Shown: one piece after another, positions 1-64,000 of the stretch
How positions within the stretch are numbered: position 1 is the first letter of the stretch
How the letters are laid out: the number at the start of each line of letters is the position of its first letter
From: an uncultured virus (IMG/VR IMGVR_UViG_3300008113_010842)
Taxonomy: Duplodnaviria > Heunggongvirae > Uroviricota > Caudoviricetes
Virus record (IMG/VR): IMGVR_UViG_3300008113_010842
Length of the DNA: 64,000 bases
Reading direction: 5' to 3' (one strand)
Made by a program: the position numbers and the translations under genes
The notes under the pieces: generated by a model
The model's database searches: none
Told to the model about the DNA's origin: nothing
The model's input: the letters and a program-made list of their open reading frames with translations, nothing else

Positions 1-24
1 TATTTTATAAAAAAAATTAGTATT

Positions 25-699
25 ATGAAGTATTTAAAAAAATTCATAGAAATTTCAAATAAACAACGTGTATTTGAAAATAACTCAAATTCTACTATAC
101 AATTAATTGATGGGTATGCATATGATGGAAATGCTATTTTGTCTCCAGAAAACCCAATAGAAATTATCTATAAAATATTTGATGTTTATTATAAAGGTTG
201 TGATATCATTAAAGGAATGGAGGGTGAGACAGAATGGACTATTATAGCTAGAGATTACCAAGATGGTTCCGCTCGCTCCCACTACTTCGAGATGGGTTTT
301 GAAAAATATAAATCTGACCAACAGCTGAATGTAAGGAAATTAATGGAGATAAAACCAGAAGATTATCCTAATTTTGAATTTATTTTCACACAAAACGTTA
401 ATGGGCAACAACAAAGTGTTAATATAAAAGATTTAGAAAAACCTATTAGAGTCATGATACCATTTTCTAATTTTGAAAGTTACTTGAATGATTTAGGTAA
501 TAAAAGTGGTCTTAAATTTCAATCGTATCTAAAGGATTGGATTTGTAAAAAGTTAAATTTTAAACCATCTGATTGGAAAGTTTATGCATTTGCGGGTGGT
601 AATGAAAGAATACCGGCGATGCCTGACGCTCTTCTTGGAAAAGGATATATGACATCTGAAGATAAAAAAGGAGAAATAGTTGGAAAACTATCAATATAA
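25..699 (+). CDS. Hypothetical protein with MKYLKKF..FE N-terminal leader (putative capsid-targeted protein)
   Basis: 224-aa ORF; N-terminus matches the leader shared by about 12 ORFs in this window. Confidence 0.6.
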   Translation: MKYLKKFIEISNKQRVFENNSNSTIQLIDGYAYDGNAILSPENPIEIIYKIFDVYYKGCDIIKGMEGETEWTIIARDYQDGSARSHYFEMGFEKYKSDQQLNVRKLMEIKPEDYPNFEFIFTQNVNGQQQSVNIKDLEKPIRVMIPFSNFESYLNDLGNKSGLKFQSYLKDWICKKLNFKPSDWKVYAFAGGNERIPAMPDALLGKGYMTSEDKKGEIVGKLSI

Positions 700-701
700 T
701 T

Positions 702-1277
702 ATGGAAAAATTCTCAAAACTTAGACCTAAAAATGATTTCAACGAACCAGATGATGAAATCAAATACGAAGATGGTAAATTAAAAATCGTAAAATACGAA
801 GATTGGTCAATTATTAAAGAAAAAGATTGTGTTGTTTGTATTCCTTACTTAATTGAATCAAACCAAATGGTTCTTCGTTATGAATATATTCCAACATTTA
901 AGTATGTTACTGGTCAAGAATTTCACGCAACCGTTGTAGGTGGTGGAATTGAAACTGGTGAAACTCCACAACAAGCACTTTTAAGAGAATTAGAAGAAGA
1001 AGCTGGTATTGTTTTAAGAGAAGATTTCCAAATTGAAGAAGAATTAAAACCACTTTTTATTAGTAAGGGTCATACTAATAGATATTATCCTTTTATCTTA
1101 CCACTTAATGAAAGAGACTATCACGAAGTTATAGCTAAAGGTGATGGATCCGAAGAAGAATCTAAAAGTAAATCAGTTAAAGTGGATTTAAAGTATATTA
1201 ATTCAGTAAATTCATCTGATTTGATTACTGATTATATGTTAATGAAATTGAAAGAGTATTTGAATCTACAAAAGTAA
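702..1277 (+). CDS. Nudix hydrolase (ADP-ribose pyrophosphatase-like)
   Basis: Nudix box GGIETGETPQQALLRELEEEAG. Confidence 0.9.
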   Translation: MEKFSKLRPKNDFNEPDDEIKYEDGKLKIVKYEDWSIIKEKDCVVCIPYLIESNQMVLRYEYIPTFKYVTGQEFHATVVGGGIETGETPQQALLRELEEEAGIVLREDFQIEEELKPLFISKGHTNRYYPFILPLNERDYHEVIAKGDGSEEESKSKSVKVDLKYINSVNSSDLITDYMLMKLKEYLNLQK

Positions 1278-2639
1278 TTACTTTTCATCAGATAAGTATC
1301 TTGTAAGATAAAGTTTTATATCTTTATTCATTTCCTCTTTATTAACACTTCCGTAATCAGAGATTCTTGGATTTAAGTTTCTATCAATATTTGATTCTCT
1401 AACAAAGTCTCTAAACAATTCATCTAAATCTTTATTGAATAGATATTCAGAATCTATATCTGAAATCCAGTCATTACTATAAGAAAATTGATAATAAGTA
1501 ACATCAGTTTTGTATTCTCTTCTTACTTGATTTCCTTCAGCGTCTTTTGAGTTATAATATTTAGTCACTTCTTTTACTACTTTTTCATATTGGCCTAATT
1601 CATCACTAACTATACTATCAAAACTACTTACTATTTCATCGTGGTTATCATCACAATGAGCTGACATTTCAAAGTTAGCTATTGTGTCTTTGATTTCTTG
1701 TAAAACCTCTGAATGACTTGCTAATTGTTTAATTGTCTCATAAAATCTTTCTTTAAGTAAATAATTGATTAGTTCTTCTTCTGTCATATCTTTTACTAAT
1801 TCATAAATTTGATTATCACATTCATCTCCAATATGATTTATAGCTTGTTCATATCCACCTAATTCTTTAATTATTGCTTTGACTACTAAAACTTGATTCT
1901 CTTTTTCTACACTATAATTAAAAAGTGAAATTATATCCGGATAGTAATCTGATATATCATAATAATCCCACATATGTTCTTGACCTTTAACTAAAGAATC
2001 TTTATATTCTGTTCTTGGTGAAAGTATAAAATCAGCTAAATCTTCTAAATCCATTTCAGCCCATAACTGACCATCTTTTTTTACAGATACTGACCAACCA
2101 TAATAGTCTTCTAAGTCTGTTGGTCTGATTTTGATTGTGTTTTTTTGTTTAGCAAAAATTGCGATGTAATCATCTGCTTCTAATAATTCAGGCTCATTTG
2201 AATTCCAATTATCTGTAAAAAATAAACCACCTTTGAGTTGTATTCCTTCTACATCTCCTAGCCCACCATCTCTATCATAAATTGATATATCACAATCACC
2301 CTCGTCTGATATAATAGAACAAGCAAACTTAAAAGCATCGGAAACATCATCTTTACTTAAATCTCTTGATTTTTCAATTTGAATCCAATAAGCTGGTCTT
2401 ACATTTTCACCGGCTTTCGCTTTCTCACTATAAACTTCTTTTTGCTGAGATGGTTTATTATAAAAGTGTTGAGTTATAGTATCTACAAATCCAAAACCTA
2501 CGGTGATTAAATATCCAGCATCATCTAATTCTATTAGATATTCACGAATCTGGTCTTCATTTATTTCCCAGATTTTACCTGATTCTAAATCTTCTTTAAG
2601 AGATTCTTTAATAAATTGTAAATATCTTTTAAGTTTCAC
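1278..2639 (-). CDS. Acidic hypothetical protein with MKLKRYLQFIKES leader
   Basis: 453-aa ORF, GTG start, TAATATATA motif 7 nt upstream. Confidence 0.7.
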   Translation of the reverse strand: MKLKRYLQFIKESLKEDLESGKIWEINEDQIREYLIELDDAGYLITVGFGFVDTITQHFYNKPSQQKEVYSEKAKAGENVRPAYWIQIEKSRDLSKDDVSDAFKFACSIISDEGDCDISIYDRDGGLGDVEGIQLKGGLFFTDNWNSNEPELLEADDYIAIFAKQKNTIKIRPTDLEDYYGWSVSVKKDGQLWAEMDLEDLADFILSPRTEYKDSLVKGQEHMWDYYDISDYYPDIISLFNYSVEKENQVLVVKAIIKELGGYEQAINHIGDECDNQIYELVKDMTEEELINYLLKERFYETIKQLASHSEVLQEIKDTIANFEMSAHCDDNHDEIVSSFDSIVSDELGQYEKVVKEVTKYYNSKDAEGNQVRREYKTDVTYYQFSYSNDWISDIDSEYLFNKDLDELFRDFVRESNIDRNLNPRISDYGSVNKEEMNKDIKLYLTRYLSDEK

Positions 2640-2641
2640 GA

Positions 2642-2657
2642 TTTAATATATATTAAA
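2642..2657. promoter_or_regulatory. Palindromic bidirectional putative late promoter (TTTAATATATATTAAA)
   Basis: Perfect 16-bp palindrome containing TAATATATA on both strands in the 21-bp gap between divergent genes. Confidence 0.7.
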
Positions 2658-2660
2658 ATT

Positions 2661-3932
2661 ATGAAATACTTAAAGTTATACGAACAATTTAGATTAATCA
2701 CTGAAGAAAAAAAAGAAATGAATAAAGTGATTTCTTATCCTGGTATCAAATCAAATGATAATTTACCTCCTCTTTTATTGATACCTGGTGGTGATGGTAT
2801 TCCAAAAGTTGATTTCACCAATCTTGCTCCTCTTTTATCTGAGAGATTTGACTTATTCACTTTTTACTATGATGGTTCTAAAGGAGGAAATGCTAAAGAT
2901 GTTTGTTCTGATATAGCCAGTCAATTAGAAGAAAAATTAGGTGATAGATTATCAAAATTAAATGTTTTAGGATTCTCGATGGGAACTAGCTTTGGCTTTT
3001 GGATAATCAAATCTTTAGGTGGGAAGTTCAATGGTAGATTCATTTGTGTTGATGCTTCGGCTCCTCAGGCAGCTTCTTCTGATAGATATGTTCATAATAC
3101 ACTAAAAAATAATACTCCAAGAAGATATCAATGTATAGTGCTTCCATTCTATGAGGATGATAGAAAAACTGGCAAATTTCCTCTAAAAGAAGGTGAAGAA
3201 GCTAATCAAAATCAAGCTTTGAGTTTTGGTTACTCATTTTCTAAAGAAATAGAATCTAAAATAGAAAAAGACGATGCTGATTTTAATCTTGAAAATTGTA
3301 AAGTCGATGATTTTGTATTTAATGCACAAGCAGAATATGAAAGCTGGAGAAAATCTAAATCACTAGTTGTCGAGTTTATCGACCAACCGAATCAAATTGG
3401 AAAAGGAGAACATTATCCATCAAAATTAAATCCATCTGGAATATGGTTGAAAGGTAAAAGGTTCGAATTGCCCGAGGAATACTTTGGAAACAGAACCATA
3501 AAATCGACTTCTAAAGATGTCTACCCTGATGTCGATTTTATCAAAAATTTAATGAAGCTCAATGGAATTAAAGACTCCAATGATGTCTGGGTGGTTCAAG
3601 ATAAACAATGGGATGGTCCATTCTTTTGCGATCCGAAATGCGATTGGAAAGGTAAAATAGATTTCTTGTCTAAACAAGCCAATGGATTGGTAGGAACAAT
3701 TATGAGAGATCCGAAAAAACCAGAAACATTAGATGATAGTATTGATGTTATTGTCGTAAGAGCCGGAAGAACAAAAGATGGTAATCTGACTCAAGCAGAA
3801 GCCGAGAAAAATAAAAATGAGTTTCCTAACAATAATACAAAAGTAGTAATCTTAAGAGGAGTTGAACACTTCAATATTTGTCAAAATGGGTCATCACAGA
3901 TTGCTGAATTGGCAATGAAATTTTTCAAATAA
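2661..3932 (+). CDS. Alpha/beta-hydrolase fold protein (esterase/thioesterase-like) with MKYLKLYEQF leader
   Basis: LLLIPGG oxyanion-type motif, nucleophile elbow GFSMG, C-terminal GVEHF His motif. Confidence 0.75.
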   Translation: MKYLKLYEQFRLITEEKKEMNKVISYPGIKSNDNLPPLLLIPGGDGIPKVDFTNLAPLLSERFDLFTFYYDGSKGGNAKDVCSDIASQLEEKLGDRLSKLNVLGFSMGTSFGFWIIKSLGGKFNGRFICVDASAPQAASSDRYVHNTLKNNTPRRYQCIVLPFYEDDRKTGKFPLKEGEEANQNQALSFGYSFSKEIESKIEKDDADFNLENCKVDDFVFNAQAEYESWRKSKSLVVEFIDQPNQIGKGEHYPSKLNPSGIWLKGKRFELPEEYFGNRTIKSTSKDVYPDVDFIKNLMKLNGIKDSNDVWVVQDKQWDGPFFCDPKCDWKGKIDFLSKQANGLVGTIMRDPKKPETLDDSIDVIVVRAGRTKDGNLTQAEAEKNKNEFPNNNTKVVILRGVEHFNICQNGSSQIAELAMKFFK

Positions 3933-3961
3933 GAAAGAGAGACAAATTGCCTCTCTTTCTT
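3931..3961. terminator. Hairpin between convergent genes, likely bidirectional terminator
   Basis: AAGAAAGAGAG...CTCTCTTTCTT inverted repeat. Confidence 0.7.
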
Positions 3962-3980
3962 AGCTGTTCGTTTATTAATT

Positions 3981-4916
3981 TTAGATTTTAGATAATAATT
4001 CTGCCTTTTTAGAAGAGAATTCTTCATCTGTTAAGATACCTGTTGAATGTAAATCACTTAATTTTTTGATAAGTTCAATCACTTCATCCGAAGAAATTAA
4101 TTGACTTTGTTTAGTTTTCATTTGCTTTACTTCAGCTGGTTTTCTACTTTCTGGAAGTATTTGAATTATAGTAGAAGAAATATAATGTTTCTCAAATTCC
4201 ATATCAACTTCAGTGAATTTTTGTTTTGATTTTTCACCTTTTTCAACTCTTCCTGTTTCAATAGAATTTGTTGAAAGAGAACCAGCAACATTCAAGTCAG
4301 GTAAATCAACTTGAGAAGTATAACTACAATTTATATTATTTGATGAGTTATAAACATTAGTTGTTCCACCAATTACTCCACTAGAAGCATCCATAGTAAA
4401 AGAATTACCTGTAGTAGTTACTGTTGTTCCGCCATATGTAATTGTTCCTGATCCACAATAGACTTTATATGGATTATACCACGGATATGGATTATATGGA
4501 TAGTATTTTTCAACTATCACTCTATCAAACTTTCTTTGCCAGTTATCTAAAGTAATAACATCTTCTTTATAAAAGAAAACTTCTAATACACCATTGTTCT
4601 GAGTTGCATCTAAAGCTTCTCCAGAGTTTTCAATTTCGTAAGTTGAGAATTTGAATTTTTTTCTATCATCAATAAAGCAGTCTAAATAAACCCTTTGTCC
4701 AGGTTTTATGACTAATCCTGTTTTTGAGATTGATTGACCGTTTAATTTAATATCAGCAAGAACTGAAACGGTTAGAGGGTTAAATAATTCGATTTCGAAT
4801 TCGTCTCCGTCGTTTAAGAAGACTTTTCCACTTTTGATTTGTTTTCTTCCCCTATCTTTAGGAGATACAATCCAAGCTCCTGGCTTGGAATTGCTCATTG
4901 CAATTTGTTTTGCCAT
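3981..4916 (-). CDS. Hypothetical phage protein with C-terminal SHOCT-like domain
   Basis: C-terminus IKKLSDLHSTGILTDEEFSSKKAELL fits the SHOCT pattern. Confidence 0.65.
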   Translation of the reverse strand: MAKQIAMSNSKPGAWIVSPKDRGRKQIKSGKVFLNDGDEFEIELFNPLTVSVLADIKLNGQSISKTGLVIKPGQRVYLDCFIDDRKKFKFSTYEIENSGEALDATQNNGVLEVFFYKEDVITLDNWQRKFDRVIVEKYYPYNPYPWYNPYKVYCGSGTITYGGTTVTTTGNSFTMDASSGVIGGTTNVYNSSNNINCSYTSQVDLPDLNVAGSLSTNSIETGRVEKGEKSKQKFTEVDMEFEKHYISSTIIQILPESRKPAEVKQMKTKQSQLISSDEVIELIKKLSDLHSTGILTDEEFSSKKAELLSKI

Positions 4917-5030
4917 AGTTATTCATTTTATTTTTAGACCTATATCTTTGATTCATTTCTAAATCTCAAAGGTATTCTAATAATACCCGACATAAGTTAG
5001 CGAACAGCTAATGTTATATATCTAAATTAT

Positions 5031-5564
5031 TTAGTTTTGTTTTAAATTTGTTCCACAATTAGGACAGAATTGAAATCCTTTATTCTCTGTTCCGCAATTA
5101 TAACAAAATTTTATAGTAACATCAGTTAAATTATTATTTGATTCGGTGTTTGTCACTAATTTTTTAGTGATATAGATTCCGTTTGTCTGTAAAACTACTT
5201 GATTTCCCTTAGGTGTTGTAAATTCTGGATTATTTACTATTTGATAGTCCCAGTGGTCTCTCAACCATCTTACAAAGATGTTTGTTTTTTTTTCTATTTC
5301 TTCTTTATCTTTACCGTTAATTATCAAAAATGCTTTCGTAATGTTTTTTTGTATAACATATTCCATAGAAACTTCAAATAATGTAGACATTATTTTGAAA
5401 ACTTCTGACGGTGTAGGTTCTCCTGATAATTTCACAAAATCCATAGTCCAGAAATCAGAACCGGGTGCAGATTCTGAAATTTTCACTAAGTATTGAGTTC
5501 CAGATTCAGAACTATACTGATATAATCCATTCCATGATAAGCTTTTATCAACATTATAATTCAT
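5031..5564 (-). CDS. Hypothetical protein with C-terminal zinc ribbon
   Basis: FCYNCG...FCPNCG; TAATATATA 4 nt upstream. Confidence 0.7.
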   Translation of the reverse strand: MNYNVDKSLSWNGLYQYSSESGTQYLVKISESAPGSDFWTMDFVKLSGEPTPSEVFKIMSTLFEVSMEYVIQKNITKAFLIINGKDKEEIEKKTNIFVRWLRDHWDYQIVNNPEFTTPKGNQVVLQTNGIYITKKLVTNTESNNNLTDVTIKFCYNCGTENKGFQFCPNCGTNLKQN

Positions 5565-5579
5565 AATTTATATATTAAA

Positions 5580-5611
5580 TTTGGCATTTCTTTAAAAATT
5601 TATTATCTTTG
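5580..5611 (+). promoter_or_regulatory. Bacteroidota-type housekeeping promoter (-33 TTTG / -7 TAnnTTTG)
   Basis: TTTG 5580-5583, 20-nt spacer, TATCTTTG 5604-5611, upstream of the ORF at 5636. Confidence 0.7.
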
Positions 5612-5635
5612 TGAAATAATCTATATTTATAATTA

Positions 5636-6751
5636 ATGAAAATTAAAGAATTTGTTTTAGAAACATTTTTAAGATTGACCTCAAGAACATGTCCTTATGG
5701 ATTTGAAGATAATTTTGTAAATGATGTTATGCCGCTTATTTTTCCTGATGGTATACAAAAAGACTCACACGGAAATTATTTTTTTCAAATTGGTCAATCA
5801 AGAACTATATTTGCTTCTCACTTAGATACTGTTTCAAAAGATTACATACCTGTTACACATGAATTTGATGGTAATATTATTAGAACCGATGGTAAGACAA
5901 CATTAGGTGCTGATGATAAGGCTGGTGTTACTGTTATGTTGTGGATGATAAAAAATAATATACCAGGTCTTTATTACTTTTTTATCGGTGAAGAAGTTGG
6001 TTGTATTGGTTCTGGTTTAGCTGCACAATATGGTGATTTTAAAAATAACTATGATAGAATTATATCTTTTGATAGAAGAGGTACAGATTCTGTAATTACT
6101 TATCAGTCTGGTAGTAGATGTTGTTCTGATGAATTTGCTAATGTGTTAAGTAAAGAATTAAATAGAGTTGGTATGAAGTATTCAAAAGATACTGGTGGTG
6201 TGTATACTGACTCTGCTGAGTTTGTAGATATTATACCTGAGTGTACAAATATTTCAGTTGGTTATTATAAAGAACATACTACTAATGAGCATCAAGATAT
6301 TGACCATCTTACAAACCTTTGTAGAGCTTGTATTCAAGTAGATTGGGAGGCTTTGCCTGTCAAAAGAGATCCAAAAGTTACAGAATGGTCTGGTTATAGT
6401 TCATATGGTTCCTATAGCACTTATGATTCTTATCATGATGATTATTCAGATTATTCAGAATATACAACTAATCCTAAGAAAAAAAGAAAAAGAAGAAGAA
6501 ATAAAAAAAATGATTACAAAACTTACTATGATTGTGGTACATCCGATTTAGTTGAGTTCAAGTCACACAGTAGTTTTAATTCTTTTGATATAAATACTAA
6601 TGATAAATATTCTTGGATTATTGAGAAATTTTTTAATGATAAATTTACATATGATGAATTACAGATAATTAAAAGCTACTATTTAGACATGGATAATGAT
6701 TATGATAAATTCTTTTATGAATATCTAATTGACCAGGTAATTGATTATTAG
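5636..6751 (+). CDS. M28/M20-family zinc peptidase-like protein
   Basis: SHLDTV, LGADDKAG, GEEVG, SFDRRG, NISVGY..EH metal-ligand motifs. Confidence 0.85.
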   Translation: MKIKEFVLETFLRLTSRTCPYGFEDNFVNDVMPLIFPDGIQKDSHGNYFFQIGQSRTIFASHLDTVSKDYIPVTHEFDGNIIRTDGKTTLGADDKAGVTVMLWMIKNNIPGLYYFFIGEEVGCIGSGLAAQYGDFKNNYDRIISFDRRGTDSVITYQSGSRCCSDEFANVLSKELNRVGMKYSKDTGGVYTDSAEFVDIIPECTNISVGYYKEHTTNEHQDIDHLTNLCRACIQVDWEALPVKRDPKVTEWSGYSSYGSYSTYDSYHDDYSDYSEYTTNPKKKRKRRRNKKNDYKTYYDCGTSDLVEFKSHSSFNSFDINTNDKYSWIIEKFFNDKFTYDELQIIKSYYLDMDNDYDKFFYEYLIDQVIDY

Positions 6752-6963
6752 AATTTAGCTTTGTCTATTATATCAGATGTTTTTATTATTTCATCTGGTG
6801 CGTTAAATATTTTTGATTGTTCAATATTATGTGTAACTTTAAAAGTTCTTGGTGATATTTGTTCTAAAATTTTTACAGGTGTAATCATATCGTTATACCA
6901 ATATTCAATTAGAACAATATCATCAACCTTATAAAACGATTTAAACTCAACTATAAACTGCAT
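6748..6963 (-). CDS. Small hypothetical protein (possible SH3/Tudor-like barrel)
   Basis: 71 aa, YKVDDIVLIEYW pattern; TAATATATA 6 nt upstream. Confidence 0.55.
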   Translation of the reverse strand: MQFIVEFKSFYKVDDIVLIEYWYNDMITPVKILEQISPRTFKVTHNIEQSKIFNAPDEIIKTSDIIDKAKF

Positions 6964-6980
6964 ATAAATTATATATTAAA

Positions 6981-7937
6981 ATGTACAACCGACTTATTTT
7001 TGATCATGAAATGATTAACTTCTTGGATAGAAGAAATGATAGAATTTCTCAAATTCTCATACACGGTATGAGTGGATTAATACAAGAAGAAGGTAATTTT
7101 ATTAAAAGAGAATCTGATAAAATTGACACTCTTTCTTTTCTACCAAAAAAGAAATATGACATTTTAAAAAATGACCAAAATAAAGATCCATTTGGTGATG
7201 GTATAGGTAGACAAACAATAAAGATTGGTAGATTTGTCAGGAAATTTCTTACTGAAAATGCTTTTCAGGAGTTTGGAATTAAGGATTCTGATATTGAAAA
7301 ATTTGTAAATTTTTATAAATCATATTTCAATTATGATCCATCAAAATTGCAAATAGTCGAGGGTGATGACGTAAAAAAATATTATCTTGAAGATAATTAT
7401 TTTAGACCTGGTGGATATAATTATGGAACTCTTTGGAATTCATGTATGAGACAGCCTGAGAGAAATAAATTCATGAATCTTTATGTTTTTAATAATGTAA
7501 AAATGTTAGTTCTTTTTACTGATGATGGTAAAGTCAGAGCTCGTGCTCTACTTTGGAATAACGTCAAAGAATTTGATTCTGATGAAACTTTTAAATTTAT
7601 GGACAGGATTTATTCAGTTTACGACCATGATGTAGATGTATTTAAAAAATGGGCAAAAGAAAATGGTTATCTTACAAAATGGGAACAAAATGCTAAATCA
7701 GAGTTATTTATTGACATAAATGGTGTTCCTGAAAGAAAGCATCTTTATGTTATTTTAGAAAAACATAATATTAGTTGGTATCCTTATTTAGATACTTTTA
7801 AATATTATGATCCTTACAAAGGTAGATTTTCCAATTCACAACATTATAGCTATGAATATACGCTTGTTCAAAGTAGTGGTTTAGTTGAGAGGCCGGATGA
7901 ACCAGAAAATGATGATTGGGATGATGATGATTATTAA
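6981..7937 (+). CDS. Hypothetical phage protein (SCM...RALLW...MDRIY...YPYLDT type)
   Basis: 318-aa ORF with a motif series I recall from large phage genomes; function unknown. Confidence 0.6.
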   Translation: MYNRLIFDHEMINFLDRRNDRISQILIHGMSGLIQEEGNFIKRESDKIDTLSFLPKKKYDILKNDQNKDPFGDGIGRQTIKIGRFVRKFLTENAFQEFGIKDSDIEKFVNFYKSYFNYDPSKLQIVEGDDVKKYYLEDNYFRPGGYNYGTLWNSCMRQPERNKFMNLYVFNNVKMLVLFTDDGKVRARALLWNNVKEFDSDETFKFMDRIYSVYDHDVDVFKKWAKENGYLTKWEQNAKSELFIDINGVPERKHLYVILEKHNISWYPYLDTFKYYDPYKGRFSNSQHYSYEYTLVQSSGLVERPDEPENDDWDDDDY

Positions 7938-8689
7938 AAATCTTTTTGTTCACTTCTATATTTATCATATCTGTCTGCCAATTCAATAAGAAACTTATTT
8001 CTTACTATATCTTGGTTAGTAAATTCAAACATAAAAAGATCATTCATGCCATCAACCATTTTAATAAAATCGTTGTATCCTGAATCTTTTTTTCTGACAT
8101 CATATTGTGATGTATCGCCCATCATTACTGCCTTAGAGTCTTTGCCAAGTCTTGTTGACCATAACATAAGTTGTTTTATAGACGCATTTTGACATTCATC
8201 TAATAACATTATGCAATCATCATAAGTTGAACCTCTCATATAAGCTAAAGGTTCAAATATAATTTCCTCTGTAGAAAAAAGAAAGTCGGTGTTGGCTTTT
8301 CCAATTATTTTACAAAATGTTGTATAGTAAGATTGTTTATATGGGTGAAGCTTATCTTCTAATGAGCCTGGTAAAAAACCTAAATTTTCTCCACTTTCCT
8401 GTATTGGCTTTGTGATTATGATTTTCTCTATTTTTTTATCAGCTAATAAAGCTAAAGCGGTATAACAAGTGGTAAATGTTTTAGATGTTCCTGCAGGACC
8501 ATGTGCTACTGTTAGAATATTATTTCTTATACCCTTATACAATTCGTGTTGTCTTGGTGTTAGTTGAACATTTGATTTTTGAAATTCTTCTTTAGTCAAA
8601 GAGTTCTTTTTTCTAAGATTTTTTTTAAATTCAAAATCTTGAATTCCTTCATTAATTTGACTTTTAAGTTCTTGTTTTCCCTTACTCAT
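7934..8689 (-). CDS. phoH: PhoH-family ATPase
   Basis: GPAGTSKT, LGFLPG, PLAYMRGST, LDECQN, GDTSQYD, DIVRN. Confidence 0.93.
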   Translation of the reverse strand: MSKGKQELKSQINEGIQDFEFKKNLRKKNSLTKEEFQKSNVQLTPRQHELYKGIRNNILTVAHGPAGTSKTFTTCYTALALLADKKIEKIIITKPIQESGENLGFLPGSLEDKLHPYKQSYYTTFCKIIGKANTDFLFSTEEIIFEPLAYMRGSTYDDCIMLLDECQNASIKQLMLWSTRLGKDSKAVMMGDTSQYDVRKKDSGYNDFIKMVDGMNDLFMFEFTNQDIVRNKFLIELADRYDKYRSEQKDF

Positions 8690-8782
8690 TTTGCAGGTTA
8701 TTTTTTATAGTATATATCCTACTATACTTACTACGTTATATTTAGTTGAGAAGTATAAAGTTTTAATATATAAAATGAAAAA

Positions 8783-9028
8783 TTGTATTTAAATGTGAAG
8801 AATTTAGATGTGGTTAAAGGTAAAGATGATTTAATTTACGATTTAATTTTTACAGAAGAAAAAGAATTTAAAATTGATGTATCTGATTATGTTGTAGACA
8901 TTTACAAGTATGAAGAATTTATTTTAGAAATTAAATCTGTTTTAAAAAAATCAAAAGTTAGAATTGTTAAAAGTAATGTCAAATTAGATAGTAAAACAGC
9001 AATTTGGCATTTAAAAGTAAATAAATAA
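8783..9028 (+). CDS. Hypothetical protein (start uncertain; out-of-frame ATG at 8775)
   Basis: 81-aa ORF behind TAATATATA at 8764-8772. Confidence 0.6.
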   Translation: MYLNVKNLDVVKGKDDLIYDLIFTEEKEFKIDVSDYVVDIYKYEEFILEIKSVLKKSKVRIVKSNVKLDSKTAIWHLKVNK

Positions 9029-9030
9029 TT

Positions 9031-12000
9031 ATGTGGTCTTACGATAGTGATAATAATATTTGGTATAATTCTGAAGATAAATTGGATTTTAAAACATTTG
9101 AGTTTTTTAAGCAAGAGCTATCTTCTTATAGATTTTATTCAAAGTGTTTAAGTGGTGCTACTTTTTTATCTGTAAAATCATTAGATGATATTTATAGTGT
9201 TTTTGGTGATTATCAACCAAGAAATTGGTATATAAATAGTTTAGATTCACAATATAGTAATAGTCCTATACCATCTCAAAATGCTAGTCCTATAAATGAA
9301 GCTACGAGTTTTGATTATTATTCAAGATATTTATCTGAGTATGGACTTACTTTGAAGAATTTATTTACTCCTGAAAGATTGATAAAGGATCAGATAAAGA
9401 ATTTCATTTATGTAGATTTAGCAACTACAGCAGAAATATTAGACCTCTTTACAATTAATAAAAATAGAATTATAGATGGCGTCACTTTAAAAAATGGTCA
9501 TCGAGTTTTAATTAAAGACCAAATAAGTACTCAAGTTTTAGACTCTACTGCTAATCCGGATGTTGTTTTTCAAGGTAATTATAAAATTTCTCAAAATAAT
9601 GGTAATACTATTGAATATCAGTACTATAATTCAGATAATGGTGTTTATTTATATAAAGATGGAATTCTAAGTAGAGAGAGTGACTTAGAAATTTATAATA
9701 ATTGTCTTAGATATAGTGTTGTTATACGAAATGGTGAGACTAACAAAGATAAACAATTTCACTTATCTAGATTAAATAATGGTTATTTTCCTACTACTGG
9801 TTTAAGCGAATCAATAGAGTTTATAGAAAGTAAGAATTGGATGTTAAGAAATCGTGTTGATTACAATAATCTGTTTGAAATTAACTATTATGATGTTGTA
9901 AAATATGCAACACAATCATATGATTTATCTGGTTTTAATTTTATCATCCCTGAAAGAACAATTTCTGTAGGTGAGTTTGGAACAATATTAAATCATCAAG
10001 AAGGAAGAAGTAATATAATAGAAAATAAATATAAGGTAAATTTAAGAAGTATATCAAGTGTAAAAAGTCATTATTGGATATGTGGTGATAACGGTATTTT
10101 ACTTAAAGTCAGAAAGCATGATTTTTTTATTGAGAAAATAGATTTAGGTACTGATTATAATCTTAAATCTGTAAGTTTTTATGATGATTTAAAGGGTGTA
10201 GTGGTTGGTGATCTGAATGCTGTCTATGTAACTGATGATGGTGGGTATAAATGGAATAAAATTACAATTGATGCTTTTAAATCATATTATTTTAATAAAG
10301 TTGTTTATTATTCACCTGCAAATTTCTTTGTTGCTGGTAATGTTGGAATATTCATAGAGTTCAAAAATAATATTTATGGTTGGAATGCATTCAAAAGAAG
10401 AGTTTTTAGACAAATTGATGATGATGATGAGTATATTTTAGTTGATAATATAAATGATATCTATTATACAGAGATAAATAATTGGGGTCTTAGCTATTCA
10501 TATTCAACACAATCAATCGCAACTAATAAGAAATTACTTTTTATTGTTACTGATGATAGTAAAATTATTGCACATGATGTAAATGATTCTACAAAACATG
10601 ATTTTATTTACTTAGATTTCAATAAAAAGTATGATGATATAAGAAATATAACAAGTAAGGCTGGTACTACTAAATTTTATTTCACAGGTATTGATGAGGA
10701 TACTAGCGATAGTGGGTTGTTTTCATTTGACTTGGCTAATTTTCAGTATTTAGGTTTAGGTAATTCTTATTCAAACACTTGTTTTAGTAATGTGGATCCT
10801 GTGTTCGAATCTATTAATTACTCTAACGATATATTTGATTATAATGGTCAAGAACTTTTACTATGTGGAAATGAATCATTGTTGTTTTCTTCTACTTATA
10901 GTACAAATTTTGATTTTAAAGTATTTGATTCTCAATTTGAGTCTACATTAAAGTCTAAAATGTTATTTTTAGATTATGATGTTGCTGCTAAGTTAAATTG
11001 GTTTAGAGACAACGGTGAATATAGATTGCCTAATTCTGTTGAATTTGCGTTTGATGCTGGGACTGCTACATATTTAAATTTTGAACCGCTTGTTATTTCA
11101 GCAACAGCTCCAAGTTATGTTACTCAATCTGAGATTAACTGGTTTAAATATTGGCAAGATAAACAAATGTCTTTTAAGTATATAGCAACTCAATCAGAAA
11201 TGACTGATGCTACAAAAATACTTATCTCGCCTCTTTTTTATCATAGTAACTTAAACACAGCCACTGTTTCAAATTTGACGATAAGTTTAAGTGATATTAA
11301 AAATTTAGCACCATCAATAGATATTCAAGGTCATTCAAGATTTAGTGGCTTAGGTCTAACAATAGCAACTTCTTCTAATTCTTATGATTTATATTTATAT
11401 GATTATTTGATGATTTTTGCAACTTCAACGTCATTTGGAGTAAATACTGGTGATGTTTTGAGGTTCGAAAGTAGTATAGTCACAAGTAATTTTACAGTAA
11501 ATAGAGTAGAAGATATTTCTGGTAAAAGATATATCTATTTGTTTACAGAATTCAATCAAAACATTTTAACCGAGTTGTCATTATCTACTGATGAGATAAA
11601 AATAACTAATTTAAACACATATAAAAATGTAGATGAATTAAAAGAAAGATTTAATTTACATCCAATTTCTGATGGCTATATGTTGATGAATGATAGACAA
11701 TTTGAATTAAATCAAGTACTTTTAGATTTCAGTTTAGGTTTAGCAACTGCTAGTTATACTAATTGGCAAATTGGTCAGAATTTTAATATTTCTGCATCTT
11801 TTTCTCAATCTTTTAGAACTGATGCTGTTGGTAAGACATTTATTGAGTCTCCTGAAATTTATAATGTTAATAAAATTTCATTTAAATATTCATCTACTAT
11901 AGGTAATTATACTTCTGCTAGTCAGTCTGTTTTGAAAATTCAAGGTTATTCAGCATCTTCTTGGTTTAATTTACAAACATATACGATGAGTGATGGTTCA

Positions 12001-14703
12001 ATTGCATCTAATTATAACTATGTTGATATTTACATAAGTGGATCATATAGTAAATTCAAATTTGAATTTGAAACAGCACCTGCTACAAACACAATTACTC
12101 ACCCGTTTAATTTCAAACCAATAATAATAGATGATATAAGTTTGTCTTCTGGTAGTAAAATCGATGTTGATTTGACTTCTTATGGTACCGTTAGTAATTA
12201 TACTGATTTCATAAATATAGAGCCAAGATTTAATCATAAGACATCATACTATAACTTAGCCACGAAAGTTATTAATCAAAACGAATCATATGATATGGCT
12301 TATACATCTGGTTTCTTAAAATTTGGTTACACTGCTGAGTTTAATTTGTTAGATTATCTTGAGTCAATAAATGACATAGGTGATCCAAGTCCAACATTCT
12401 TTGCTGAAAAAGAATACTTAGCTATGCCAGATTATAGACAAATGCCTATGCCTGGTGTTAATAGTATGACCGATGATGAGGTATATGTAGACTATAATGG
12501 TATGACATATTCTAATAGTTTTTCAATGCCTGGTAACAAAATAATTTTTGGTGCAAATTTAGAGTTCGAGTGGAATAGTATATTTAAAAACACATTTTTA
12601 GACATTAACTTGCATATATCAAGCGCTTATTCATTTGATTTTTCAGCACCTTCTGTTTATAAAAGTGAAAGAATGTTGGTAATTGACAAATATTTTGATT
12701 CAGTCAATAATAAATATGTAATAGAATTACATAAACCATTAAATTTTGATTTAGGTTTACCTTTATATTGGATAGATATCATATCTAGAAGAAAACTATA
12801 TCAGATAAGTGAGGATTTACAGCAAATCAATAATATAAAGGAGCCATTAAAAACGGTTTCTTATATAGCTGGAAATACTTACTCAACTTGGAATGTTAAT
12901 TTTAGCACATATAAAAGAGAATTAAATTACAAATTAAATACAGATTCTTACGCTAAGATATTCTTATCTGATGCAGAAACTATTGACTCGTTAAGTGCCC
13001 TAATCTACACAGATTATAAAAATGAGCTTTCGTTTAATGTAACAAAATTGGGTAAGCAAATTAGAGTTCCGATTCTTAATACCGCTAATTATATTTCTGG
13101 CTCTTCAAGCTATTTATTTATAGCTTGTTCACAAAAACACGGTTTAAAAACTGGAGAAGGTGCTAATTTTGAATTTAATGGTGGTACATATTCATCAGAA
13201 TATTTAAATCGTCAATACTTTGGTTTTCATCCAGTTGTAGTAGTAAACGAGTATAATCTATATTTGAATTTACCTTATGGTACACCACCTACAGTTGGAA
13301 ATGATACAGGTTTTTTAAGTTATGTTAGAAGAGATCCATTTTTAAATTATTCTCCAGTTGATTTAATAGACGTGGGTGTAAATAAAAGAGGAAAAATTGC
13401 AATAGAATTAAATGTTGATAATACCATTGTTAATGATAACAAATTTCAACTAGTTAATGTTGATTTCACTAAATATAGATTTAGATTAGTTGATGGTATA
13501 GATGTTGAAAGTTTAGCTGTAATTTATCCTTGGATTTTTGAGGCTGAAATATCGGGTGCAGTTATTGGTCAAAGAGATGGTAATTTGATTTGGTATAAAG
13601 GAACTTGGGAATGTGGTAGATGGTTTGGTGGTATTTGGGAGTCCGGTATTTGGAAGTCCGGTGATTGGTACACAGGTACTTGGAACTCAAGACTAATAAA
13701 AGATAATTATATAAATGTAGAAGTAGATGAGAAATCTTCAGATGTGGTACAATCTACATGGTTCAATGGTAGATGGTATGATGGTACTTGGAATAATGGC
13801 ACTTGGGTAAATGGTAGATGGTATGGTGGTACTTGGGAAAAAGGTGTTTGGTATAAGGGTATTTGGAATGATGGTATTTGGAATAGTGGATTGTTTACTG
13901 GGGGTATTTGGGTTATGGGTACTTGGAATTCTGGTGTTTTTAATACTGATAATGAGCCTGCTTATTGGTTAGATGGTAAATGGAATTCGGGCGACTTTGA
14001 AAATGGTATGTGGTTCAATGGAAATTTTGAGCAAAGTATTGGAGAATCTAGATTCGGTACTAAGGCTTATAATAGTAGAACTGCAACTTGGCATGGTGGA
14101 AAATGGATTAGTGGTTCATTTCATTCACAATTAAACGTAAATGATGCTGGTGTTTATGATGTTGCGGATGTTCATAAATATTCGATATGGTATACTGGTC
14201 AATGGTTATCTGGTAATTTTTATGGTGGTGTGGCTTATAATGTTGATTTTAGGTCAGGTACTTGGTATGGTGGTATTTTAGAAGATATTCAAGTCATAGG
14301 TTTTACTGGAAGTACTGTTTCTTCTGAAAACTATTTTACTTTGAATGGTATTTTTAAATTTAACATTGGTGATACAATGACTATCATAGATAACCAGATA
14401 GGAAATACTTATTCATATGACTTTGGTAGTAATGACTCACCTAAAACATATACAATTCTTAATACCGTAGAGGGTACATTTAGTTACTTAGGTGAAGTTA
14501 GAAAGAAAACGGATGTATATGTAAACTCAACAATTACCTATTCTGTTCAAGATCCTGTTGATTTAGGATTAAGAGTTGTTAGTATATTCAATAATTGTAA
14601 TTGGAAAACAGGTATATGGACTAATGGTATCTTCAAAAATGGACTTTATGAAGGAGGTATATGGTACAATGGTGTTTTTGAGCAAGAAGGTATCTGGATG
14701 TAA
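9031..14703 (+). CDS. Giant virion structural/tail-associated protein with fibre-type N-terminal motif, BNR/Asp-box propeller region and C-terminal G-x-W pentapeptide repeats
   Basis: 1890 aa; VDLATT..IDGVTLKNGHRVLIKDQ..NGVY; TDDGGYKW Asp-box; WYKGTWECGRWFGGIWESG-type repeats. Confidence 0.65.
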   Translation: MWSYDSDNNIWYNSEDKLDFKTFEFFKQELSSYRFYSKCLSGATFLSVKSLDDIYSVFGDYQPRNWYINSLDSQYSNSPIPSQNASPINEATSFDYYSRYLSEYGLTLKNLFTPERLIKDQIKNFIYVDLATTAEILDLFTINKNRIIDGVTLKNGHRVLIKDQISTQVLDSTANPDVVFQGNYKISQNNGNTIEYQYYNSDNGVYLYKDGILSRESDLEIYNNCLRYSVVIRNGETNKDKQFHLSRLNNGYFPTTGLSESIEFIESKNWMLRNRVDYNNLFEINYYDVVKYATQSYDLSGFNFIIPERTISVGEFGTILNHQEGRSNIIENKYKVNLRSISSVKSHYWICGDNGILLKVRKHDFFIEKIDLGTDYNLKSVSFYDDLKGVVVGDLNAVYVTDDGGYKWNKITIDAFKSYYFNKVVYYSPANFFVAGNVGIFIEFKNNIYGWNAFKRRVFRQIDDDDEYILVDNINDIYYTEINNWGLSYSYSTQSIATNKKLLFIVTDDSKIIAHDVNDSTKHDFIYLDFNKKYDDIRNITSKAGTTKFYFTGIDEDTSDSGLFSFDLANFQYLGLGNSYSNTCFSNVDPVFESINYSNDIFDYNGQELLLCGNESLLFSSTYSTNFDFKVFDSQFESTLKSKMLFLDYDVAAKLNWFRDNGEYRLPNSVEFAFDAGTATYLNFEPLVISATAPSYVTQSEINWFKYWQDKQMSFKYIATQSEMTDATKILISPLFYHSNLNTATVSNLTISLSDIKNLAPSIDIQGHSRFSGLGLTIATSSNSYDLYLYDYLMIFATSTSFGVNTGDVLRFESSIVTSNFTVNRVEDISGKRYIYLFTEFNQNILTELSLSTDEIKITNLNTYKNVDELKERFNLHPISDGYMLMNDRQFELNQVLLDFSLGLATASYTNWQIGQNFNISASFSQSFRTDAVGKTFIESPEIYNVNKISFKYSSTIGNYTSASQSVLKIQGYSASSWFNLQTYTMSDGSIASNYNYVDIYISGSYSKFKFEFETAPATNTITHPFNFKPIIIDDISLSSGSKIDVDLTSYGTVSNYTDFINIEPRFNHKTSYYNLATKVINQNESYDMAYTSGFLKFGYTAEFNLLDYLESINDIGDPSPTFFAEKEYLAMPDYRQMPMPGVNSMTDDEVYVDYNGMTYSNSFSMPGNKIIFGANLEFEWNSIFKNTFLDINLHISSAYSFDFSAPSVYKSERMLVIDKYFDSVNNKYVIELHKPLNFDLGLPLYWIDIISRRKLYQISEDLQQINNIKEPLKTVSYIAGNTYSTWNVNFSTYKRELNYKLNTDSYAKIFLSDAETIDSLSALIYTDYKNELSFNVTKLGKQIRVPILNTANYISGSSSYLFIACSQKHGLKTGEGANFEFNGGTYSSEYLNRQYFGFHPVVVVNEYNLYLNLPYGTPPTVGNDTGFLSYVRRDPFLNYSPVDLIDVGVNKRGKIAIELNVDNTIVNDNKFQLVNVDFTKYRFRLVDGIDVESLAVIYPWIFEAEISGAVIGQRDGNLIWYKGTWECGRWFGGIWESGIWKSGDWYTGTWNSRLIKDNYINVEVDEKSSDVVQSTWFNGRWYDGTWNNGTWVNGRWYGGTWEKGVWYKGIWNDGIWNSGLFTGGIWVMGTWNSGVFNTDNEPAYWLDGKWNSGDFENGMWFNGNFEQSIGESRFGTKAYNSRTATWHGGKWISGSFHSQLNVNDAGVYDVADVHKYSIWYTGQWLSGNFYGGVAYNVDFRSGTWYGGILEDIQVIGFTGSTVSSENYFTLNGIFKFNIGDTMTIIDNQIGNTYSYDFGSNDSPKTYTILNTVEGTFSYLGEVRKKTDVYVNSTITYSVQDPVDLGLRVVSIFNNCNWKTGIWTNGIFKNGLYEGGIWYNGVFEQEGIWM

Positions 14704-14732
14704 TTCAATTTTCAAATTAAATATATAGTATT

Positions 14733-15134
14733 ATGATTAAAAGATATACACAATTTATAAAAGAAGCAGATGAAACTGAAGAAACTAAAGTTCCTGAGAA
14801 CGAAACTGATTCTTCTGATTCTTCAAAATTCACTGAAATCAAAGACGAAGTCAAATCTATGATAGAAAACACTATAAAAAATAGTGGTGGTGAGTATTCT
14901 GGTTTTGTTGACTCTTTTAATAAGAATCCTGATGATGTAAAAGTTGAAGGATTTATAAATGATTCGGATATATATGATTTCTATCTAAAGTGGAGAAATG
15001 ATATAGATGAAGTGTTAAATTCAATTAAATTTTTTGATAAATTACCTTCTGATGTAAACGCTTTTGGTTTATATGAGTATGTAATAAAAGGAACACAAAA
15101 GGCATTTGAAGAAGTGGTGGGTATGTTAAAGTAA
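14733..15134 (+). CDS. Hypothetical protein with MIKRYTQFIKEA leader
   Basis: 133 aa; AAATATATA 5 nt upstream. Confidence 0.7.
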   Translation: MIKRYTQFIKEADETEETKVPENETDSSDSSKFTEIKDEVKSMIENTIKNSGGEYSGFVDSFNKNPDDVKVEGFINDSDIYDFYLKWRNDIDEVLNSIKFFDKLPSDVNAFGLYEYVIKGTQKAFEEVVGMLK

Positions 15135-15533
15135 ATTAAAAAAATACTTTGAAATAATTACTATCACAATTGTACTTTTTATCAAAACTCTCAAAAACAT
15201 AAATATTTTTGAAAAAAAATTATAATTAAATTTTAGAGATATAAAGTTTGTAATAAAGTTAAATATTATAAAAATGACTGAGTATGACCAAAATTGACTA
15301 AAAATCAGACCAGATAGCCAGACAAAGTCAAAAATCATCAATACATTATTTCTTGTCAAAAAATCATAATCTGATTTAGTTCTAAAATCTACTACAGTAG
15401 GTTTTCTTTTTGTTATTTGTATAAATTTATTATACCACTCTTTAGCGAAATATATTTTTCTAAAATTGATTATTTGAAAAAATGAAGAAAGTAAAACTAT
15501 TAGTCCAAATGAAATATAAAAGTCTAAAATCAT
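15126..15533 (-). CDS. Hypothetical membrane protein
   Basis: 135 aa, several hydrophobic segments; AAAC-N17-TATAAT upstream. Confidence 0.55.
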   Translation of the reverse strand: MILDFYISFGLIVLLSSFFQIINFRKIYFAKEWYNKFIQITKRKPTVVDFRTKSDYDFLTRNNVLMIFDFVWLSGLIFSQFWSYSVIFIIFNFITNFISLKFNYNFFSKIFMFLRVLIKSTIVIVIISKYFFNLL

Positions 15534-15619
15534 GATTATTATATTGCTATTTCATTAAATGTTTGATATAGGGAATTGAAATAAATATATATAGTAAAGA
15601 TAAAATAAAAAAGATATAA

Positions 15620-18334
15620 ATGGCTTCTACACCGCTTTATAAATCTCTTAAACCTAATGGAACTACTTTCTACGCTTTCCCTGGTGCTGCTGAGGATATA
15701 ACATCATCTTATCAGAATAATAATTATAAAATGTATTTTTCTAAATATGTTTTATTGAATTTGCCAAAACAAAATTTAAATCCTGGTACTCAATCAATGC
15801 CGGTTTATTTTGATTTTGAGAGTTCATTTGTAAAATCAAATAACGCTACACCGGCTACTACTTTTAATGAACAAATTGTAGAATCATTAAGAAATTATGT
15901 TGCAAATCATGAAGTAGTCATTAGAGAATCTAGATTGAATAGTAAAGAATATTTTTATAACACAAATGCTTTAGAAACTACATCAGAAAAAATATTCTGG
16001 AAGTGGTGTAAGAAATTAAAACTAATAGATTTTGAACCTGCTATTCCTGATGATGAATATTTTAGTTCTTTAAATGATTTTTCAAGAAGAAATATAAATG
16101 ATGATGCTTACTTTCCAGAATATCTTTGGAAAGAAAGAGAAGTAGTAGATTGGGATGCTTTAGCTTTTTATCAATCTGGTGAACCTGAGTATACCTCTTT
16201 GCCTAAATTGGAAGTTGAGTTTGCTGGACAAGTCAATTTTAGAGTTGGTGATTTAGTAAATATTTACAATGTGAGCAACTCTTCTGTTTATAATATGGAT
16301 TATGTTGGTGTTTATGGTCTTTCTGGTTCGCAAAATATTGAAGGTATAAATACAACAGTGTTAAAAGTTGTACCTGCTGGTGCCACTCAAGGTCAACGAG
16401 TTGTTTTTGACATTGATACTACACTACCTTATACACTTGATGATTCTGCTCAAGCAAGGTTAGTTTATAGTAGACTTGTTCAATATGTTGGTGAGGTAAA
16501 TGGTGTCTCAAATGTTAACGAGGCAAATAGGTCTTACACTGAAATTTATGCACATATACCAGACCATACCGGACAAACTCCTGACATATTGTTTAGAACT
16601 ATGACAGATGTTAATTATAAACCAAATTTGACATTTCCTATCATTCCTTCTCAGTATCAGCCAGAAATTATGGGTGCTGAGTTTTTTAGCTCTCCTATCG
16701 TAAATGCTCCTCAGAATTATCCAGGTTCTTACTTTGGACAATTTGATACTTTAAATTTTACATATGAAACCTCTAATGGTGATGAATTCAGAAGAAGTGG
16801 TGATTATTATGGTGTTAGTGGTGATATAAATAATCCTGTAATAAATGGTTCTACAATAGATGGTTTATCACTCGATTTTAATACGTCACATTATGTGAAG
16901 ATGAATATACCTGGTAGATTTGTTACTAATTTTGATCAGTTTAATGCTTTGCCTGTTAATAATGAACCACCTTCGAGTTTTGAATTTAATGCTATTTTGT
17001 GGTATTATACTGTAGAAGATTCAAGTACTGGTACATCAAGAACCAACTTATATGGTATCACTTTTCTGGATAATCCAGACAATAATCCAGTTGAGGATGA
17101 GGTTAGTTTAAGATTTCCTCCTTATAAAAAGTTGGTTGCTAATGGTCAACAAGATGGAACATCATATGCTTTTTCTCTTTTACTTAATTTCAATATTATT
17201 AATGAAAATCCAGTAGTTACTTATAATCCTGAGTCTGTCAATTCTTTATTCAGTATGAATCTATTTAATGAAGCGATGAGAAGATTAGCTTCAACAAATG
17301 ATAGTTTTGTAAACTTACTAGCAGAACAATCAAAGATACAGGAAGATTTGAATAATTTAAAAGGTTTATTATATACACAAACAGATATATCAACGATAAA
17401 TACAAAAATAAAAAACCTTGAAGATTTATTAAGATTGTATTCAAGTGCTCAGATACAAAGTTCTGAATCTATTACGGTTACTACGATCGCAGCGGCTCCA
17501 CCAAGAATTGAACTTACTAATAATGAGCCTACATATAATTCAATTGATAATTTAAAAACAAGTGAAATGTATAATACAGAAGGTGTGATACCTGTAAATA
17601 TAATTGTACCAACAAACAAAAGTGTATTAGTAAATATTACAAATAATGATGAAGTTGAAATAGAATTACCTGGTAATGAAAATTTGACACTAATGCTTTC
17701 AAAGGATTTAAATTTGAATCAAACTATCGATTTTATAATTTCAGCAAATGAATTTGCATCACAAAATAAAAAACTAGATATTTTTATTATGACAACTGCT
17801 GATTCAACAAGTAATGCTCCTGTTGAATCTTTACTGATTGGTAATTTAGATTTACCAGTATTTTATAATACAAATACACAATTACAAAATTCTGCTTATT
17901 TGTGGAAAGATTTTGGTTTTGGTATAGATTTTAATCAACCAATGTATTTATTAAGTGATAATAAGTTAGAAGTTCCTATGTCTGGAAATATGATGATGAA
18001 GTCAAATTCAATAAAAGCTGGTGATTGTTTATTATTAAATAATCTTTTTGTGGGAACTGCTTCAATTTATGACCTTTCTGGTCAATACTTTGTTGATTCA
18101 AATGGTGGTGCTACAAACTCATACATTACAATTGATGTTTCTACTAATCCTAATTTTGTAGCATTTGGATCATCACAATCATTACCTTTGACAGTTCACG
18201 GTACATCTTCTACATTACTTTCGAATTCTCCTTATTTTTCATTCAATAAAGGTAAAAGAATAAAAATAACTTGTATTTCTAACTCAACTGTGTTAAAAGA
18301 AAGATATCAAATACAAGTTCAGGAAATAATGTAA
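15620..18334 (+). CDS. Large putative virion structural (baseplate/tail-associated) protein
   Basis: 904 aa, beta-rich with a central coiled coil; late-type motif at 15583-15591; structural context. Confidence 0.55.
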   Translation: MASTPLYKSLKPNGTTFYAFPGAAEDITSSYQNNNYKMYFSKYVLLNLPKQNLNPGTQSMPVYFDFESSFVKSNNATPATTFNEQIVESLRNYVANHEVVIRESRLNSKEYFYNTNALETTSEKIFWKWCKKLKLIDFEPAIPDDEYFSSLNDFSRRNINDDAYFPEYLWKEREVVDWDALAFYQSGEPEYTSLPKLEVEFAGQVNFRVGDLVNIYNVSNSSVYNMDYVGVYGLSGSQNIEGINTTVLKVVPAGATQGQRVVFDIDTTLPYTLDDSAQARLVYSRLVQYVGEVNGVSNVNEANRSYTEIYAHIPDHTGQTPDILFRTMTDVNYKPNLTFPIIPSQYQPEIMGAEFFSSPIVNAPQNYPGSYFGQFDTLNFTYETSNGDEFRRSGDYYGVSGDINNPVINGSTIDGLSLDFNTSHYVKMNIPGRFVTNFDQFNALPVNNEPPSSFEFNAILWYYTVEDSSTGTSRTNLYGITFLDNPDNNPVEDEVSLRFPPYKKLVANGQQDGTSYAFSLLLNFNIINENPVVTYNPESVNSLFSMNLFNEAMRRLASTNDSFVNLLAEQSKIQEDLNNLKGLLYTQTDISTINTKIKNLEDLLRLYSSAQIQSSESITVTTIAAAPPRIELTNNEPTYNSIDNLKTSEMYNTEGVIPVNIIVPTNKSVLVNITNNDEVEIELPGNENLTLMLSKDLNLNQTIDFIISANEFASQNKKLDIFIMTTADSTSNAPVESLLIGNLDLPVFYNTNTQLQNSAYLWKDFGFGIDFNQPMYLLSDNKLEVPMSGNMMMKSNSIKAGDCLLLNNLFVGTASIYDLSGQYFVDSNGGATNSYITIDVSTNPNFVAFGSSQSLPLTVHGTSSTLLSNSPYFSFNKGKRIKITCISNSTVLKERYQIQVQEIM

Positions 18335-18375
18335 GTTTTTTATTTTAATATATAATTAAAATAAAAATTTACATA

Positions 18376-19521
18376 ATGGCGGTATGTGGTTCATCCTTAT
18401 TCGGTTCTGGTAATAATCAATATATAAAGTTCGGAAATTCTGAGTTTATTGCAATCGAAGGTTCTGGAATTTTCGATAGATTAAATTATTCAGATATGAG
18501 ATCGCCCTACAAACAACTTTTGAAGGGTCGAGTTATTCTTAAAGAAGGTCAAGCAAACTACCTTTTAAATCATCTAGGTTTAGGTGACAATGCTACTTTT
18601 CTTGCAATAAAGGCCACCTATGATTCTAAATCTGTAAACTCTGATAATAATTATGTTTATTATAGTTACTATGATTATCCTGTTCAGAATTTCACATTTG
18701 CTCAAATGTTGGTTTTAACTGGTAATGGTGCTCATAGAATACCTCAATTGTATTTAACAAATCCAAATCCGAATTATAAAGTAGTACTTGATATTATGGT
18801 TGGTATAATAGACGATAATTATTCTTTCTTTAATGATGATTTGAGTCAAAATGCTACTTCATTTACTGGATTAGAGTATACTGATATTAAATCATTTGTA
18901 GTTGGTGAATCAATCGTCATTTATGATAAAAGTAATCCAAAAAGAGCGTTAATTTATTTTGGTCTTAATTACATCAATTCTATCTCAATGGATAGTACAT
19001 TTATAATTATAGACGATGAAAGTTTTGGAACAGTATTTCTTAATTTTATAGATGAGTTTAATGCCGCTCAGGCATATTCTTTAATTAATTATGTTTTAGA
19101 ATTTCCAGATGTAGATATAGATACAATTTCGCTACCTGATAACACACCACCTGTTATATATTGGAATTCAACAGCTGGTGTGACAGGAAGTTATATTTTT
19201 AATAATTTAGGTGTTACTTCATCCATCGGTTTCAATACTGAAAATGACGGACTTACTTATTCAACAACTATTTCTTTATCTAATTGGGGTACTTCAAGTG
19301 TAATTTACAAAGACAAAATTCGTGATTTGTTAATAAATTACATTGAAGACAATAGGGATGGGTTGATCGAGATTATGGATTCAGAAATGATAATATCTGC
19401 GACAGCTGGTACAGTCAACTCAATTTCAGTAGTTGGAACTTATTCACTTACGTTCAATTTTGAAGACTTAGCACATAATAAATTGAGTGGTGTAAATGTG
19501 AATTTAAATATTATTGTTTAA
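18376..19521 (+). CDS. Putative structural adaptor protein A1 (paralog of 24027..24845)
   Basis: Shares GESIVI.D.SNP...YSL.NYVL..D.DIDTIS...DNRDG with the ORF at 24027. Confidence 0.6.
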   Translation: MAVCGSSLFGSGNNQYIKFGNSEFIAIEGSGIFDRLNYSDMRSPYKQLLKGRVILKEGQANYLLNHLGLGDNATFLAIKATYDSKSVNSDNNYVYYSYYDYPVQNFTFAQMLVLTGNGAHRIPQLYLTNPNPNYKVVLDIMVGIIDDNYSFFNDDLSQNATSFTGLEYTDIKSFVVGESIVIYDKSNPKRALIYFGLNYINSISMDSTFIIIDDESFGTVFLNFIDEFNAAQAYSLINYVLEFPDVDIDTISLPDNTPPVIYWNSTAGVTGSYIFNNLGVTSSIGFNTENDGLTYSTTISLSNWGTSSVIYKDKIRDLLINYIEDNRDGLIEIMDSEMIISATAGTVNSISVVGTYSLTFNFEDLAHNKLSGVNVNLNIIV

Positions 19522-19536
19522 AAATTAGAATTAAAA

Positions 19537-21375
19537 ATGAGTTATAGTTGGGATAAATTTTTGAAACCATTGACTGGAACAGACACAAATATTCAGATTA
19601 TGAATAATGATGGTATTGTCACTAATACAATTAATGCGTATTCAGTAATAAATGTTTTTATAAAAAATAATTTGATAAACATAAGTCTAAAGAGTGGAAG
19701 AGTCATAGTACTTACATTTTCCACAATTAATGAGTCAAAGTTAGCTTTACCTAGACTAAAAATGACTTTAGATAATTTAAGAAAGAAAACACCATTATTC
19801 ATTGATAGTGATATTAAAAATTTTGTAAAAAGTGAAACTACTGATTTTTTCTATCAGAGTTCGATTCCTATTGGAACTTACACAGATTCAATTAATATTG
19901 GTTCTTTCTGGTATGATACCGATACTGGTTTTTTATACGTTTATATAAATGACTCTCTTTCTGGTTATAACTGGGTTACCGCTGCTGGTGAAATAGGACC
20001 AGTAGGTGCAACTGGTCCACAAGGAAATAGTTTTCAATTTTCTGGAATTATCTCATCATCCGCATCACTGCCATTATCTGCTACAGCGGGTGTTAGTTAT
20101 ATAGATGAAACCGAAGGAAATCTTTGGATATACAATTCAAACGTTTCAGATTGGGTCAATGGTGGTTTAATAAGAGGTTCATCTGGAACTTCTGGTACCT
20201 CTGCGACTTCTGGTACCTCTGGTGAATCTGGAACTTCTGGTACCTCTGGTGAATCTGGAACTTCTGGTACCTCTGCAACAAGTGGTACCTCTGGTGAATC
20301 TGGAACTTCTGGTACATCTGCAACAAGTGGTAGTGCAGGCACATCAGGAACATCAGGAACAAGTGGAACATCAGGAATAAATGGTGTAGATGGTGCAACA
20401 TCTTTAAGATGGGTATTGGAAAATAATATAGGCACGGATCCTAGCGTAGATGGAAAATTTACTGTTGGATATAACGCGAATATGATAAGCATCACATTAT
20501 TGAAATTTGCATATACTAGTTTGAATGTCGCATCCGAAGGATTTTGGAACACAATTGCCAATTCAATTCTTATCGGAAGTTCGGTGTATTTACAGGTTAC
20601 AAGAGTCATTGATCGAAATTATACAGCATTGTATAAAGTAAACAATGTTTACTGGAGTGGCACCGCATACGAGATTGGCGTAGATACACCAGTGGTTTAT
20701 GCCAACGGCATATGGTGGCTTGATAATGAATACTCTGTTTCATTTTCAATAGCAGGTTCCAATGGTACATCCGGTACATCAGCAACATCCGGTACATCAG
20801 CAACATCCGGTACATCAGCAACATCCGGTACATCAGCAACTTCTGGTACATCAGCAACTTCTGGTACATCAGCAACATCTGGTACATCAGCAACATCTGG
20901 TACATCTGGAACTGGCACTAGCGGTACATCAGGTATAACACCAACAACAGATTGGACTTTAACTGGTGGATTAACAGTCGGTGGTACATCCTCATTCAAC
21001 GGACTTACGGTTCTACAAGAAGTTTCCGAAGTTATTAATACAACGCCCGGTGCAACAGCCTCGATAGTGGTTTATGATTTTTCAACCGGTTCTAACTGGT
21101 ATCATTCTTCTGCTACTACTAACTACACAGCTAATTTTACTAATGTTCCTATAATAAATAATAGAGCAATAACAACAACTGTAGTTATTAATCAGGGTTC
21201 TACGCCATATATACCGATAGCTTTACAAATTAATAGTGTTTCTCAAACAATAAAATGGTCTGGGGGAACTGCTTCTGGAACATCCAACCAAGTTGATATT
21301 GTTGGATTTACATTTATTAGAGATGGTGCTGGAAACTGGGTACAAGTTTTAGGACAGATAAATACATTTGATTAA
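19537..21375 (+). CDS. Fibre protein with collagen-like (G/A)-T-S repeats; N-terminal domain paralogous to 24853..25671
   Basis: [10 protein letters not shown] fibre-type motif, [10 protein letters not shown], two GTS/ATS repeat blocks. Confidence 0.7.
20176..20380 (+). repeat. Coding tandem repeat block 1 (GTS/GES/ATS triplets)
   Basis: Repeated ggaacttctggtacctct-type units. Confidence 0.85.
20773..20898 (+). repeat. 18-bp tandem repeat x7 (GTSATS)
   Basis: ggtacatcagcaac(a/t)tc(c/t) repeated seven times. Confidence 0.9.
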
Positions 21376-21379
21376 ATAT

Positions 21380-23425
21380 ATGCTGAGTAGACTTTCATCA
21401 TTCTCAGGTCCTCTATCTAAGTTGTTTAAGAATCAGATAGTTTTTAATAATCTAATTTTAGATTTACAATCGACTATCGGATTATCTGGATCAACTTGGA
21501 TTGACCAATCATCTTATAATAATAATGCTACTCTTTATGGTTCAATTGTTACAGACTCCATAAATAGCGAAATTGTTCTTTCATTGGATGGTATTAATGA
21601 TTACATATTTCCAACAAATGGATTTGGCAATGTTTTAGACACTGGATTCACTTATGAAGTTTGGGCTCGTCCAATCACATCATCAAACGGTGTTCTTTTA
21701 TTGGAAACCGGACAACCTGATTCGGTTAGTGGTTGGAATGATAATCAAATGGCTTTTGTGTCAAATCGAATAAATGCTTCTGTTTATGATGGTGATGCCA
21801 ATCCGTATATAAATGGACCTACATTTTCTGTTGACACTTGGTATAATATAGTAATGACTTATAATAATTCTAATGACTTAGTATCATTATATATTGATGG
21901 TGTTTTATATTCTACTTTAATAGTAAATAAATTAAATCCTTCAATTACATATTTATCTTTGGGTAGACCTGGATTTTCCTCAGCGTATATTGGCGGGGCT
22001 AACGGTCATTTTAAAGGTTATATAGGCGCTTGGAGAATATGGGACGGACCTCTTGATAGCACCGAAGTTCTTTTAAATTATAATACAAGTAGAGAAGCGT
22101 ATGATACATTTATTACAAATAACACAATACTTTATTTAGATGCTGGTTCTACATATTCTTATCCAGGTTCTGGTAGTGTTTGGTATGATTTAAGTGTACA
22201 AGATAATGATGCTACATTAACAAATACAACATATAATAATATAAATGGTTATTTTACATTTAATGGAACCTCAAATAGCAAAGGAGCATTAATATCATCT
22301 AAATATAATGTGGTTTACTCTGGTAAAACTGTATTTGTTACTGTTTATTTATCAAGTAACATGGTTAATGCTACTTATAGGGCAATTTTAGGTTCTTCAG
22401 CTGGTTCTAGAAATTTTAACTTTTATATGCATAGAGATAGTGGCGGTAATTATAAACTACATTATTCTGCTGGTGGTCAAGGTGGATTTAGTAGTAATTT
22501 AACATCTTTTACACCAGGAACATGGTTTACTGCTGCTGTAACACATACTACTGGTGGTTTAGTAAGTTATTACTTTAATGGTCAACCAGTTGGAACTGAA
22601 ACTAATGCTTTTTCTCAATATTTATCAAGTACTGAGAATGTAGGTGGAGCTGATAATTTTTGGGATGGTAGAATTGGTTTGGCTTCTGTTTATAAAGTTG
22701 CTTTATCATCTTCTGAGATATTACAAAATCATAATAGTGTTAAGAATAGATATTCTAATTTTGTAGATACTAACTTAGTACTTTACTTTGACCCTAATAA
22801 AGATTTAAATTATCCAAGTTCTATTAGTGATTTAAGTGGTAATTCATTAAATGGTACTTTATCAAATAACACGTTTACGGCACCATATTTAACTTTTAAT
22901 GGTTCTAATTCGGATATTAGAATCTCTGATAACGCTCTTTTAGAACCGGGTTCTGGTGATTGGACTATGGAAGTTTGGATAAATGTATCCAATTCGACAG
23001 GTAGTAGAGTTGTTTTAGGAAAAATTGCACCTGGTGGTAATTCTGCTGATATATCATATGCTATTAGAATATTAAATGGTAATATTCGAGCGGACTTTAA
23101 TAGTGGTGCTCTTTCTGCAGTAAGTACCGCGAACTATGCACTGACATTAGATACCTGGTATCAATTTACTTACGTATTTAATAATGTATCAAGTAATGAT
23201 ATAATAACATATGTAAATGGTCAGTATTCATCTACAACAACACATTCCTATGCAAGTTTATTGAATACATCTACAGATTTACGTCTAGGATCATATAATG
23301 GAGGTGCTGCTTTTCAACAATGGTTTAGTGGTAAAATGGGTATAGTAAGAATTTATAACTCTGCTTTAAGTTCTTCTGATGTTTCTAAAAACTTTGAAGC
23401 AAATAGGGACATTTACGGTATCTAA
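21380..23425 (+). CDS. Triple LamG/concanavalin-A-like lectin domain protein (putative receptor-binding/decoration protein)
   Basis: Three repeats of L.LD/FD...W.D.S...N.TL...F.G...W...TY...YING...F.G.IG..RIY..AL; ATG at 21380 preferred over TTG at 21368. Confidence 0.8.
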   Translation: MLSRLSSFSGPLSKLFKNQIVFNNLILDLQSTIGLSGSTWIDQSSYNNNATLYGSIVTDSINSEIVLSLDGINDYIFPTNGFGNVLDTGFTYEVWARPITSSNGVLLLETGQPDSVSGWNDNQMAFVSNRINASVYDGDANPYINGPTFSVDTWYNIVMTYNNSNDLVSLYIDGVLYSTLIVNKLNPSITYLSLGRPGFSSAYIGGANGHFKGYIGAWRIWDGPLDSTEVLLNYNTSREAYDTFITNNTILYLDAGSTYSYPGSGSVWYDLSVQDNDATLTNTTYNNINGYFTFNGTSNSKGALISSKYNVVYSGKTVFVTVYLSSNMVNATYRAILGSSAGSRNFNFYMHRDSGGNYKLHYSAGGQGGFSSNLTSFTPGTWFTAAVTHTTGGLVSYYFNGQPVGTETNAFSQYLSSTENVGGADNFWDGRIGLASVYKVALSSSEILQNHNSVKNRYSNFVDTNLVLYFDPNKDLNYPSSISDLSGNSLNGTLSNNTFTAPYLTFNGSNSDIRISDNALLEPGSGDWTMEVWINVSNSTGSRVVLGKIAPGGNSADISYAIRILNGNIRADFNSGALSAVSTANYALTLDTWYQFTYVFNNVSSNDIITYVNGQYSSTTTHSYASLLNTSTDLRLGSYNGGAAFQQWFSGKMGIVRIYNSALSSSDVSKNFEANRDIYGI

Positions 23426-23484
23426 AAAGAATTCTCTTTTTATATTATAGGAATTTAATATATAAAAAAATATTAATTTTTGTA

Positions 23485-24012
23485 ATGATAAAATGGCCTA
23501 AAAATCCTACAGTTGGTGATATCTACACAAACGAGTCAGGAACAAGTTGGAAATTTAATGGTAAAGCTTGGGTTTCAATAAGAAAATCGATTCCTAATTC
23601 AATCAATTATCAATTTAGTCACAATTCGATGGATCCGGTTGATAATATGACTTATTTTATTGGAAATATTCCTGATTCGCCTGCTCAATCTAATACTTCT
23701 ATCGCTTCTAAAAGAATACAATCTTCTGTAACCGGTAGAGTTACCCAAATTTCTATCATGACACAAGTAGTAGGTGAATTAGGTTCGGATGAGTCACAAT
23801 CTTTTATTTTGAGTAACTACACTAAGGGAACTTCAACCATTATAAGTAACACATATAAACATATTTCTAGTAGTCAATTAGATACTTTTGTATTACAAAT
23901 ACCATTTGACGTTTCAAAAAACGATGAATTAGAAATTAAATGGCTAACTCCAACATTTAGGATAGGTCCTACAATTGTAAGACATAATTTCAATGTTAAT
24001 ATTGAATATTAA
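23485..24012 (+). CDS. Putative fibre-associated protein
   Basis: N-terminal WPKNPTVGDIYT..GTSWKFNGKAW motif typical of phage fibre proteins; late-type motif upstream. Confidence 0.55.
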   Translation: MIKWPKNPTVGDIYTNESGTSWKFNGKAWVSIRKSIPNSINYQFSHNSMDPVDNMTYFIGNIPDSPAQSNTSIASKRIQSSVTGRVTQISIMTQVVGELGSDESQSFILSNYTKGTSTIISNTYKHISSSQLDTFVLQIPFDVSKNDELEIKWLTPTFRIGPTIVRHNFNVNIEY

Positions 24013-24026
24013 AAAAAATTTAAAAT

Positions 24027-24845
24027 ATGAATTTAGGTAAATATGAAATAGAAACTTATTACGTAGTTATAAATGGTCAAACTGAAACAAGACAAAGAGT
24101 AATCTATACTGGTTTGAATGAAGAAGATATATTTATTGAACGTTATTATGGTTCTATTAGAGACGGTTATAGAGGTTCTAATACTTACTTTAAAAATTTG
24201 ACTTGGCAAAATATAAAAACTCATATAATAGGTGAATCTATTGTAATTAATGATAATAGTAATCCACCAAAGCCTCAAATATATCTTAATATTTCAAGTA
24301 TAGTTTCTATTGAAAGAGAAACTGATAATAGTTTAGCTATTATTGATAGTCAGATAGAACCAATTAATTTAGAGTTTATTTCAATTTATGATTGTGACCA
24401 ATCTTACTCTTTATTTAATTATGTTTTACAAAATAATGATACAGATATAGATACTATTTCTGCTGACATAACTGCTCCTATAATTTTCTTTAATGAATAT
24501 TTTTATGGTGAAGATATAAAATTGGATGGTAGTAATTTATCTGGTCCCTTTTCAACTGAGAATGGAAATACATTTTTAGTAAATTTTGATTTCAACCTTT
24601 TCGAAGGCCCAAATCCTCTACAAAAACAAGATATAATTGATGGTTTAATTTATAGCATAACAGATAATAGAGATGGTGATTTAAATTTAGGGGAACAAGA
24701 TTTGACTATATATAAGGATATTATTAGTGTTAATAATATTGTAAGTGAAATTTCAGAAGTTGGAACATACTTATGTAAGTTTTATTTGAAAGATTTAGGA
24801 AAAAATCAAAATAATTCGACAGTTATTATAACAGTCAATCAATAA
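24027..24845 (+). CDS. Putative structural adaptor protein A2 (paralog of 18376..19521)
   Basis: Alignment by eye with the C-terminal two-thirds of the ORF at 18376. Confidence 0.6.
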   Translation: MNLGKYEIETYYVVINGQTETRQRVIYTGLNEEDIFIERYYGSIRDGYRGSNTYFKNLTWQNIKTHIIGESIVINDNSNPPKPQIYLNISSIVSIERETDNSLAIIDSQIEPINLEFISIYDCDQSYSLFNYVLQNNDTDIDTISADITAPIIFFNEYFYGEDIKLDGSNLSGPFSTENGNTFLVNFDFNLFEGPNPLQKQDIIDGLIYSITDNRDGDLNLGEQDLTIYKDIISVNNIVSEISEVGTYLCKFYLKDLGKNQNNSTVIITVNQ

Positions 24846-24852
24846 AAAGAAG

Positions 24853-25671
24853 ATGAGTTATAGTTTAAATAGATTTTTAAGGCCTCTAAAGGAAACTGAT
24901 AAAACAATCAGAGTCTATGATGATCGTAATTTACCAATACATACTATAAACCCATTTTCAGTTTTAAGAGTATTTGTAACAAATGCCAATTTGAATATTG
25001 CTCTATCTGGTAATAGAACTGTAGTTTTAGACTTTGACAATAACGAAGAAACAAAAGAGGCTCTCAGTAAGTTTCAATCATGTGTTGACCAATTAAGGCA
25101 AAAATCACCAGAAACTATTGATAAAGAGACTGAGAAATATGTCGAGAAAATTATACAGACTAATGTTGGTGTTGCTTCATTCAACGGTGTCACCGCATCA
25201 AGACAATCTTTAGTAGTAAGTGGTGATGATAATTTAGATATGACTATTGAAACCTTAGGTGGAACACACTCTATTACACTAAATTGGACTGGTATATTAC
25301 CAATAGAAAGAGGAGGTTTAAATAATAGTGAGTTTTTTGAAGGTGAATTACTTACTTCAGATGGTGATTCTGTCTTATCATCGGGTTATAAAGTAAATAA
25401 CGATGGTTTTTCAGAATTTGATATATGGTCAGCTTCTAAAATTGTTAAACAACTATCTGATAGTAAAGTAGTTTTTAATATCGGTGATGGTCAAACAGAT
25501 ACTTTTAATTTGAATCATAATTTAGGAACAAGAGCTGTTATAGTTCAAATTTTTGATATTCAAACTGGAGAATCTGTAGAAACCGAAGTAATTAGAAAAG
25601 ATGAAAATTCAGTTGAAGTTAACTTCAATAGACCACCAGATAACGAGAAGTATTGTGTCGTTATATCATAA
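24853..25671 (+). CDS. Putative fibre adaptor: N-terminus like 19537, C-terminus like the end of 25824
   Basis: MSYSLNRFLRPL vs [32 protein letters not shown] vs FTIGNG..HALGTMDVIVQIYE. Confidence 0.6.
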   Translation: MSYSLNRFLRPLKETDKTIRVYDDRNLPIHTINPFSVLRVFVTNANLNIALSGNRTVVLDFDNNEETKEALSKFQSCVDQLRQKSPETIDKETEKYVEKIIQTNVGVASFNGVTASRQSLVVSGDDNLDMTIETLGGTHSITLNWTGILPIERGGLNNSEFFEGELLTSDGDSVLSSGYKVNNDGFSEFDIWSASKIVKQLSDSKVVFNIGDGQTDTFNLNHNLGTRAVIVQIFDIQTGESVETEVIRKDENSVEVNFNRPPDNEKYCVVIS

Positions 25672-25823
25672 GTTAAGAAATTATTAAATTTGAAAAAAAT
25701 TTAAAAAATTATTTCTTGCGAGTGTAAAAAATCCCTATATAATAAGGTATTTTAAAATATTCATTTACTACGATTTATATATAATATACTTACAAAAATG
25801 TAAGAAAAAAATAATAAATCTAA

Positions 25824-28800
25824 ATGAGTAAAAGTAAAAAGTTTTTGGTTGATTTGGACTTAGATTCAAATCTAATTAAGAATGTTGCGACTCCTGTGGA
25901 TGGCTCCGATGCGGTAAATAAAGATTTCGTAACCGGACTAATTGCTGAGACAAGCTCTGAATTAAGCTCTGAGGTTGATAGATTAGATGGTTTGATAGGA
26001 AATGTTCTATCAAACACTGATCCTGCAGCTTTGGATTCTTTATCAGAAATCGTATCAGCCTTCCAATCAGCTGACGACAACATTAACGGTGCTATTCAGA
26101 ACTTAGCAAGTTCTGCTGGCTCTAACCTTTCAACAGAAGTAGCAAGAGCTACATCTGCTGAGTTATCTCTAACAACAGCACTTAGCGATGAAAGCGCGGC
26201 TAGAATCGCTGATGTTGATAATGAAGAGACAAGAGCGAAAGCAGCAGAAGCACAATTAACTTCTGATTTGTCATCAGAAACTGCAGCAAGAATTGCTGAT
26301 GTTGATGGCGAAGAAGCAAGAGCAACTGCGGCTGAAGGTGTCTTAACAACAAATCTATCTGCAGAGATAGTAGCAAGAATTTCAGATGTTGATGCTGAAG
26401 AGTCGAGAGCTATTGCGGCTGAGACTTCTTTAACTACAGCTTTAAGTAACGAAATTTCTAACAGAATACTTGATGTTAACGCTGAAGAAAGTAGAGCAAT
26501 TTCTGCTGAATCTTCTTTGACATCCGCTTTATCTACAGAGGTAGTTAATAGAACTGCTGATGTTGATGCTGAACAAACAAGAGCTGAGTCAGTTGAAGCT
26601 ATTATTAAAAGTGATTTAACTAAAGAAATTTCTGATAGAATTGCTGATGTTGATGCTGAACAAACAAGAGCTGAGTCAGTTGAAGCCATCATTAAAAGTG
26701 ATTTATCTGCGGAAAGCTCAAGAGCTATTGCTGCTGAATTATCGTTAAACACAAAAGTTGATTTTGTTATTTCTAATGTTGATGGCGCGGCTATCGATTC
26801 ATTAACTGAAATCGTTGCGGCATTCCAATCTGCTGATGGAGATATTAACAATGCTATTACGAACTTATCAAATGCTGCAACAACAGATTTGAGTAACGAG
26901 ATAGTAAGAGCTGAATCGGCTGAGTTATCTTTAAAAACTAAATTATCAGTTGAAATATCTGAGAGAAACGCTGATGTTGCTTCTTTAACATATGAATTAA
27001 GTTTAGAAGCTGACGCTCGTTCATTAGGTGACTCTGTATTACAATCTAACTTAGATGATGAAGAAAGTAGAGCTACATCTGCTGAGGCTAAATTAACATC
27101 TGATTTATCACAAGAAGTCGTTGATAGAACTGCTGATGTTAATGCTGAAGAAAGTAGAGCACTTGTTGCTGAAGCACAATTAAGATCTGATTTATCATCA
27201 GAAGTTTCAAATAGAGTTGCTGATGTTGATGCTGAAGAAAATAGAGCTACATCAGCTGAGGCTGTTTTAACAGCGGCATTATCTACAGAGGTAGTTAATA
27301 GAACTGCTGATGTTGATGCTGAAGAAAGTAGAGCACTTGTTGCAGAAGCTGCATTAAGAAGTTCATTATCTACAGAAGTAGTTAATAGAACTGCTGATGT
27401 TGATGCTGAAGAAAGTAGAGCATTATCAGCTGAATTAGTATTGACTAATAATTTAACTAAAGAAGTTGCTGATAGAATTGCTGATGTTGATGCTGAACAA
27501 GAAAGAGCTGAGTCAGTTGAGGCTATCATTAAAAGTGACTTATCAGCTGAGATTTCAAGAGCTACTTCAACTGAGGCTGAATTGTCTGACGCTATTGCAT
27601 ATATCACTTCAAATGTAGATCCTAATGCATTAGATTCATTAACTGAAATCGTTACGGCTTTCCAAAATGCTGATAGTGACTTAAATAGTGCAATCACTAA
27701 TTTATCTAACGCTGCAACAACAGATTTGAGTAACGAGATAGTAAGAGCTGAATCGGCTGAGTTATCTTTATCAAACAGATTGTCAACAGAAGAAGCTAAT
27801 AGGGCTGATGCTTTATCAGTAGAATTATCAAGAGCTGAATCAGTTGAAGCTATCATTAAAAGTGATTTAACTAAAGAGATTGAAAATAGAGTTTCTGATG
27901 TAAATGCTGAAGAAACAAGAGCAAAATCTGTTGAAACTGCTTTATCAAATGCAATATCTACTGAGGTAGTTAATAGAACAAACGATGTTGATGCTGAAGA
28001 GTCAAGAGCTCTTGCTGCAGAAGGTGTATTAACAACTAACTTAAATGCTGAAATTTCTGCAAGAGTTGCCGATGTTGATACTGAACAATCAAGAGCTACT
28101 GCTGCTGAGACATTATTAACATCTAACTTAAATGCTGAGATTTCTGCACGTATTGTTGATGTTGATGCTGAAGAAAGTAGAGCTACATCTGCTGAGGCTA
28201 AATTAACATCTGATTTATTACAAGAAGTTGCTGATAGAACTGCTGATGTTGATGCTGAACAAGAAAGAGCTGAGTCAGTTGAAGCTATTATTAAAAGTGA
28301 TTTGGCTAAAGAGATTTTAGACAGAACTGCTGATGTTGATGCTGAGCAAGACAGAGCTGAATCAGTAGAGGCTATTATTAAAAGTGATTTATCAACTGAA
28401 ATTTCAAGAGCTACCGCAACTGAGACTTCATTGGAAAATAAATTAAACAATGTAATTTCTAACACAGATGCTGCTGCATTAGATTCATTAACTGAAATCG
28501 TTGCTGCTTTCCAATCTGCTGATGGAAACTTAAATAACACAATTACAAATTTATCAAATAGTGCTACATCTGCACTTTCATCTGAAATTTCAAGAGCTAC
28601 ATCTGCTGAGACTTCTATCGTATCTAACTTAGATAAAGAAGTTTTAGATAGAATCTCTGATGTTGATGCTGAAGAAAGTAGAGCTATGTCTGCTGAAGCT
28701 GTATTGACTTCTGATTTATCTAAAGAAGTTGTTGATAGAGCTAGTGCTGTATCTGCTGAAGAATCTTCAAGAATTGCTGGTGATGCAGAATTATCATCAG

Positions 28801-31800
28801 ACCTTTCTCAAGAAGTTGTTGACAGAATTGCTGACGTAAATGCTGAAGAGACAAGAGCTCTTTCTGCTGAGGCTGTTCTTAGATCAGACCTTTCTTCTGA
28901 AGTATCTAATAGAGTTGCTGACGTCGATGCTGAAGAAAACAGGGCTATGTCTGCTGAAGCTGTATTAAGAGGTAATTTATCTTCTGAAGTATCTAATAGA
29001 GTTGCTGACGTCGATGCTGAAGAGAGTAGAGCTTTAGCGGCTGAGTCTTCATTAGCTTCATCACTTTCTACTGAGGTTGTTAACAGAGTTGACGCTATCA
29101 ACGCTGAGGCTTCTGATAGAGTTAAAGGTGATTCTGAACTTCAATATCAATTAGATACTTATGTAGATTCTAATAATCAAGCACTTAATGATGAAATTTC
29201 AAGAGCTACTTCTTCTGAGACATCTTTAGAAGAGGATTTAAAATCTGAAATTTCGAGAGCTACTTCAGCTGAATTATCTTTAAACACAAAAGTTGATTTT
29301 GTTATTTCTAACGCTAATCCTGATGCTATTGATTCATTAACTGAAATCATTAAAGCATTCGAAGACGCTGATAGTGATATTAACAATGCTATATCTAGCT
29401 TATCTAGTGCCGCTACAACTGCCGTAAGTAACGAAGAAAGTAGAGCAATTGTTGCTGAATTATCTTTATCAAATAAATTATCTTCAGAGCAATCGAGAGC
29501 TGAATCTGCTGAATTGTCATTAACTAATGACTTATCTTCTGAGGTTTCAAGAGCTGAAGCTGCTGAAGGAGTATTGACATCTGACTTATCATCTGAAGTT
29601 TCTAGAGCTAAGGCTGCTGAAGACTTAATCAAAGCAAACCTATCTACAGAGGTTGTAAATAGAACAAATGATGTTGATGCTGAGCAATCAAGAGCTACTG
29701 CTGCTGAAACTCAATTAACAAATGACTTGAACGCTGAAATTGCAGCGAGAATTTCTGATGTTGACGTTGAGCAGTCCAGAGCTACTGCTGCTGAGCAATT
29801 ATTGACATCAAACTTAAATACTGAGATTTCTAATAGAATCGATGATGTTGACGCTGAAGAAAGTAGAGCAATTGCTGCTGAGGCTTCTTTAACATCTGCT
29901 TTATCTAATGAAATCATAGCTAGAACAAATGATGTTGATGCTGAAGAAAGTAGAGCTATATCTGCTGAGTCTAAATTAACATCTGATTTAGCTAAAGAAA
30001 TTGAAAATAGAGTTTCTGACGTAAATGCTGAAGAATCAAGAGCAATGTCTGTTGAGACGGTGTTGTCAAACGTGCTTGCATCTGAAATTACAAGAGCTAC
30101 TTCTAAAGAAGATTCATTAGAAGTGAAATTAGATAACGTAATTTCTAATATAGATCCAGTAGCATTAGATTCATTAACTGAAATTGTATCAGCTTTCCAA
30201 TCTGCTGATAGTAACTTAAACAGTACAATTACAAATCTATCAAATAGCGCTACATCTGCACTTTCATCTGAAATTTCAAGAGCTACTTCTTCAGAATTGT
30301 CTTTGACAACTGCTTTGAGTAACGAGGAATCTTCAAGAATTGCTGATGTTGATGCTGAAGAGTCAAGAGCAATTTCTGTTGAGACTGTTTTATCAAATGT
30401 AATCAAAAAAGAAATTGAAGACAGAGTTGCTGATGTTGATGCTGAAGAGTCAAGAGCAATGTCTGTTGAGACGTTATTATCAAATGTACTTGCGTCAGAA
30501 ATTTCTGATAGAATTTCCGATGTAAACGCTGAAGAAAGTAGAGCAATTGCTGCTGAAGATGCTATCAAAGCAAATTTATCATCAGAGATTTCTAACAGAG
30601 TTGCTGATGTTGATGCTGAAGAGTCAAGAGCTCTTGCTGCTGAGTTAGTATTAAGAAATGACTTATCCGCAGAGATTTCTAACAGAGTTGCTGATGTTGA
30701 TTCTGAAGAAAATAGAGCAATTGCAGCTGAGGCTTCATTAGAGGATTTATTATCAACTAATGTAAATTCAATTAATAATGATTTATCTTCTGAAACTTCA
30801 AGAGCAACTTCTGCTGAGTGGTCTTTAGAGCTAGCGCTTTCTAGGGAGATCACAAGAGCTGAAGAAGCTGAAGCTAGTCTATCAACTGAAATTTCAACAA
30901 AAGTTGCTTACTTACTAAACAACACAGATTTAACTGAAATCGATTCATTTGCTGAGGTATCAAGTAATTTATCAGCTGAAGTATCTAACATTTATGTAAA
31001 AATAGGTGCAAATGATTCAGATGTTAATGCTACAATTAGTAGTGAAGTTTCAAGAGCTACATCTGTTGAATTATCATTAGAAACTAAATTAGACGCAGTA
31101 ATTTCAAATATTGATCCAGTTGCTTTGGATTCATTGACTGAAATCGTTGATGCATTCCAGAATGCTGATGGTGACATCTTTGACTCAATAAAAGAGTTAT
31201 CTGATAAGGCTTCTGGTTCAATCAGTTCAGAAATTTCAAGAGCAGAATCTGTAGAATTATCTATAGCTGACGCATTAAAGGCTGAAATAGAAAGAGCTGA
31301 AAAAGCTGAATCTGAGTTATCAACAGAACTATCAACTCAGGTATCTTATTTATTAAGTAATACTGATTTGACTGAGCTTGATTCATTTGCTGAGGTATCT
31401 GCTGAATTAGTTTCTACAGTATCTGACGCAATTGCTGAGTTAGCTTTAGTAGATGAAGTCACAATCGTTCTTAACGATACTGACAACACAATTAGTTTAT
31501 CTGAAAATGTAGCTGCTCCTGCTAGTGGTATAAGAACATTTAGTGGTTTAATTGAAGTTTCTTCTGAGCCATCTGATGATGCTAACTTTAGTGACTTATC
31601 ATTGACAACAGCTGGTTATGTAAATAATGGTTTAAATTCTATAAGAACATCAACAAATACGGCAGATGCTGCTATTGCTGAAAGACTAAATGTTACACCA
31701 GTTGTCTCTGCTTTCACTATTGGAAATGGTGTTGATACTGCTTATACTTGTGAACACGCTTTAGGTACTATGGATGTAATTGTTCAAATATATGAAATTG

Positions 31801-31937
31801 CAACAGGTGCTACGGTTGAGACGGAATCAATAAGAGTTGATGACCAAAATGTTTCTATTGAATTTGCTGATGCTCCAACTACCGACTCTTATAGAGTTGT
31901 AACTATGGGTATCAAGTCTTTTGGATTACCAAAATAA
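25824..31937 (+). CDS. 2037-aa segmented coiled-coil fibre protein
   Basis: IKNVATPVDGSDAVNKDFV (YadA-stalk-like) start, many ~29-aa E..RA.SAE repeats, periodic DSLTEIV..F nodes, small beta C-terminal domain. Confidence 0.75.
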   Translation: MSKSKKFLVDLDLDSNLIKNVATPVDGSDAVNKDFVTGLIAETSSELSSEVDRLDGLIGNVLSNTDPAALDSLSEIVSAFQSADDNINGAIQNLASSAGSNLSTEVARATSAELSLTTALSDESAARIADVDNEETRAKAAEAQLTSDLSSETAARIADVDGEEARATAAEGVLTTNLSAEIVARISDVDAEESRAIAAETSLTTALSNEISNRILDVNAEESRAISAESSLTSALSTEVVNRTADVDAEQTRAESVEAIIKSDLTKEISDRIADVDAEQTRAESVEAIIKSDLSAESSRAIAAELSLNTKVDFVISNVDGAAIDSLTEIVAAFQSADGDINNAITNLSNAATTDLSNEIVRAESAELSLKTKLSVEISERNADVASLTYELSLEADARSLGDSVLQSNLDDEESRATSAEAKLTSDLSQEVVDRTADVNAEESRALVAEAQLRSDLSSEVSNRVADVDAEENRATSAEAVLTAALSTEVVNRTADVDAEESRALVAEAALRSSLSTEVVNRTADVDAEESRALSAELVLTNNLTKEVADRIADVDAEQERAESVEAIIKSDLSAEISRATSTEAELSDAIAYITSNVDPNALDSLTEIVTAFQNADSDLNSAITNLSNAATTDLSNEIVRAESAELSLSNRLSTEEANRADALSVELSRAESVEAIIKSDLTKEIENRVSDVNAEETRAKSVETALSNAISTEVVNRTNDVDAEESRALAAEGVLTTNLNAEISARVADVDTEQSRATAAETLLTSNLNAEISARIVDVDAEESRATSAEAKLTSDLLQEVADRTADVDAEQERAESVEAIIKSDLAKEILDRTADVDAEQDRAESVEAIIKSDLSTEISRATATETSLENKLNNVISNTDAAALDSLTEIVAAFQSADGNLNNTITNLSNSATSALSSEISRATSAETSIVSNLDKEVLDRISDVDAEESRAMSAEAVLTSDLSKEVVDRASAVSAEESSRIAGDAELSSDLSQEVVDRIADVNAEETRALSAEAVLRSDLSSEVSNRVADVDAEENRAMSAEAVLRGNLSSEVSNRVADVDAEESRALAAESSLASSLSTEVVNRVDAINAEASDRVKGDSELQYQLDTYVDSNNQALNDEISRATSSETSLEEDLKSEISRATSAELSLNTKVDFVISNANPDAIDSLTEIIKAFEDADSDINNAISSLSSAATTAVSNEESRAIVAELSLSNKLSSEQSRAESAELSLTNDLSSEVSRAEAAEGVLTSDLSSEVSRAKAAEDLIKANLSTEVVNRTNDVDAEQSRATAAETQLTNDLNAEIAARISDVDVEQSRATAAEQLLTSNLNTEISNRIDDVDAEESRAIAAEASLTSALSNEIIARTNDVDAEESRAISAESKLTSDLAKEIENRVSDVNAEESRAMSVETVLSNVLASEITRATSKEDSLEVKLDNVISNIDPVALDSLTEIVSAFQSADSNLNSTITNLSNSATSALSSEISRATSSELSLTTALSNEESSRIADVDAEESRAISVETVLSNVIKKEIEDRVADVDAEESRAMSVETLLSNVLASEISDRISDVNAEESRAIAAEDAIKANLSSEISNRVADVDAEESRALAAELVLRNDLSAEISNRVADVDSEENRAIAAEASLEDLLSTNVNSINNDLSSETSRATSAEWSLELALSREITRAEEAEASLSTEISTKVAYLLNNTDLTEIDSFAEVSSNLSAEVSNIYVKIGANDSDVNATISSEVSRATSVELSLETKLDAVISNIDPVALDSLTEIVDAFQNADGDIFDSIKELSDKASGSISSEISRAESVELSIADALKAEIERAEKAESELSTELSTQVSYLLSNTDLTELDSFAEVSAELVSTVSDAIAELALVDEVTIVLNDTDNTISLSENVAAPASGIRTFSGLIEVSSEPSDDANFSDLSLTTAGYVNNGLNSIRTSTNTADAAIAERLNVTPVVSAFTIGNGVDTAYTCEHALGTMDVIVQIYEIATGATVETESIRVDDQNVSIEFADAPTTDSYRVVTMGIKSFGLPK

Positions 31938-31945
31938 ATTAAAAC

Positions 31946-31970
31946 GGGAGTACTTCGGTACTCCCTTTTT
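31946..31970 (+). terminator. Rho-independent terminator with C(UUCG)G tetraloop
   Basis: GGGAGTAC-TTCG-GTACTCCC followed by TTTTT. Confidence 0.9.
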
Positions 31971-31992
31971 AAAAAAAAATTAAATAGAACAA

Positions 31993-32136
31993 ATGGCTAC
32001 AGAACAACCAAAAAAGAAAGTCTACTTAGCGGTAAGAAGGAAAAATCCAAATGTTGAGATTGATCCATTTTCTGGATATTTGACTGATAAGCAGTATTTA
32101 GATAAAAAAACTGGTAGATACTTAATAATAAAATAG
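31993..32136 (+). CDS. Small basic hypothetical protein (47 aa, absent from ORF track)
   Basis: ATG after A-rich leader; MATEQPKKKVYLAVRRKNPNVEIDPFSGYLTDKQYLDKKTGRYLIIK*. Confidence 0.55.
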   Translation: MATEQPKKKVYLAVRRKNPNVEIDPFSGYLTDKQYLDKKTGRYLIIK

Positions 32137-32179
32137 ATTTAATTTGTGTTACACAAATATAAAAATAAAATAAAAAAAC

Positions 32180-35100
32180 ATGATTGAAAAAAAGAAACCT
32201 GGCACTAAAGGTCAAAAGGTCTCTCAACTGAACTTAAAATCTAAAGATTATAATCAGGGTACAGCCTTAAACAGACCTTTGTCAGTTGAGGAGTTTGAAG
32301 GAAACTTTACTACCTTAGCGGATGCTATAAATTCAAATTCTGTTGATATAAATACATTAGTTAGTGATACTAGTGATTTGGGTAAGACTATAAAAGAAGG
32401 AGAAAAAGAACTGGCAGTTCTTAAAGGTAGAGTTGATGGTAGTGAAGCTAAAATAGGTGAATTGGAAAATGCAGTTCAGGAACTAGGAGCTATATTACCT
32501 TCAATAGATGAAGTTGAGTTAGCTAAAACAAAACAAGCATTTGAAGACGCTGTAAATATTCAGATAGCAGTTGACTCTTTTAATAATTCACCATCGGTGG
32601 TTGCTAATACAATTAACAGAGATGAGATTTTCGAAAGAGTAAAATTAGCTCTTCAACAATCAACTGCTCTAATTAGTGAAGTTGAACAATCAAAATTACC
32701 TCTTGATTATTTAAAAGAATTATTAAATAATAATTTTAACTGTACATTTGAAATGTTAGAAGATTATTTGGCTACAACACCTGAAATTGTTGAAGTTGAA
32801 TATGATGGAACTAAAGAAGACCAAATTTCTGATGAGATTGTAATGATAGTTGATACAAAAGGTTATTTTATTGGTGGAATTGGAGTTGAATATGACGACG
32901 CTGGTAATATAATAGGCTTATCAGAATCTAATGTTGAATGGTCATTGGGATGGGATTTTGAATCTATACCAGTTGATGAGAGAGACTGGACAACTGATTT
33001 ATCTAATTTGATAAAAAATCCGGATGCTGAAATTCTGAAAGCTGAATTGGTATTTAGATTTTTAAATAGTTCCGAATCAGACTCGGCTACTCCTGAGTAT
33101 GCAGTACCATCGCCGAATGTTAAAGACCCCAAAGACACAGGTTATGCTGATGATTCTTACTATACTTACTATAGAACAGTTGTAAAAAGTAAATCTAATA
33201 TTAGAAATAATAGAGTTTCTGCGTCAGCTGCTTCTGATGATGTTTCAGAAGATATAATCTATCCACAATATACTTATTTAAGACAAGAAGTAGATCCATT
33301 TAAAGAATCTTCATATTCTATCGCAGCTGAATATTTGAAATATCTTGTTACTACAGATAGAGTATTTACAAAATCAACTAAATATTTTTTAGATTCTTAT
33401 ATAATCAAATCTGAATCTAAATTACCTGATTCTATTTCAAAGGTTTTAGATTATTTAGAACCTTATTCTTCAAAAGATGGTGGTGACTTAGTTTTAGAAG
33501 AAGTCTTAATTTCTGTTTTCGGAACAAAAGGATTAGAGCTTGTTTTTGAAGTTAATGAAGCTGGTGATACCTGGACTTGGAAAATTGATACAATTATCAA
33601 ATTGAAGGAAGCAATATCATTAGCAGATAATTTACAAAAATCACAAGAATATTTTGAAAAAATATTTAGTTCTTATTTTAAATTTGGTAAGATTTCCGAA
33701 TCTGATCTTGTAAAAGAGTTTGTTCAAACTATGTTGAAATATGGATTTGTGGTTCCTGCTGAAGTTTTAGATGGTGGTTCAAATTATGGCTATGGATATG
33801 GTTATGGTTATGAATCAGGTGCTATTGCTGAACAATGTTTTAATTTTTATAGTGCTATTATTAAATTTATTGAAATTTTTAGTAGATATGGTAAATTCGA
33901 TGTTGTTGATGGCTTAGCTTTTAAATGGTATAATTCTTATGGTACACATGGCTCTCTTACTATTGGTTCTGATACTTTCCAATTGTTACAAGAATTAATT
34001 TCAAAATTTGATGGAAAAACACCTAATCAAATCTTTGAATATGTTGGGGTTCTTTTAAAATTAGATAGTAGATATGAGGAATTTATCATAAAATCTGGTA
34101 TAATAGCACCTATATATGATTTTATTTCTGAAAATTATTCACAAATAATTAAAATAGGCACTGACTTTGACCAATTTAAAGAAATGTATACTAATGCTAT
34201 ACTTAAGTTTGGTCAGTTTATTGTGGTAGGATTGGAAGATTCTTATACTTTATTAAACGGACCTTGGCCTTGGGACTGGATCTTTAGAAAACACAATTAT
34301 AAAGCTAATGTTGAATGTTGGTGTGGTGTTGTTCATGTCTCTTTCGGAAGTGGAACAACACAATTTGTGGATAATCCATATTGGTATGATGTACTTGTTG
34401 AAAATTGGGGTAAAGAAGTTGTTAAATTTTATAACAATATGCCTATTTCTTTAGATATTGCTGAAAAGGTTTCTATTTTAGAAGGTATTGAAAATATCAT
34501 AGATAACGCATATAGACAAGAACAAAATCAGGCTGTTACTGACTTTTACAATAGTAGTTTATTATCTTCATTATTTGGTGGTGATTATTCAATTGTTTCA
34601 GGTCTTGCTTATGATGATATTGACTCTTTGATGAATGAGTCAGCTAATTGGATAATAGGTGAAAATGGAATAGTATTTACGGATTCAAAATTGGGTTCAA
34701 GAGAATTTGATAATTGGTATCAAAGAATTATTGGTTCTGTTAATGATATACATAATAGAAGAAGCGCTTTTGGTTATTCTTATCTTCAAGATTATCTTAA
34801 CTACTTCTGGACTACATACAGACCTAATGTTTTAAATGTTGCACCTGGTCAGTTTACTAACCCAAGTAACTGGTTTGAAGGTTTATATGTAAACTTTGAA
34901 AGATTCTTATTTGACACTTTTGGTACAACTGATATACCAGAAGATGCAGAGGAAATATACACTAGATCAGGTAGTCTAGATTTCAACGTTGCTCCTATTT
35001 ATTTATCACCTTCTATGTTATCAACAGCTCTAAGTAATTTAGGCAGTACTGAAGTAGAAATAAATACTGCTATAGAAAACTTATTAAAAGAATATGTAGC

Positions 35101-35839
35101 AAAATCTATGTTTTCTGGTATAATAAAAGGACGTCATTATTACGATATGAGATGGGCGGCTTTAGCTGCAACTCAAGGTGTCTCTTATGAATTAATAGGT
35201 GATTACTGGCATTACACTATCAACAGAACATCTAACTGGTGGCAAAATGATGGTTATGAGTCAAATTGGACAAATGATAATTCAAATAAAGCTATGTTTA
35301 CGAGAATTTTTGGAGCAACATCAAGTGTTGATACTAGTAATGAATTAGCTTCCAAAGTCGTTACTTTTGAAGAAGATTATTGGAAATTAAGAGATACTCT
35401 TTATACAAAAGGAATGGACTTTTATGGTGAAGTGATTTGGGTGTTTGATGGTGTAGATGAGTATCCTAGATTTGGAAAAGAATCATTTGGTATCACTTCG
35501 GTTTTCCAGGTATATGAAATTATAAAAGCAAATTTTCCAGAGACTTCAACAAATAAAAAATATTGGACCGCTCTAAAAGCTTTGTATAAAGCAGTATGTG
35601 ATCAATTGGATGTTACTTATGACAAACCTCAAGAACAAAATGATAAAAGTTATTTTGCAATCAGTGTAAATAATAAAAACTATTTACTTAATCTTTATAA
35701 TGATTACAGAGTACCTCATGATTTCATAAATAATCCGTCACTTATAAATTCTGAATGGTCTTTTGATCAATTAAGATGGGCGTTTAGAATGACTTTAGAT
35801 TATTTGATAGGAAGAAAAAATGAAGAAGCGAATTTTTAG
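32180..35839 (+). CDS. Large hypothetical protein with fibre-type N-terminal motif and coiled coil
   Basis: 1219 aa; RPLSVEEFEGNFTTL resembles the PLT..E.D.NF..L motif at the start of phage fibre proteins. Confidence 0.55.
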   Translation: MIEKKKPGTKGQKVSQLNLKSKDYNQGTALNRPLSVEEFEGNFTTLADAINSNSVDINTLVSDTSDLGKTIKEGEKELAVLKGRVDGSEAKIGELENAVQELGAILPSIDEVELAKTKQAFEDAVNIQIAVDSFNNSPSVVANTINRDEIFERVKLALQQSTALISEVEQSKLPLDYLKELLNNNFNCTFEMLEDYLATTPEIVEVEYDGTKEDQISDEIVMIVDTKGYFIGGIGVEYDDAGNIIGLSESNVEWSLGWDFESIPVDERDWTTDLSNLIKNPDAEILKAELVFRFLNSSESDSATPEYAVPSPNVKDPKDTGYADDSYYTYYRTVVKSKSNIRNNRVSASAASDDVSEDIIYPQYTYLRQEVDPFKESSYSIAAEYLKYLVTTDRVFTKSTKYFLDSYIIKSESKLPDSISKVLDYLEPYSSKDGGDLVLEEVLISVFGTKGLELVFEVNEAGDTWTWKIDTIIKLKEAISLADNLQKSQEYFEKIFSSYFKFGKISESDLVKEFVQTMLKYGFVVPAEVLDGGSNYGYGYGYGYESGAIAEQCFNFYSAIIKFIEIFSRYGKFDVVDGLAFKWYNSYGTHGSLTIGSDTFQLLQELISKFDGKTPNQIFEYVGVLLKLDSRYEEFIIKSGIIAPIYDFISENYSQIIKIGTDFDQFKEMYTNAILKFGQFIVVGLEDSYTLLNGPWPWDWIFRKHNYKANVECWCGVVHVSFGSGTTQFVDNPYWYDVLVENWGKEVVKFYNNMPISLDIAEKVSILEGIENIIDNAYRQEQNQAVTDFYNSSLLSSLFGGDYSIVSGLAYDDIDSLMNESANWIIGENGIVFTDSKLGSREFDNWYQRIIGSVNDIHNRRSAFGYSYLQDYLNYFWTTYRPNVLNVAPGQFTNPSNWFEGLYVNFERFLFDTFGTTDIPEDAEEIYTRSGSLDFNVAPIYLSPSMLSTALSNLGSTEVEINTAIENLLKEYVAKSMFSGIIKGRHYYDMRWAALAATQGVSYELIGDYWHYTINRTSNWWQNDGYESNWTNDNSNKAMFTRIFGATSSVDTSNELASKVVTFEEDYWKLRDTLYTKGMDFYGEVIWVFDGVDEYPRFGKESFGITSVFQVYEIIKANFPETSTNKKYWTALKALYKAVCDQLDVTYDKPQEQNDKSYFAISVNNKNYLLNLYNDYRVPHDFINNPSLINSEWSFDQLRWAFRMTLDYLIGRKNEEANF

Positions 35840-35880
35840 TTGCCGTGTACCAAACCGAAAGCTTAATCAGCAAATCTTAA

Positions 35881-35910
35881 AAAAGAGGACTTATTAGTCC
35901 TCTTTTTTTT
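35881..35910. terminator. Bidirectional terminator
   Basis: AAAAGAGGACT-TATT-AGTCCTCTTTT between convergent genes. Confidence 0.85.
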
Positions 35911-36871
35911 ATTTAATAATTTCTAAATATTGATTCATTATCTTTTCTTTACGAAAATCATCAAAATCAAATTTTTTAACAAAATTATATTTATTTTCAA
36001 AAGAATTTCTTAATGCGGTTTTATACTCATTGTAATCAGGTTCTTCCCAGATTGAGTTAGTTTCATAAATAGAAATACTTTCTTTTGTGTTAAAGATAGG
36101 AATCTCTTTACATGATATCATTATAGAGTTTTCTCTATTTAAAAAATCTTTGTAACCGCTTATTTTTGTATCTAAACAAATTATGTCTTTTTTTAACACA
36201 GCTGCATTCAGTAAAGGAATACAAAAACCTTCCATAAAGGAGAGACAAATGTAACAATCACAATTTATCATTAGTGAAAATATATTATTTTTCGAAATGT
36301 GTTCATCAATAATAACTATTTCACATTTGATATCTTTAGGTATAATAATATCAGTTCTTCTTTTTTCAGAAAGTTTAATTATTAATCTGACATCTTTATC
36401 GTTTCTAAATTCATCGATAAAGTGATTAAGTAAATTTTTTATATTTTTTCTTTCCCAACCTGATGATTCAGTATAGAACGTCCATTTTTTATCAACAAAC
36501 TTTTTCGAAAAAAAACCATTATCAATTAAAATTTCATCTTCCCAATAATTTGGAATTACTTCAATTTTTGTCGTGATTCCATTATCTATCAGAATTTTTT
36601 TACCTACAAAAGAAGGTGTTATTATAACATCCCACTCATTTAACATTCTGATATATCTTTCTTTGATGATAGTGCCATCAATTGGTTGAATAAGTATGTT
36701 TTTATCAAATTTTTTCCAGATATTTCTTTTTTTAAAAAAGTGTTGAATTATTACATCACCGCTAATTTGGTCTTTACTAATAGTATGACCTTGATTTTCT
36801 AAAAAGGACTTTAAATCTGAGTTTATTTTATTTAAACTTACTATTCTACTATCTGGTATATGTATTTTCAT
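35909..36871 (-). CDS. Glycosyltransferase, GT-B/GT4-like
   Basis: IITPS, VIPN, RKNI, DCYICLSFMEGFCIPLL. Confidence 0.85.
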   Translation of the reverse strand: MKIHIPDSRIVSLNKINSDLKSFLENQGHTISKDQISGDVIIQHFFKKRNIWKKFDKNILIQPIDGTIIKERYIRMLNEWDVIITPSFVGKKILIDNGITTKIEVIPNYWEDEILIDNGFFSKKFVDKKWTFYTESSGWERKNIKNLLNHFIDEFRNDKDVRLIIKLSEKRRTDIIIPKDIKCEIVIIDEHISKNNIFSLMINCDCYICLSFMEGFCIPLLNAAVLKKDIICLDTKISGYKDFLNRENSIMISCKEIPIFNTKESISIYETNSIWEEPDYNEYKTALRNSFENKYNFVKKFDFDDFRKEKIMNQYLEIIK

Positions 36872-38064
36872 AAATTTTTATAATTGTTTGTTGTTTCATC
36901 ATAAACAAGACTTTTGTTTTTACCAGTGAAAATACCATCAATTAGTTTATCATAAGTTTCTATTAAATTTCTATTATCAGCAAAGTATCTAAATAATGCT
37001 TTTTTATTTCTTTCTTCATATTCTTTTAAGTTGTTGTCATGATTTTCTAATATCCAATTGAGCATTTCTGCGCCTTTTTTAGTATCAGAACCTTCATAAT
37101 AATAACCAACATCTTTACACATCGGTGCGTTGTGTAAAACTGGATATCCCATAAATGCGACATCTAAATATAAATAATTTAGGGGATTAAGTAATTGATG
37201 ACATATTAGAATATCTAAATATTGTGTGATAATATAAGATGTTTGATATCTACTTTCAGCCGTGATTTTATTTTCTTTATAAAGATCAAATGTTTTAAGT
37301 ATGCTTAAAAATTCTTTATTAACTGAAACATCCTTCGAGTTAGTTATCATCAATTTTAATATTTTATTTTTACCAATATTCGTGCGATATGATTCTTCTG
37401 CTATCATTGTTGGTATCAAACAAAATTTTACAATATTTAGGTTTGGTTCCATAATACCTAAAGCTTTTTGTTTATTCTCTGGATTATATGCAAAACCTTT
37501 TTTGAATTTACCAGCTTTATATCCTTTTTCAATATCTATGATTGCTTCTGTTAAAAATTTATGATGCCAGATAAAAGGTACACATACAACGTTTGTTCTA
37601 TATAAAGTTTGAAAAAAACCTACGTTTGTTTCGTGTTGTTGTGGAATATACCATACTTCATCAAAATAATCCTCAAATTGATTCCATCTATCTTCTTTCC
37701 CAAAAAGAACATTTTCTGTAGTTAAGATGTAGTTACTTCCGCATTTATAACTGATTACTTTATTTGTATCTTTTAAAGATTTAAATTTCTTTATTTTAGT
37801 ATCTTCTACTTGAGCACCCATTACTATTATCAAGTCCATATCTAGATAATGGTCATCAAAATAAACAATATCAATATCCTTTAAGTAAGATGGTTTTTTA
37901 GACCAATCTACCTTAATTGTGTTTAAAATTTTGACTTGATAGTTATTGTTAGATTTTTTTAAAAGATGTTCTAACATTAAAACATTTTGTTTTATACCAT
38001 TTGTCCAAATTGACTCTGTATTTGACTTTAAGCCTAACGTAATACCTATTTTTAAATTATTCAT
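36868..38064 (-). CDS. DUF2827-like putative glycosyltransferase
   Basis: SIWTNGIKQN, IMEPNLNIVK, HQLLNPLNYLYLD...GYPVLHN; start moved to ATG at 38064 behind TTATATATA. Confidence 0.7.
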   Translation of the reverse strand: MNNLKIGITLGLKSNTESIWTNGIKQNVLMLEHLLKKSNNNYQVKILNTIKVDWSKKPSYLKDIDIVYFDDHYLDMDLIIVMGAQVEDTKIKKFKSLKDTNKVISYKCGSNYILTTENVLFGKEDRWNQFEDYFDEVWYIPQQHETNVGFFQTLYRTNVVCVPFIWHHKFLTEAIIDIEKGYKAGKFKKGFAYNPENKQKALGIMEPNLNIVKFCLIPTMIAEESYRTNIGKNKILKLMITNSKDVSVNKEFLSILKTFDLYKENKITAESRYQTSYIITQYLDILICHQLLNPLNYLYLDVAFMGYPVLHNAPMCKDVGYYYEGSDTKKGAEMLNWILENHDNNLKEYEERNKKALFRYFADNRNLIETYDKLIDGIFTGKNKSLVYDETTNNYKNL

Positions 38065-38112
38065 ATAACTATATATAATCAAAATAGGTATCCAATTTTA
38101 ATATATAGTAAT

Positions 38113-39117
38113 ATGATTATAAAAAAATATTTAGATTTTTTGAGAGAGTCTCATGAAGAATTTGATTCTTTTGGTGAGTGGGTAGTGAGTCTTTCTGATG
38201 ATTCATATATCATGAATATTGTTAACAGATACATTAATGATAATGAAAAAATTTATGGAGGTAAAGATATAAATGTTGATATTGATTTAGATAATGCTAT
38301 AAATTTATTAGATGATAGTGTAAAAAAAGAAATAAAATATCAAATAGAAGAATATCTTTCAAAGGGTATAGAAGATAAAGAACCTATAATTACTTCATCT
38401 ACTGATACAACTGAATTATTAGGTGAGTCTATTGATGCTCAAACAGAGATAACTATTGCAGGTAAAGGTATATTTTCTTCATTTTTAAAGTGTTTAACTG
38501 CTTTAGGTCAAAAAGAATCTAATCCTAATTGGATGATTTGTCCAGAAGATTTTCTTCTTTTTTATCATTTTCCTGATTTAGAATCTGAGGTTGTCAAACA
38601 AATATTTTCAAGATTCAAATCATTAGAAAGATATTTAAGTCTAATAGATTATGCACAAAATCATTTAAATTTATATTTTGGTGTAAATACTTCTGGTCAA
38701 TTTGAATATGGTATACAATATGAACAAAGATTTCCCATAGGTAAATTTAAATTATCACAATCAGTCATTAAGTGGTTATTGAGTATAGAATCAAAATCAG
38801 CTCAATCACTCAAAAAGGAAATAGTAAATCTTAATTATTCAGATTTAATTACATTAGGACAAATAAAAATTGATATGAACTCATATTCGCCCGGTTATTT
38901 TGAAAAGAAAATAAATCCAATGTTGAGAGATAGAATTATCACTTTTGGTTTTTATGGTGTTGGTCGTTGGGATAATGGTAAATTAGACGAAGGTGAATTC
39001 CAAAATTTAAAGTTGAATTTTACTAATTGGTTAATGTCTAAAAAATGGGGCAGTAAGGTTCTAATTAGTGTAAAACCAGAATCTTTTTGGTTATATTTTC
39101 ACATAAAATTAAAATAG
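38113..39117 (+). CDS. Hypothetical protein with MIIKKYLDFLRES leader
   Basis: 334 aa; TAATATATA 5 nt upstream. Confidence 0.7.
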   Translation: MIIKKYLDFLRESHEEFDSFGEWVVSLSDDSYIMNIVNRYINDNEKIYGGKDINVDIDLDNAINLLDDSVKKEIKYQIEEYLSKGIEDKEPIITSSTDTTELLGESIDAQTEITIAGKGIFSSFLKCLTALGQKESNPNWMICPEDFLLFYHFPDLESEVVKQIFSRFKSLERYLSLIDYAQNHLNLYFGVNTSGQFEYGIQYEQRFPIGKFKLSQSVIKWLLSIESKSAQSLKKEIVNLNYSDLITLGQIKIDMNSYSPGYFEKKINPMLRDRIITFGFYGVGRWDNGKLDEGEFQNLKLNFTNWLMSKKWGSKVLISVKPESFWLYFHIKLK

Positions 39118-39120
39118 CCA

Positions 39121-39456
39121 ATGAAAATAGTTAAAACATATGAGAATTTTATGGACTTTGATCCGGATTTTGCTATGGCAAAAATTAAACATTTCTATAC
39201 AGAATATGATGTTAAAAACATGGTTGATGATGAAATTGAAAACTGGGTCGAAGAAGAACAAATTGTAGATAATTACGAAGGTAAAGTAGATTGGTATTAT
39301 GATAACGCTTCTGGTGAAGCTGAAGAGGTTGTGATTGACCAGATAATAGACTGGTATGAGAAAGAGTTTAAAAAAGAACTAAGTGAGGAACAAAGAGACC
39401 AATTAACACAAAGAATTGTAAAAGAATATCCTGGAATAGATCCAAACAACTATTAA
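39121..39456 (+). CDS. Acidic hypothetical protein with MKIVKTYENF leader
   Basis: 111 aa, 3 nt after the previous gene. Confidence 0.7.
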   Translation: MKIVKTYENFMDFDPDFAMAKIKHFYTEYDVKNMVDDEIENWVEEEQIVDNYEGKVDWYYDNASGEAEEVVIDQIIDWYEKEFKKELSEEQRDQLTQRIVKEYPGIDPNNY

Positions 39457-39471
39457 TTTTTCTTATATAAT
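39444..39471 (+). promoter_or_regulatory. AAAC-N18-TATAAT promoter-like motif
   Basis: Same spacing recurs upstream of several non-structural genes. Confidence 0.55.
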
Positions 39472-39489
39472 AAAGAAAAATTAAATTCT

Positions 39490-39957
39490 ATGAAACAACC
39501 TTCAAAAGAGGATTTATTGAAAAAATGGTCGTCTATTTTAGGACCAATGGGTATAACAAGTTCTCAATTAGATAATCTATTACAATTAGCTGAAAATCAA
39601 TCTAATCATATATTAGAAGAAAATACTAAAGCATCTGAATTTCCAACTTTATTACCAATGGCTATGAAAGTGGCGGCTCAAACAATTGGTCAAAATTTAG
39701 TTAGTGTTCAACCAATGTCTCATTCCGGAATGTCTCAAGAAGAAATTGATAGAATTAATGCTGAGATTAAGAAAGAAAACCGTGATAGTAAAATTGACGC
39801 CATAGTTGAAGGTAAAGATTATAAAGAATTAAAACCAGAACAACACCCTGATTGGAAATCAGGTCCAGTTGGTAATCTATTTTATTTAGACTACAAATAT
39901 GGTCATAAAAAGACAAGAAGAGCTGGTAAAAAACATAAAAAGAAATCAAATGACTAA
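39490..39957 (+). CDS. Truncated major-capsid-protein (gp23-like) N-terminal fragment with an inserted RDSKIDAI segment
   Basis: KEDLLKKWSSIL, LAENQ, VAAQTIGQNLVSVQPMS...GPVGNLFYLDYKYG parallel T4 gp23 N-terminal motifs; only 155 aa. Confidence 0.65.
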   Translation: MKQPSKEDLLKKWSSILGPMGITSSQLDNLLQLAENQSNHILEENTKASEFPTLLPMAMKVAAQTIGQNLVSVQPMSHSGMSQEEIDRINAEIKKENRDSKIDAIVEGKDYKELKPEQHPDWKSGPVGNLFYLDYKYGHKKTRRAGKKHKKKSND

Positions 39958-40063
39958 ATATGTATCACCTGGTGTTTATGTTAAAGAGGTAGATATTTCT
40001 ACATATTATCCACCTAAGAAATGGGGAAGAATGAAGAAAATTTCTAAAATTTTTACTAAGTAA
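39950..40063 (+). CDS. 37-aa mini-protein: tail-sheath-like N-terminal arm plus RMKKISKIF tail (absent from ORF track)
   Basis: MTKYVSPGVYVKEVDISTYYPPKKWGRMKKISKIFTK*; overlaps the stop of the previous gene. Confidence 0.65.
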   Translation: MTKYVSPGVYVKEVDISTYYPPKKWGRMKKISKIFTK

Positions 40064-40087
40064 ATCTATTAGGGTTATATATACCCT

Positions 40088-40423
40088 ATGTTGTTCAATA
40101 TTTATTTAGTATGTTCTGAAATAAACGGTCAAAAATTACATAAAATAGGATACACAAGAAGACCTATTGAAAAACGAATAAAAGAGTTTAAGACTGGAAA
40201 TGCTTCTGATATCTATTTAGTAGATTCTTTTCAATCAGAGTGGGGAACTAAAATTGAATCTCAACTACATAGAATTTATAAATCAAAAAAAATTGGTGGT
40301 GAATGGTTTGATTTATCACAAGAAGAAATAGATAAGTTTAAAGGTAATTGTGAAAGAATACATAATAATTTAGAATTAATATCTAAACATAATAGTTATT
40401 ATCAAGAAAGAGGTGATTTCTAA
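40088..40423 (+). CDS. GIY-YIG / T5orf172-like nuclease domain protein
   Basis: IYLV...HKIGYT...RIKEFKTGN...IESQLH...GEWF. Confidence 0.85.
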   Translation: MLFNIYLVCSEINGQKLHKIGYTRRPIEKRIKEFKTGNASDIYLVDSFQSEWGTKIESQLHRIYKSKKIGGEWFDLSQEEIDKFKGNCERIHNNLELISKHNSYYQERGDF

Positions 40424-40467
40424 ACAATAATTGATTTTAATATATAAATAAAAAATAATATCAAAAG

Positions 40468-40740
40468 ATGGCTTCACTTAAAGAAATGTCAATAAAAGAG
40501 TATATTTCAAAAATTGACTTCAAAAATGATGATTGGAAATTATCTAAAATCAAAGAAGATATGCGTAGATTCTTAGGAGAAGAGCCTGGAATTGATGTGA
40601 TTTATAAAAAAGATGTATTAATAAATGAAGCCACGATGAAGGCTGAGGAATTTGTTGATGTTGATAGAATACAAATTGTATTTTTTGATACCGATGATAG
40701 GTTTAAAAAGATAGAATTTATTATTAATGATAAAATTTAA
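40468..40740 (+). CDS. Hypothetical protein
   Basis: 90-aa ORF behind TAATATATA at 40438-40446. Confidence 0.65.
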   Translation: MASLKEMSIKEYISKIDFKNDDWKLSKIKEDMRRFLGEEPGIDVIYKKDVLINEATMKAEEFVDVDRIQIVFFDTDDRFKKIEFIINDKI

Positions 40741-40746
40741 AAATTT

Positions 40747-40965
40747 ATGAAGTTTGATAATTACTATTTAGATTTAGAAAAAGTAAATTCCATTCAAGAT
40801 AAAGAAGAAAAAGAACAAATTCATCGTTATTATATGGAAATGATGCATTCTTTTTGTGATGGATCTAGTAGAACCTCAATTGGAATGTCTCTTTTCAATA
40901 CCTTAAACCAATCAGGATACTTAAAAGAGGTAAGGTCAGAAAAAATTGATAAGTTACTATCATGA
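40747..40965 (+). CDS. Small hypothetical protein ending in RSEKIDKLLS
   Basis: 72 aa; ATGA overlap with the next gene. Confidence 0.65.
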   Translation: MKFDNYYLDLEKVNSIQDKEEKEQIHRYYMEMMHSFCDGSSRTSIGMSLFNTLNQSGYLKEVRSEKIDKLLS

Positions 40966-41264
40966 CAATTGATGTATTAGATTATCTTGGAAAACATGAC
41001 GAAGGTATAATTGTCTCTATAACTATTGGTCTTGATGGTGAATATTATGATTCTACTTTTTTTTATAGAGAAACCTTACTTGCAATAAGTGTAGATGAAT
41101 TACTTGAGCAAAAAATTGGTTGTAACATTGAAGATTGGGATAGATATTCTGAATTAATGTTAGCTGTTGTAGAAAAAGTTGTTCCATATGAAGAAATGAT
41201 CGGTCGTGTTGATGAGTTTGACCCATCAAAGTATGACTTATATAAAGATGACCAAAACACCTAA
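40962..41264 (+). CDS. Acidic hypothetical protein
   Basis: 100-aa ORF in operon-like arrangement. Confidence 0.6.
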   Translation: MTIDVLDYLGKHDEGIIVSITIGLDGEYYDSTFFYRETLLAISVDELLEQKIGCNIEDWDRYSELMLAVVEKVVPYEEMIGRVDEFDPSKYDLYKDDQNT

Positions 41265-41310
41265 ACTATTTTTTAATTTTTTGATATAATTATCAAAATA
41301 AATTATATTA

Positions 41311-43008
41311 ATGATTATTGATGAAATCGGAATCAGAGGTTATAAATCATTTGGAAATAATGAACAAATCTTAAAAATATCGACCGATAAAGGTCAGTTA
41401 ATATTACTTGTGGGTAATAATGGAAATGGCAAATCTTCTCTTTTAGAATCCTTTGAGTATACACTTTATGGTAAAGTAAAATCTGGAAAAACAAAAAAAT
41501 GGCATAAATTGTCAACTTTACCGAATAGAATTAATGGTGAATTGCTAAATAGAATTAAATTTCAATCTCAGGGAACAGAAGTTGAGATAAAGCGTGGAAT
41601 TACGCCTAATGTACTTGAGTTGATTGAAAACGGCGTTTTAAATGAAAGAGCCGGTAAATCAAATATTGATGAAAAAATAGAAAAATATGTTGGAATGGAT
41701 ATAGAAACATTCAAATCATTTATTTCTATGTCAATCAATGACTTCAAAAATTTTATTTCACTTACAAACGAAGAAAAACAACTTTTATTAGATAAGCTAT
41801 TCAATTTAGAAGTTATAAATATTCTTAATAATATACTAAAAGATATAAATAAGAATAATAAACTCAGAATGGCGTCTGTAGATTCTGAGATAAGAACTTT
41901 AGATGAATCTATAGATTCAATAAAAAAATCTATTGAAAAGGCAATTGAAAAAGAAAAAGAAAATATTCAATTGGAAATAGATGAGTTGACATTGCAAATG
42001 AATTCAAAAAAAGAAGAATATAAAACTCTCAAAGAAAAAGTTGAAAAAATAAAAGAAAAAGAAAATGAATTATTGGAAGAATTGGATATTGAAAAACGTC
42101 AATATATCAACACTCAAAATGACATCAAAAACGTACAGAAAGAAATTAACCTTTATGATTCAGGAAAATGTCCTACTTGTAGAACAGATTTTAACTCAGA
42201 TCATTTTATTTCTTTGCGCACTACTTTAGTTGAAAAGAAAGAAGGTTATGAAAAAATATTTTCAGAAATAGAAGAAAACATTAAATCAATAAAAGAAAAA
42301 CAAACTAAGTTAAAAAATCTTTCTGAAAAAATTACAACTTCATTTAACGACTTAAATTATCTACTTAGAAATTATAAGTCAAAAATAGATGAATTATCTA
42401 AAAAGAAACAAAGAGAGAGTGGTCAACAATCTATCAATATACAAGAGTTTCAAAATACAATAGAAGAATTGACAGAAAAGAAAAATAATAGTCATGAAAG
42501 CTTTACTATTTGTAAAGAAAAAGAATTGTATTACAAAGAATTAAATCGAATTCTTAGTGAGGATGGAGTAAAAAAATCAATAATTTCTGGTATTATCAAA
42601 CCAATAAATCACTTTATCAATGAAAATATAAAAAAAATGCAAGTTCCATTTGATGTTAAGCTTGATGAAACTTTCACCGCTGAAATTAGAAGTTTAGGTT
42701 CTGTGGTTGAACATGATACGCTATCAACAGGTGAGACTAAACGAATTAATATTGCAATACTTATAGCTTATCTAAAATTAATAAGAACAAAAAAACACAT
42801 TAATATACTTTTTTTAGATGAAGTTTTTTCTTCAATTGACATAGAAGGAATTGATTCGATTTTATTACTTTTGAAATCATTTGCAAATGATTATAATATA
42901 AATATATTTGTTGTTCATCATGCTATATTATCACAAGAGATGTTCGACAGAATAATTAAAATAAATAAAGAAGTATTTTCTTCTATTGAGGAGATTGATT
43001 TTGAATAG
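41311..43008 (+). CDS. SbcC/Rad50/T4 gp46-like recombination ATPase
   Basis: Walker A GNNGNGKSS, zinc hook CPTC, signature LSTGE, Walker B LFLDE, H-loop VVHH. Confidence 0.92.
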   Translation: MIIDEIGIRGYKSFGNNEQILKISTDKGQLILLVGNNGNGKSSLLESFEYTLYGKVKSGKTKKWHKLSTLPNRINGELLNRIKFQSQGTEVEIKRGITPNVLELIENGVLNERAGKSNIDEKIEKYVGMDIETFKSFISMSINDFKNFISLTNEEKQLLLDKLFNLEVINILNNILKDINKNNKLRMASVDSEIRTLDESIDSIKKSIEKAIEKEKENIQLEIDELTLQMNSKKEEYKTLKEKVEKIKEKENELLEELDIEKRQYINTQNDIKNVQKEINLYDSGKCPTCRTDFNSDHFISLRTTLVEKKEGYEKIFSEIEENIKSIKEKQTKLKNLSEKITTSFNDLNYLLRNYKSKIDELSKKKQRESGQQSINIQEFQNTIEELTEKKNNSHESFTICKEKELYYKELNRILSEDGVKKSIISGIIKPINHFINENIKKMQVPFDVKLDETFTAEIRSLGSVVEHDTLSTGETKRINIAILIAYLKLIRTKKHINILFLDEVFSSIDIEGIDSILLLLKSFANDYNINIFVVHHAILSQEMFDRIIKINKEVFSSIEEIDFE

Positions 43009-43600
43009 AAAATTTATTGATATAGTACCTTTTTATCCTGACTTTTTACAAAGTGAGAATTATAGTATTTATAAACAAAAACTTAATTCAATTGATAATA
43101 TATCGGAATTTGCCTTAAAATACATAAATCATATTTCATTAGAAAAAGACTATTTAATATTATTTAATAAAAATATAGAAAAAGTTATGATGTCAAATCA
43201 TGAGTCAGAAACTATTTCTAATCAAAAATTTTTAAATAATGCAAATGGTGATATTTTAATTTTTGGATTAGGTATAGGTTTGATAATTTTTCCTTTACTT
43301 AATGATGATAGTATCAAATCAATAACTATTGTTGAGATTGATTCTGGATTAATTGATTTAGTAGAACCTATCGTAAAAAAATATGATATTAAAAATAAAT
43401 TGTCTGTAATAAATTGCGATGCGTTTGATTATTATAAAATATGTAAATCTAAGTATGATACAATATATTTTGATATCTGGGCTATAATTGATAACTTTGC
43501 TTTTAGTGAAATGAAATTATTAAAAAATAATTATAGACCTTTTTTAAAAGAAAATGGTTGGATAGATAGTTGGCGTTCTGAAGAAATATCAAATTATTAA
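42986..43600 (+). CDS. Class I SAM-dependent methyltransferase (spermidine-synthase-like)
   Basis: ILIFGLGIG, ITIVEID, DAFDY, YDTIYFDIW; start may be TTG at 43001. Confidence 0.8.
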   Translation: MRRLILNRKFIDIVPFYPDFLQSENYSIYKQKLNSIDNISEFALKYINHISLEKDYLILFNKNIEKVMMSNHESETISNQKFLNNANGDILIFGLGIGLIIFPLLNDDSIKSITIVEIDSGLIDLVEPIVKKYDIKNKLSVINCDAFDYYKICKSKYDTIYFDIWAIIDNFAFSEMKLLKNNYRPFLKENGWIDSWRSEEISNY

Positions 43601-43630
43601 TTTAATAAATAAAAAAAACAAAATAAAACT

Positions 43631-43825
43631 ATGTTAATTGTAAAAATCGAAGGTAAAGAAACTATCGAAAGAGCTGTAAAAAAACTCAAAAGAAAATATG
43701 ATAATGCTAAAATTGGTAAAACTCTTAGAGATAGAAAAGAATTTACAAAAAAATCTGTCAAAAGAAGAGACGAACTAAAAAAGGCAATTTATAAGCAAAA
43801 ATTAAGAGACGGTGAAAGAGACTAA
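43631..43825 (+). CDS. rpsU: Ribosomal protein bS21 (phage-encoded, Bacteroidota-like)
   Basis: MLIVKIEGKETIERAVKKLKRK...LRDRKEFTKKSVKRR. Confidence 0.9.
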   Translation: MLIVKIEGKETIERAVKKLKRKYDNAKIGKTLRDRKEFTKKSVKRRDELKKAIYKQKLRDGERD

Positions 43826-44532
43826 TGAATAAAGATAAAAATTATTATAAAATTTTAGGAGTTTCTCACGATGATGATGAAAAAACTATAAAAAAAGCTT
43901 ATTATAAGTTGTCTTATACATTTCACCCTGATAAAGGAGGTGATCCTAACGTATTTTCGGAAATCACTGAGGCATATGATATACTATATAATATAGAAAG
44001 TAGAAAAGAATATGACCTTAAAAGTAAATTCGGAAGTAATTACAACGAATATTTTGAACTATTTGATATAAATGTTGATTTTTCTTATGATGAAGGTAAA
44101 GAAAAACTAGAAAAATTCAAAAAGTATGAAGTCTATAATATACAAATTAATATAGATGATAGTTTTGATGGTTCTTTAGAATATGAAAGATGGGTCAAAT
44201 GTAAATCTTGTGATGGTACTGGTAAAGATTTTTCATCAAAAATTATAATAAGAGATACCGAAGGTAATATAGTAAAGACATTTGATGCGGATGATGGTTG
44301 TGATTTTTGTGAAGGAAGTGGAAAAGATTATATAGGTAATTCTTGCTCTTTTTGCCAAGGTGCTGGTAAAGTAGGAATAAATCCTTGTAAAAAATGCAAT
44401 GGTGAAAAAAGAATTTTAGGTAAGCAAAAATTATCTAAAATAAAACTTACTGGTGACGAAACTAAAATAGATTCAATGGGTCATTTTTCAAAAGATGGTG
44501 TAGTTGGTTATTTACTAATTGTGAAAAAATAA
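43825..44532 (+). CDS. dnaJ: DnaJ-like co-chaperone (J domain plus four CxxCxGxG-type repeats, shortened C-terminus)
   Basis: NYYKILGV, HPDKGG, CKSCDGTG, CDFCEGSG, CSFCQGAG, CKKCNGEK. Confidence 0.85.
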   Translation: MNKDKNYYKILGVSHDDDEKTIKKAYYKLSYTFHPDKGGDPNVFSEITEAYDILYNIESRKEYDLKSKFGSNYNEYFELFDINVDFSYDEGKEKLEKFKKYEVYNIQINIDDSFDGSLEYERWVKCKSCDGTGKDFSSKIIIRDTEGNIVKTFDADDGCDFCEGSGKDYIGNSCSFCQGAGKVGINPCKKCNGEKRILGKQKLSKIKLTGDETKIDSMGHFSKDGVVGYLLIVKK

Positions 44533-44534
44533 TT

Positions 44535-47500
44535 TTAACTACCTGCACTAAAATTCTGAGCTGGTTGTTCGGTAATACCTTGGAAACCAAATCCTGTGTT
44601 ATATGAGAATCCTATACCCTGTCCTACGCCACTGAAATTCTCATATTGAGATACTATGTTAAAACTATCTAAACCAATTGATAAGTTATCTAAAAACTCA
44701 AAGTTAGCATCACTATAATCTATGTAAGGTGCAATTCCTTGATAAGGAATTTGAGTAGCTTTATTAATGTTGGTTTCTTCCCAATATTTAAAGAATGGTA
44801 TTGAGTCTACCTCTATGAATTTTAAATTATCAATTATAAATTGTGAATATGATGCACCATAGGTTCCACTTCCTCTAAAATGCATACCTAAATTTCTTTT
44901 ATTATAGAAATACTCAATTTTTCTAGTCTTTGGTGTTGTTAAATGATTCACATTTTGATAGACAGGTAAATAGTCAGCTGGATAAACAACTGATATAAGA
45001 CTATTTGTTAATAAAAAAGGAACTTTAGATGTATAGTTATTTATATTATTAAAATGAATTAAAGGTTCAATAATCGGTTGACCTTTATATCCACTAAGTT
45101 TACCAGTGTCCCAGAATGTTTCATCTTGTATGTCTTCATATTCAGTTTCATTCACTGAATAAGTAACTAAATCAAATTCAACAATAGTATATCTATTTCT
45201 TTCTACTTCTGATATGTCTCTTCCATTTATATCAATAGTTGGTGTTGTAATGTCTAGTACACCGCCTTCAGAAATTGCCTCAACTAATAATTCTTTACCT
45301 TCAACAATTTCATTTTCATCACCTATTGTTCTTGAGAATGTTAAAGATAATGGTCCTGCTTTTGAGTAAGTCCAGCCTTGATCAATAAAAAGTTTAGCAT
45401 TTGAGCCTGTTGGTCCAAAGAAATCATTAAAATCTGATGATTCTCCTATAAAATCATTAAAAATTTTATATTTCGTACCAAGTTTATATCTTCTTATTGT
45501 ATTTGAAAATGAATCTCTAAATGATGACTCACTTGACAATATTTCCCAAGTTGGATATCCGAAGTGATTATTTAAAGAGTAACTCTTTTTAGATATTGGA
45601 TTTATCAATGTTTGTGGACGTCCAATATTGACAGCGGTTGTTTCATCATAATTGAAGTCAATCCAAGAGTTATAAATAAATAAATTTTGACTATCCTTAG
45701 ATTGTGCTGTGGTTAGTTTTGATGTATTAAGTGCTGAAAAGTTAAAGTTTTGTACTAAACTACTTGATATTTTTGTACTTACTATACCGGTTTCGCCTGA
45801 AGAATTTTGACCCCAGTCCAAATCTGTAGTAAACGAATAGTCATCTTCTACAGATACAACTTTAGTTTCACCATCATATTCTGGATTTATAGTTTTATCA
45901 GTTTTATCAATATTAATTATATCTCCTATAATTAAACCGTGTGGTGTAGAAAAAGTCAATCCTACTTTACCTTCCCTCCAAACCGTATCCGAAAAAGAAA
46001 AAGTTGCAGATAATTGTGATTTGAAATGCCCGCCTGTAAATTTACCATCAATCCATTGAGTATCAAAAAACTCAGTTAGATATGGATAACCTTTAACAAG
46101 CCCATTATTCCAAACACCTTTGAATACTCCGTTGAGAAATGCACCATTTAACCAAACATTTTTTGTAACTTTTATTCTGTGAGTATCTGAGTCTTTTTCT
46201 ATTCTTCTTATTGGAAATGTTGTGTCAGTTTCTACAACAATGTAACCTCTTCTTCCATCAGTGGATGCTTCTATCAAATCTATAATAGTAAAGGTATTTT
46301 TTAGAAGTTTTCTATTTTCGTTGATATCAACAGCCACTATATTTCCAATAGATACCTTATCACCAACATTGAAGAATGATACTGATTGTGTTGGGCCAAC
46401 TAAACGTATTCTCCATCTTACGTCTGAAAAAATTCTGAATGTTAAATCAGCATCATCAAAATATTTATAATTTTGATCATCTCTATAACCATTATTCCAA
46501 ACACCGTTTTCCCATATTCCGGCATTAAATGTACCATTACCTATTTTAGAATAAATTTTATTTACTTGTAATGATTGGGTCGCATTAATAGTATTTCCAT
46601 TACCAACAGTTGCTGTATAAGTAGCGCCCGATATGTTAGCAGAATACGCAGGTAAACTCATAGTAAAAACTTGATTGTTTATTGAATTATATCCTCCTTC
46701 TATAAATAGGTCATAAATAGCAAGTAAGACTTGTGCTCCAGTTATTGATTGAGATCTTTTTGGGACAAAAGTTATGTATTTACCTCCTCTTAATCCATAG
46801 AAATCACCATTAATTGGATCAGTAACGCCGGTATTTGAAACACTTTGTGTAACAGTTGCAATTAACTTTGTTGTGATATTATTTTCCCAACTTTGAAAGC
46901 TTGATGTGGATGTTGTTATAGGTGGTGTCAAATCGGATAAATAAATTTTTACACCATCAGATGCCTGTCCTGTTAATTTTTCATAAATAAAATGCAAATT
47001 AAAAAATTGATAAGGTATAAATCTAGTTATGAAACTATTATCTCTAAAAGCCGAATCTGCTTGTTTTTGTCCATTTTCACCACCTATTGCATATTTAGTT
47101 GAGACAGATGGTCCAGCATCATGCCAAACAAAACCTGTTGAATTTGAATTGTTATCTATATATTTCCATCCAAGTCCATGTGTATTTGGTGTAAATGAAT
47201 ATGAACCATTATCAGATAACATATAACCATTAACTTGCCAATCTAACTCATACATTTGAAAATCAATTATACCTAAACCTGAACTGGGTCTAAAATTTCT
47301 ATTTGCGCTATATTTAACATAATAGTTTGTTCTTGTTGTAGTAGGTGTTTTTGAAAAATGATAAATATAATCAGCATCAACTGCTACTGAAGGTGTTCCA
47401 AAACCGAAACTAGAATATTCTATTCCTATTCTATCATTGTGAGTTGTTGGTGAAATTGAAAAAGACATACCTGCTGTCAGTTTTACAGAATTATTATGAC

Positions 47501-47693
47501 TTAGATATCTTATTCTTGTTTTAATTAGTTGTGTTTTTCCCGCAGTGAAAGTTTTAAACTGATTACCTTTATAATACAAAACTGGTAGTTTACTAGCATT
47601 AACACCGGAACTAACACTCATTGCGGTACCGCCGGTCGCTCCAGTTATAAAATTTAATTGCCAATCAGTTGCTATAGAAGATTCCCAACCCAT
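44535..47693 (-). CDS. Large putative virion protein with G-x-W/F repeats
   Basis: 1052 aa; GTFNAGIWENGVWNNG, WLNGAFLNGVFKGVWNNG. Confidence 0.6.
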   Translation of the reverse strand: MGWESSIATDWQLNFITGATGGTAMSVSSGVNASKLPVLYYKGNQFKTFTAGKTQLIKTRIRYLSHNNSVKLTAGMSFSISPTTHNDRIGIEYSSFGFGTPSVAVDADYIYHFSKTPTTTRTNYYVKYSANRNFRPSSGLGIIDFQMYELDWQVNGYMLSDNGSYSFTPNTHGLGWKYIDNNSNSTGFVWHDAGPSVSTKYAIGGENGQKQADSAFRDNSFITRFIPYQFFNLHFIYEKLTGQASDGVKIYLSDLTPPITTSTSSFQSWENNITTKLIATVTQSVSNTGVTDPINGDFYGLRGGKYITFVPKRSQSITGAQVLLAIYDLFIEGGYNSINNQVFTMSLPAYSANISGATYTATVGNGNTINATQSLQVNKIYSKIGNGTFNAGIWENGVWNNGYRDDQNYKYFDDADLTFRIFSDVRWRIRLVGPTQSVSFFNVGDKVSIGNIVAVDINENRKLLKNTFTIIDLIEASTDGRRGYIVVETDTTFPIRRIEKDSDTHRIKVTKNVWLNGAFLNGVFKGVWNNGLVKGYPYLTEFFDTQWIDGKFTGGHFKSQLSATFSFSDTVWREGKVGLTFSTPHGLIIGDIINIDKTDKTINPEYDGETKVVSVEDDYSFTTDLDWGQNSSGETGIVSTKISSSLVQNFNFSALNTSKLTTAQSKDSQNLFIYNSWIDFNYDETTAVNIGRPQTLINPISKKSYSLNNHFGYPTWEILSSESSFRDSFSNTIRRYKLGTKYKIFNDFIGESSDFNDFFGPTGSNAKLFIDQGWTYSKAGPLSLTFSRTIGDENEIVEGKELLVEAISEGGVLDITTPTIDINGRDISEVERNRYTIVEFDLVTYSVNETEYEDIQDETFWDTGKLSGYKGQPIIEPLIHFNNINNYTSKVPFLLTNSLISVVYPADYLPVYQNVNHLTTPKTRKIEYFYNKRNLGMHFRGSGTYGASYSQFIIDNLKFIEVDSIPFFKYWEETNINKATQIPYQGIAPYIDYSDANFEFLDNLSIGLDSFNIVSQYENFSGVGQGIGFSYNTGFGFQGITEQPAQNFSAGS

Positions 47694-47708
47694 TTCTTAT
47701 ATATTTTT

Positions 47709-50700
47709 TTATCTCATCCCTGGTAGTACATAAGTAGTGATGGTTGATGCACTCGCACTTGCTATTATATTATTATTTATTGTATTGTCAAATAAATTCC
47801 AGATATGAGATGATGTATTACCTGAATATTGAAACCCTCTATCTAATATATCTTTTACAAACGGATCTTCTACGATTCCATTATATTGAAAACTTGAACC
47901 ATACCAGTTACCATTTCTCCACAATCCATTATCCCAGAAAACATTAAAAGCGTTCATATATTCTGATACACCATTTTTGAATATCATGCCATAAGCTGTT
48001 CCTATAACAAATTTACCATCATTCCATACAGAGATATTGAAATCTCCATTTTTGAATTCACCATTTTGCCAATAACAACTATCATCATTTAAATTAAATG
48101 ATTTTTGTGCATCACCCGGTCTTTTTACAAATGGATTAAACGAACCACTATTGAAATATCCTCTTTCAAAAGTTCCATCTAACCAAACACAATTTACCAT
48201 TGTTGCTCTTTGGTGACTAAATGTACCGGATAACCATAGAGCGTTTTCAATATAAGACATTGGTTTTTTAATGAACAATTTTTTTAAACTTGTCGCTTCT
48301 GTAAATATTTTTTCTGCTACTATAAATTTATCTTTTATATTTGTAACAAAGCCATTTCTCCAGAGACCATAAAAAGATTGACTGAAAGAATCAGTAAAAT
48401 CAGAAGCATTTGAGTTTGAAGCTCCACCAACTGATGAAATAGTTGCACTTCCCTCAAATTTACCAAATGTAAATAAACCATCGTTCCAGAAACGACCTTT
48501 GAATGTGCCACCATTGAATTCACCTGAATACCAACATGAGTTTGTAGCTAACTGAGCACTACCAAATTCACCACCATTAAAAACACCATCTTCCCAGGTA
48601 TATTCTATTTTATTATTTGACAATGTATCGTAAGTTTGTGAGAAAGTCCAACCATTTCCACTTATGAATTTACCACCATTGAATGTGCCAGTTTTCCACT
48701 TACCATTTGTTACAAATTCACCTCCATTAAAAATACCATTATGCCATAGTGCTTTGTAATCTACTATGTAGTCTAAATCACATCCGAATACCCCATTTTG
48801 AAATATTCCATCATACCAATCTATAGATGAGCCGGATAATCCATAATAACTTACATCTTCTGCAAATAAATTAGCATTCTCAACTGTCGCAAAACTTATA
48901 GAACCTCCTATTATATTTGTAACGTTATAATTTAGAGTATCATCACCTATAAGTGCGTCTTTTATTTTACCATTATAGAAGTTTGAATTTACTATTTTTG
49001 CATATTCAATAAAACCATTTTCCCAATCAGACTTAAGAATTTCTCCACTGCTAAATGTTCCATTTTGCCAAGAATTTCTATTATTGAAATTTACATCAGA
49101 TGTCATTCCATCTTTATAATAACTTCGTATATTTTCCGACTCGTAGTATGGATTGTTTATAGTTGATGTTTTGTTAAATGATTTAGAATCATAAAATAAT
49201 CCTTTTGCAAATAAACCATCAACCCATCTACCTTGTCTGAATATGCCATCAGAAAAAGTTTGACCAATCCATATTGAATTTGAAACAATACCATTATTAT
49301 AACTATCAGAGCCTTTTATAAAGTATGAGTTCATGTATAAAGCCTTAGATAATATATTAGATGTATTGCTGAATAGACTTTCATATATAAGTAACTTTTT
49401 TGCATTTAAGTTATTTGTCAAATCTCTATCTGTTGTATCAAATTCTTGATTTTCTATTAAAGATTCTGTTATATAAGACCTTTTGAATACACCACTTTTA
49501 ATTTTAGATTTTTTAAACTTAGCTTTGTAGATGTAACCATATCTATTTTGAGCATCTGTTGTGTAAAATAAACCACCACCAGTGAGTCCTGAAATGACAC
49601 TTGTTGAGCCCGATATGAGTTCTTCTAAGTAAATTGTGTTTCCTAAATTTTGAGTTATTTTATATGTGTCAGGTAGCCTAACTATTGAACCAGTAACTGA
49701 TGTTACTATTATAAATGAGTTTGAGTTGCCACTCTGTAGTGTTAAAATATCACCTGCTTCATAACCTAAACCTACATTACTTAAAGTTGCAGAGCTTACT
49801 GAACCACCAGTTGCTGTAATCTCAAATATGGCACCTGTTCCAGAGCCACCTATTCCAGTCACACCAACTGAACTACTATATGATGAACCAGCTGTACTTA
49901 TTGTAAATGAAAAAATTTGACCTCTTGTATCATAATCTACTGAATTAAGATATACTACATTTCCTGGTGTTAGACAATTTTCCCCAGATTCTCTATAATT
50001 TAAATCATATGTAGTCGTTGCAACTATAGTAGATGCTGTAGATAGATTAATATTGTAATATTTACCAATAGCACTATTCTCTGTTATATTTACATCATTA
50101 TTATAGTTTATATGATATCCTGCGTTCCAGTCAGAGTTTTCAAATAGACCACTTTCAAAATCAGAGTCTAAAATATAAGCTTTTGTTACATCAATTATAT
50201 TACCTAATACATTTGACATTGTTAATGAATAAGTAAATGACTCGTTAGTGCTTCTATTGAAGTCCAAATCACCAACTGATACTAAATTTTTATCATATTT
50301 TGAAACTACGATATCTAAAGAGTAGCCTTTTTTATTATTTGAGTCTACTATATATGTGTCTCTACTGAATGAACCGGTAATTACAGTATTATATTTGTAC
50401 TCATTATCGGCTGGTGTTGATAAATAAGCAGCCACTTCTATACCTCTTTTATAGAAAGAGTAAGTTGCTGTATTAGGAAAACTTGTTCCTAAGTTAAAAG
50501 CATCTACATAATCAGTATAACTTGATAATCTAAATCTGTTATCAAATATCGTAATTGGGTTATTTAAAGTAGTGTTGTAATTTAATCCTTTTACATAAAA
50601 TCTATCTCTTATTTTGAGTCTTTCATAATCTTTTTTTTCTATATAAAATTTGTAAACTTTATGAGATGCGTCTTGGATAGAACTAACTTCCGCATAATTA

Positions 50701-52193
50701 AACTCATCATAATCTAAAATTTTTATCACATCATCACTTATATAATTTGAGTTTTTAAATACAGAATTTTTGAAATGAGAATTTATAGATTTTATATTCT
50801 CAAAATATGTATTATTAGATCTTCCATTTTTTATTTCAGAATTAGATACATTGCCACCATTAAAACTACAATTTTCAAAATATGCTTTAATGATATCATT
50901 GTTAAAGTCTAGTCCAGCTGAAGTGTAATAATTCTCTATCACTGAGTAAGTTGTTGTGCTTCCTATACTTGAATTAATTATTGTTCCATTTACGATTGTG
51001 GAACTAATTATATCAGAGTCTATTATAAAATTATAGCCTCTTCCATTATTATTTGGACCAGTTGATTTTTGATTAGGTATTCCATATTCATCAAACTCAG
51101 TGATAAAACTTTCAGGAAGTGTATAAACAGAATCTATTTTTCCCTTTTCCCATATAGTATTTAATACGGTTCCGTTTCTAAAAGTAGAAGTATCTCCTTC
51201 CCAAGTCACCTTTTTATCACTTCTTCCAAAAAGACCTACGTTCCAAGTACCTTTAAAGTTACCTCCTCTAAAGTTTCCTTTTGTGATAAATGGTCTTTCA
51301 TATAATACATCTGTAACCCAAGTTGAGTAAGTTCCAGCAGATGCATCTGGTTCTGGTGCCATATCAAATTTAAATATTAATCCCTCTTCAAACTCTACTA
51401 TACCAGGTCCTATTGAAAAGGTGAAACTCGCATTATTTATCTTTACTCTACTTGCAGTAGAACCCGGTGCAAGTGCCAAAGAGAACGAACCCGTTATGAA
51501 TTCAGATGTTATGTTTGTCCAACTAAAAGTGCCATTTTTTACATAGAAACCAGGACTACCTGTAAGTCCTCCATTTTCACCCCAACCAGCAAATGCTGAA
51601 TAATTTTGGTCAGCATAAATTACATTATTCTTATAATAACTAAATTTGTTATCAAAATTACCACCTTTTGTTGTTATGAATCTGTTGGCATGTTTAAAAT
51701 CTTGCTCATTTCTTATATAGAAAATGTTTATAAAGTCATCAGCTGATTGACTTTCGTAAGGAATTGTACCATTATATGGTATATCTAAAACAATTTTACA
51801 TTTATCTACAAACAAAACTTTATAACCATCTCTACCTTTTTTATACTTATCTGATTTTATAAGTAAGTCACTATCATAATTACCATTTATTATGAATACT
51901 CTATCACCAACTGATAAATTGTGATTGACCTCAGTATAAAAAAGTGTATAAGTCACACCGGCTGCTTGTGTATTTGAAAGACTACCTTGGATTATATAAG
52001 GTTCTACCCAGTTTAGTAATCTTGGACTAAAAGGTTTGTTAGCATCAGAAACTAAGCCTGCTAAGGGATCTACTCCTACTAAATTTATCTGGTCACCTGC
52101 TTCAGCCTGATCTTCAGGTGAAAGAAGCATTGGTTTAAGAGATATTATTTTTTTTATCTTAGGTGATATTAAAGAAGTAGAAAATGTACCCAT
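47709..52193 (-). CDS. Giant putative virion protein with extensive G-x-W/F pentapeptide repeats
   Basis: 1494 aa; WHNGIFNGGEFVTNGKWKTGTFNGGKF and similar; TAATATATA at 52213-52221. Confidence 0.6.
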   Translation of the reverse strand: MGTFSTSLISPKIKKIISLKPMLLSPEDQAEAGDQINLVGVDPLAGLVSDANKPFSPRLLNWVEPYIIQGSLSNTQAAGVTYTLFYTEVNHNLSVGDRVFIINGNYDSDLLIKSDKYKKGRDGYKVLFVDKCKIVLDIPYNGTIPYESQSADDFINIFYIRNEQDFKHANRFITTKGGNFDNKFSYYKNNVIYADQNYSAFAGWGENGGLTGSPGFYVKNGTFSWTNITSEFITGSFSLALAPGSTASRVKINNASFTFSIGPGIVEFEEGLIFKFDMAPEPDASAGTYSTWVTDVLYERPFITKGNFRGGNFKGTWNVGLFGRSDKKVTWEGDTSTFRNGTVLNTIWEKGKIDSVYTLPESFITEFDEYGIPNQKSTGPNNNGRGYNFIIDSDIISSTIVNGTIINSSIGSTTTYSVIENYYTSAGLDFNNDIIKAYFENCSFNGGNVSNSEIKNGRSNNTYFENIKSINSHFKNSVFKNSNYISDDVIKILDYDEFNYAEVSSIQDASHKVYKFYIEKKDYERLKIRDRFYVKGLNYNTTLNNPITIFDNRFRLSSYTDYVDAFNLGTSFPNTATYSFYKRGIEVAAYLSTPADNEYKYNTVITGSFSRDTYIVDSNNKKGYSLDIVVSKYDKNLVSVGDLDFNRSTNESFTYSLTMSNVLGNIIDVTKAYILDSDFESGLFENSDWNAGYHINYNNDVNITENSAIGKYYNINLSTASTIVATTTYDLNYRESGENCLTPGNVVYLNSVDYDTRGQIFSFTISTAGSSYSSSVGVTGIGGSGTGAIFEITATGGSVSSATLSNVGLGYEAGDILTLQSGNSNSFIIVTSVTGSIVRLPDTYKITQNLGNTIYLEELISGSTSVISGLTGGGLFYTTDAQNRYGYIYKAKFKKSKIKSGVFKRSYITESLIENQEFDTTDRDLTNNLNAKKLLIYESLFSNTSNILSKALYMNSYFIKGSDSYNNGIVSNSIWIGQTFSDGIFRQGRWVDGLFAKGLFYDSKSFNKTSTINNPYYESENIRSYYKDGMTSDVNFNNRNSWQNGTFSSGEILKSDWENGFIEYAKIVNSNFYNGKIKDALIGDDTLNYNVTNIIGGSISFATVENANLFAEDVSYYGLSGSSIDWYDGIFQNGVFGCDLDYIVDYKALWHNGIFNGGEFVTNGKWKTGTFNGGKFISGNGWTFSQTYDTLSNNKIEYTWEDGVFNGGEFGSAQLATNSCWYSGEFNGGTFKGRFWNDGLFTFGKFEGSATISSVGGASNSNASDFTDSFSQSFYGLWRNGFVTNIKDKFIVAEKIFTEATSLKKLFIKKPMSYIENALWLSGTFSHQRATMVNCVWLDGTFERGYFNSGSFNPFVKRPGDAQKSFNLNDDSCYWQNGEFKNGDFNISVWNDGKFVIGTAYGMIFKNGVSEYMNAFNVFWDNGLWRNGNWYGSSFQYNGIVEDPFVKDILDRGFQYSGNTSSHIWNLFDNTINNNIIASASASTITTYVLPGMR

Positions 52194-52261
52194 TTAATTT
52201 GAAACTTTTGATTATATATTAATTTTATTCAAGTTTCTATTATATTAAAACTTAAATTACT

Positions 52262-52269
52262 TATCTTTG
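52262..52269 (+). promoter_or_regulatory. Bacteroidota-type -7 element TATCTTTG
   Basis: 9 nt upstream of the sirtuin ATG; -33 element not obvious. Confidence 0.55.
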
Positions 52270-52278
52270 TAAAATAAT

Positions 52279-53001
52279 ATGGAAAAAATGAAAATTTTAA
52301 TTTTTACTGGTGCTGGAGTTTCAGCGGAAAGTGGAGTTGCGACTTTTAGAACTGGTGATGATGGATTATGGTATAATCACAGAGTAGAGGATGTTGCTAC
52401 ATTTGATGGTTGGCGTAGAGATAAAGAAAAGGTCTTAAATTTCTACAATTTGCGTCGTGCTCAATTAAAAGAAGTAGAACCTAATTTAGCACACCAAATA
52501 ATTGCTGATTTAGAAAAAGACTTTGATGTTACAGTTGTGACACAAAATGTTGATAATCTTCACGAAAGAGCTGGTTCAACTAAAGTAGTTCACTTACACG
52601 GTGAATTAACAAAAGTCAGATCTACTTTAGATCCTACTTTAATTTACGATTGGGTAGAAGATTGTAATGTTGGTGATAAATGTGAGAAAGGTTCACAATT
52701 GAGACCTCATATTGTTTGGTTTGGTGAAAACTTAAATCCTAAAATGATTGAAAGAGCTGAAGAAGCCGCTTATGAATGTGATGTTTGTGTTATTGTAGGA
52801 ACTTCGATGCAAGTTGCACCGGCTAATCAAATTCCATTTTTAACAAAACCAAATACACTTATCTATGTAGTTGATCCATCTGATATGGATTTTCATATAG
52901 ATAAACAAAGAAGACCGTTTTTGACACACATTCAAGAAGTTGCATCTACCGGTATGGAAAAGATTATGAGTGATTTAAAAAGTATTAACAATCAAAATTA
53001 A
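52279..53001 (+). CDS. cobB: Sir2/CobB NAD-dependent deacylase
   Basis: TGAGVSAESGVATFR, TQNVDNLHERAG, HLHGEL, LRPHIVWFGE, VGTSMQVAPA. Confidence 0.95.
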   Translation: MEKMKILIFTGAGVSAESGVATFRTGDDGLWYNHRVEDVATFDGWRRDKEKVLNFYNLRRAQLKEVEPNLAHQIIADLEKDFDVTVVTQNVDNLHERAGSTKVVHLHGELTKVRSTLDPTLIYDWVEDCNVGDKCEKGSQLRPHIVWFGENLNPKMIERAEEAAYECDVCVIVGTSMQVAPANQIPFLTKPNTLIYVVDPSDMDFHIDKQRRPFLTHIQEVASTGMEKIMSDLKSINNQN

Positions 53002-53267
53002 ATAACACAGAAACAAACATTTTTGACAGTGAATACTGGAAACTTTTAGAAAGACAAGGTATTAATAGATATCTTAAATTAGATAATAACTTAGTTATTA
53101 TTACTGATATCTTAAAAAAGAAAAGAAAAAAAGGTGGTAAAGTAAACCAAGTTTATTATGTCACTGAGTGTGGAATAACAAAACATGCATCATTCTTTTC
53201 TAAAATAGACAAAAGAGATATTTTACAAATTAAAAGGGATTTAAAATTACAAAAACTAGGACTATGA
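52989..53267 (+). CDS. Open frame of about 92 codons with no ATG/GTG/TTG start, ending KRDLKLQKLGL (absent from ORF track)
   Basis: Stop-free from 52989 to TGA 53265-53267, fills the gap, ATGA overlap with the next gene, carries the shared C-terminal motif. Confidence 0.55.
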   Translation, partial: QSKLNNTETNIFDSEYWKLLERQGINRYLKLDNNLVIITDILKKKRKKGGKVNQVYYVTECGITKHASFFSKIDKRDILQIKRDLKLQKLGL

Positions 53268-53470
53268 AAAATAAATACAAAAGTATCTACAGCACATATA
53301 ATGACTATAATATTGATTATAAAGACTATGGTAAATATGTTAATATAACAGACTATATCAATGAGTATAATGTTGATTGGGTAGAATATAAACCCGAAAC
53401 AAAAGAAGAAAAACTAGCTCGTGAAAAGGCGGAAAAAAGAAATTCTAAAATCGACCAAATCTTAGGATAA
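53264..53470 (+). CDS. Small hypothetical protein ending KRNSKIDQILG
   Basis: 68 aa; coupled overlaps on both sides. Confidence 0.65.
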   Translation: MKNKYKSIYSTYNDYNIDYKDYGKYVNITDYINEYNVDWVEYKPETKEEKLAREKAEKRNSKIDQILG

Positions 53471-54006
53471 TGGAATGGATAATCGCCTTTAGTATAGTGA
53501 TTACAATTTTTTTGACTATATTATCAATACCTTCTTGGGTTGAAGTTTATAAATTAGGTTGGAAAGAATATATTGAAAGTTGGAAGTCTATTTCTTTACT
53601 TAAAAAAGGTCTAAATTTGTCTTATAAAATAGAAAAAACACAAACTTTAAATTATAATTATTATAATGGTAAAACTAAATCAGTTACCTCCAAAGTTACA
53701 GATTATTATTACCCAATATTTAAAAATGGTGATGTTATAATAATTAAAAGTTCCGAGAGTCCTTTTTCAACGATATATGTCATTTTTAACCGTAAAATGA
53801 ATGGTAAATGGGTTGAAAATACAACTGAACTTAAGACGAGTCAGTGTCCCTGGCAACAATTATTTATTGATATCGTTAAAAATAAATTGATTAAGTTAAG
53901 AGAATCTTCTCTTAAATTAGAAAATGTGAATAAACTAGAAGAAGTTATTTATTCTGATTTATTGGAAAGAGATAGAGATAATAAGATTAATTTATTATTA
54001 AATTAG
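53470..54006 (+). CDS. Membrane-anchored hypothetical protein ending RDNKINLLLN
   Basis: N-terminal hydrophobic helix; 178 aa. Confidence 0.65.
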   Translation: MEWIIAFSIVITIFLTILSIPSWVEVYKLGWKEYIESWKSISLLKKGLNLSYKIEKTQTLNYNYYNGKTKSVTSKVTDYYYPIFKNGDVIIIKSSESPFSTIYVIFNRKMNGKWVENTTELKTSQCPWQQLFIDIVKNKLIKLRESSLKLENVNKLEEVIYSDLLERDRDNKINLLLN

Positions 54007-54362
54007 TCTTCTTTCTTAAAAGAAGATGGTGTTATTAAATTTTGTTGTTTAAAAACCTTTAATAAAATGAAAACTAATGTACCTCCTGGTAAGATAGATA
54101 ATGATGTTAAACCAAGCATTTTTAAAATATCAACTGATTGTTGTTTTATAAATCTTATTTCTTCTTCTGATAAATCCCTTTTTTTACCTTCAACATCTAA
54201 TAACTCACCTTTTGATGCTTTACTTAATAAGTCGTAAGCCTGTCTCGTTTCATCACCTTCATTTTTTAGTTTTCTTTTGAATTCTTGGAAATTGTTTTTC
54301 AAATCCTCTATAAGTTGAGATGGATCAATCAGGTAATCTTTTATAGATTTTATGTATTTCAT
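54003..54362 (-). CDS. Hypothetical protein with hydrophobic LPGG hairpin (possibly LETM1-like) and MKYIKS leader
   Basis: ILKMLGLTSLSILPGGTLVFILLKVF..ITPSSF; TAATATATA 6 nt upstream. Confidence 0.55.
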   Translation of the reverse strand: MKYIKSIKDYLIDPSQLIEDLKNNFQEFKRKLKNEGDETRQAYDLLSKASKGELLDVEGKKRDLSEEEIRFIKQQSVDILKMLGLTSLSILPGGTLVFILLKVFKQQNLITPSSFKKED

Positions 54363-54414
54363 TATAATTATATATTATTTTACAAACAATCAAAAGTTTA
54401 TTTTTTATAATTAT

Positions 54415-54603
54415 ATGAATAATAAAGAAAATTTAGATATTTTTGGACAATTACTTAACGGAAAACAAGTTATAATTGGAAAACCGCGACAGGTAGGAAA
54501 AACCTATGCTACACAATTATTTAGAGATTGGAAAGTCACTTTTAATAAACACTCTCGTGCTCAGGATAGAAAAGAAAGTATAAAAAAACTTTTTAATATA
54601 TAA
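54415..54603 (+). CDS. 62-aa mini-protein with a terminase-type Walker A (KPRQVGKT) plus RKESIKKLF tail
   Basis: ATG at 54415 directly behind AAAC-N18-TATAAT (54384-54411); VIIGKPRQVGKTY. Confidence 0.6.
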   Translation: MNNKENLDIFGQLLNGKQVIIGKPRQVGKTYATQLFRDWKVTFNKHSRAQDRKESIKKLFNI

Positions 54604-54621
54604 TCAAAAATTAAATTTTTT

Positions 54622-55179
54622 ATGAATTTACAAGAATTACTTAATAAATGGAATATCAAATGTGATGTTAACACACTTCTTTCAATGTGGAATGAATCAC
54701 ATAGACACTATCACAACTTAAATCACTTAAATGATTTAATTGACCAAATCAATGAGAATAAGGGTAAATTCTCTGAAAAAGAATATGAGAAGTTAATGTT
54801 AACAGCTCTTTTCCACGACTGTGTTTATGATCCAATGAGTTCAACAAATGAGGAAGACTCTGCTAACTTTTTAATGGAGTGTTCTATTGATAAGACTAAT
54901 TTAGATGTTTTAGAAGTAAAACAGATGATTTTAGATACAAAGACCCATCAATCTACAACAAACCTTTCAGAGACATTTAATCACTATGATATGAGTATTG
55001 TAGAAAGAGATTTTGACCAATTATTGGAATGGGAAAGAGGAATTTCTGAAGAGTTTTCAGTTTATCCTAAAGATGAATATAAAGAGGGTAGATTGAAGTT
55101 TTTAGAATCCGTTATGGATAACTATCCAAATAATACAGAAAATTTATTAAAACTAATAGATTACGTAAAATCAAATTAA
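54622..55179 (+). CDS. HD-superfamily phosphohydrolase
   Basis: RHYHNLNHL, ALFHDCVYDP, NEEDSA, ILDTKTH. Confidence 0.85.
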   Translation: MNLQELLNKWNIKCDVNTLLSMWNESHRHYHNLNHLNDLIDQINENKGKFSEKEYEKLMLTALFHDCVYDPMSSTNEEDSANFLMECSIDKTNLDVLEVKQMILDTKTHQSTTNLSETFNHYDMSIVERDFDQLLEWERGISEEFSVYPKDEYKEGRLKFLESVMDNYPNNTENLLKLIDYVKSN

Positions 55180-55184
55180 AAAAG

Positions 55185-55213
55185 AAAACCTCTCAAATTC
55201 TGAGAGGTTTTTT
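55185..55213. terminator. Bidirectional terminator
   Basis: AAAACCTCTCA-AATTC-TGAGAGGTTTT between convergent genes. Confidence 0.85.
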
Positions 55214-55225
55214 ATTATAAATCAC

Positions 55226-55927
55226 TTATTGTTTATACTGATATCCGTTTTTCTTAGCGAACTCTTTTGCTATATTGACCAGTTTATCCTTCTTTGGGCT
55301 TCTATCAAGGTCCATTCCGAATCCTCGATAGAGTTGAACCGTTTTACTATTGTCATCGATTTTAATCAATGTAACTTCTCTATTTTTTTCCATTTTATCA
55401 CTTACATATTCCCAACCAGAACCAACTAAGTGAGAGATTCCATTTTCAACAGGAGTTCTTTTCAAACCCATAAATTTATTAGCATCCATAGAGTATTCTA
55501 ATTTAGATTTATTTATAGATCTCTTAGGTTTTATAACCAAACAAACATCTGTGAATTTAAGTATTTCACATTCTAACATATCACCATAATTTTCATCAAT
55601 ATATTTTTTAACGTTTTCTGAATAGCTTTTACATTTCTCTTTATCCATACCTGGTTGAAAAAATAACTTAGTAGATCCTCCTATTGACGGTCTATCGTCA
55701 TCATTCATAACTAAATAAGCATTGTAATTTCCACCATCATATAAATTTTTACTAGGTATAAATTTTGTGAATTCGGTCTCATTGTCAAATTTATGCAATC
55801 CAAATTTTACAATTAATCCCATTTTTCTTAGTTCATTTACTAACTTCTTAAAAATTGATTTTAACTCAAGATTAGTATTTGCTGCCTCTTCTATTAAAAA
55901 GTTTTCAAATAATTTAATATGTTTCAT
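55226..55927 (-). CDS. Hypothetical protein with MKHIKLFENFLIEE leader
   Basis: 233 aa; TAATATATA at 55950-55958. Confidence 0.7.
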   Translation of the reverse strand: MKHIKLFENFLIEEAANTNLELKSIFKKLVNELRKMGLIVKFGLHKFDNETEFTKFIPSKNLYDGGNYNAYLVMNDDDRPSIGGSTKLFFQPGMDKEKCKSYSENVKKYIDENYGDMLECEILKFTDVCLVIKPKRSINKSKLEYSMDANKFMGLKRTPVENGISHLVGSGWEYVSDKMEKNREVTLIKIDDNSKTVQLYRGFGMDLDRSPKKDKLVNIAKEFAKKNGYQYKQ

Positions 55928-56006
55928 ATTATCTCTTTTTTTTCTGATTTATATATTAAACTTTTCAACTCAAATATTATACTATTTGTATTAAAATTTT
56001 AAAACA

Positions 56007-56942
56007 ATGGCACAAATAGAAATCACCGTATCTGGTAGAATTCCAAAGTATTTTTTTGGAGCATTAAATGAAAAGTATCGGGAAGAAGTAAAACAAGCTC
56101 TTCAGTATTGCAACTTTGATGAAGTTGAAACAGAAAATGAGTTTTTAGAAAGAATTTTTGCACTAACTTTAGATGGTTGGGGTGATCCTGTGGAAGAACT
56201 TTACAATGCAATTTCTAAAGAAAACTTAGAGAAACTTCCTAACTTTAATGAATTAGTAAATGATTTTATCGAAAATGGTGGAAGCCATTTAGAAATGATT
56301 GATTGTCTTTTTGATTCAGTTAGTATGTATAAATATGGATCAAACTATGGAGTTTCTTTCTTTGAAGATGATGCTTATATCACTGTTAAAAACTGTGAAA
56401 CTGATGAAGTTTTAGTAGAAGAAACAAAATTAGAAGATTTTATTTCTGGAGGTCAAGAAAATATGTGGGCTGAAGAAGTCGAAGAAGGTGGTGAAGGATA
56501 TGAAGATTTAGTTAGATTAAACGAATTTCAATCCAAAAATACCGACTTTGGATTTGATGCAGAAAGTGACTATTTTAGTTGGCATAAAAATGAATTAGGA
56601 TCTACTTTTCTTTCTACAAGTTTAAATTATCCAGAATTAGAAAAATTCTATGAATCTCATCCACATGAAGAACAAGCAACTGTTTATTTTGATGATATCA
56701 CAGAATGGACATTTTTTGTTGATACTGAAGATGAAGATTTTGATTTTAAAAACTTAACATTTGTAAATTATTCAGGAGGTGAAGAGTTTAGAAATAGTGC
56801 TTGTGATATTGTTTTCAGTCACCTATTTTATAAAAATGAACTTATCAATCCAGAAGAAAATTGGATTAGAGATAAAGGAATTTCACTTATGTATGGTGAA
56901 TCAAGAGGATTAGAATCATTAGGATTTTTCCTTTACCAATAA
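56007..56942 (+). CDS. Highly acidic hypothetical protein
   Basis: 311 aa, D/E-rich; AAAC-N18-TACTAT upstream. Confidence 0.7.
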   Translation: MAQIEITVSGRIPKYFFGALNEKYREEVKQALQYCNFDEVETENEFLERIFALTLDGWGDPVEELYNAISKENLEKLPNFNELVNDFIENGGSHLEMIDCLFDSVSMYKYGSNYGVSFFEDDAYITVKNCETDEVLVEETKLEDFISGGQENMWAEEVEEGGEGYEDLVRLNEFQSKNTDFGFDAESDYFSWHKNELGSTFLSTSLNYPELEKFYESHPHEEQATVYFDDITEWTFFVDTEDEDFDFKNLTFVNYSGGEEFRNSACDIVFSHLFYKNELINPEENWIRDKGISLMYGESRGLESLGFFLYQ

Positions 56943-56972
56943 AAAAAGAGGTCAAATAGACCTCTTTTTTTT
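56941..56972. terminator. Bidirectional terminator
   Basis: AAAAAAAGAGGTC-AAATA-GACCTCTTTTTTTT. Confidence 0.85.
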
Positions 56973-56976
56973 GTTT

Positions 56977-57702
56977 TTAATAATTCATAATTATCCACTC
57001 AGTTCCCATTATGGTCTTTTTAGATTCAAATCTACATCCAGAATATAATTCTTCAATTCCATCAAAGTGGTAATAAGAAAGTAGAAATCTTCCCTTTATG
57101 TTCATCAATTGATTGGCTAATTCATAGTGAGATTCTTCACTAAAGTCATGATTTATATAATACTTTTCTCTTCCCATATAAGGAGGATCCAAATAAAAGA
57201 AAGTAGATTCTGAGTCATATTGATTTATAACTTCTTTATAATCTAAATTTAAAATTTCTGTAATTTTTGAGATTTGATACTCATATGCCTTCCACTTTAA
57301 TTTAAAAACCTCAAACTCCATATCACTTCTCCAAGAATCTTTCCCAATTTCATTAGGAGCAGAACAAGTTAAGACAATAAGCCAATTTATTGCCTTTGTC
57401 ATCAGGTCTGTGTCTTCAAATATTTCTTTGATAGATTTTTGATAGTATTCTTTATCTACTTTAATACCTTTAACAATTTCAATAAATCTCGGATCATTTT
57501 TAAGAAGATAAAAAAGATTAAAATTTAATTTATTAATGTCGTTATAGATAAATTTTACATCTCTGAACTTTGAAAAGTCCAATGAAAAGAAAACTCCAAA
57601 CATTCCAGCAAAGGGTTCTACATAAGTAGAAATATCTTTAGGAATATTTGGAGTTATAAAACTAGCAAATTTTGACTTTTCACCTAAATAAGGTATCAAC
57701 AT
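56977..57702 (-). CDS. DNA adenine methyltransferase (Dam/D12 class)
   Basis: PYLGEK, YVEPFAG, YNDIN, FFYLDPPY. Confidence 0.9.
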   Translation of the reverse strand: MLIPYLGEKSKFASFITPNIPKDISTYVEPFAGMFGVFFSLDFSKFRDVKFIYNDINKLNFNLFYLLKNDPRFIEIVKGIKVDKEYYQKSIKEIFEDTDLMTKAINWLIVLTCSAPNEIGKDSWRSDMEFEVFKLKWKAYEYQISKITEILNLDYKEVINQYDSESTFFYLDPPYMGREKYYINHDFSEESHYELANQLMNIKGRFLLSYYHFDGIEELYSGCRFESKKTIMGTEWIIMNY

Positions 57703-58809
57703 TTACTTTTTAAATTCTTTTTTGTCATTTGAAATATAGAAGTTATCGAATTGATAATATTTGTCATAAACCTCTAACACTTTCTTAAGATTTACCTCGT
57801 CTAAGATATCATAAACAGACCAACCTTCAGGATTGATATACTGATTTACACTTTTATATCTTAAAATCTCATCTTTTTGCATTCTTACTGTATAGTAATC
57901 TTTAACTAGGTTAAATCTATCTTTAGTTAAGAATTTCTTAGGATTTTTAATCACACCTTCAACAGCATCAACAACTGCATTAAAGTTTCTATTTGATGTT
58001 TGAGTTGAGATTGAGTTTAAACCTTGGTTGTTCATTCTGCTTTGATAACAATGAACATAATAAACTAAACCTCTTTTTTCTCTTATTTCTTGATAAAGTG
58101 GTGATTTTAAACCTAAAGATAACATAGCATTAATAAAGTGTATGTAAGCAAAATCTTCATTGATTACTGGAGAAAGAATTGCAATTGAAGTTTTGTCTTT
58201 CCAATCATTATTTAATTCTAAAGGAACATTGTGATTTCCATAAGAAATCGGTTTGATAATTGTTCTTTCTGCGAAATCTAATGTAGGATTTTTATAGTCT
58301 TTTTTGGATACATTAATAATCTTTGTAGGTTTTGCATATTGTAATTCAAAGAAATTTAAACAATCCATAAATTTAAGATTTTCTAAGTCTTCTTTTAAAC
58401 CAATTGGATCAAAGTCACCAAATAGTTTTCTTGAAAGGTTTAACATATGACATTGTGTTTGCTCATTGAAAGAGTCCATATATTCTTCTAATACAATGTT
58501 TCTTTCATTTTCGAACTCTGCCTTTTTAACATTGAAACCACCAAGTAAATCCATAAACTCACCTTTCCATTTATTAACTTTATCTTCCAGTCCTGTTAAA
58601 TAAAAACAAATTTCGTTGGAACTTGTAAATGCGTTCCACTCTATTCCGTCTCTATCAAAATCTTCTTGAAGATGGTCAAAATTTTTACACATAAGGTGTT
58701 CCATTAGGTGTGATATACCATACCATCCTTTTTTCTCAAGGTTTGTTGAACCTTCATAGACCACATAGAATCCCGAAAGGTCTGTTTGACTTTTTAAATT
58801 TACTATCAT
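57703..58809 (-). CDS. M16 (pitrilysin/insulinase) family zinc peptidase
   Basis: GISHLMEHL (HxxEH), WNAFTS, ERNIVLEE, LYQEIREKRGLVY. Confidence 0.92.
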   Translation of the reverse strand: MIVNLKSQTDLSGFYVVYEGSTNLEKKGWYGISHLMEHLMCKNFDHLQEDFDRDGIEWNAFTSSNEICFYLTGLEDKVNKWKGEFMDLLGGFNVKKAEFENERNIVLEEYMDSFNEQTQCHMLNLSRKLFGDFDPIGLKEDLENLKFMDCLNFFELQYAKPTKIINVSKKDYKNPTLDFAERTIIKPISYGNHNVPLELNNDWKDKTSIAILSPVINEDFAYIHFINAMLSLGLKSPLYQEIREKRGLVYYVHCYQSRMNNQGLNSISTQTSNRNFNAVVDAVEGVIKNPKKFLTKDRFNLVKDYYTVRMQKDEILRYKSVNQYINPEGWSVYDILDEVNLKKVLEVYDKYYQFDNFYISNDKKEFKK

Positions 58810-58839
58810 AATATTTATACTTTTTATTTAATTTATTGT

Positions 58840-59811
58840 TTAATCTTCTTTGAATCTACCCCAAATGATTAAATCATCAGTATCAGTTAATTCCATGTCT
58901 AAATGAAATCCACTCAAATTTTTAGAGAATTGGGCAGCTATTTTTTCTTCATCTACAACATGCACTTCTTTATTTTTGTAATAAGCATTTAACGGAGAGT
59001 TTTTTATATCCTCTATTAATTTTGTTAGATTGATTATAATTCTATCTTCTTCAACTATTGAATAATTATCTAAAGATAAATCTCTTAAATTTTTTGTAGG
59101 ATCAACTCTTAGGATAATTGTTGTGAAATCTTCTTTTAAATATTTCTGAAGATCGTCCATTGCTCTTTCCTTTAACCATACTTCATCTACTCCACATTGG
59201 TCCATCCAAAGTTTTCCATATTCAGTTTGGTGATATCCATATCTATATCTGATAAATGCTTCTGAGAAATCCTCACCATCTTCTAAATCGACATTCCCCC
59301 AACCGTCTCCACCTAACCAAACTGGCCCATGTCCTGAAACTCTCAATTCTTCAAAAAGAAAATAAAGATAAACATCAACTGCTGCATTTTGTGAATCTAA
59401 ACTTGAATAACCTGAAAATGGACTTATAATAGTATCATAATATGCTAAATTTCTATCAAAGGATATTATTGTTTTAAGTGGTTCTCTATTTATTATAGAG
59501 CTACCTCCTTTATAAAGGTCATAAAGGTTATATCCACATTTTTTATTATTCTCTTCCGAGAAAAGATTTTTTAGTTTTTCTAAATTAAATCCTATTTGGT
59601 CAAAATGTTTCTGAATTCTTTGAAAGTCATTCTTTGGATTTCTACCCTCTCTTTTACACATATCAGAATAACTATATGTAAAGTCAAATCGTGAATAATC
59701 TAATTCCATAAGTTCTTCCCAGAATTCTCCTCTTTCTATAAGTAGATTGATTAGGTCGTCAGTTACTTCAACTGATTCATTTATAAACTGACCATATCTT
59801 CTTAGTTTCAT
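58840..59811 (-). CDS. Hypothetical protein with MKLRRYGQFINES leader
   Basis: 323 aa; TAATATATA 4 nt upstream. Confidence 0.7.
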   Translation of the reverse strand: MKLRRYGQFINESVEVTDDLINLLIERGEFWEELMELDYSRFDFTYSYSDMCKREGRNPKNDFQRIQKHFDQIGFNLEKLKNLFSEENNKKCGYNLYDLYKGGSSIINREPLKTIISFDRNLAYYDTIISPFSGYSSLDSQNAAVDVYLYFLFEELRVSGHGPVWLGGDGWGNVDLEDGEDFSEAFIRYRYGYHQTEYGKLWMDQCGVDEVWLKERAMDDLQKYLKEDFTTIILRVDPTKNLRDLSLDNYSIVEEDRIIINLTKLIEDIKNSPLNAYYKNKEVHVVDEEKIAAQFSKNLSGFHLDMELTDTDDLIIWGRFKED

Positions 59812-59827
59812 AGACTATATATTAAAT

Positions 59828-59853
59828 AAAAAACCCACCGTTTTTGGTGGGTT
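59828..59853 (-). terminator. Rho-independent terminator for minus-strand genes
   Basis: AACCCACC...GGTGGGTT stem with an A-run on its left (U-tract on the minus strand). Confidence 0.75.
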
Positions 59854-59868
59854 GTGATTTGTTATCAG

Positions 59869-60567
59869 TTATTTTATGCTTCCACCAGATAAGGCAAAAA
59901 CCAGCGACTTTGATAGTAGAAGTATTAGAACAGACGCAAGAGTTATGACAAAACTCCAACCTATGACACTTAATAATGTCATGTTGATGCCATTAAGAAA
60001 TAGTATTAATTTAGCTCCTACTCCACAACTGATGAGATTAGCCATGCCTGTGAAGTTTAATATACTAAGTAAAAATGATAGAAACTTCTGAGTTATTCCT
60101 TCTGGTTTATTATGTGGTTGGTCATCTTTCATTCTTTCTTTGAATTTGTTCCACTTTTCTTGTACTTTCTTTTTGATATCTTCCCAATTAAGAGATTTTA
60201 AAAATTTGACTAATTCAGAATCTCTTTTAATTGGTTCTACTCCCCAAGTTGTCGATCCTGTTGCATATTGTGTCTCTGTTACTATTTTTTGTAAATTTTC
60301 ATTACTATCAAACATTTTTTTGATAGAAATAGCAATTTTTTCTCCACCAAATTCTTCAATTATACCTTTGACAAACTCCTCGATTGCTTCTTTCAAAGAA
60401 TTAAGACCGCCTTTTATAGCATCAGATATATCAGAAAGTTTATCAGAAATTGAATTCCAGATATCACTCCACATATCCGAAGATCCTTTTGTAATGTCTG
60501 CTGGGAATGTCATAAAATCTAAAACTTCATTTGTTTTGAATGATTCAAATGTCTTTAAATATTTCAT
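59869..60567 (-). CDS. Membrane protein with MKYLKTFESFKTNE leader
   Basis: 232 aa; C-terminal hydrophobic helices. Confidence 0.7.
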   Translation of the reverse strand: MKYLKTFESFKTNEVLDFMTFPADITKGSSDMWSDIWNSISDKLSDISDAIKGGLNSLKEAIEEFVKGIIEEFGGEKIAISIKKMFDSNENLQKIVTETQYATGSTTWGVEPIKRDSELVKFLKSLNWEDIKKKVQEKWNKFKERMKDDQPHNKPEGITQKFLSFLLSILNFTGMANLISCGVGAKLILFLNGINMTLLSVIGWSFVITLASVLILLLSKSLVFALSGGSIK

Positions 60568-60582
60568 AATTTTTATTTTTTT

Positions 60583-60840
60583 TTACATTTCTTCTTCAGG
60601 TAGTTCACCTTCCATAGCAAGATAAACTTCTTTGAAATCTTCAATGGTCCAATTAGGATAAAACTCTTCAAGTTCTTTTAAGGCCATTTCACTACCTGTG
60701 ATTACATTGTAATATTGGTCTTTTGCCATATTCCACAAACCAGGCATTTGTTGATATTTTGCAATAACTTCTTCTGTGGTTTTTTCACCACTATTCTCAT
60801 ATATTTTAGAGAACGATTCAAATAGCTTTATGTGTTTCAT
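60583..60840 (-). CDS. Small protein with MKHIKLFESF leader
   Basis: 85 aa; TAATATATA at 60861-60869. Confidence 0.7.
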   Translation of the reverse strand: MKHIKLFESFSKIYENSGEKTTEEVIAKYQQMPGLWNMAKDQYYNVITGSEMALKELEEFYPNWTIEDFKEVYLAMEGELPEEEM

Positions 60841-60878
60841 ACTTACACTTTAATTTCTATTATATATTAAAATTAAAA

Positions 60879-61865
60879 TTAAAATTTTCTATTCTTGAGA
60901 TGTTCTATAAAATTAAATGAATTGTCTTTATTTAGATTAATCATATCATCTGTAACTTCAATTTCTTTAAGCGTGGATAAGTCTAACTTCTTTAAGAAGT
61001 AAAGTTCTGATGCGTCTTTATAGTCTTCACTGATATAAATTTTAGAAGGTATATCATATTGTGAAAAGAAATCTTTAAGAATTGCTGATGTTCTAAGTCC
61101 TACTTCATCATTATCTGAAAAGAATTTAATCATCTTTGGTTTCTTTTCTAATAATTGATAAAGTTGAATTCCTGACCACATAGCAGATGAACAAGAAACC
61201 GACTTTTCACCCAATTCATAGATAGCCATTGTATCAAAAATACCTTCTGTTATCCAAAACTCATCACCTTCTTCAATTTGGTCCAATCCCCAGACAGGAA
61301 CATCCGGACAAGCTAAAGTATATTTAAGAGTTTTAGTTCCATCATTTTCTAATGAAATTTTTCTAACTGCACAATTGATAAGGTTTTCATCTGCATCAAA
61401 AAGTGGTATAACAATTCCACCGCTTTCGATTGCATCATCTAAGAAACCTGTCATTGTTGGGTGAACAGTGGCTCCGATAATTTCTAATTGTCTTCTGTCT
61501 TTAATTTGAGATAGACCAAATAGTTTCCATTTCCACATAACTTCTTGGTCAACTCCTCTATCAAAAAGAAAGTGTATTTCATCATAAGAGAATTTACCAA
61601 CATTTAAGTAGAACTCTTCTGATAATTCCTTTAATTCTTCAGGATTAACTAAAACATCATTTGATTTTTGATTAATTTCTTTTATATTGACTTCAACCAT
61701 TCTATCGTCTGATTGAAATTTAGATTTTGACTTTTTAAGTATTTTTTCTAATTTTGTAAGCTTAAAAGGATTTATTGTCTTAGGTATGAAGTTTTTTACA
61801 ACTCCATTGACAGAGCGATTATTATAAAGTATGAATCCTAATTCTTCTAAATTCCAGTTCATCAA
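60879..61865 (-). CDS. TOPRIM-domain primase-like protein
   Basis: IVIPLFD, FWITEGIFDTMAI, FFSDNDEVG, YKDASE; no N-terminal zinc finger seen. Confidence 0.75.
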   Translation of the reverse strand: MMNWNLEELGFILYNNRSVNGVVKNFIPKTINPFKLTKLEKILKKSKSKFQSDDRMVEVNIKEINQKSNDVLVNPEELKELSEEFYLNVGKFSYDEIHFLFDRGVDQEVMWKWKLFGLSQIKDRRQLEIIGATVHPTMTGFLDDAIESGGIVIPLFDADENLINCAVRKISLENDGTKTLKYTLACPDVPVWGLDQIEEGDEFWITEGIFDTMAIYELGEKSVSCSSAMWSGIQLYQLLEKKPKMIKFFSDNDEVGLRTSAILKDFFSQYDIPSKIYISEDYKDASELYFLKKLDLSTLKEIEVTDDMINLNKDNSFNFIEHLKNRKF

Positions 61866-61883
61866 AATTTAATATGTTATTAT

Positions 61884-61914
61884 TTTGATTTGTTTTAAAA
61901 AAATTATATATTTG
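61884..61914 (+). promoter_or_regulatory. Bacteroidota-type housekeeping promoter
   Basis: TTTG 61884-61887, 19-nt spacer, TATATTTG 61907-61914, upstream of coaE. Confidence 0.7.
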
Positions 61915-61931
61915 TAAAATAAAGTTTTAAT

Positions 61932-62552
61932 ATGATAAAAGTTGGCTTATCAGGTAATCGTTACTCTGGTAAAGATAGAGTGGTAAATCTTTTCAAACAA
62001 ATTGGTATTCCGGTATTCAATGCTGATGTTGTAATTAAATTTATCTTAAATTATGATTATGAAATCATGAATGAGATAAAAGATAAAATAGGTTCAGATG
62101 CTTTTATAGAAGGAAAATTAAATTCAAATTACGTTATAAACAATAAGTTTTTTGATAAAATCTTAAATATTATTGAACCAAAAATTTTTAATGCCTATGA
62201 AAAATTTGAAAAACAAAATACCCAATCAATTTATACTATTTTTTTAAGTAGTATTTTATTTGAAAGAGATTGGAATAAGAAAATGAATTATACTATTTCT
62301 GTCTTTGCTCCAAAAAATGAAAGAATAAAAAGAGCAAAATATCTTACTGATATAGATATATCAAGTTTACATAAACTAAGTAATTCTGAATTAGATGAAT
62401 TAGTTAAAAATAAAATGGCTGATTTTGTAATTCATAATTATGACTCAAGTATTGACAGTTTAGATGATGTGTGTTTGATAGATAAAAAAATAATTGATAA
62501 TTATTTAAATATTCTCAGAAATGAAAAAAATAAGATTCAAGTTACTTTCTAG
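61932..62552 (+). CDS. coaE: Dephospho-CoA kinase-like protein
   Basis: KVGLSGNRYSGKD, IPVFNAD, ILFE, RIKR, ADFVIHN. Confidence 0.8.
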   Translation: MIKVGLSGNRYSGKDRVVNLFKQIGIPVFNADVVIKFILNYDYEIMNEIKDKIGSDAFIEGKLNSNYVINNKFFDKILNIIEPKIFNAYEKFEKQNTQSIYTIFLSSILFERDWNKKMNYTISVFAPKNERIKRAKYLTDIDISSLHKLSNSELDELVKNKMADFVIHNYDSSIDSLDDVCLIDKKIIDNYLNILRNEKNKIQVTF

Positions 62553-62958
62553 ATGTGATAACAAACTTCAAGTTGTCAAATTAATTAAAGATTGTACCGG
62601 ATTAGGTCTTAAAGATTCTAAAGATATTGCTGACTTAATGTTCAATAATGTTGGATTAGTAAGAGAAATTGAATTAACAGAACCTTATATAAGAGATGGT
62701 AAAGTCTTTAATCCTTATCAAGAATTTACAAATAAAATAAAAGATTTTGGTGACTTTTATGTCACTGGTGGTCTTTCTTGGGAAAGAGATTATAAAATGT
62801 TAAGCATAGGTGTTGGTGAAACAGAAGATTATGCTAATTTTATATCTGAATATATGAAACTTAACAACACTGATGAAAATAAAATAATATTAAATAGTCT
62901 TTTTAATAAACTTAAAAAAGAAGATTTAGTTGAATTAGTAAATCAAATAAAAATATAA
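62521..62958 (+). CDS. Protein with a ribosomal bL12 (L7/L12) C-terminal-domain-like N-terminus
   Basis: KLQVVKLIKDCTGLGLKDSKDIAD matches bL12 KI.VIK.VR..TGLGLKEAK.LV. Confidence 0.75.
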   Translation: MKKIRFKLLSRCDNKLQVVKLIKDCTGLGLKDSKDIADLMFNNVGLVREIELTEPYIRDGKVFNPYQEFTNKIKDFGDFYVTGGLSWERDYKMLSIGVGETEDYANFISEYMKLNNTDENKIILNSLFNKLKKEDLVELVNQIKI

Positions 62959-62961
62959 CAT

Positions 62962-63357
62962 ATGGCAAATGCATGGATTCATTCAAAATCTTCGGCTAGA
63001 AAATTCGGAGGAGAACCGGAAGATTATTTAAACATTCACATAAAAATGGATTGTTCAAAGGCCTATGTTGCCGATAACAGACATAGAGCACTCACTCATA
63101 CGAATTTCTGGATACACGAAGTAATGATTCCAATTTTTGGATATACAATTAAAAATTCAATTGATAAGGTTGTTTCTGTCAAAGATATATGTGAGCAACA
63201 TATTTTAGAGGATTTCGGAATGAAGTTTATTCCGACAGCTCAAGACTACTTAGAAAATATGGAATTTAAAGATTGGATGCAAAACGGAATTAAAGGACAT
63301 CCGAGTTCATTCGAGAAAATATCACAAAAAGGCAATATAAAAGTAAATTTAGACTAA
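62962..63357 (+). CDS. DUF6915-like protein
   Basis: MANAWIHSKSSARKFGGEPEDYLNIH...RHRALTH...ICEQHILED.G.FIPTAQDYL. Confidence 0.7.
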   Translation: MANAWIHSKSSARKFGGEPEDYLNIHIKMDCSKAYVADNRHRALTHTNFWIHEVMIPIFGYTIKNSIDKVVSVKDICEQHILEDFGMKFIPTAQDYLENMEFKDWMQNGIKGHPSSFEKISQKGNIKVNLD

Positions 63358-63358
63358 T

Positions 63359-64000
63359 ATGATAGTAATTTCAAAAATAGCAAATAAGAAACTTCTAAAA
63401 GGTCACCGATATGAAGTCCAGAATCTATGGAATAATGGATCTAACCAAAGATGGGTCGAGGGTAAAGTTCAATTACTTGGATTTGGTAGATACTCTGTTG
63501 ATAGTTTTACAGATACTAATGGAAGTCCTCTTCCTAAAACAAATTATACTTCCACTCAAATACAAGTTGAAAGATTTATTAAATTTGAAGATTGTAAAGA
63601 AGGTGAAATTTTAGTTTGTAATTCAGATCATTACAAAACTTTGGCTAAAGGATCGATGTATAAAATCGAAAAATTAGAAAAAATAGAATCTGAGGTTACT
63701 GGATTTGGTGGTAGAAAATGGAATCGAGTTGATACTAGTATAAAGTTTGAGGGTATAAAAAGAAAACTTAAATTCAATGGTTGGGCTTTTAGAAAGCTAA
63801 CCTCTGAAGAAAGTAGAGAAATATCTCTCGGATCTATTTTAAATGGAGAAGAACCAGCTATTGTGAAAACAGCCGATATTAGAAAAATTGACCTATCTGC
63901 TAATAAAAATAAAACTCTTATGGAGTCAATTGCCAAAACTATTCTTGATACAAACCGACACCATCTTTCAATTATTGACTGGACTTGTCAAAAAACAGGA
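63359..64000 (+). CDS. Hypothetical protein, truncated by the window end (absent from ORF track)
   Basis: MIVISKIANKKLLKGHRYEV... open to position 64000. Confidence 0.65.
   Translation, partial: MIVISKIANKKLLKGHRYEVQNLWNNGSNQRWVEGKVQLLGFGRYSVDSFTDTNGSPLPKTNYTSTQIQVERFIKFEDCKEGEILVCNSDHYKTLAKGSMYKIEKLEKIESEVTGFGGRKWNRVDTSIKFEGIKRKLKFNGWAFRKLTSEESREISLGSILNGEEPAIVKTADIRKIDLSANKNKTLMESIAKTILDTNRHHLSIIDWTCQKTG

Follow-up and report, generated by a model that had tools for sequence, protein, structure and literature searches.

Small genes of a Mahaphage-type huge phage join conserved pieces of its capsid, sheath and terminase proteins to a common helical tag

The window, i.e. the whole analysed stretch of 64,000 nucleotides from an uncultured virus, contains three real, conserved small genes (ORFs A, B and C), in each of which a single, highly conserved block from a core phage protein is linked to a short amphipathic helix motif, here called the tag. 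The blocks are the N-terminal quarter of the major capsid protein in ORF A, the N-terminal arm of the tail sheath in ORF B, and the strand, Walker A motif and helix of the large terminase (TerL) in ORF C. The source of the window is a Mahaphage-type huge phage of the lake type, whose DNA is approximately 73% identical to that of LR745206.1 and LR756502.1, two complete relatives that served as comparison genomes and whose gene content points to a Bacteroidota host. No paper was found describing small genes that are made of a core-protein fragment and a common helical tag. All features of the window for which coordinates are given below lie on the plus strand.

ORF A (39490..39957) encodes 155 residues, in which the N-terminal quarter of a gp23-type major capsid protein is combined with an inserted tag helix. 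Its recognizable blocks are a delta-domain-like start (residues 1–45), LLP..AAQTIG..V.VQP (54–75) and GP.G.LFYLDYKYG (125–138). The homology of the protein to the first capsid quarter of both relatives extends over its full length, with collinearity to residues 1–125 of their capsid proteins, an inserted tag-bearing helix of approximately 49 residues and a deletion of some 35 capsid residues; compared with the 560 residues of a gp23-type capsid protein, ORF A lacks both the A-domain and the P-domain. The Pfam Gp23 profile matches residues 52–78 of ORF A at profile positions 6–32 (E 2.3e-4, 21.2 bits, below the cut-off of 24.4), and phrog_138, “major head protein”, matches residues 6–78 (E 3.6e-5). 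With tblastn, ORF A finds the full-length capsid proteins of the relatives at E 6.5e-6 and 1.8e-7, and in an alignment against the 311 large proteins of the relative, which formed the ranking set for all three fragments, the capsid protein ranks first (1/311), its score being reached by 0/500 shuffles. T4 gp23 (PF07068; PDB 6uzc/7vs5) is the sole PDB match of ORF A at E<=1 (E 0.27), with weak collinearity to gp23 residues 1–46 and 90–119.

The ORF A family comprises 219 cluster representatives (E<=1e-3), the best 150 of which are all 58–236 residues long, and its invariant residues are K12, W13, P56, R98 and D134. Against the capsid protein of the relative, the LLP.A.K.AAQTIG..V.V.P segment has stayed nearly identical, the remainder having diverged, and ORF A evolves far faster than its parent, with 45–49% identity across genomes compared with 74–99% for the listed capsid proteins of the clade. 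Its tag, RDSKIDAI (39781..39804, residues 98–105), lies inside a predicted helix (residues 83–107); the tag-bearing helix has a pLDDT of 82–93, and in 33 family members N97, R98 and I102 show little or no variation. Comparison with an approximately 94% identical strain gives 10 synonymous versus 2 non-synonymous changes in codons 112–145, the capsid-like C-terminal block, which supports purifying selection on that block. Together with the invariant fragment and tag residues of the conserved families, this bears out the proposal in the preliminary description that the small genes are selected and not debris.

ORF B (39950..40063; 37 residues) begins with the N-terminal arm motif of the sheath (KYVSPGVYVKEVDIS, 39956–40000), which is followed by the tag RMKKISKIF (40028..40054). 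Starting with an ATG at 39950, it shares 8 nt with the end of ORF A, as expected from the preliminary description, in which the overlap and the positions of all three frames had been given correctly. Residues 1–22 align with residues 6–26 of the 1295-residue sheath protein of the relative, which ranks 1/311, with 1/2000 shuffles reaching the score; in the family-wise shuffle, a weaker test that takes the best score over all 311 proteins, the count is 1/60. Only the N-terminal arm of the contractile sheath (PF04984) is matched, the rest of the fold being absent. The ORF B family has 25 cluster representatives, with an invariant start methionine, invariant columns in both fragment and tag, and near-invariance of R44, K47, I48, I51 and F52 (numbering of family alignment A7). 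LR745206.1 has no ORF B counterpart.

ORF C (54415..54603; 62 residues) presents a TerL-like strand, Walker A motif (GKPRQVGKT, 54478–54504) and helix, followed by the tag RKESIKKLF (54568..54594) within a predicted helix (residues 31–59). Residues 1–45 align with the SRQVGKT region of the relative's TerL at rank 1/311 (5/2000 shuffles), the family-wise shuffle being weak at 8/60; the pattern RQ.GK[ST] is present in just 1 of the 311 large ORFs of the relative, which is TerL. Compared with the large terminase (PF03237), ORF C corresponds to the Walker A region, and the remaining fold and active site are absent. The fragment and tag columns are invariant in the family of 13 cluster representatives, and invariance within the tag extends to 9/10 columns. 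LR756502.1 has no ORF C counterpart, and the copy in LR745206.1 is without an ATG. Derivation of the three frames from capsid, sheath and terminase had been claimed earlier, with a profile search as the check: ORF A is confirmed, its gp23 match below the cut-off being joined by those to phrog_138 and to the relatives' capsid proteins, but for ORFs B and C neither Pfam nor PHROG gives a match with the limit as loose as E<=10, so that for these two the claim fails by that check and stands on the first-ranked alignments. The common peptide of the claim is present in all three, but its form R-x-x-K-I-x-x-I/L fits two of them, the third having S at position 4.

The tag is better described as a helix motif, [IL]-R-[DEN]-x-K-[IL]-x-x-[IL]-[LF], which usually starts 10–11 residues before the stop codon, is followed by 0–10 variable residues, is sometimes internal, and sits in confidently predicted helices. 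In LR745206.1, 54 of 65 instances of the strict motif lie within 18 residues of the C-terminus (binomial 3e-34); a broader pattern gives 130 instances, of which 112 are no more than 20 residues from it, in 112 genes, compared with 4 instances in the reversed-sequence control, 0 of them terminal. The codons of the motif vary synonymously (AGA 40, AGG 9, CGN 5; AAA 37, AAG 14), which places the signal at the peptide level. The tag is not peculiar to fragment genes, on which the preliminary description had noted it: it is carried by 112 of the 981 heuristic genes of LR745206.1 on which the counts are based (~11%), nearly all encoding fewer than 250 residues, and most of these have bodies unrelated to virion proteins.

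Genes with fragment bodies favour a basic flavour of the tag, R-K-x-[KS]-I-x-K-[IL]-F, which is seen as “K-I-F” in ORF B and as “K-L-F” in ORF C and is linked to fragment bodies (4/16 against 0/41; Fisher 0.0046). It has to be noted that, at a threshold of <=4/60 shuffles, 13 of the 20 K-I-F-type small proteins tested resembled none of the large proteins, and hence a fragment body is not general even in this class. The scan for additional fragment genes that had been suggested did yield some in the relative, namely three capsid pieces and one scaffold-repeat piece (scaffold E 1e-13; capsid C-terminus E 2.5e-5; capsid middle pieces, Pfam E 5e-4 and 6e-3), and perhaps a portal piece. Such genes are gained and lost among the relatives.

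The window holds at least six further tagged frames. Directly downstream of ORF B lies a GIY-YIG-like T5orf172/MUG113 gene (40088..40423; Pfam E 2.4e-17), which adjoins the ORF A/B region in all three genomes, the slot between it and ORF A varying from one genome to another. It is followed by a 90-residue protein with a variant, tag-like C-terminus (DDRFKKIEFIINDKI; 40468..40740), the orthologues of which are 70% and 63% identical, and by a 72-residue protein with a canonical terminal tag (EVRSEKIDKLLS; 40747..40965; PSSM 18.7) that is retained in the relative's orthologue. Upstream of ORF C, a 92-codon open frame (52989..53267) ends in the tag (IKRDLKLQKLGL) and offers no ATG, GTG or TTG start giving at least 40 residues; the next two genes encode proteins of 68 residues (53264..53470; EKRNSKIDQILG; PSSM 21.7) and 178 residues (53470..54006; RDRDNKINLLLN), both with canonical terminal tags, the latter matching its orthologue in the relative at E 2.6e-26.

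An AAAC-N18-TATAAT promoter-like motif stands before both loci, as previously described, but as a class it is not above chance: the window contains 3 matches against 1.04 expected, a number reached by 9/100 shuffles, and the third match precedes an SbcC-like gene. Upstream of ORF A the match is exact (39444..39471), and both relatives keep TATAAT and AAAC there with a spacer of 17 nt; before ORF C (54384..54411) the TATAAT ends just 3 nt ahead of the ATG, and the relative does not keep the motif, a different tagged mini-gene overlapping the site there. The second motif of the preliminary description, TAATATATA before structural genes, is real (15 matches against 4.4 expected; 0/100 shuffles reach 15). 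It precedes head and tail genes as well as non-structural genes, and lies 22 nt upstream of the small gene at 40468; two tagged genes of the window (40468 and 40747) stand behind it. That tagged genes mostly fall outside the units headed by this motif was supported (5/71 tagged units versus 102/341; p 2e-5). That the small proteins might be made before the late proteins had been proposed from promoter motifs; the RNA evidence consists of contigs of poly(A) RNA libraries in which DNA may be present, and ORF C is covered by none of them.

The best reading of these genes, which we hold tentatively and at somewhat less than even probability, is that of a bait plus a handle. The fragment would be the bait, competing for the usual binder of the conserved block, possibly an adjacent subunit, a chaperone or EF-Tu, or a sensor with which the host detects core phage proteins. 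The conserved face of the tag (R, K, I, I and L on one side of the helix) would be the handle, docking the bait to one reader common to all tagged proteins; as reader, the Hsp70/DnaJ, the ClpB-like AAA+ protein or the ClpP proteins of the phage itself are candidates, the gene set of LR745206.1 including Hsp70, DnaJ, a 701-residue ClpB-like AAA+ protein and two ClpP. Against this reading, a Walker-A strand–loop–helix outside its fold is a poor candidate for specific binding. Also counting against it are the lack of profile matches for ORFs B and C, the weak family-wise result of ORF C, the K-I-F-type proteins that resemble no large protein, the instability of fragment genes across genomes, the two tagged genes behind TAATATATA and the nature of the RNA contigs.

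An unlikely alternative is that the small proteins are immune decoys, which present conserved capsid, sheath and terminase blocks and thereby titrate or blunt sensors of the Avs/STAND, CapRel or Lit type, the tag serving turnover or localization. The copied blocks are indeed the most conserved parts of their parents (in 42 capsid proteins, invariant columns cluster at residues 80–126, 323–379 and 466–546), and the part of T4 gp23 with which ORF A is collinear comprises residues 1–46 and 90–119, the Gol region presumably lying near residues 90–120. According to a review (PMC3014915), the first quarter of gp23 binds EF-Tu, and the 29-residue Gol region, the most conserved part of gp23, activates Lit. 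In keeping with a decoy, a 2026 preprint reports that in capsid, tail, polymerase and further core proteins it is the conserved core folds that Avs sensors recognise (10.64898/2026.01.04.697583); a fold, however, is what proteins of 37–62 residues cannot reproduce. Moreover, a Gol-like peptide should switch a Lit-type system on and not block it, the host is uncultured and without a known sensor, and the tag is common to about 100 non-fragment proteins.

Likewise of low probability is a role as weapons against co-infecting phages or as regulators of the phage's own assembly, in which the arm fragments (capsid N-arm, sheath N-arm and scaffold repeats) would cap subunit-joining sites as dominant-negative microProteins. 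The copied arms are subunit-joining elements in T4-type virions, the near-identity of the LLP.A.K.AAQTIG..V.V.P segment to the relative's capsid protein stands out from the divergence of the rest of ORF A, and tagged units are mostly outside the TAATATATA class, all of which would suit such a role; yet these proteins would poison the phage's own assembly unless cleared or kept apart, and the Walker-A piece of TerL is not an interface element.

That the tag serves as a peptide for cargo loading or capsid targeting, by which small proteins enter the very large head and are injected, with ORF A gaining entry via its delta-domain-like start, appears distinctly improbable. As with encapsulin cargo-loading peptides, the T4 capsid-targeting sequence and Clp degrons or adaptor tails, one short near-terminal peptide is carried by many unrelated small proteins; the K-W that is invariant at the start of the capsid delta domain is also retained in ORF A, many family members have I-x-E where the capsid protein has an invariant I-N-E (the T4 head protease cuts after L/I-x-E), and scaffold and capsid pieces are among the fragments. 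Against this, tagged genes are depleted behind TAATATATA, the motif before head and tail genes, sheath and TerL pieces would be out of place inside a head, and the tag, helical and with a conserved R-D-x-K and I/I/L face, is dissimilar in sequence to the encapsulin, T4 internal-protein and Clp signals, the encapsulin and T4 consensus sequences being unlike its motif. Finally, recombination debris, i.e. fragments copied beside a homing-endonuclease-like gene and open by chance, with the common end as a by-product of a repeated DNA element, would accord with the neighbouring GIY-YIG-like gene, the variable slot after ORF A and the gain and loss of fragment genes, but is highly improbable in view of the large conserved families with invariant residues in fragment and tag, the synonymous variation within the motif, the codon changes in ORF A and a chance of 1.5e-6 that a 155-codon frame stays open at the local composition, and for ORF A it is largely refuted.

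Within the bait-plus-handle reading, the immune-decoy and anti-competitor roles could be sub-cases. MicroProteins are small proteins that stem from a single interaction domain of a larger one and act as dominant-negative competitors. The genes described here resemble those of plants and animals in being small and stand-alone and in copying a piece of some larger protein that the same genome encodes, and differ in being phage genes in which pieces of 15–80 residues are joined to a proteome-wide tag. In the huge phage, their products may act like microProteins, as competitive mimics that would belong to an expression class apart from the late virion proteins.

ORFs A, B and C, the small genes of the window that combine a capsid-, a sheath- and a terminase (TerL)-like fragment with a common tag, are confirmed as open frames at 39490–39957 (155 aa), 39950–40063 (37 aa) and 54415–54603 (62 aa), as the preliminary description had placed them. 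These fragment-plus-tag genes (minis) are real, selected small genes, the bodies of which copy conserved blocks of core phage proteins. The tag, a peptide of the form [IL]-R-[DEN]-x-K-[IL]-x-x-[IL]-[LF], is a shared helical element found on approximately one-tenth of the genes, mostly outside the class headed by the promoter-like motif TAATATATA. At the base composition of the window, the chance of a frame remaining open is 1.5e-6 for 155 codons, 0.005 for 62 codons and 0.04 for 37 codons.

The window is AT-rich (G+C of 23–37% in 2-kb bins) and over 39000–44000 shows a DNA identity of approximately 73% to two complete genomes of uncultured phages, LR745206.1 (634,780 bp) and LR756502.1 (642,428 bp), which were used as stand-ins for the capsid, sheath and terminase genes of the window phage itself. 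It is collinear with LR745206.1 from approximately 272 to 312 kb, except for an insertion of approximately 19 kb in the window (about 18800–38100), in which collagen-repeat and laminin-G proteins are encoded alongside giant ORFs (2037 and 1219 aa) and a pair of glycosyltransferase-like genes. The genes of LR745206.1 include type-IX-secretion CHU_C domains, SprB repeats and a TonB-dependent receptor, consistent with a Bacteroidetes host; for the Mahaphage clade, with complete genomes of 634, 636, 642 and 735 kb, Al-Shayeb et al. 2020 (PMC7162821) give Bacteroidetes as the predicted host. Also encoded in LR745206.1 are a PrkA/DUF444/SpoVR trio, an EF-G-like protein and numerous aminoacyl-tRNA synthetases. 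A protein of the window matches the ribosomal L7/L12 C-terminal domain (62521–62958, +; E 2e-6).

The reading of ORF A as a homologue of the N-terminal region of a gp23-type capsid protein was borne out by PHROGs, tblastn and shuffled sequences, with the Pfam match staying below threshold. The “major head protein” profile phrog_138 matches residues 6–78 (E 3.6e-5), tblastn finds the capsid genes of the two relatives (E 6.5e-6 and 1.8e-7), and none of 500 shuffles reaches the observed score against the capsid protein, which ranks first among the 311 large ORFs of LR745206.1; Pfam Gp23 (PF07068) gives E 2.3e-4 and 21.2 bits, below its cut-off of 24.4, over profile positions 6–32 of 376 only. No above-cut-off PF07068 match covers the HK97-type body in the 155 aa of ORF A, as compared with the 560 and 571 aa of the full-length gp23-type capsid proteins, the genes of which lie in each relative approximately 90 kb from a syntenic ORF A orthologue (157 and 165 aa; identity of 49% and 45%). 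In a joint alignment, ORF A is collinear with residues 1–125 of these capsid proteins. It has a delta-domain-like start with K-W, lacks a Gly/Ala-rich stretch of approximately 35 residues and keeps the block LLP.A.K.AAQTIG..V.V.P, which is followed by an insertion of approximately 49 residues containing the peptide singled out in the preliminary description, after which GP.G.LFYLDYKYG is the counterpart of capsid SPGPKIDLLYIDFRYD. When the profile of 33 family members was searched against the PDB, T4 gp23 was the sole match at E ≤ 1 (E 0.27, not significant alone), collinear over gp23 residues 1–46 and 90–119. As regards the T4 Gol peptide, which binds EF-Tu domains II–III and activates Lit, what ORF A shows is limited to this collinearity with gp23 residues 90–119; the tag helix is inserted straight after that block.

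A search of 1.84 billion proteins places 219 cluster representatives in the ORF A family at E ≤ 1e-3, of which 121 also pass E ≤ 1e-10. The lengths of the top 150 all fall within 58–236 aa, so that none of those 150 is a full-length capsid protein. In the alignment of 33 members K12, W13, P56, R98 and D134 are invariant and N97, I102, L130, Y132 and Y137 nearly so, and the tag residues are therefore conserved as much as the capsid-like ones. Contigs from RNA libraries reveal an approximately 94% identical variant strain, in which codons 112–145 of ORF A contain 10 synonymous versus 2 nonsynonymous changed codons, and codons 24–43, a poorly conserved spacer, contain 1 versus 5, these counts being drawn from 12/15 and 7/11 differences with partial cover of the gene. 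Short contigs of this kind, from three runs of poly(A) RNA libraries, lie over ORF A (191 and 230 nt, ~94% identical), over 40465–40928 and over the SbcC-like gene; DNA carry-over is possible for such matches, and the lack of any of note over ORF C is uninformative. A complex prediction of ORF A (alignment A3) with a clade capsid protein (alignment A5) scored 0.00 in a run without controls and is no evidence either way. The ESM Atlas returned no usable feature match for ORF A, its model having a pLDDT of 0.53 and structural neighbors below TM 0.5. Directly 3′ of the ORF A and B region, a GIY-YIG-like (T5orf172/MUG113) gene of 111 aa (40088–40423, +) is kept in all three genomes, and the slot between it and ORF A is filled by different small tagged ORFs in each genome.

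ORF B carries an N-terminal motif like that of the clade’s own sheath. Its residues 1–22 align with residues 6–26 of the LR745206.1 sheath (KYKRPGIFIEEFDQS...) with a score reached by 1 of 2000 shuffles, and the sheath ranks first of the 311 large ORFs, with 1/60 in the stricter family-wise test, which takes the best score over all 311 proteins for every shuffle. With tblastn, the sheaths of the two relatives give E 0.33 and 0.46, which is not significant alone. Zero families were found for ORF B in Pfam (E ≤ 10) and in PHROGs (E ≤ 0.01), and there was no match to the sheath profile PF04984; the preliminary description had made such a match the measure of the assignment, and by that measure the outcome counts against ORF B. 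Its family has 25 representatives, which show little or no change at the Met that starts the 37-aa form, in Y.SPGVYV.E.DIS.Y or in R..KI..IF. LR756502.1 has an orthologue (E 2.8e-6) and LR745206.1 has none, the slot there being occupied by another tagged ORF of 84 aa; among GenBank phages tblastn finds only three records, namely the LR756502.1 orthologue and a weak place (E 4) in a 735-kb genome that is filed twice.

The terminase-like ORF C contains the Walker A GKPRQVGKT and ends soon after the Walker A helix; it has the R-Q-x-G-K-[ST] form of this motif following a hydrophobic strand. Residues 1–45 align with the Walker A region (...SRQVGKT...) of the LR745206.1 TerL, 5 of 2000 shuffles reaching the score, and TerL ranks first of 311 in a family-wise test that is weak (8/60), which makes this the weakest of the three links. 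The link is aided by the finding that R-Q-x-G-K-[ST] occurs in a single one of the 311 large ORFs of LR745206.1, namely TerL. No terminase (PF03237) or other Pfam family at E ≤ 10 and no PHROG match was found for ORF C, which, by the measure applied to ORF B, speaks against its assignment too, and at 62 aa it lacks the Walker B, the catalytic Glu and the nuclease domain of the large terminase (PF03237). The family consists of 13 representatives of 56–62 aa that are 74–100% identical, with LDIFGQLL, GK.RQ.GKTY and RK.SIKKLFN almost constant, GKPRQVGKT kept in 13 members, and residues 15–21 and 40–51 variable. An orthologue is present in LR745206.1 (E 1.9e-6) and absent from LR756502.1. At 308177–308522 of LR745206.1 this orthologue is without an ATG (perhaps having a TTG start), its start is overlapped by a tagged mini-gene of 67 aa, and a tagged ORF of 41 aa lies just upstream, so that the minis are densely clustered here and turn over rapidly.

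Further minis of the same construction were found in LR745206.1. One of 83 aa matches scaffold repeats (E 1e-13 to a 707-aa protein whose gene lies immediately 5′ of the capsid gene), one of 75 aa matches capsid residues 494–539 (E 2.5e-5; Pfam Gp23 positions 308–356), one of 62 aa, with an orthologue in LR756502.1, matches the capsid spine-helix region (Pfam positions 164–194, E 5e-4), one of 61 aa weakly matches Pfam positions 132–163 (E 6e-3), and one is perhaps a piece of the portal (family-wise 2/60). All of these, as well as ORFs B and C, end in a basic R-K-x-[KS]-I-x-K-[IL]-F flavor of the tag (IF), and evidence of a fragment was obtained for 4/16 IF minis versus 0/41 minis of the other flavor (IL) in the set compared (Fisher 0.0046; 0.019 counting one weak IL match). 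For 13 of the 20 IF-type minis tested, no similarity was seen at ≤4/60 shuffles, and a BLAST comparison of the small frames of the window with the large ORFs of LR745206.1 gave a clear match for ORF A only.

The tag extends well beyond these genes. A search of the window with the pattern of the preliminary description returned more small frames carrying it approximately 10 residues before the stop, at 40747–40965 (RSEKIDKLLS), 53264–53470 (RNSKIDQILG) and 53470–54006 (RDNKINLLLN), with a variant tag at 40468–40740. An open frame of 92 codons at 52989–53267 (+), which begins 12 nt within the end of the Sir2 gene, ends with the canonical tag IKRDLKLQKLGL, but a product of 40 aa or more cannot begin at any ATG, GTG or TTG in it; the gene may be decaying or start in an unusual way. 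Among all six-frame ORFs of at least 30 aa in LR745206.1, the strict pattern occurs 65 times, 54 of them within 18 residues of the C-terminus, a zone that makes up 14.9% of positions (binomial 3e-34), and in LR756502.1 the corresponding count is 34/47. A broader pattern has 130 instances in a heuristic set of 981 LR745206.1 genes, with 112 at most 20 residues from the end, as compared with 4 instances, 0 of them terminal, in the reversed sequences of the same 981 proteins. The motif most often starts 10 residues (n = 41) or 11 residues (n = 25) ahead of the stop, and its logo is K-[SQ]-E-[IL]-R-[DEN]-x-K-[IL]-[NKD]-x-[IL]-[LGIF]-x-stop. Tagged genes are small: in LR745206.1 they make up 11/92 of those of 30–60 aa, 47/201 of 60–100 aa, 38/232 of 100–150 aa, 15/243 of 150–250 aa and 1/213 above 250 aa. 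A 318-aa protein of the window (6981–7937, +) has the tag-like DRRNDRISQIL near its N-terminus (residues ~24–34) rather than its C-terminus, and internal copies, with G, D or N as the usual next residue, are present in a few proteins of the relatives.

In AlphaFold2 models, the tag falls within a confident helix both in ORF A (residues 83–107, pLDDT 82–93; model average of 66) and in ORF C (residues 31–59; mean pLDDT of 75.8), and its R0, K3, I4, I7 and L8 would lie on one helix face. A Pfam scan of 62 tagged LR745206.1 proteins recovered Gp23 as the only recurring family, with three sub-threshold matches and nothing else informative; capsid pieces apart, 60 of the 62 have no credible Pfam assignment.

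Two promoter-like motifs figure in the preliminary description. The AAAC-N18-TATAAT motif described ahead of ORFs A and C is present there, but its 3 matches in the window are not significant against 1.04 expected, as 9 of 100 shuffles reach 3; the third match precedes the SbcC-like gene at 41311. TATAAT and AAAC are kept upstream of ORF A in both relatives, and the copy ahead of ORF C has only 3 nt between its TATAAT and the ATG, too little for a normal leader. The second motif, TAATATATA, is clearly non-random, with 15 matches in the window versus 4.4 expected (0 of 100 shuffles reach 15), and all 15 (e.g., 18346, 23456, 38099, 40438 and 54594) lie 5–23 nt upstream of an ORF start, in two distance classes of 5–11 and 20–23 nt. 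In LR745206.1, the genes for scaffold, capsid, TerL and sheath each follow an exact copy or a close variant of it. In the window, TAATATATA also precedes nonstructural genes at 38113 and 54622 and the small gene at 40468, behind which lies the tagged gene at 40747. The motif is a candidate for a late promoter whose leaders would be very short. Of the codirectional units of LR745206.1 that contain a tagged gene, only 5/71 are headed by TAATATATA, versus 102/341 of the other units (p 2e-5), which places tagged genes mostly in an expression class other than that of the head and tail genes.

Taken as a mechanism, the fragment would serve as bait for whatever binds the conserved block that it copies, and the tag would be a handle for one common reader. 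The minis share with microProtein-type competitive mimics their construction as small genes that are homologous to part of a larger protein encoded in the same genome, and as such mimics they would bind the partner of the parent protein and inhibit it. A full-text literature search found no paper that describes the tag or the fragment minis. Two more specific proposals would be sub-cases of this bait-plus-handle arrangement, namely that the minis inhibit competitor phages or that they are immune decoys. The latter draws on the finding that Avs sensors recognize many core phage proteins, as stated in a 2026 preprint (10.64898/2026.01.04.697583), and is countered by the fact that these sensors read folds, which pieces of 37–62 residues cannot form. 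A role like that of the encapsulin cargo-loading peptide or the T4 capsid-targeting sequence, in which a terminal peptide docks on the shell or scaffold and the tagged proteins end up inside particles, is weakly argued against by the depletion of tagged units for the head-gene motif.

A further proposal concerns the reader, for which Hsp70, DnaJ, ClpB-like AAA+ and ClpP proteins are candidates. In LR745206.1 these are a full-length Hsp70, a DnaJ of type I, a two-ring ClpB-like AAA+ protein of 701 aa and two ClpP (loci L029, L031, L032, L078 and L080, with others); three ClpP are encoded by LR756502.1, and a second, short DnaJ-like protein with a J domain and a zinc-finger region is present in the window (43825–44532, +). 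With the tag as a handle for these phage proteins, the tagged small proteins would be natural adaptors for targeted degradation or unfolding, their fragments capturing for destruction host proteins that recognize capsid, sheath, terminase or polymerase blocks, such as pattern-recognition immune sensors. We regard this as a long shot; were it true, it would amount to a phage-encoded “PROTAC” system against sensors of core phage proteins. A Clp degron or adaptor tail would be a signal at the extreme terminus that a Clp ATPase or adaptor recognizes; the tag starts 9–16 residues before the stop and has variable ends.

Two other accounts of the tag fall away. A DNA-level element, be it a recombination site or a promoter for the gene that follows, is ruled out by the synonymous codon variation inside the motif, which places the constraint on the peptide and not the DNA, and in some cases the end of a tagged gene overlaps the next start by ATGA, so that a promoter would not fit. 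The K-I-F tag is not a copy of the capsid spine-helix segment TISKQIVAKIF, which ranks 549 of 188,734 positions with a tag-matrix score of approximately 0. A sliding-clamp role for the tag would draw on the loosely tag-like polymerase end ...VVMDIFGGFK; profiles PF02916 and PF09116 found no gp45-type clamp. The family-B DNA polymerase of LR745206.1 is split into pieces at 130568–131992 (−) and 232803–234344 (+), approximately 100 kb apart, the C-terminal one terminating in ...RRLSVVMDIFGGFK, which we take to resemble a T4-type clamp-binding tail.

For the bait-plus-handle arrangement, the large families (219 representatives for ORF A alone) allow the question to be addressed with synthetic genes even without cultured phages. 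Should the tag be a common address label on about a tenth of the genes of a huge phage, its reader would give a shared step to some hundred unannotated proteins per genome. If the minis act by competitive mimicry of those core-protein blocks that are conserved most strongly, they would represent a new class of phage countermeasure or assembly control, and would indicate which capsid, sheath and terminase surfaces are read by host sensors, chaperones or rival phages.

Follow-up and report, generated by a model that had tools for sequence, protein, structure and literature searches.

We identified a 37-aa mini-gene, the short form of its family, at positions 39950..40063 (+) of the window, that is, the 64,000-nucleotide stretch analysed here, which forms the first half of a 122,918-bp virus record (29% GC). 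Codon-level constraint and comparison with relatives show it to be real and under selection. The encoded protein joins a segment resembling the N-terminal arm of contractile tail sheaths (residues 3-17; 39956..40000 (+)) to a basic tag, R-x-x-K-I-x-x-I-F (residues 27-35; 40028..40054 (+)), and, judged by sequence, it belongs to a set of tagged virion-protein fragments.

The translation and position of this ORF given in a preliminary description were reproduced exactly: it reads as 37 aa plus a stop, and the last 8 nt of a 155-aa ORF (39490..39957 (+)) overlap its start. Sequence matches identify this upstream ORF, the first of the pair, as a tagged copy of the N-terminal region of the major capsid protein (tag pattern at about 39781-39807 (+)), here called the capsid mimic. 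A mechanical ORF list contains a same-frame reading of 54 aa from an upstream ATG (39899..39901 (+)), which is probably not the start. We prefer 39950 because relatives, for which public gene calls are available, keep a methionine 3-9 residues ahead of the arm motif and only 17/45 loci have a further upstream ATG; the equivalent of ATG 39899 is absent from L001 and L037. A programmed frameshift joining the two genes was considered and rejected, because relative to the upstream gene the mini-gene starts in two different frames (31 and 14 of 45 loci), the pattern expected of translational coupling. Three records carry the two genes fused in frame (L039:132-902, P0242 and P0244; 216-241 aa), and for L039 and P0244 an error of sequencing or assembly at a run of A residues may explain the fusion.

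The mini-gene lies outside a tail module, between the capsid mimic and a 111-aa MUG113/T5orf172 (GIY-YIG-like) gene recognized by library match (40088..40423 (+)); the latter follows it in 35/45 loci, and an SbcC-like gene is also nearby. Other phage-encoded genes in the window include bS21 (43631-43825), DnaJ (43825-44532), Sir2 (52279-53001) and DUF2827 (36868-38082). No full sheath or capsid gene is present on the 122,918-bp contig, and in relatives the full sheath and structural module are far from the mini-gene. Since the window's sheath gene is off the contig, the phage's 'own' sheath was taken from five relatives (176-476 kb), in each of which a single complete sheath gene (encoding 1,283-1,332 aa) and a single complete capsid gene (560-592 aa) are present; four of the five have one sheath mini, and the fifth is 47% complete. 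Separately, L162 and L163 mark a viral contig with a tandem pair of sheath genes. The window stretch is present in lake and freshwater metagenome runs, and the host is likely a member of the Bacteroidetes, judging from what two papers say of bS21-carrying phages (PMC9723584) and genomes over 634 kb (PMC7162821).

The short ORF is conserved. An alignment of the neighbouring capsid mimic was used to fetch 92 loci, from which we dropped 4 running off the contig and 10 containing other proteins or full capsid genes; among the remaining 78, which are partly redundant, 55 have a relative behind the capsid mimic (one of these is a fusion and one a cut copy), with the mini-gene missing or an armless tagged ORF in its place in the other 23. 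Based on 16 disjoint pairs from 40 distinct sequences, dN/dS was 0.37 (pN 0.073, pS 0.179; p 1.3e-8), and purifying selection on the arm (pN 0.073 versus pS 0.20) was as strong as on the tag (pN 0.059 versus pS 0.14). The two other forward frames contain stops in 40 and 39 of the 40 sequences, and an indel relative to L001 keeps the frame. Profile searches yielded 407 proteins among 884 candidates, and the relatives fall into 81 clusters when grouped at 50% identity, although two or three clusters are spurious long repeats; 58/81 representatives have both arm and tag, 12 of them ending no more than 6 residues past the tag. Carriers are large phage records (176-642 kb; three classed as 'provirus' by IMG/VR), including a 642-kb public record with the mini-gene, while a 635-kb one has an armless tagged ORF at that place. 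It is extremely improbable that the ORF is a non-functional remnant or a chance reading: selection, stops in the alternative frames, the in-frame indel and the 81 clusters all argue against it, although one copy appears decayed (L007), libraries give no match to the ORF, and the single RNA run (share 0.11), which says nothing on expression, has no contig spanning it.

The likeness to sheaths lies at their extreme N terminus, where contractile sheath proteins (PF04984/PF17482; phrog_23, phrog_34521; phage XM1 gp6, phi92 gp130) carry the same motif and where two reports (PMC10457771, PMC13450770) have the N-arm building the four-stranded handshake sheet between subunits. Unlike sheath proteins, the mini-protein stands alone (37-104 aa in the family), has no C-terminal handshake domain and cannot polymerise, carries an inserted tag and coexists with a full 1,283-1,332-aa sheath; the PF04984 and PF17482 domains carried by full sheaths are absent from the 37-aa ORF. 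Against an HMM of 14 real sheath N-termini, the mini-gene frame ranked first of 1,948 stop-to-stop frames (E 4.2e-8; next 1.4), a value flattered because 9/14 of these N-termini had been picked by the same motif. HHalign gave 97.5% for the ORF versus sheath N-termini over residues 3-22 and 97.7% for the minis versus real sheath N-termini. A family profile searched against PDB had sheath residues 1-15 in four of its top five matches, at only E 0.12-1.2, with T4 gp18 absent at E<=10. Neither Pfam nor PHROGs matched the 37-aa ORF and ESM Atlas gave no usable match for it; searching 33 members against both libraries returned phrog_35633 (function not assigned; E 8e-4) and otherwise nothing significant, the tail sheath family phrog_3242 appearing at E 0.039 in one of the 33. 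In a search with longer proteins, a full sheath came up no better than E 3.8.

The arm motif exceeds chance expectation, with one occurrence in six frames of the 122,918-bp contig versus 0.007 expected, for a pattern picked after the ORF had been seen. Its proposed match to sheath N-termini stood for residues 3-17 in the HMM and HHalign comparisons and was weak once motif selection was removed (an HMM built from five lineage sheaths gave E 0.069). The description of the whole ORF as equal to the isolated arm did not survive: arm sequence is confined to residues 3-17, and residues 27-35 hold a distinct tag motif with no counterpart there in real sheaths. Across 121 viral loci sampled from about 4,600 stretches, the form SPGVY-x-x-E-x-D opens long sheath-type ORFs at 111/112 distinct sites (82 confirmed by phmmer, 29 by eye); the remaining site is random and none stands alone. 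The motif is thus diagnostic of sheaths, free arms are rare and canonical sheath targets are abundant. When the ORF (33-row alignment) was modelled together with the C-terminal domain of a foreign sheath (9-row alignment), the predicted complex scored 0.07 (mark 0.32), which weighs neither way. The sheaths matched in PDB were deposited as tail sheath proteins and share the arm at residues 1-15, and some of them presumably come from bacterial injection systems. The target might be a contractile injection system of the host whose sheath uses the same arm, which we consider very improbable, as it leaves the partner capsid mimic and the other capsid fragments unexplained.

The tag recurs well beyond this gene. 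Its strict pattern was found seven times in 330 ORFs of the contig versus 0.67 expected, often at C-termini; a looser pattern gave 10 matches in 146 ORFs versus 3.3 expected, a weak signal because the maximum in 100 shuffles was also 10. The tag likely forms an amphipathic helix, with a hydrophobic moment of 0.45 at 100 degrees, and a low-confidence model made for a longer relative shows it as a helix. The AlphaFold2 prediction for a 71-aa family member had a mean pLDDT of 50.9, too low for a fold search. Further tagged small ORFs, most with the tag at the C terminus and none with library matches where scanned, lie in the window (40468-40740, 40747-40965, 53264-53470, 53470-54006 and 54352-54603) and in G000, the contig (79388-79891 and 82875-83429). 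By eye, the last of these and the tagged ORF L134:1498-2031 resemble degenerate P-loop helicase fragments; the L134 ORF had no significant PHROG match. In L036, L061, L062, L080 and L256, an armless tagged ORF replaces the sheath mini after the capsid mimic. These armless ORFs have a different conserved C-terminal motif, and P0307 has both that motif and the arm. Such replacement, together with the strict tag's excess and frequent C-terminal position, would fit the tag being the working part, docking on a phage or host partner or on a membrane, with the arm only a carrier or generic beta-strand. That seems improbable given purifying selection on the arm as strong as on the tag, an arm core invariant in 118/118 homologues and two loci (L010 and L048) with the arm motif twice.

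Longer members of the family indicate where the tag sits. Four 71-73-aa relatives align to full-sheath residues 1-66 with a 12-residue insertion, match the HMM of five lineage sheaths at E 8.5e-7 to 1.3e-3 and run on into the first sheath domain, while the window form ends directly after the insertion, which is the tag. Beyond it, the third segment varies among relatives between sheath continuation, a strand like the lineage's terminase coupling motif, other sequence or none. The terminase-like strand is found in 109 of the 120 top homologues, marks the 58-66-aa relatives and was closer to the phage's own terminase in 7/7 such forms scored; the window ORF has no third segment and is not a sheath-terminase chimera. 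In a tree built from 63 neighbour proteins, nearly all terminase-like forms fall in one derived clade (L035 lies outside) and the short forms are scattered. The varying third segment and the scatter of short forms indicate that the minimal conserved unit is arm plus tag. Among the variants, L010:3459-3629 and L048 carry the arm twice, and P0308 and P0316 represent forms with two tags or a four-cysteine segment between arm and tag.

We then compared the arm with own and other sheaths. Its core residues S0, V3 and I10 are present in 118, 118 and 114 of 118 homologues, and the five lineage sheaths have R, I and K/N at positions 0, 3 and 10, so that a canonical SPGV in the minis stands against RPGI in the lineage sheath; position 10, unfixed by the search pattern, is L in 95/110 other sheaths. 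Outside the core the likeness shifts towards the lineage: position -1 is K in 103/118 homologues and also in the lineage sheath, the window ORF scores 12-14 versus own sheaths and a median of 10 versus 110 others over its eight unfixed arm positions, and the third segment of the four 71-73-aa forms scores 56-62 versus own sheath and 27-50 versus the median other sheath. Own-type RPG arms occur in 6/68 representatives, and the mini at L004:3476-3661, nested in an SPG clade and otherwise nearly identical to an SPG-type relative, has switched to an arm of the own-sheath type. By these comparisons, the sheath mini is a mosaic of canonical core and own-like remainder, not purely foreign, and it likely descends from the lineage sheath with its core held at the pan-myophage consensus.

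This descent bears on whether the mini-protein might serve its own phage, capping or chaperoning own sheath subunits, in concert with the capsid mimic, against premature polymerisation. The single mini copy beside one full sheath in 4/5 relatives, the likely lineage origin with own-type arms in a minority, the coupling to the capsid mimic (fused in three records) and the inferred late timing discussed below would all suit such a role. We nevertheless judge it unlikely, as in nearly every member the arm core departs from that of the own sheath, 23/78 loci have either no mini or an armless tagged ORF in its place, and in relatives the mini lies far from the structural module.

The tagged capsid fragments of relatives provide a second comparison of own and foreign sequence. 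The capsid mimic of the window itself scores about the same against own as against foreign proteins (94 versus 89). In 4/5 relatives, we found stand-alone, 56-99-aa tagged fragments of different capsid-protein segments, 11 in total (L103:1450-1665, L104:1501-1704, L106:1507-1707, L107:1465-1686, L108:1516-1716, L109:1146-1445, L115:543-815, L116:566-736, L117:591-818, L128:1384-1641 and L129:1459-1719), which cover four different segments. All 11 score higher versus five foreign capsid proteins, taken from one other lineage (L086-L091), than versus the five lineage ones, with disjoint ranges. Because nine of the fragments had been found with the canonical Pfam model, we controlled for this bias: the two found through the tag behave like the other nine, and, in the five relatives, the own capsid protein as query hit 0 frames below 110 aa (its 8 other matches being 150-261-aa frames), while the foreign one gave 10 matches in 9 such frames. 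Five of the six fragments tested match the canonical phrog_138 and none the lineage family phrog_28442. At the sequence level, the sister fragments are thus closer to foreign capsid proteins of the canonical T4 type than to those of the lineage. Distinct from these are capsid paralogues of ~250 aa (L105:1378-2154 and 251-261-aa frames in G001, G002 and G005), some of them tagged, which match the own capsid protein.

Features upstream of the pair suggest when it may be expressed. A 12-bp perfect hairpin with a TATA-containing loop (39453..39484 (+); z -4.8) ends 5 nt before the capsid-mimic start, and a second TATA-loop hairpin (40070..40088 (+)) reaches the start codon of the next gene. Relatives show compensatory changes at four stem positions of the first hairpin, and perfect stems of at least 8 bp are present in 30/61 distinct upstream regions versus before 4/104 genes of the contig. 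In the 41/61 regions that could be anchored by sequence, positions 5-8 pair in 35, 36, 31 and 32 versus 23, 21, 22 and 24 in shuffles, which overstate the significance because the sequences are related; the anchored stems are 86% paired versus 49-67% when slid. The anchor is present in 34/38 loci with the sheath mini versus 7/23 without it, again among related sequences. The closest relative, L001, has no hairpin, some copies have T tracts and may be terminators, and a genome-wide search for the hairpin pattern gave no excess above control.

TATATA occurs 30-46 nt before 10/10 sheath and capsid genes and before 40/117 genes of all kinds on the contig (G000), versus a background of 97/2,048 windows (5%), and its distribution makes it the probable main phage promoter element. 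A sigma-70 promoter scan was at chance, and host-type TAnnTTTG promoters in 14/117 upstream windows versus 9 antisense were not convincing. From this arrangement we infer that the first hairpin is a late-only control element or insulator and that the capsid-mimic and sheath-mini pair is expressed late. Late-only control of T4 genes e, soc, 49 and I-TevI, as described in PMC3014915, likewise uses a hairpin that covers the initiation region and contains a TATA-type element; unlike in T4, the loop consensus here is not TATAAATA, there is no Shine-Dalgarno sequence and the promoter is only predicted. A-rich unpaired leaders matter in Bacteroidetes (PMC6847099). Thirteen ORFs (window positions 25, 2661, 14733, 39121, 55226, 58840, 59869 and 60583, and five in G000) share an N-terminal motif. 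We take this motif to be like the T4 capsid-targeting sequence; TATATA lies upstream of 8/13 of them versus 32/104 others, which is not significant (p 0.058). Packaging through such a sequence was rejected for the mini-gene, whose ORF lacks the motif.

Tentatively, we propose that the mini-protein is a late bait against co-infecting myophages that would jam their tail assembly. Made late in infection as a sheath arm plus shared tag, it would insert its arm into the handshake sheet of canonical foreign sheath subunits; as the arm lacks the rest of the subunit, the lattice would end there and the rival tail would stall, while the tag would dock on a partner and the diverged own sheath would confer self-immunity. 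This reading draws its likelihood from the resemblance of the arm and the tagged capsid fragments to other phages' virion proteins more than to the phage's own. In part, the preliminary idea of a free arm directed against rival phages passed the two conditions set to refute it, since the ORF is conserved under purifying selection and its motif fits sheath N-termini; the non-own, canonical arm core and sister capsid fragments lend it indirect support, although it overlooked the tag, the longer family members and the wider set of tagged fragments. Blocking assembly is a form of inter-phage defence in PMC11364771 and PMC10884400. Against a bait speak the mosaic make-up of the sheath mini, the own-type arms of a minority, the near-equal scores of the window's capsid mimic, the 23/78 loci lacking the gene and the missing hairpin in L001; moreover, the canonical likeness could reflect an old duplication held in place by any conserved partner, and a free peptide would have to compete with a tethered arm in a multivalent lattice.

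The same fragments might instead shield the phage from its host as sensor decoys, the arm binding a host pattern-recognition protein for conserved virion motifs but leaving it inactive, in the way that DSAD1 acts on DSR2. The fragment set spans capsid, sheath and a terminase-like motif, of which capsid and terminase are known triggers, and a late timing would fit. Published work further describes Lit and CapRel as detecting capsid protein through short motifs (PMC13581612) and DSAD1 as mimicking the tail tube (PMC10973363). In PMC13581612 the tail sheath figures as a STAND trigger that is possible but not established, and at least 12 of 14 families are said to bind whole folds. A decoy should moreover track the phage's own proteins, which the fragments mostly do not, leaving this explanation possible though doubtful. 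A broader proposal is that the lineage has a modular arsenal of 'bait plus tag', in which copies of universal T4-type assembly interfaces (capsid segments, sheath arm and terminase motif), joined to a docking helix, would deliver captured foreign virion proteins to a common sink, for example a protease or membrane, while own virion proteins would escape as diverged; we regard this as rather unlikely.

Known systems come close in part. As a bait, the mini-protein would be akin to Tai (PMC11364771) and Tab (PMC10884400), small element-encoded proteins that stop rival tails; these reside in prophages or satellites with counter-defence genes, and Tab targets the tape measure protein. The mini-protein is set apart as a sheath-derived fragment with a predicted role in a jumbo phage, and we identified no cognate counter-defence gene for it. 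As a decoy, it would parallel DSAD1, a small phage protein standing in for a tail protein; for DSAD1 the sensor is known (DSR2) and the copied protein is the tail tube (PMC10973363), while the mini-protein is homologous to the protein it copies. Within the accessible literature on phage-protein mimics and triggers, we found no sheath sensor. The mini-protein is also alike, as a truncated paralogue, to the microProteins of plants and animals. These are truncated paralogues keeping only an interaction segment, but they are eukaryotic, act on their own partners and share no tag. Neither the open-licence full texts, in the portions available, nor the EVADES preprint contained a description of tagged virion-protein fragments. 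On sequence grounds, the mini-gene is thus an undescribed member of a system of tagged virion-protein mimics, with a predicted function.

What is new here is the architecture: stand-alone, tagged virion-protein fragments, under selection, in hundreds of huge-phage sequences, with no family in Pfam or PHROGs and no counterpart in the papers searched. With a peptide of 37 residues, the questions of poison and decoy are cheap to test. If the fragments act as decoys, host sensors still to be discovered would be implied, among them a sensor of the tail sheath. If they poison foreign assembly, they would constitute a catalogue of natural peptides that inhibit the assembly of capsids and tails, and a new way for lytic phages to fight inside a cell.

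Follow-up and report, generated by a model that had tools for sequence, protein, structure and literature searches.

Tail-tagged fragments of terminase and other core proteins in an uncultured phage and its relatives, possible decoys for bacterial immune sensors

A 62-aa miniprotein encoded by a huge uncultured tailed phage was found to carry a copied piece of the large terminase that is under selection, and to end in a short tail shared with many other small proteins, among them fragments of several further core viral proteins fused to the same module; an intact terminase is present elsewhere in the genomes of relatives. An observation on a single gene is thereby widened to a tagged repertoire, and the function proposed for it from sequence is partly supported: with confidence falling a little short of even, we suggest that the miniprotein may well act as a decoy for sensors that recognize core phage proteins by short or unfolded motifs.

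The window analysed here comprises the opening 64 kb of a virus record of 122,918 bases that is estimated to be 24% complete. The miniprotein ORF is real, with an ATG at 54415 and a stop at 54601-54603 on the forward strand (54415..54603), and the gene is backed by 295 relatives and by pairwise dN/dS. Its translation contains KQVIIGKPRQVGKTYATQLF and ends in QDRKESIKKLFNI. The initial annotation had described a 62-aa ORF starting 3 nt after AAAC-N18-TATAAT, and both coordinates and translation agree with that description. An alternative in-frame ATG at 54352 would give an 83-aa form, unlike most relatives, which are 61-64 aa long. In loci long enough to show the context, the gene is flanked by a Sir2 gene and an HD-family gene, and the order of this Sir2 operon is the same in L001, L003, L004 and L010-L013. 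The two upstream genes of the operon (53264..54006, + strand) both end in the looser, class-A form of the tail described below. In relatives the miniprotein gene overlaps the stop of the upstream tail-tagged ORF, instead of following a promoter-like element. It was also observed that in four loci (L003 5832-5996, L004 5600-5764, L013 3841-4005 and L189 1326-1508) a class-B ORF of 54-60 aa with a helicase Walker-B-like strand lies directly upstream of the orthologue; it is absent from the window, where a reverse-strand gene (54003-54362) takes its place.

Relatives of the miniprotein were recovered by a single-sequence search (13), a search of a 50%-cluster library (10) and a profile search (295 among 556 candidates of 33-109 aa); a first scan of viral contigs gave no match. 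The ESM Atlas gave a lead in the form of unnamed small viral clusters and of small proteins among which 19-55% of members have terminase Pfams. The RQxGK[ST] motif is kept in 108 of 121 aligned relatives, with R25 invariant, K23 and G28 each present in 120 of the 121 and positions 31-38 variable; when eight more distant members are included, the motif is found in 112 of 129 and the broader K-x-R-[QKR]-x-G in 127. Among eight DNA sequences compared, residues 23-30 showed the lowest pN of the protein-coded parts (pN 0.13, pS 0.57), followed by the C-terminal tail (0.19, 0.54) and the helix after the P-loop (0.38, 0.51). Pairwise dN/dS was 0.15-0.63 for pairs with unsaturated synonymous sites, such sites being near saturation for pairs involving the window sequence. 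Furthermore, RQxGK[ST] occurs only 8 times in the 579,487 residues of called ORFs of six related records, namely in three terminases, four members of the miniprotein family and one unrelated 251-aa ORF. The initial annotation had allowed for a chance match should RQxGKT not be conserved among homologs; this conservation, together with selection on the motif codons and the rarity of the motif across called ORFs, rules a chance match out. N-terminal residues not of terminase origin are conserved as well. Two records carry a 44-aa form consisting of strand and loop, helix and tail without the N-terminal helix, which is also missing from a form of about 50 aa in LR745206.1 with a presumed TTG start. 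A 176-aa entry (P0131) fuses the miniprotein to the next gene by read-through; it comes from a single contig and is possibly an error.

Residues of about 10 to 49 are the first strand, Walker A loop and next helix of the large terminase. The strand and loop (residues 17-30, KQVIIGKPRQVGKT; 54463..54504, + strand) were recognized by a PHROG terminase match and by pN/pS, and the helix after the P-loop with its invariant W39 (54505..54555, + strand) by hhalign and helix prediction. The earlier wording of an ORF carrying only a Walker A loop was correct as to the terminase-derived loop and too narrow otherwise, as the copy also spans the strand and the next helix and is joined to a shared C-terminal tag. 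Comparison with terminase families, which had been suggested at that stage, gave weak but repeated PHROG matches: E 0.022 for the 62-aa ORF and E 0.0012-0.048 for seven relatives, several others having no match. The related large-terminase families are PF03237 Terminase_6N, PHROG 2 and PHROG 5989, and in the Pfam scan of the 62-aa ORF the terminase cut-off was not reached, the one match being unrelated (E 0.22). PDB sequence searches with the miniprotein returned no relevant match.

The cognate terminase, with which comparison had likewise been advised, does align with the family profile (probability 36, E 3.8e-4), but a foreign 529-aa terminase fits far better (40 columns including W39, hhalign probability 96, E 1.6e-9), a contrast that is inflated because the foreign protein was itself found with this profile. 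Of the 129 members, 122 score higher against the MA9V-1 terminase than against that of their own clade. W39 belongs to the family as a whole, most members of which have the form K-A-R-Q-T-G-K-S, compared with M-A-S-R-Q-V-G-K-T and no W in the own terminase. An intact terminase of 710-726 aa is located elsewhere in the near-complete relatives W01 (where it was identified by Pfam), G001 and G002, and terminase-size frames are present in G069, G071 and G072; in whole relatives the terminase-size ORF is the only long-frame match of the family profile. No terminase match was found in the 122,918-base record, estimated at 24% completeness. A split or broken terminase gene was considered and rejected, given the Sir2, HD and accessory neighbours and the intact terminase elsewhere in relatives. 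A search of longer proteins found one read-through fusion among 8000 candidates, which is weak evidence against a split gene.

The miniprotein is not an ATPase, since it has no Walker B and the P-loop lysine is replaced in 14 of 129 members; the pattern hhhhDE occurred in none of the 129. The initial remark that the ORF is too short for such an enzyme is borne out. A complete P-loop fold of about 200 aa is not present in the 62 residues: the AlphaFold2 model (64 sequences) consists of two helices (residues 3-21 and 31-59) and no strand, with pLDDT of about 58 in the first half, and a Foldseek search of this model against viral structures gave nothing at E<=0.001. The shape of the motif is kept and its chemistry is not, with a constrained loop, a dispensable lysine and no Walker B. 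Compared with the ATPase domain of T4-type large terminases, the likeness covers about 40 residues (strand, R-Q-x-G-K-[ST] loop and helix); the miniprotein differs in its length of 62 aa, in lacking Walker B, sheet and nuclease, in its dispensable lysine and in its shared tail.

This tail, R-K-E-S-I-K-K-L-F (54556..54600, + strand), is a short basic helix recognized by its pattern and pN/pS and is referred to here as class B. Five related records (G001-G004 and W01) were used, with ORFs called per 20-kb stretch by a simple longest-ORF rule and those cut by the ends of the stretches left out. The class-B pattern R(K/R)xKIxx(I/L)F, written after examples had been seen, marks 44 small ORFs (<=110 aa) across the six records, with 2 matches in 7829 internal windows; the looser class A marks 161 small ORFs and 141 larger ones, with 27 matches in the same number of windows. 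A wider form of the tail occurs on 344 ORFs with unrelated heads, and in 248 of these at most two residues separate its end from the stop. In the same 344 ORFs the R, K, I and L codons of the tail are used as elsewhere in the genome, and fixation in DNA is limited to the last three codons, which rules out a DNA-level repeat as the source of the tail. Class-B tails have a median net charge of +4, compared with 0 for other C-termini, and a median hydrophobic moment of 0.34 compared with 0.30, which is not unusual; they may resemble an amphipathic membrane-targeting tail of the MinD type. No ankyrin repeats were matched in Pfam scans for the shared module. Tagged genes tend to be neighbours, with 45, 15 and 47 adjacent pairs where shuffling gave at most 29, 14 and 38, and 136 of the 142 larger tagged proteins have no Pfam match at E<=0.001.

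Pieces of other core proteins were found among the heads of class-B ORFs. When all 44 were scanned against PHROG, 12 matched head or tail families at E<=0.05 (seven major capsid, three terminase, one head protease and one tail fibre) and 32 did not; among controls there was one match in 70 random class-A ORFs and none in 70 random untagged small ORFs (1 of 140 together). The Fisher value of 1e-7 for this difference is overstated, as the 12 matches are orthologues of about six genes. By Pfam, the capsid pieces fall on four segments of Gp23. Direct alignment with the clade's own proteins, identified by Pfam, showed a polymerase B motif piece identical at 11 of 14 positions, and further pieces aligned with scaffold repeats, head protease, the sheath N-terminus, a helicase strand and the portal C-terminal helix, most of these alignments being low-scoring. 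A profile search against 121 own-clade core clusters (>=10 bits) matched 6 of 44 class-B ORFs, compared with 0 of 44 reversed, 4 of 220 shuffled, 6 of 160 class-A and 3 of 160 untagged sequences. Single-sequence BLAST against the clade's long proteins at E<0.01 showed no class-B excess (1 of 23; untagged 16 of 386), and when a capsid piece and the presumed polymerase motif-B and SSB/helicase pieces were run through tblastn, the outcome was either nothing or unrelated sequences. Names such as 'polymerase motif B', 'gp32-like' and 'tail tube' used for sister genes are accordingly tentative.

Two such genes lie in the window itself. A second class-B mini-gene (39950..40063, + strand) joins a tail-sheath N-terminal motif (PHROG tail sheath E 0.034) to the same tail, has weak tblastn matches to annotated sheaths and is present in relatives; it falls outside the count of 44 owing to an overlap filter. 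A 155-aa gene (39490..39957, + strand) is assembled from parts of the major-capsid N-terminus and has a tail-like motif in its interior (PHROG major head E 3.6e-5; Pfam Gp23 E 2.3e-4), and a sheath piece and a capsid piece are also paired in LR756502.1. One capsid piece is 44% identical to T4-like gp23 of other phages, with 1660 matching records, and has a raw score of 110 against it compared with 41 against the own capsid. Among 11 capsid pieces, six score clearly higher against gp23 of Caulobacter phage Cr30, which was picked via one of these pieces, four against the own capsid and one equally.

Several further tagged ORFs were recorded. An 87-aa class-B ORF (L193/L194 1238-1501) seems to combine two motifs in one head, tentatively labelled SSB-like and helicase-like, neither of which was confirmed by tblastn or Pfam. 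Two class-A heads (L033 14233-14529 and L094 16085-16384) match, at 21-27 bits, the UVR coiled coil in the ClpA/C-type ATPase of the phage itself, and these miniproteins are possible Clp adaptors or mimics. Two class-A-tagged proteins of 243-249 aa (L047 9912-10661 and L090 7176-7907) cluster with the major capsid protein and may be a longer capsid-derived tagged form. In W01 the family B DNA polymerase is apparently split between two distant genes (L086 10568-11992 and L091 12803-14344), each encoding one of motifs A and B.

The element AAAC-N18-TATAAT (54384..54411, + strand; AAAC 54384-54387, TATAAT 54406-54411), 3 bases before the ATG of the miniprotein gene, is moderately supported as a promoter. 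In the window alone the enrichment is not significant (15 matches of AAAC-N17-19-TATAA against 9.7 +/- 3.1 in shuffles, 7 of 100 of which reach 15), and in six related records a stricter element occurs in 61 of 2334 upstream and 10 of 10,579 internal windows. Its spacer peaks at 17 (70 matches against about 35 for other spacers), 18 having only 43. The last codons of the gene, F-N-I-stop (54592..54603, + strand), overlap AATATATA, and the F-N-I codons are identical across all eight DNA sequences compared. Considering also its enrichment in front of genes (found in 502 of 2334 upstream windows and in 20 of 10,579 internal ones), AATATATA at this position is a probable promoter of the next, HD-domain gene. 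It rarely precedes tagged genes (class A 6 of 297, class B 0 of 44, others 496 of 1993), a scarcity that suggests an accessory, non-late class. In the six records 234 ORFs begin with an M-K-x-x-K-x-F-x-x-F-like motif, and AATATATA precedes 102 of these ORFs; examples in the window are 55226-55927, 59869-60567 and 60583-60840. This start is seldom paired with the C-terminal tail (9 of 341) and is reminiscent of the T4 capsid-targeting sequence.

The window encodes bS21 (43631-43825, Pfam), the bacterial relatives of which are Bacteroidota by title in 65 of 70 loci. Because this bS21 is closest to Bacteroidota, we infer a host in that phylum. Sequences in G000 outside the window (80625-81191 and 83443-83877) look to us like ClpP and SmpB, and the related clade encodes a ClpA/C-type ATPase (Pfam). 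Freshwater phages with bS21 (PMC9723584, accessible part) are similar in that their bS21 is also closest to Bacteroidota; genomes of that clade are up to 331 kb long and have bS21 next to the terminase, compared with 385-635 kb for the relatives here and no terminase near bS21 in this record.

A set of decoys appears the best reading because a selected, non-catalytic excerpt of an immune trigger is repeated for other triggers under one tag. The motif is the most constrained part of the miniprotein, yet its catalytic lysine is dispensable and Walker B absent; the N-terminal helix is missing from the relatives of 44 and about 50 aa, which retain strand, loop, helix and tail; and head and tail matches are concentrated in class B compared with class-A and untagged ORFs. 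Known triggers of sensors include terminase, capsid, portal, polymerase and helicase (PMC13581612, accessible part), with which the copied proteins overlap. Several copies also appear closer to general T4-like proteins than to the clade's own, as a broad bait would be. The miniprotein would be made early, among accessory genes, and would bind a sensor of a short or unfolded terminase motif, occupying it without activation; the tail would then dock bait and captured sensor on a common partner such as a protease, the membrane or a phage compartment.

Upx-type beta-augmentation would fit such binding better than the mode of Avs2 or Avs3. In the accessible parts of the sources, Upx, whose domains are described in PMC13099982, is modelled to bind unfolded terminase strands beta1, 4, 5 and 6 by beta-augmentation, with many FCB-group homologues in the supplement (PMC13601566), and Lit and CapRel read short capsid motifs (PMC13581612). 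No Upx-size frame was found in the 61 Chitinophagaceae-family genomes searched. Avs2 and Avs3 hold the folded, ATP-bound ATPase through a large surface (PMC13601566), and for most Avs sensors the ligand is a whole fold, which they envelop (PMC13581612; PMC13601566). Since Avs2 and Avs3 depend on a folded ATPase, and short or unfolded motifs are what Upx, Lit and CapRel recognize, the target is more likely to be a sensor of linear epitopes. The initial annotation had named Avs1-3, which is doubtful given this large-surface grip and a model without a strand; of the terminase mimic it proposed, the conserved terminase-derived piece stands and mimicry itself is a matter of interpretation.

A number of points weigh against a decoy. 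Forty residues are too few to present the large folded ATPase surface that Avs2 and Avs3 grip, the predicted structure has no strand where terminase has one, and T4 vs.8, although terminase-like, activates rather than blocks Avs2 (PMC13601566, accessible part). Most class-B ORFs are unmatched, BLAST shows no class-B excess and 5 of 11 capsid pieces fit the own capsid equally well or better. A likeness to foreign proteins would equally suit dominant-negative poisons of competing T4-like phages, the main alternative and a somewhat unlikely one, under which a piece would insert into a rival's terminase ring, capsid or sheath by a conserved contact motif and the tail would pull the complex off pathway, the owner's diverged proteins escaping. 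The better fit of the family profile and of most members to foreign terminases, and the high score of one capsid piece against T4-like gp23, are what speaks for poisoning, but these foreign proteins are the top matches of the same queries, which inflates the contrast. The capsid pieces that fit the own capsid, together with scaffold, polymerase and head-protease pieces that also fit own proteins, count against it, and a buried strand plus P-loop would make a poor oligomer contact.

The breadth of the tail, on unrelated heads and on larger proteins mostly without Pfam matches, with tagged genes clustered and N-terminal residues outside the terminase copy also conserved, could mean that the function resides in the tail, as a tag for localisation or docking on some 340 proteins, and that the heads are scraps captured by recombination and retained as spacers or scaffold, without mimicry. 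This we think unlikely: the motif codons are tighter than those of the tail and far tighter than those of the helix, the minimal 44-aa form retains exactly the motif, and core-protein pieces are concentrated in the basic subtype only. It is improbable that the fragments tune the phage's own assembly or replication by holding early-made terminase, capsid and polymerase inactive until the late phase. The own terminase is the profile's sole long-ORF match in relatives and several pieces match own proteins, but W39 and the K-A-R-Q-T-G-K-S form are absent from that terminase, and the genes lie far from the structural block, within accessory operons. The stable position between Sir2 and an HD-family gene might point to a minimal P-loop peptide binding or sponging a nucleotide signal with these neighbours, a very improbable role when the P-loop lysine is replaced in some members and sister genes copy non-nucleotide motifs, such as those of capsid and sheath.

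The nearest precedent for the proposed decoys is Bodo saltans virus, in which ankyrin-repeat proteins likewise carry fragments of essential viral genes on a common module and were proposed as decoys for host antiviral factors (PMC5871332, accessible part). That case is a hypothesis only and concerns a eukaryotic giant virus with a large ankyrin module, whereas here a bacteriophage encodes proteins of 35-90 aa with a 9-residue tail, copying structural and replication proteins. T4 vs.8 and Ksap1/2, non-terminase activators of Avs2, are also stand-alone terminase-ATPase-like phage proteins; vs.8 comprises an entire ATPase-like domain, Walker A and Walker B included, and the miniprotein a 40-residue excerpt (PMC13601566, accessible part). 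Upx, Lit and CapRel are host sensors of linear epitopes such as the miniproteins display, and the accessible parts of PMC13601566 and PMC13581612 mention no phage decoy for them. In the accessible part of the EVADES preprint (10.1101/2025.06.06.658234), the anti-Avs proteins known so far resemble ligases or bind nucleotides; that of PMC13359090 contained nothing relevant. No description of tagged core-protein fragments in phages was found in the largely open-access literature searched.

The tail on some 340 uncharacterised proteins would be a sorting or docking signal. Were the fragments poisons of rival phages, they would form a genome-wide phage-against-phage arsenal. If they are decoys, each bait of 40-60 aa would be a cheap reagent, testable against terminase and capsid sensors in one co-expression screen, and baits could be used to fish for Bacteroidota sensors as yet unrecognized (sheath, head protease, scaffold). 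A further and rather unlikely step would be that huge Bacteroidota-infecting phages hold a modular library of bait peptides over their conserved proteome, the tag sending sensors to a common sink such as their own Clp protease; if true, the baits would map the epitopes read by bacterial sensors, those of still undiscovered sensors among them. Most core phage proteins are under watch by sensors of bacteria (PMC13581612, accessible part), and for phages whose targets are indispensable these genes, if decoys, would be a general answer to such surveillance.
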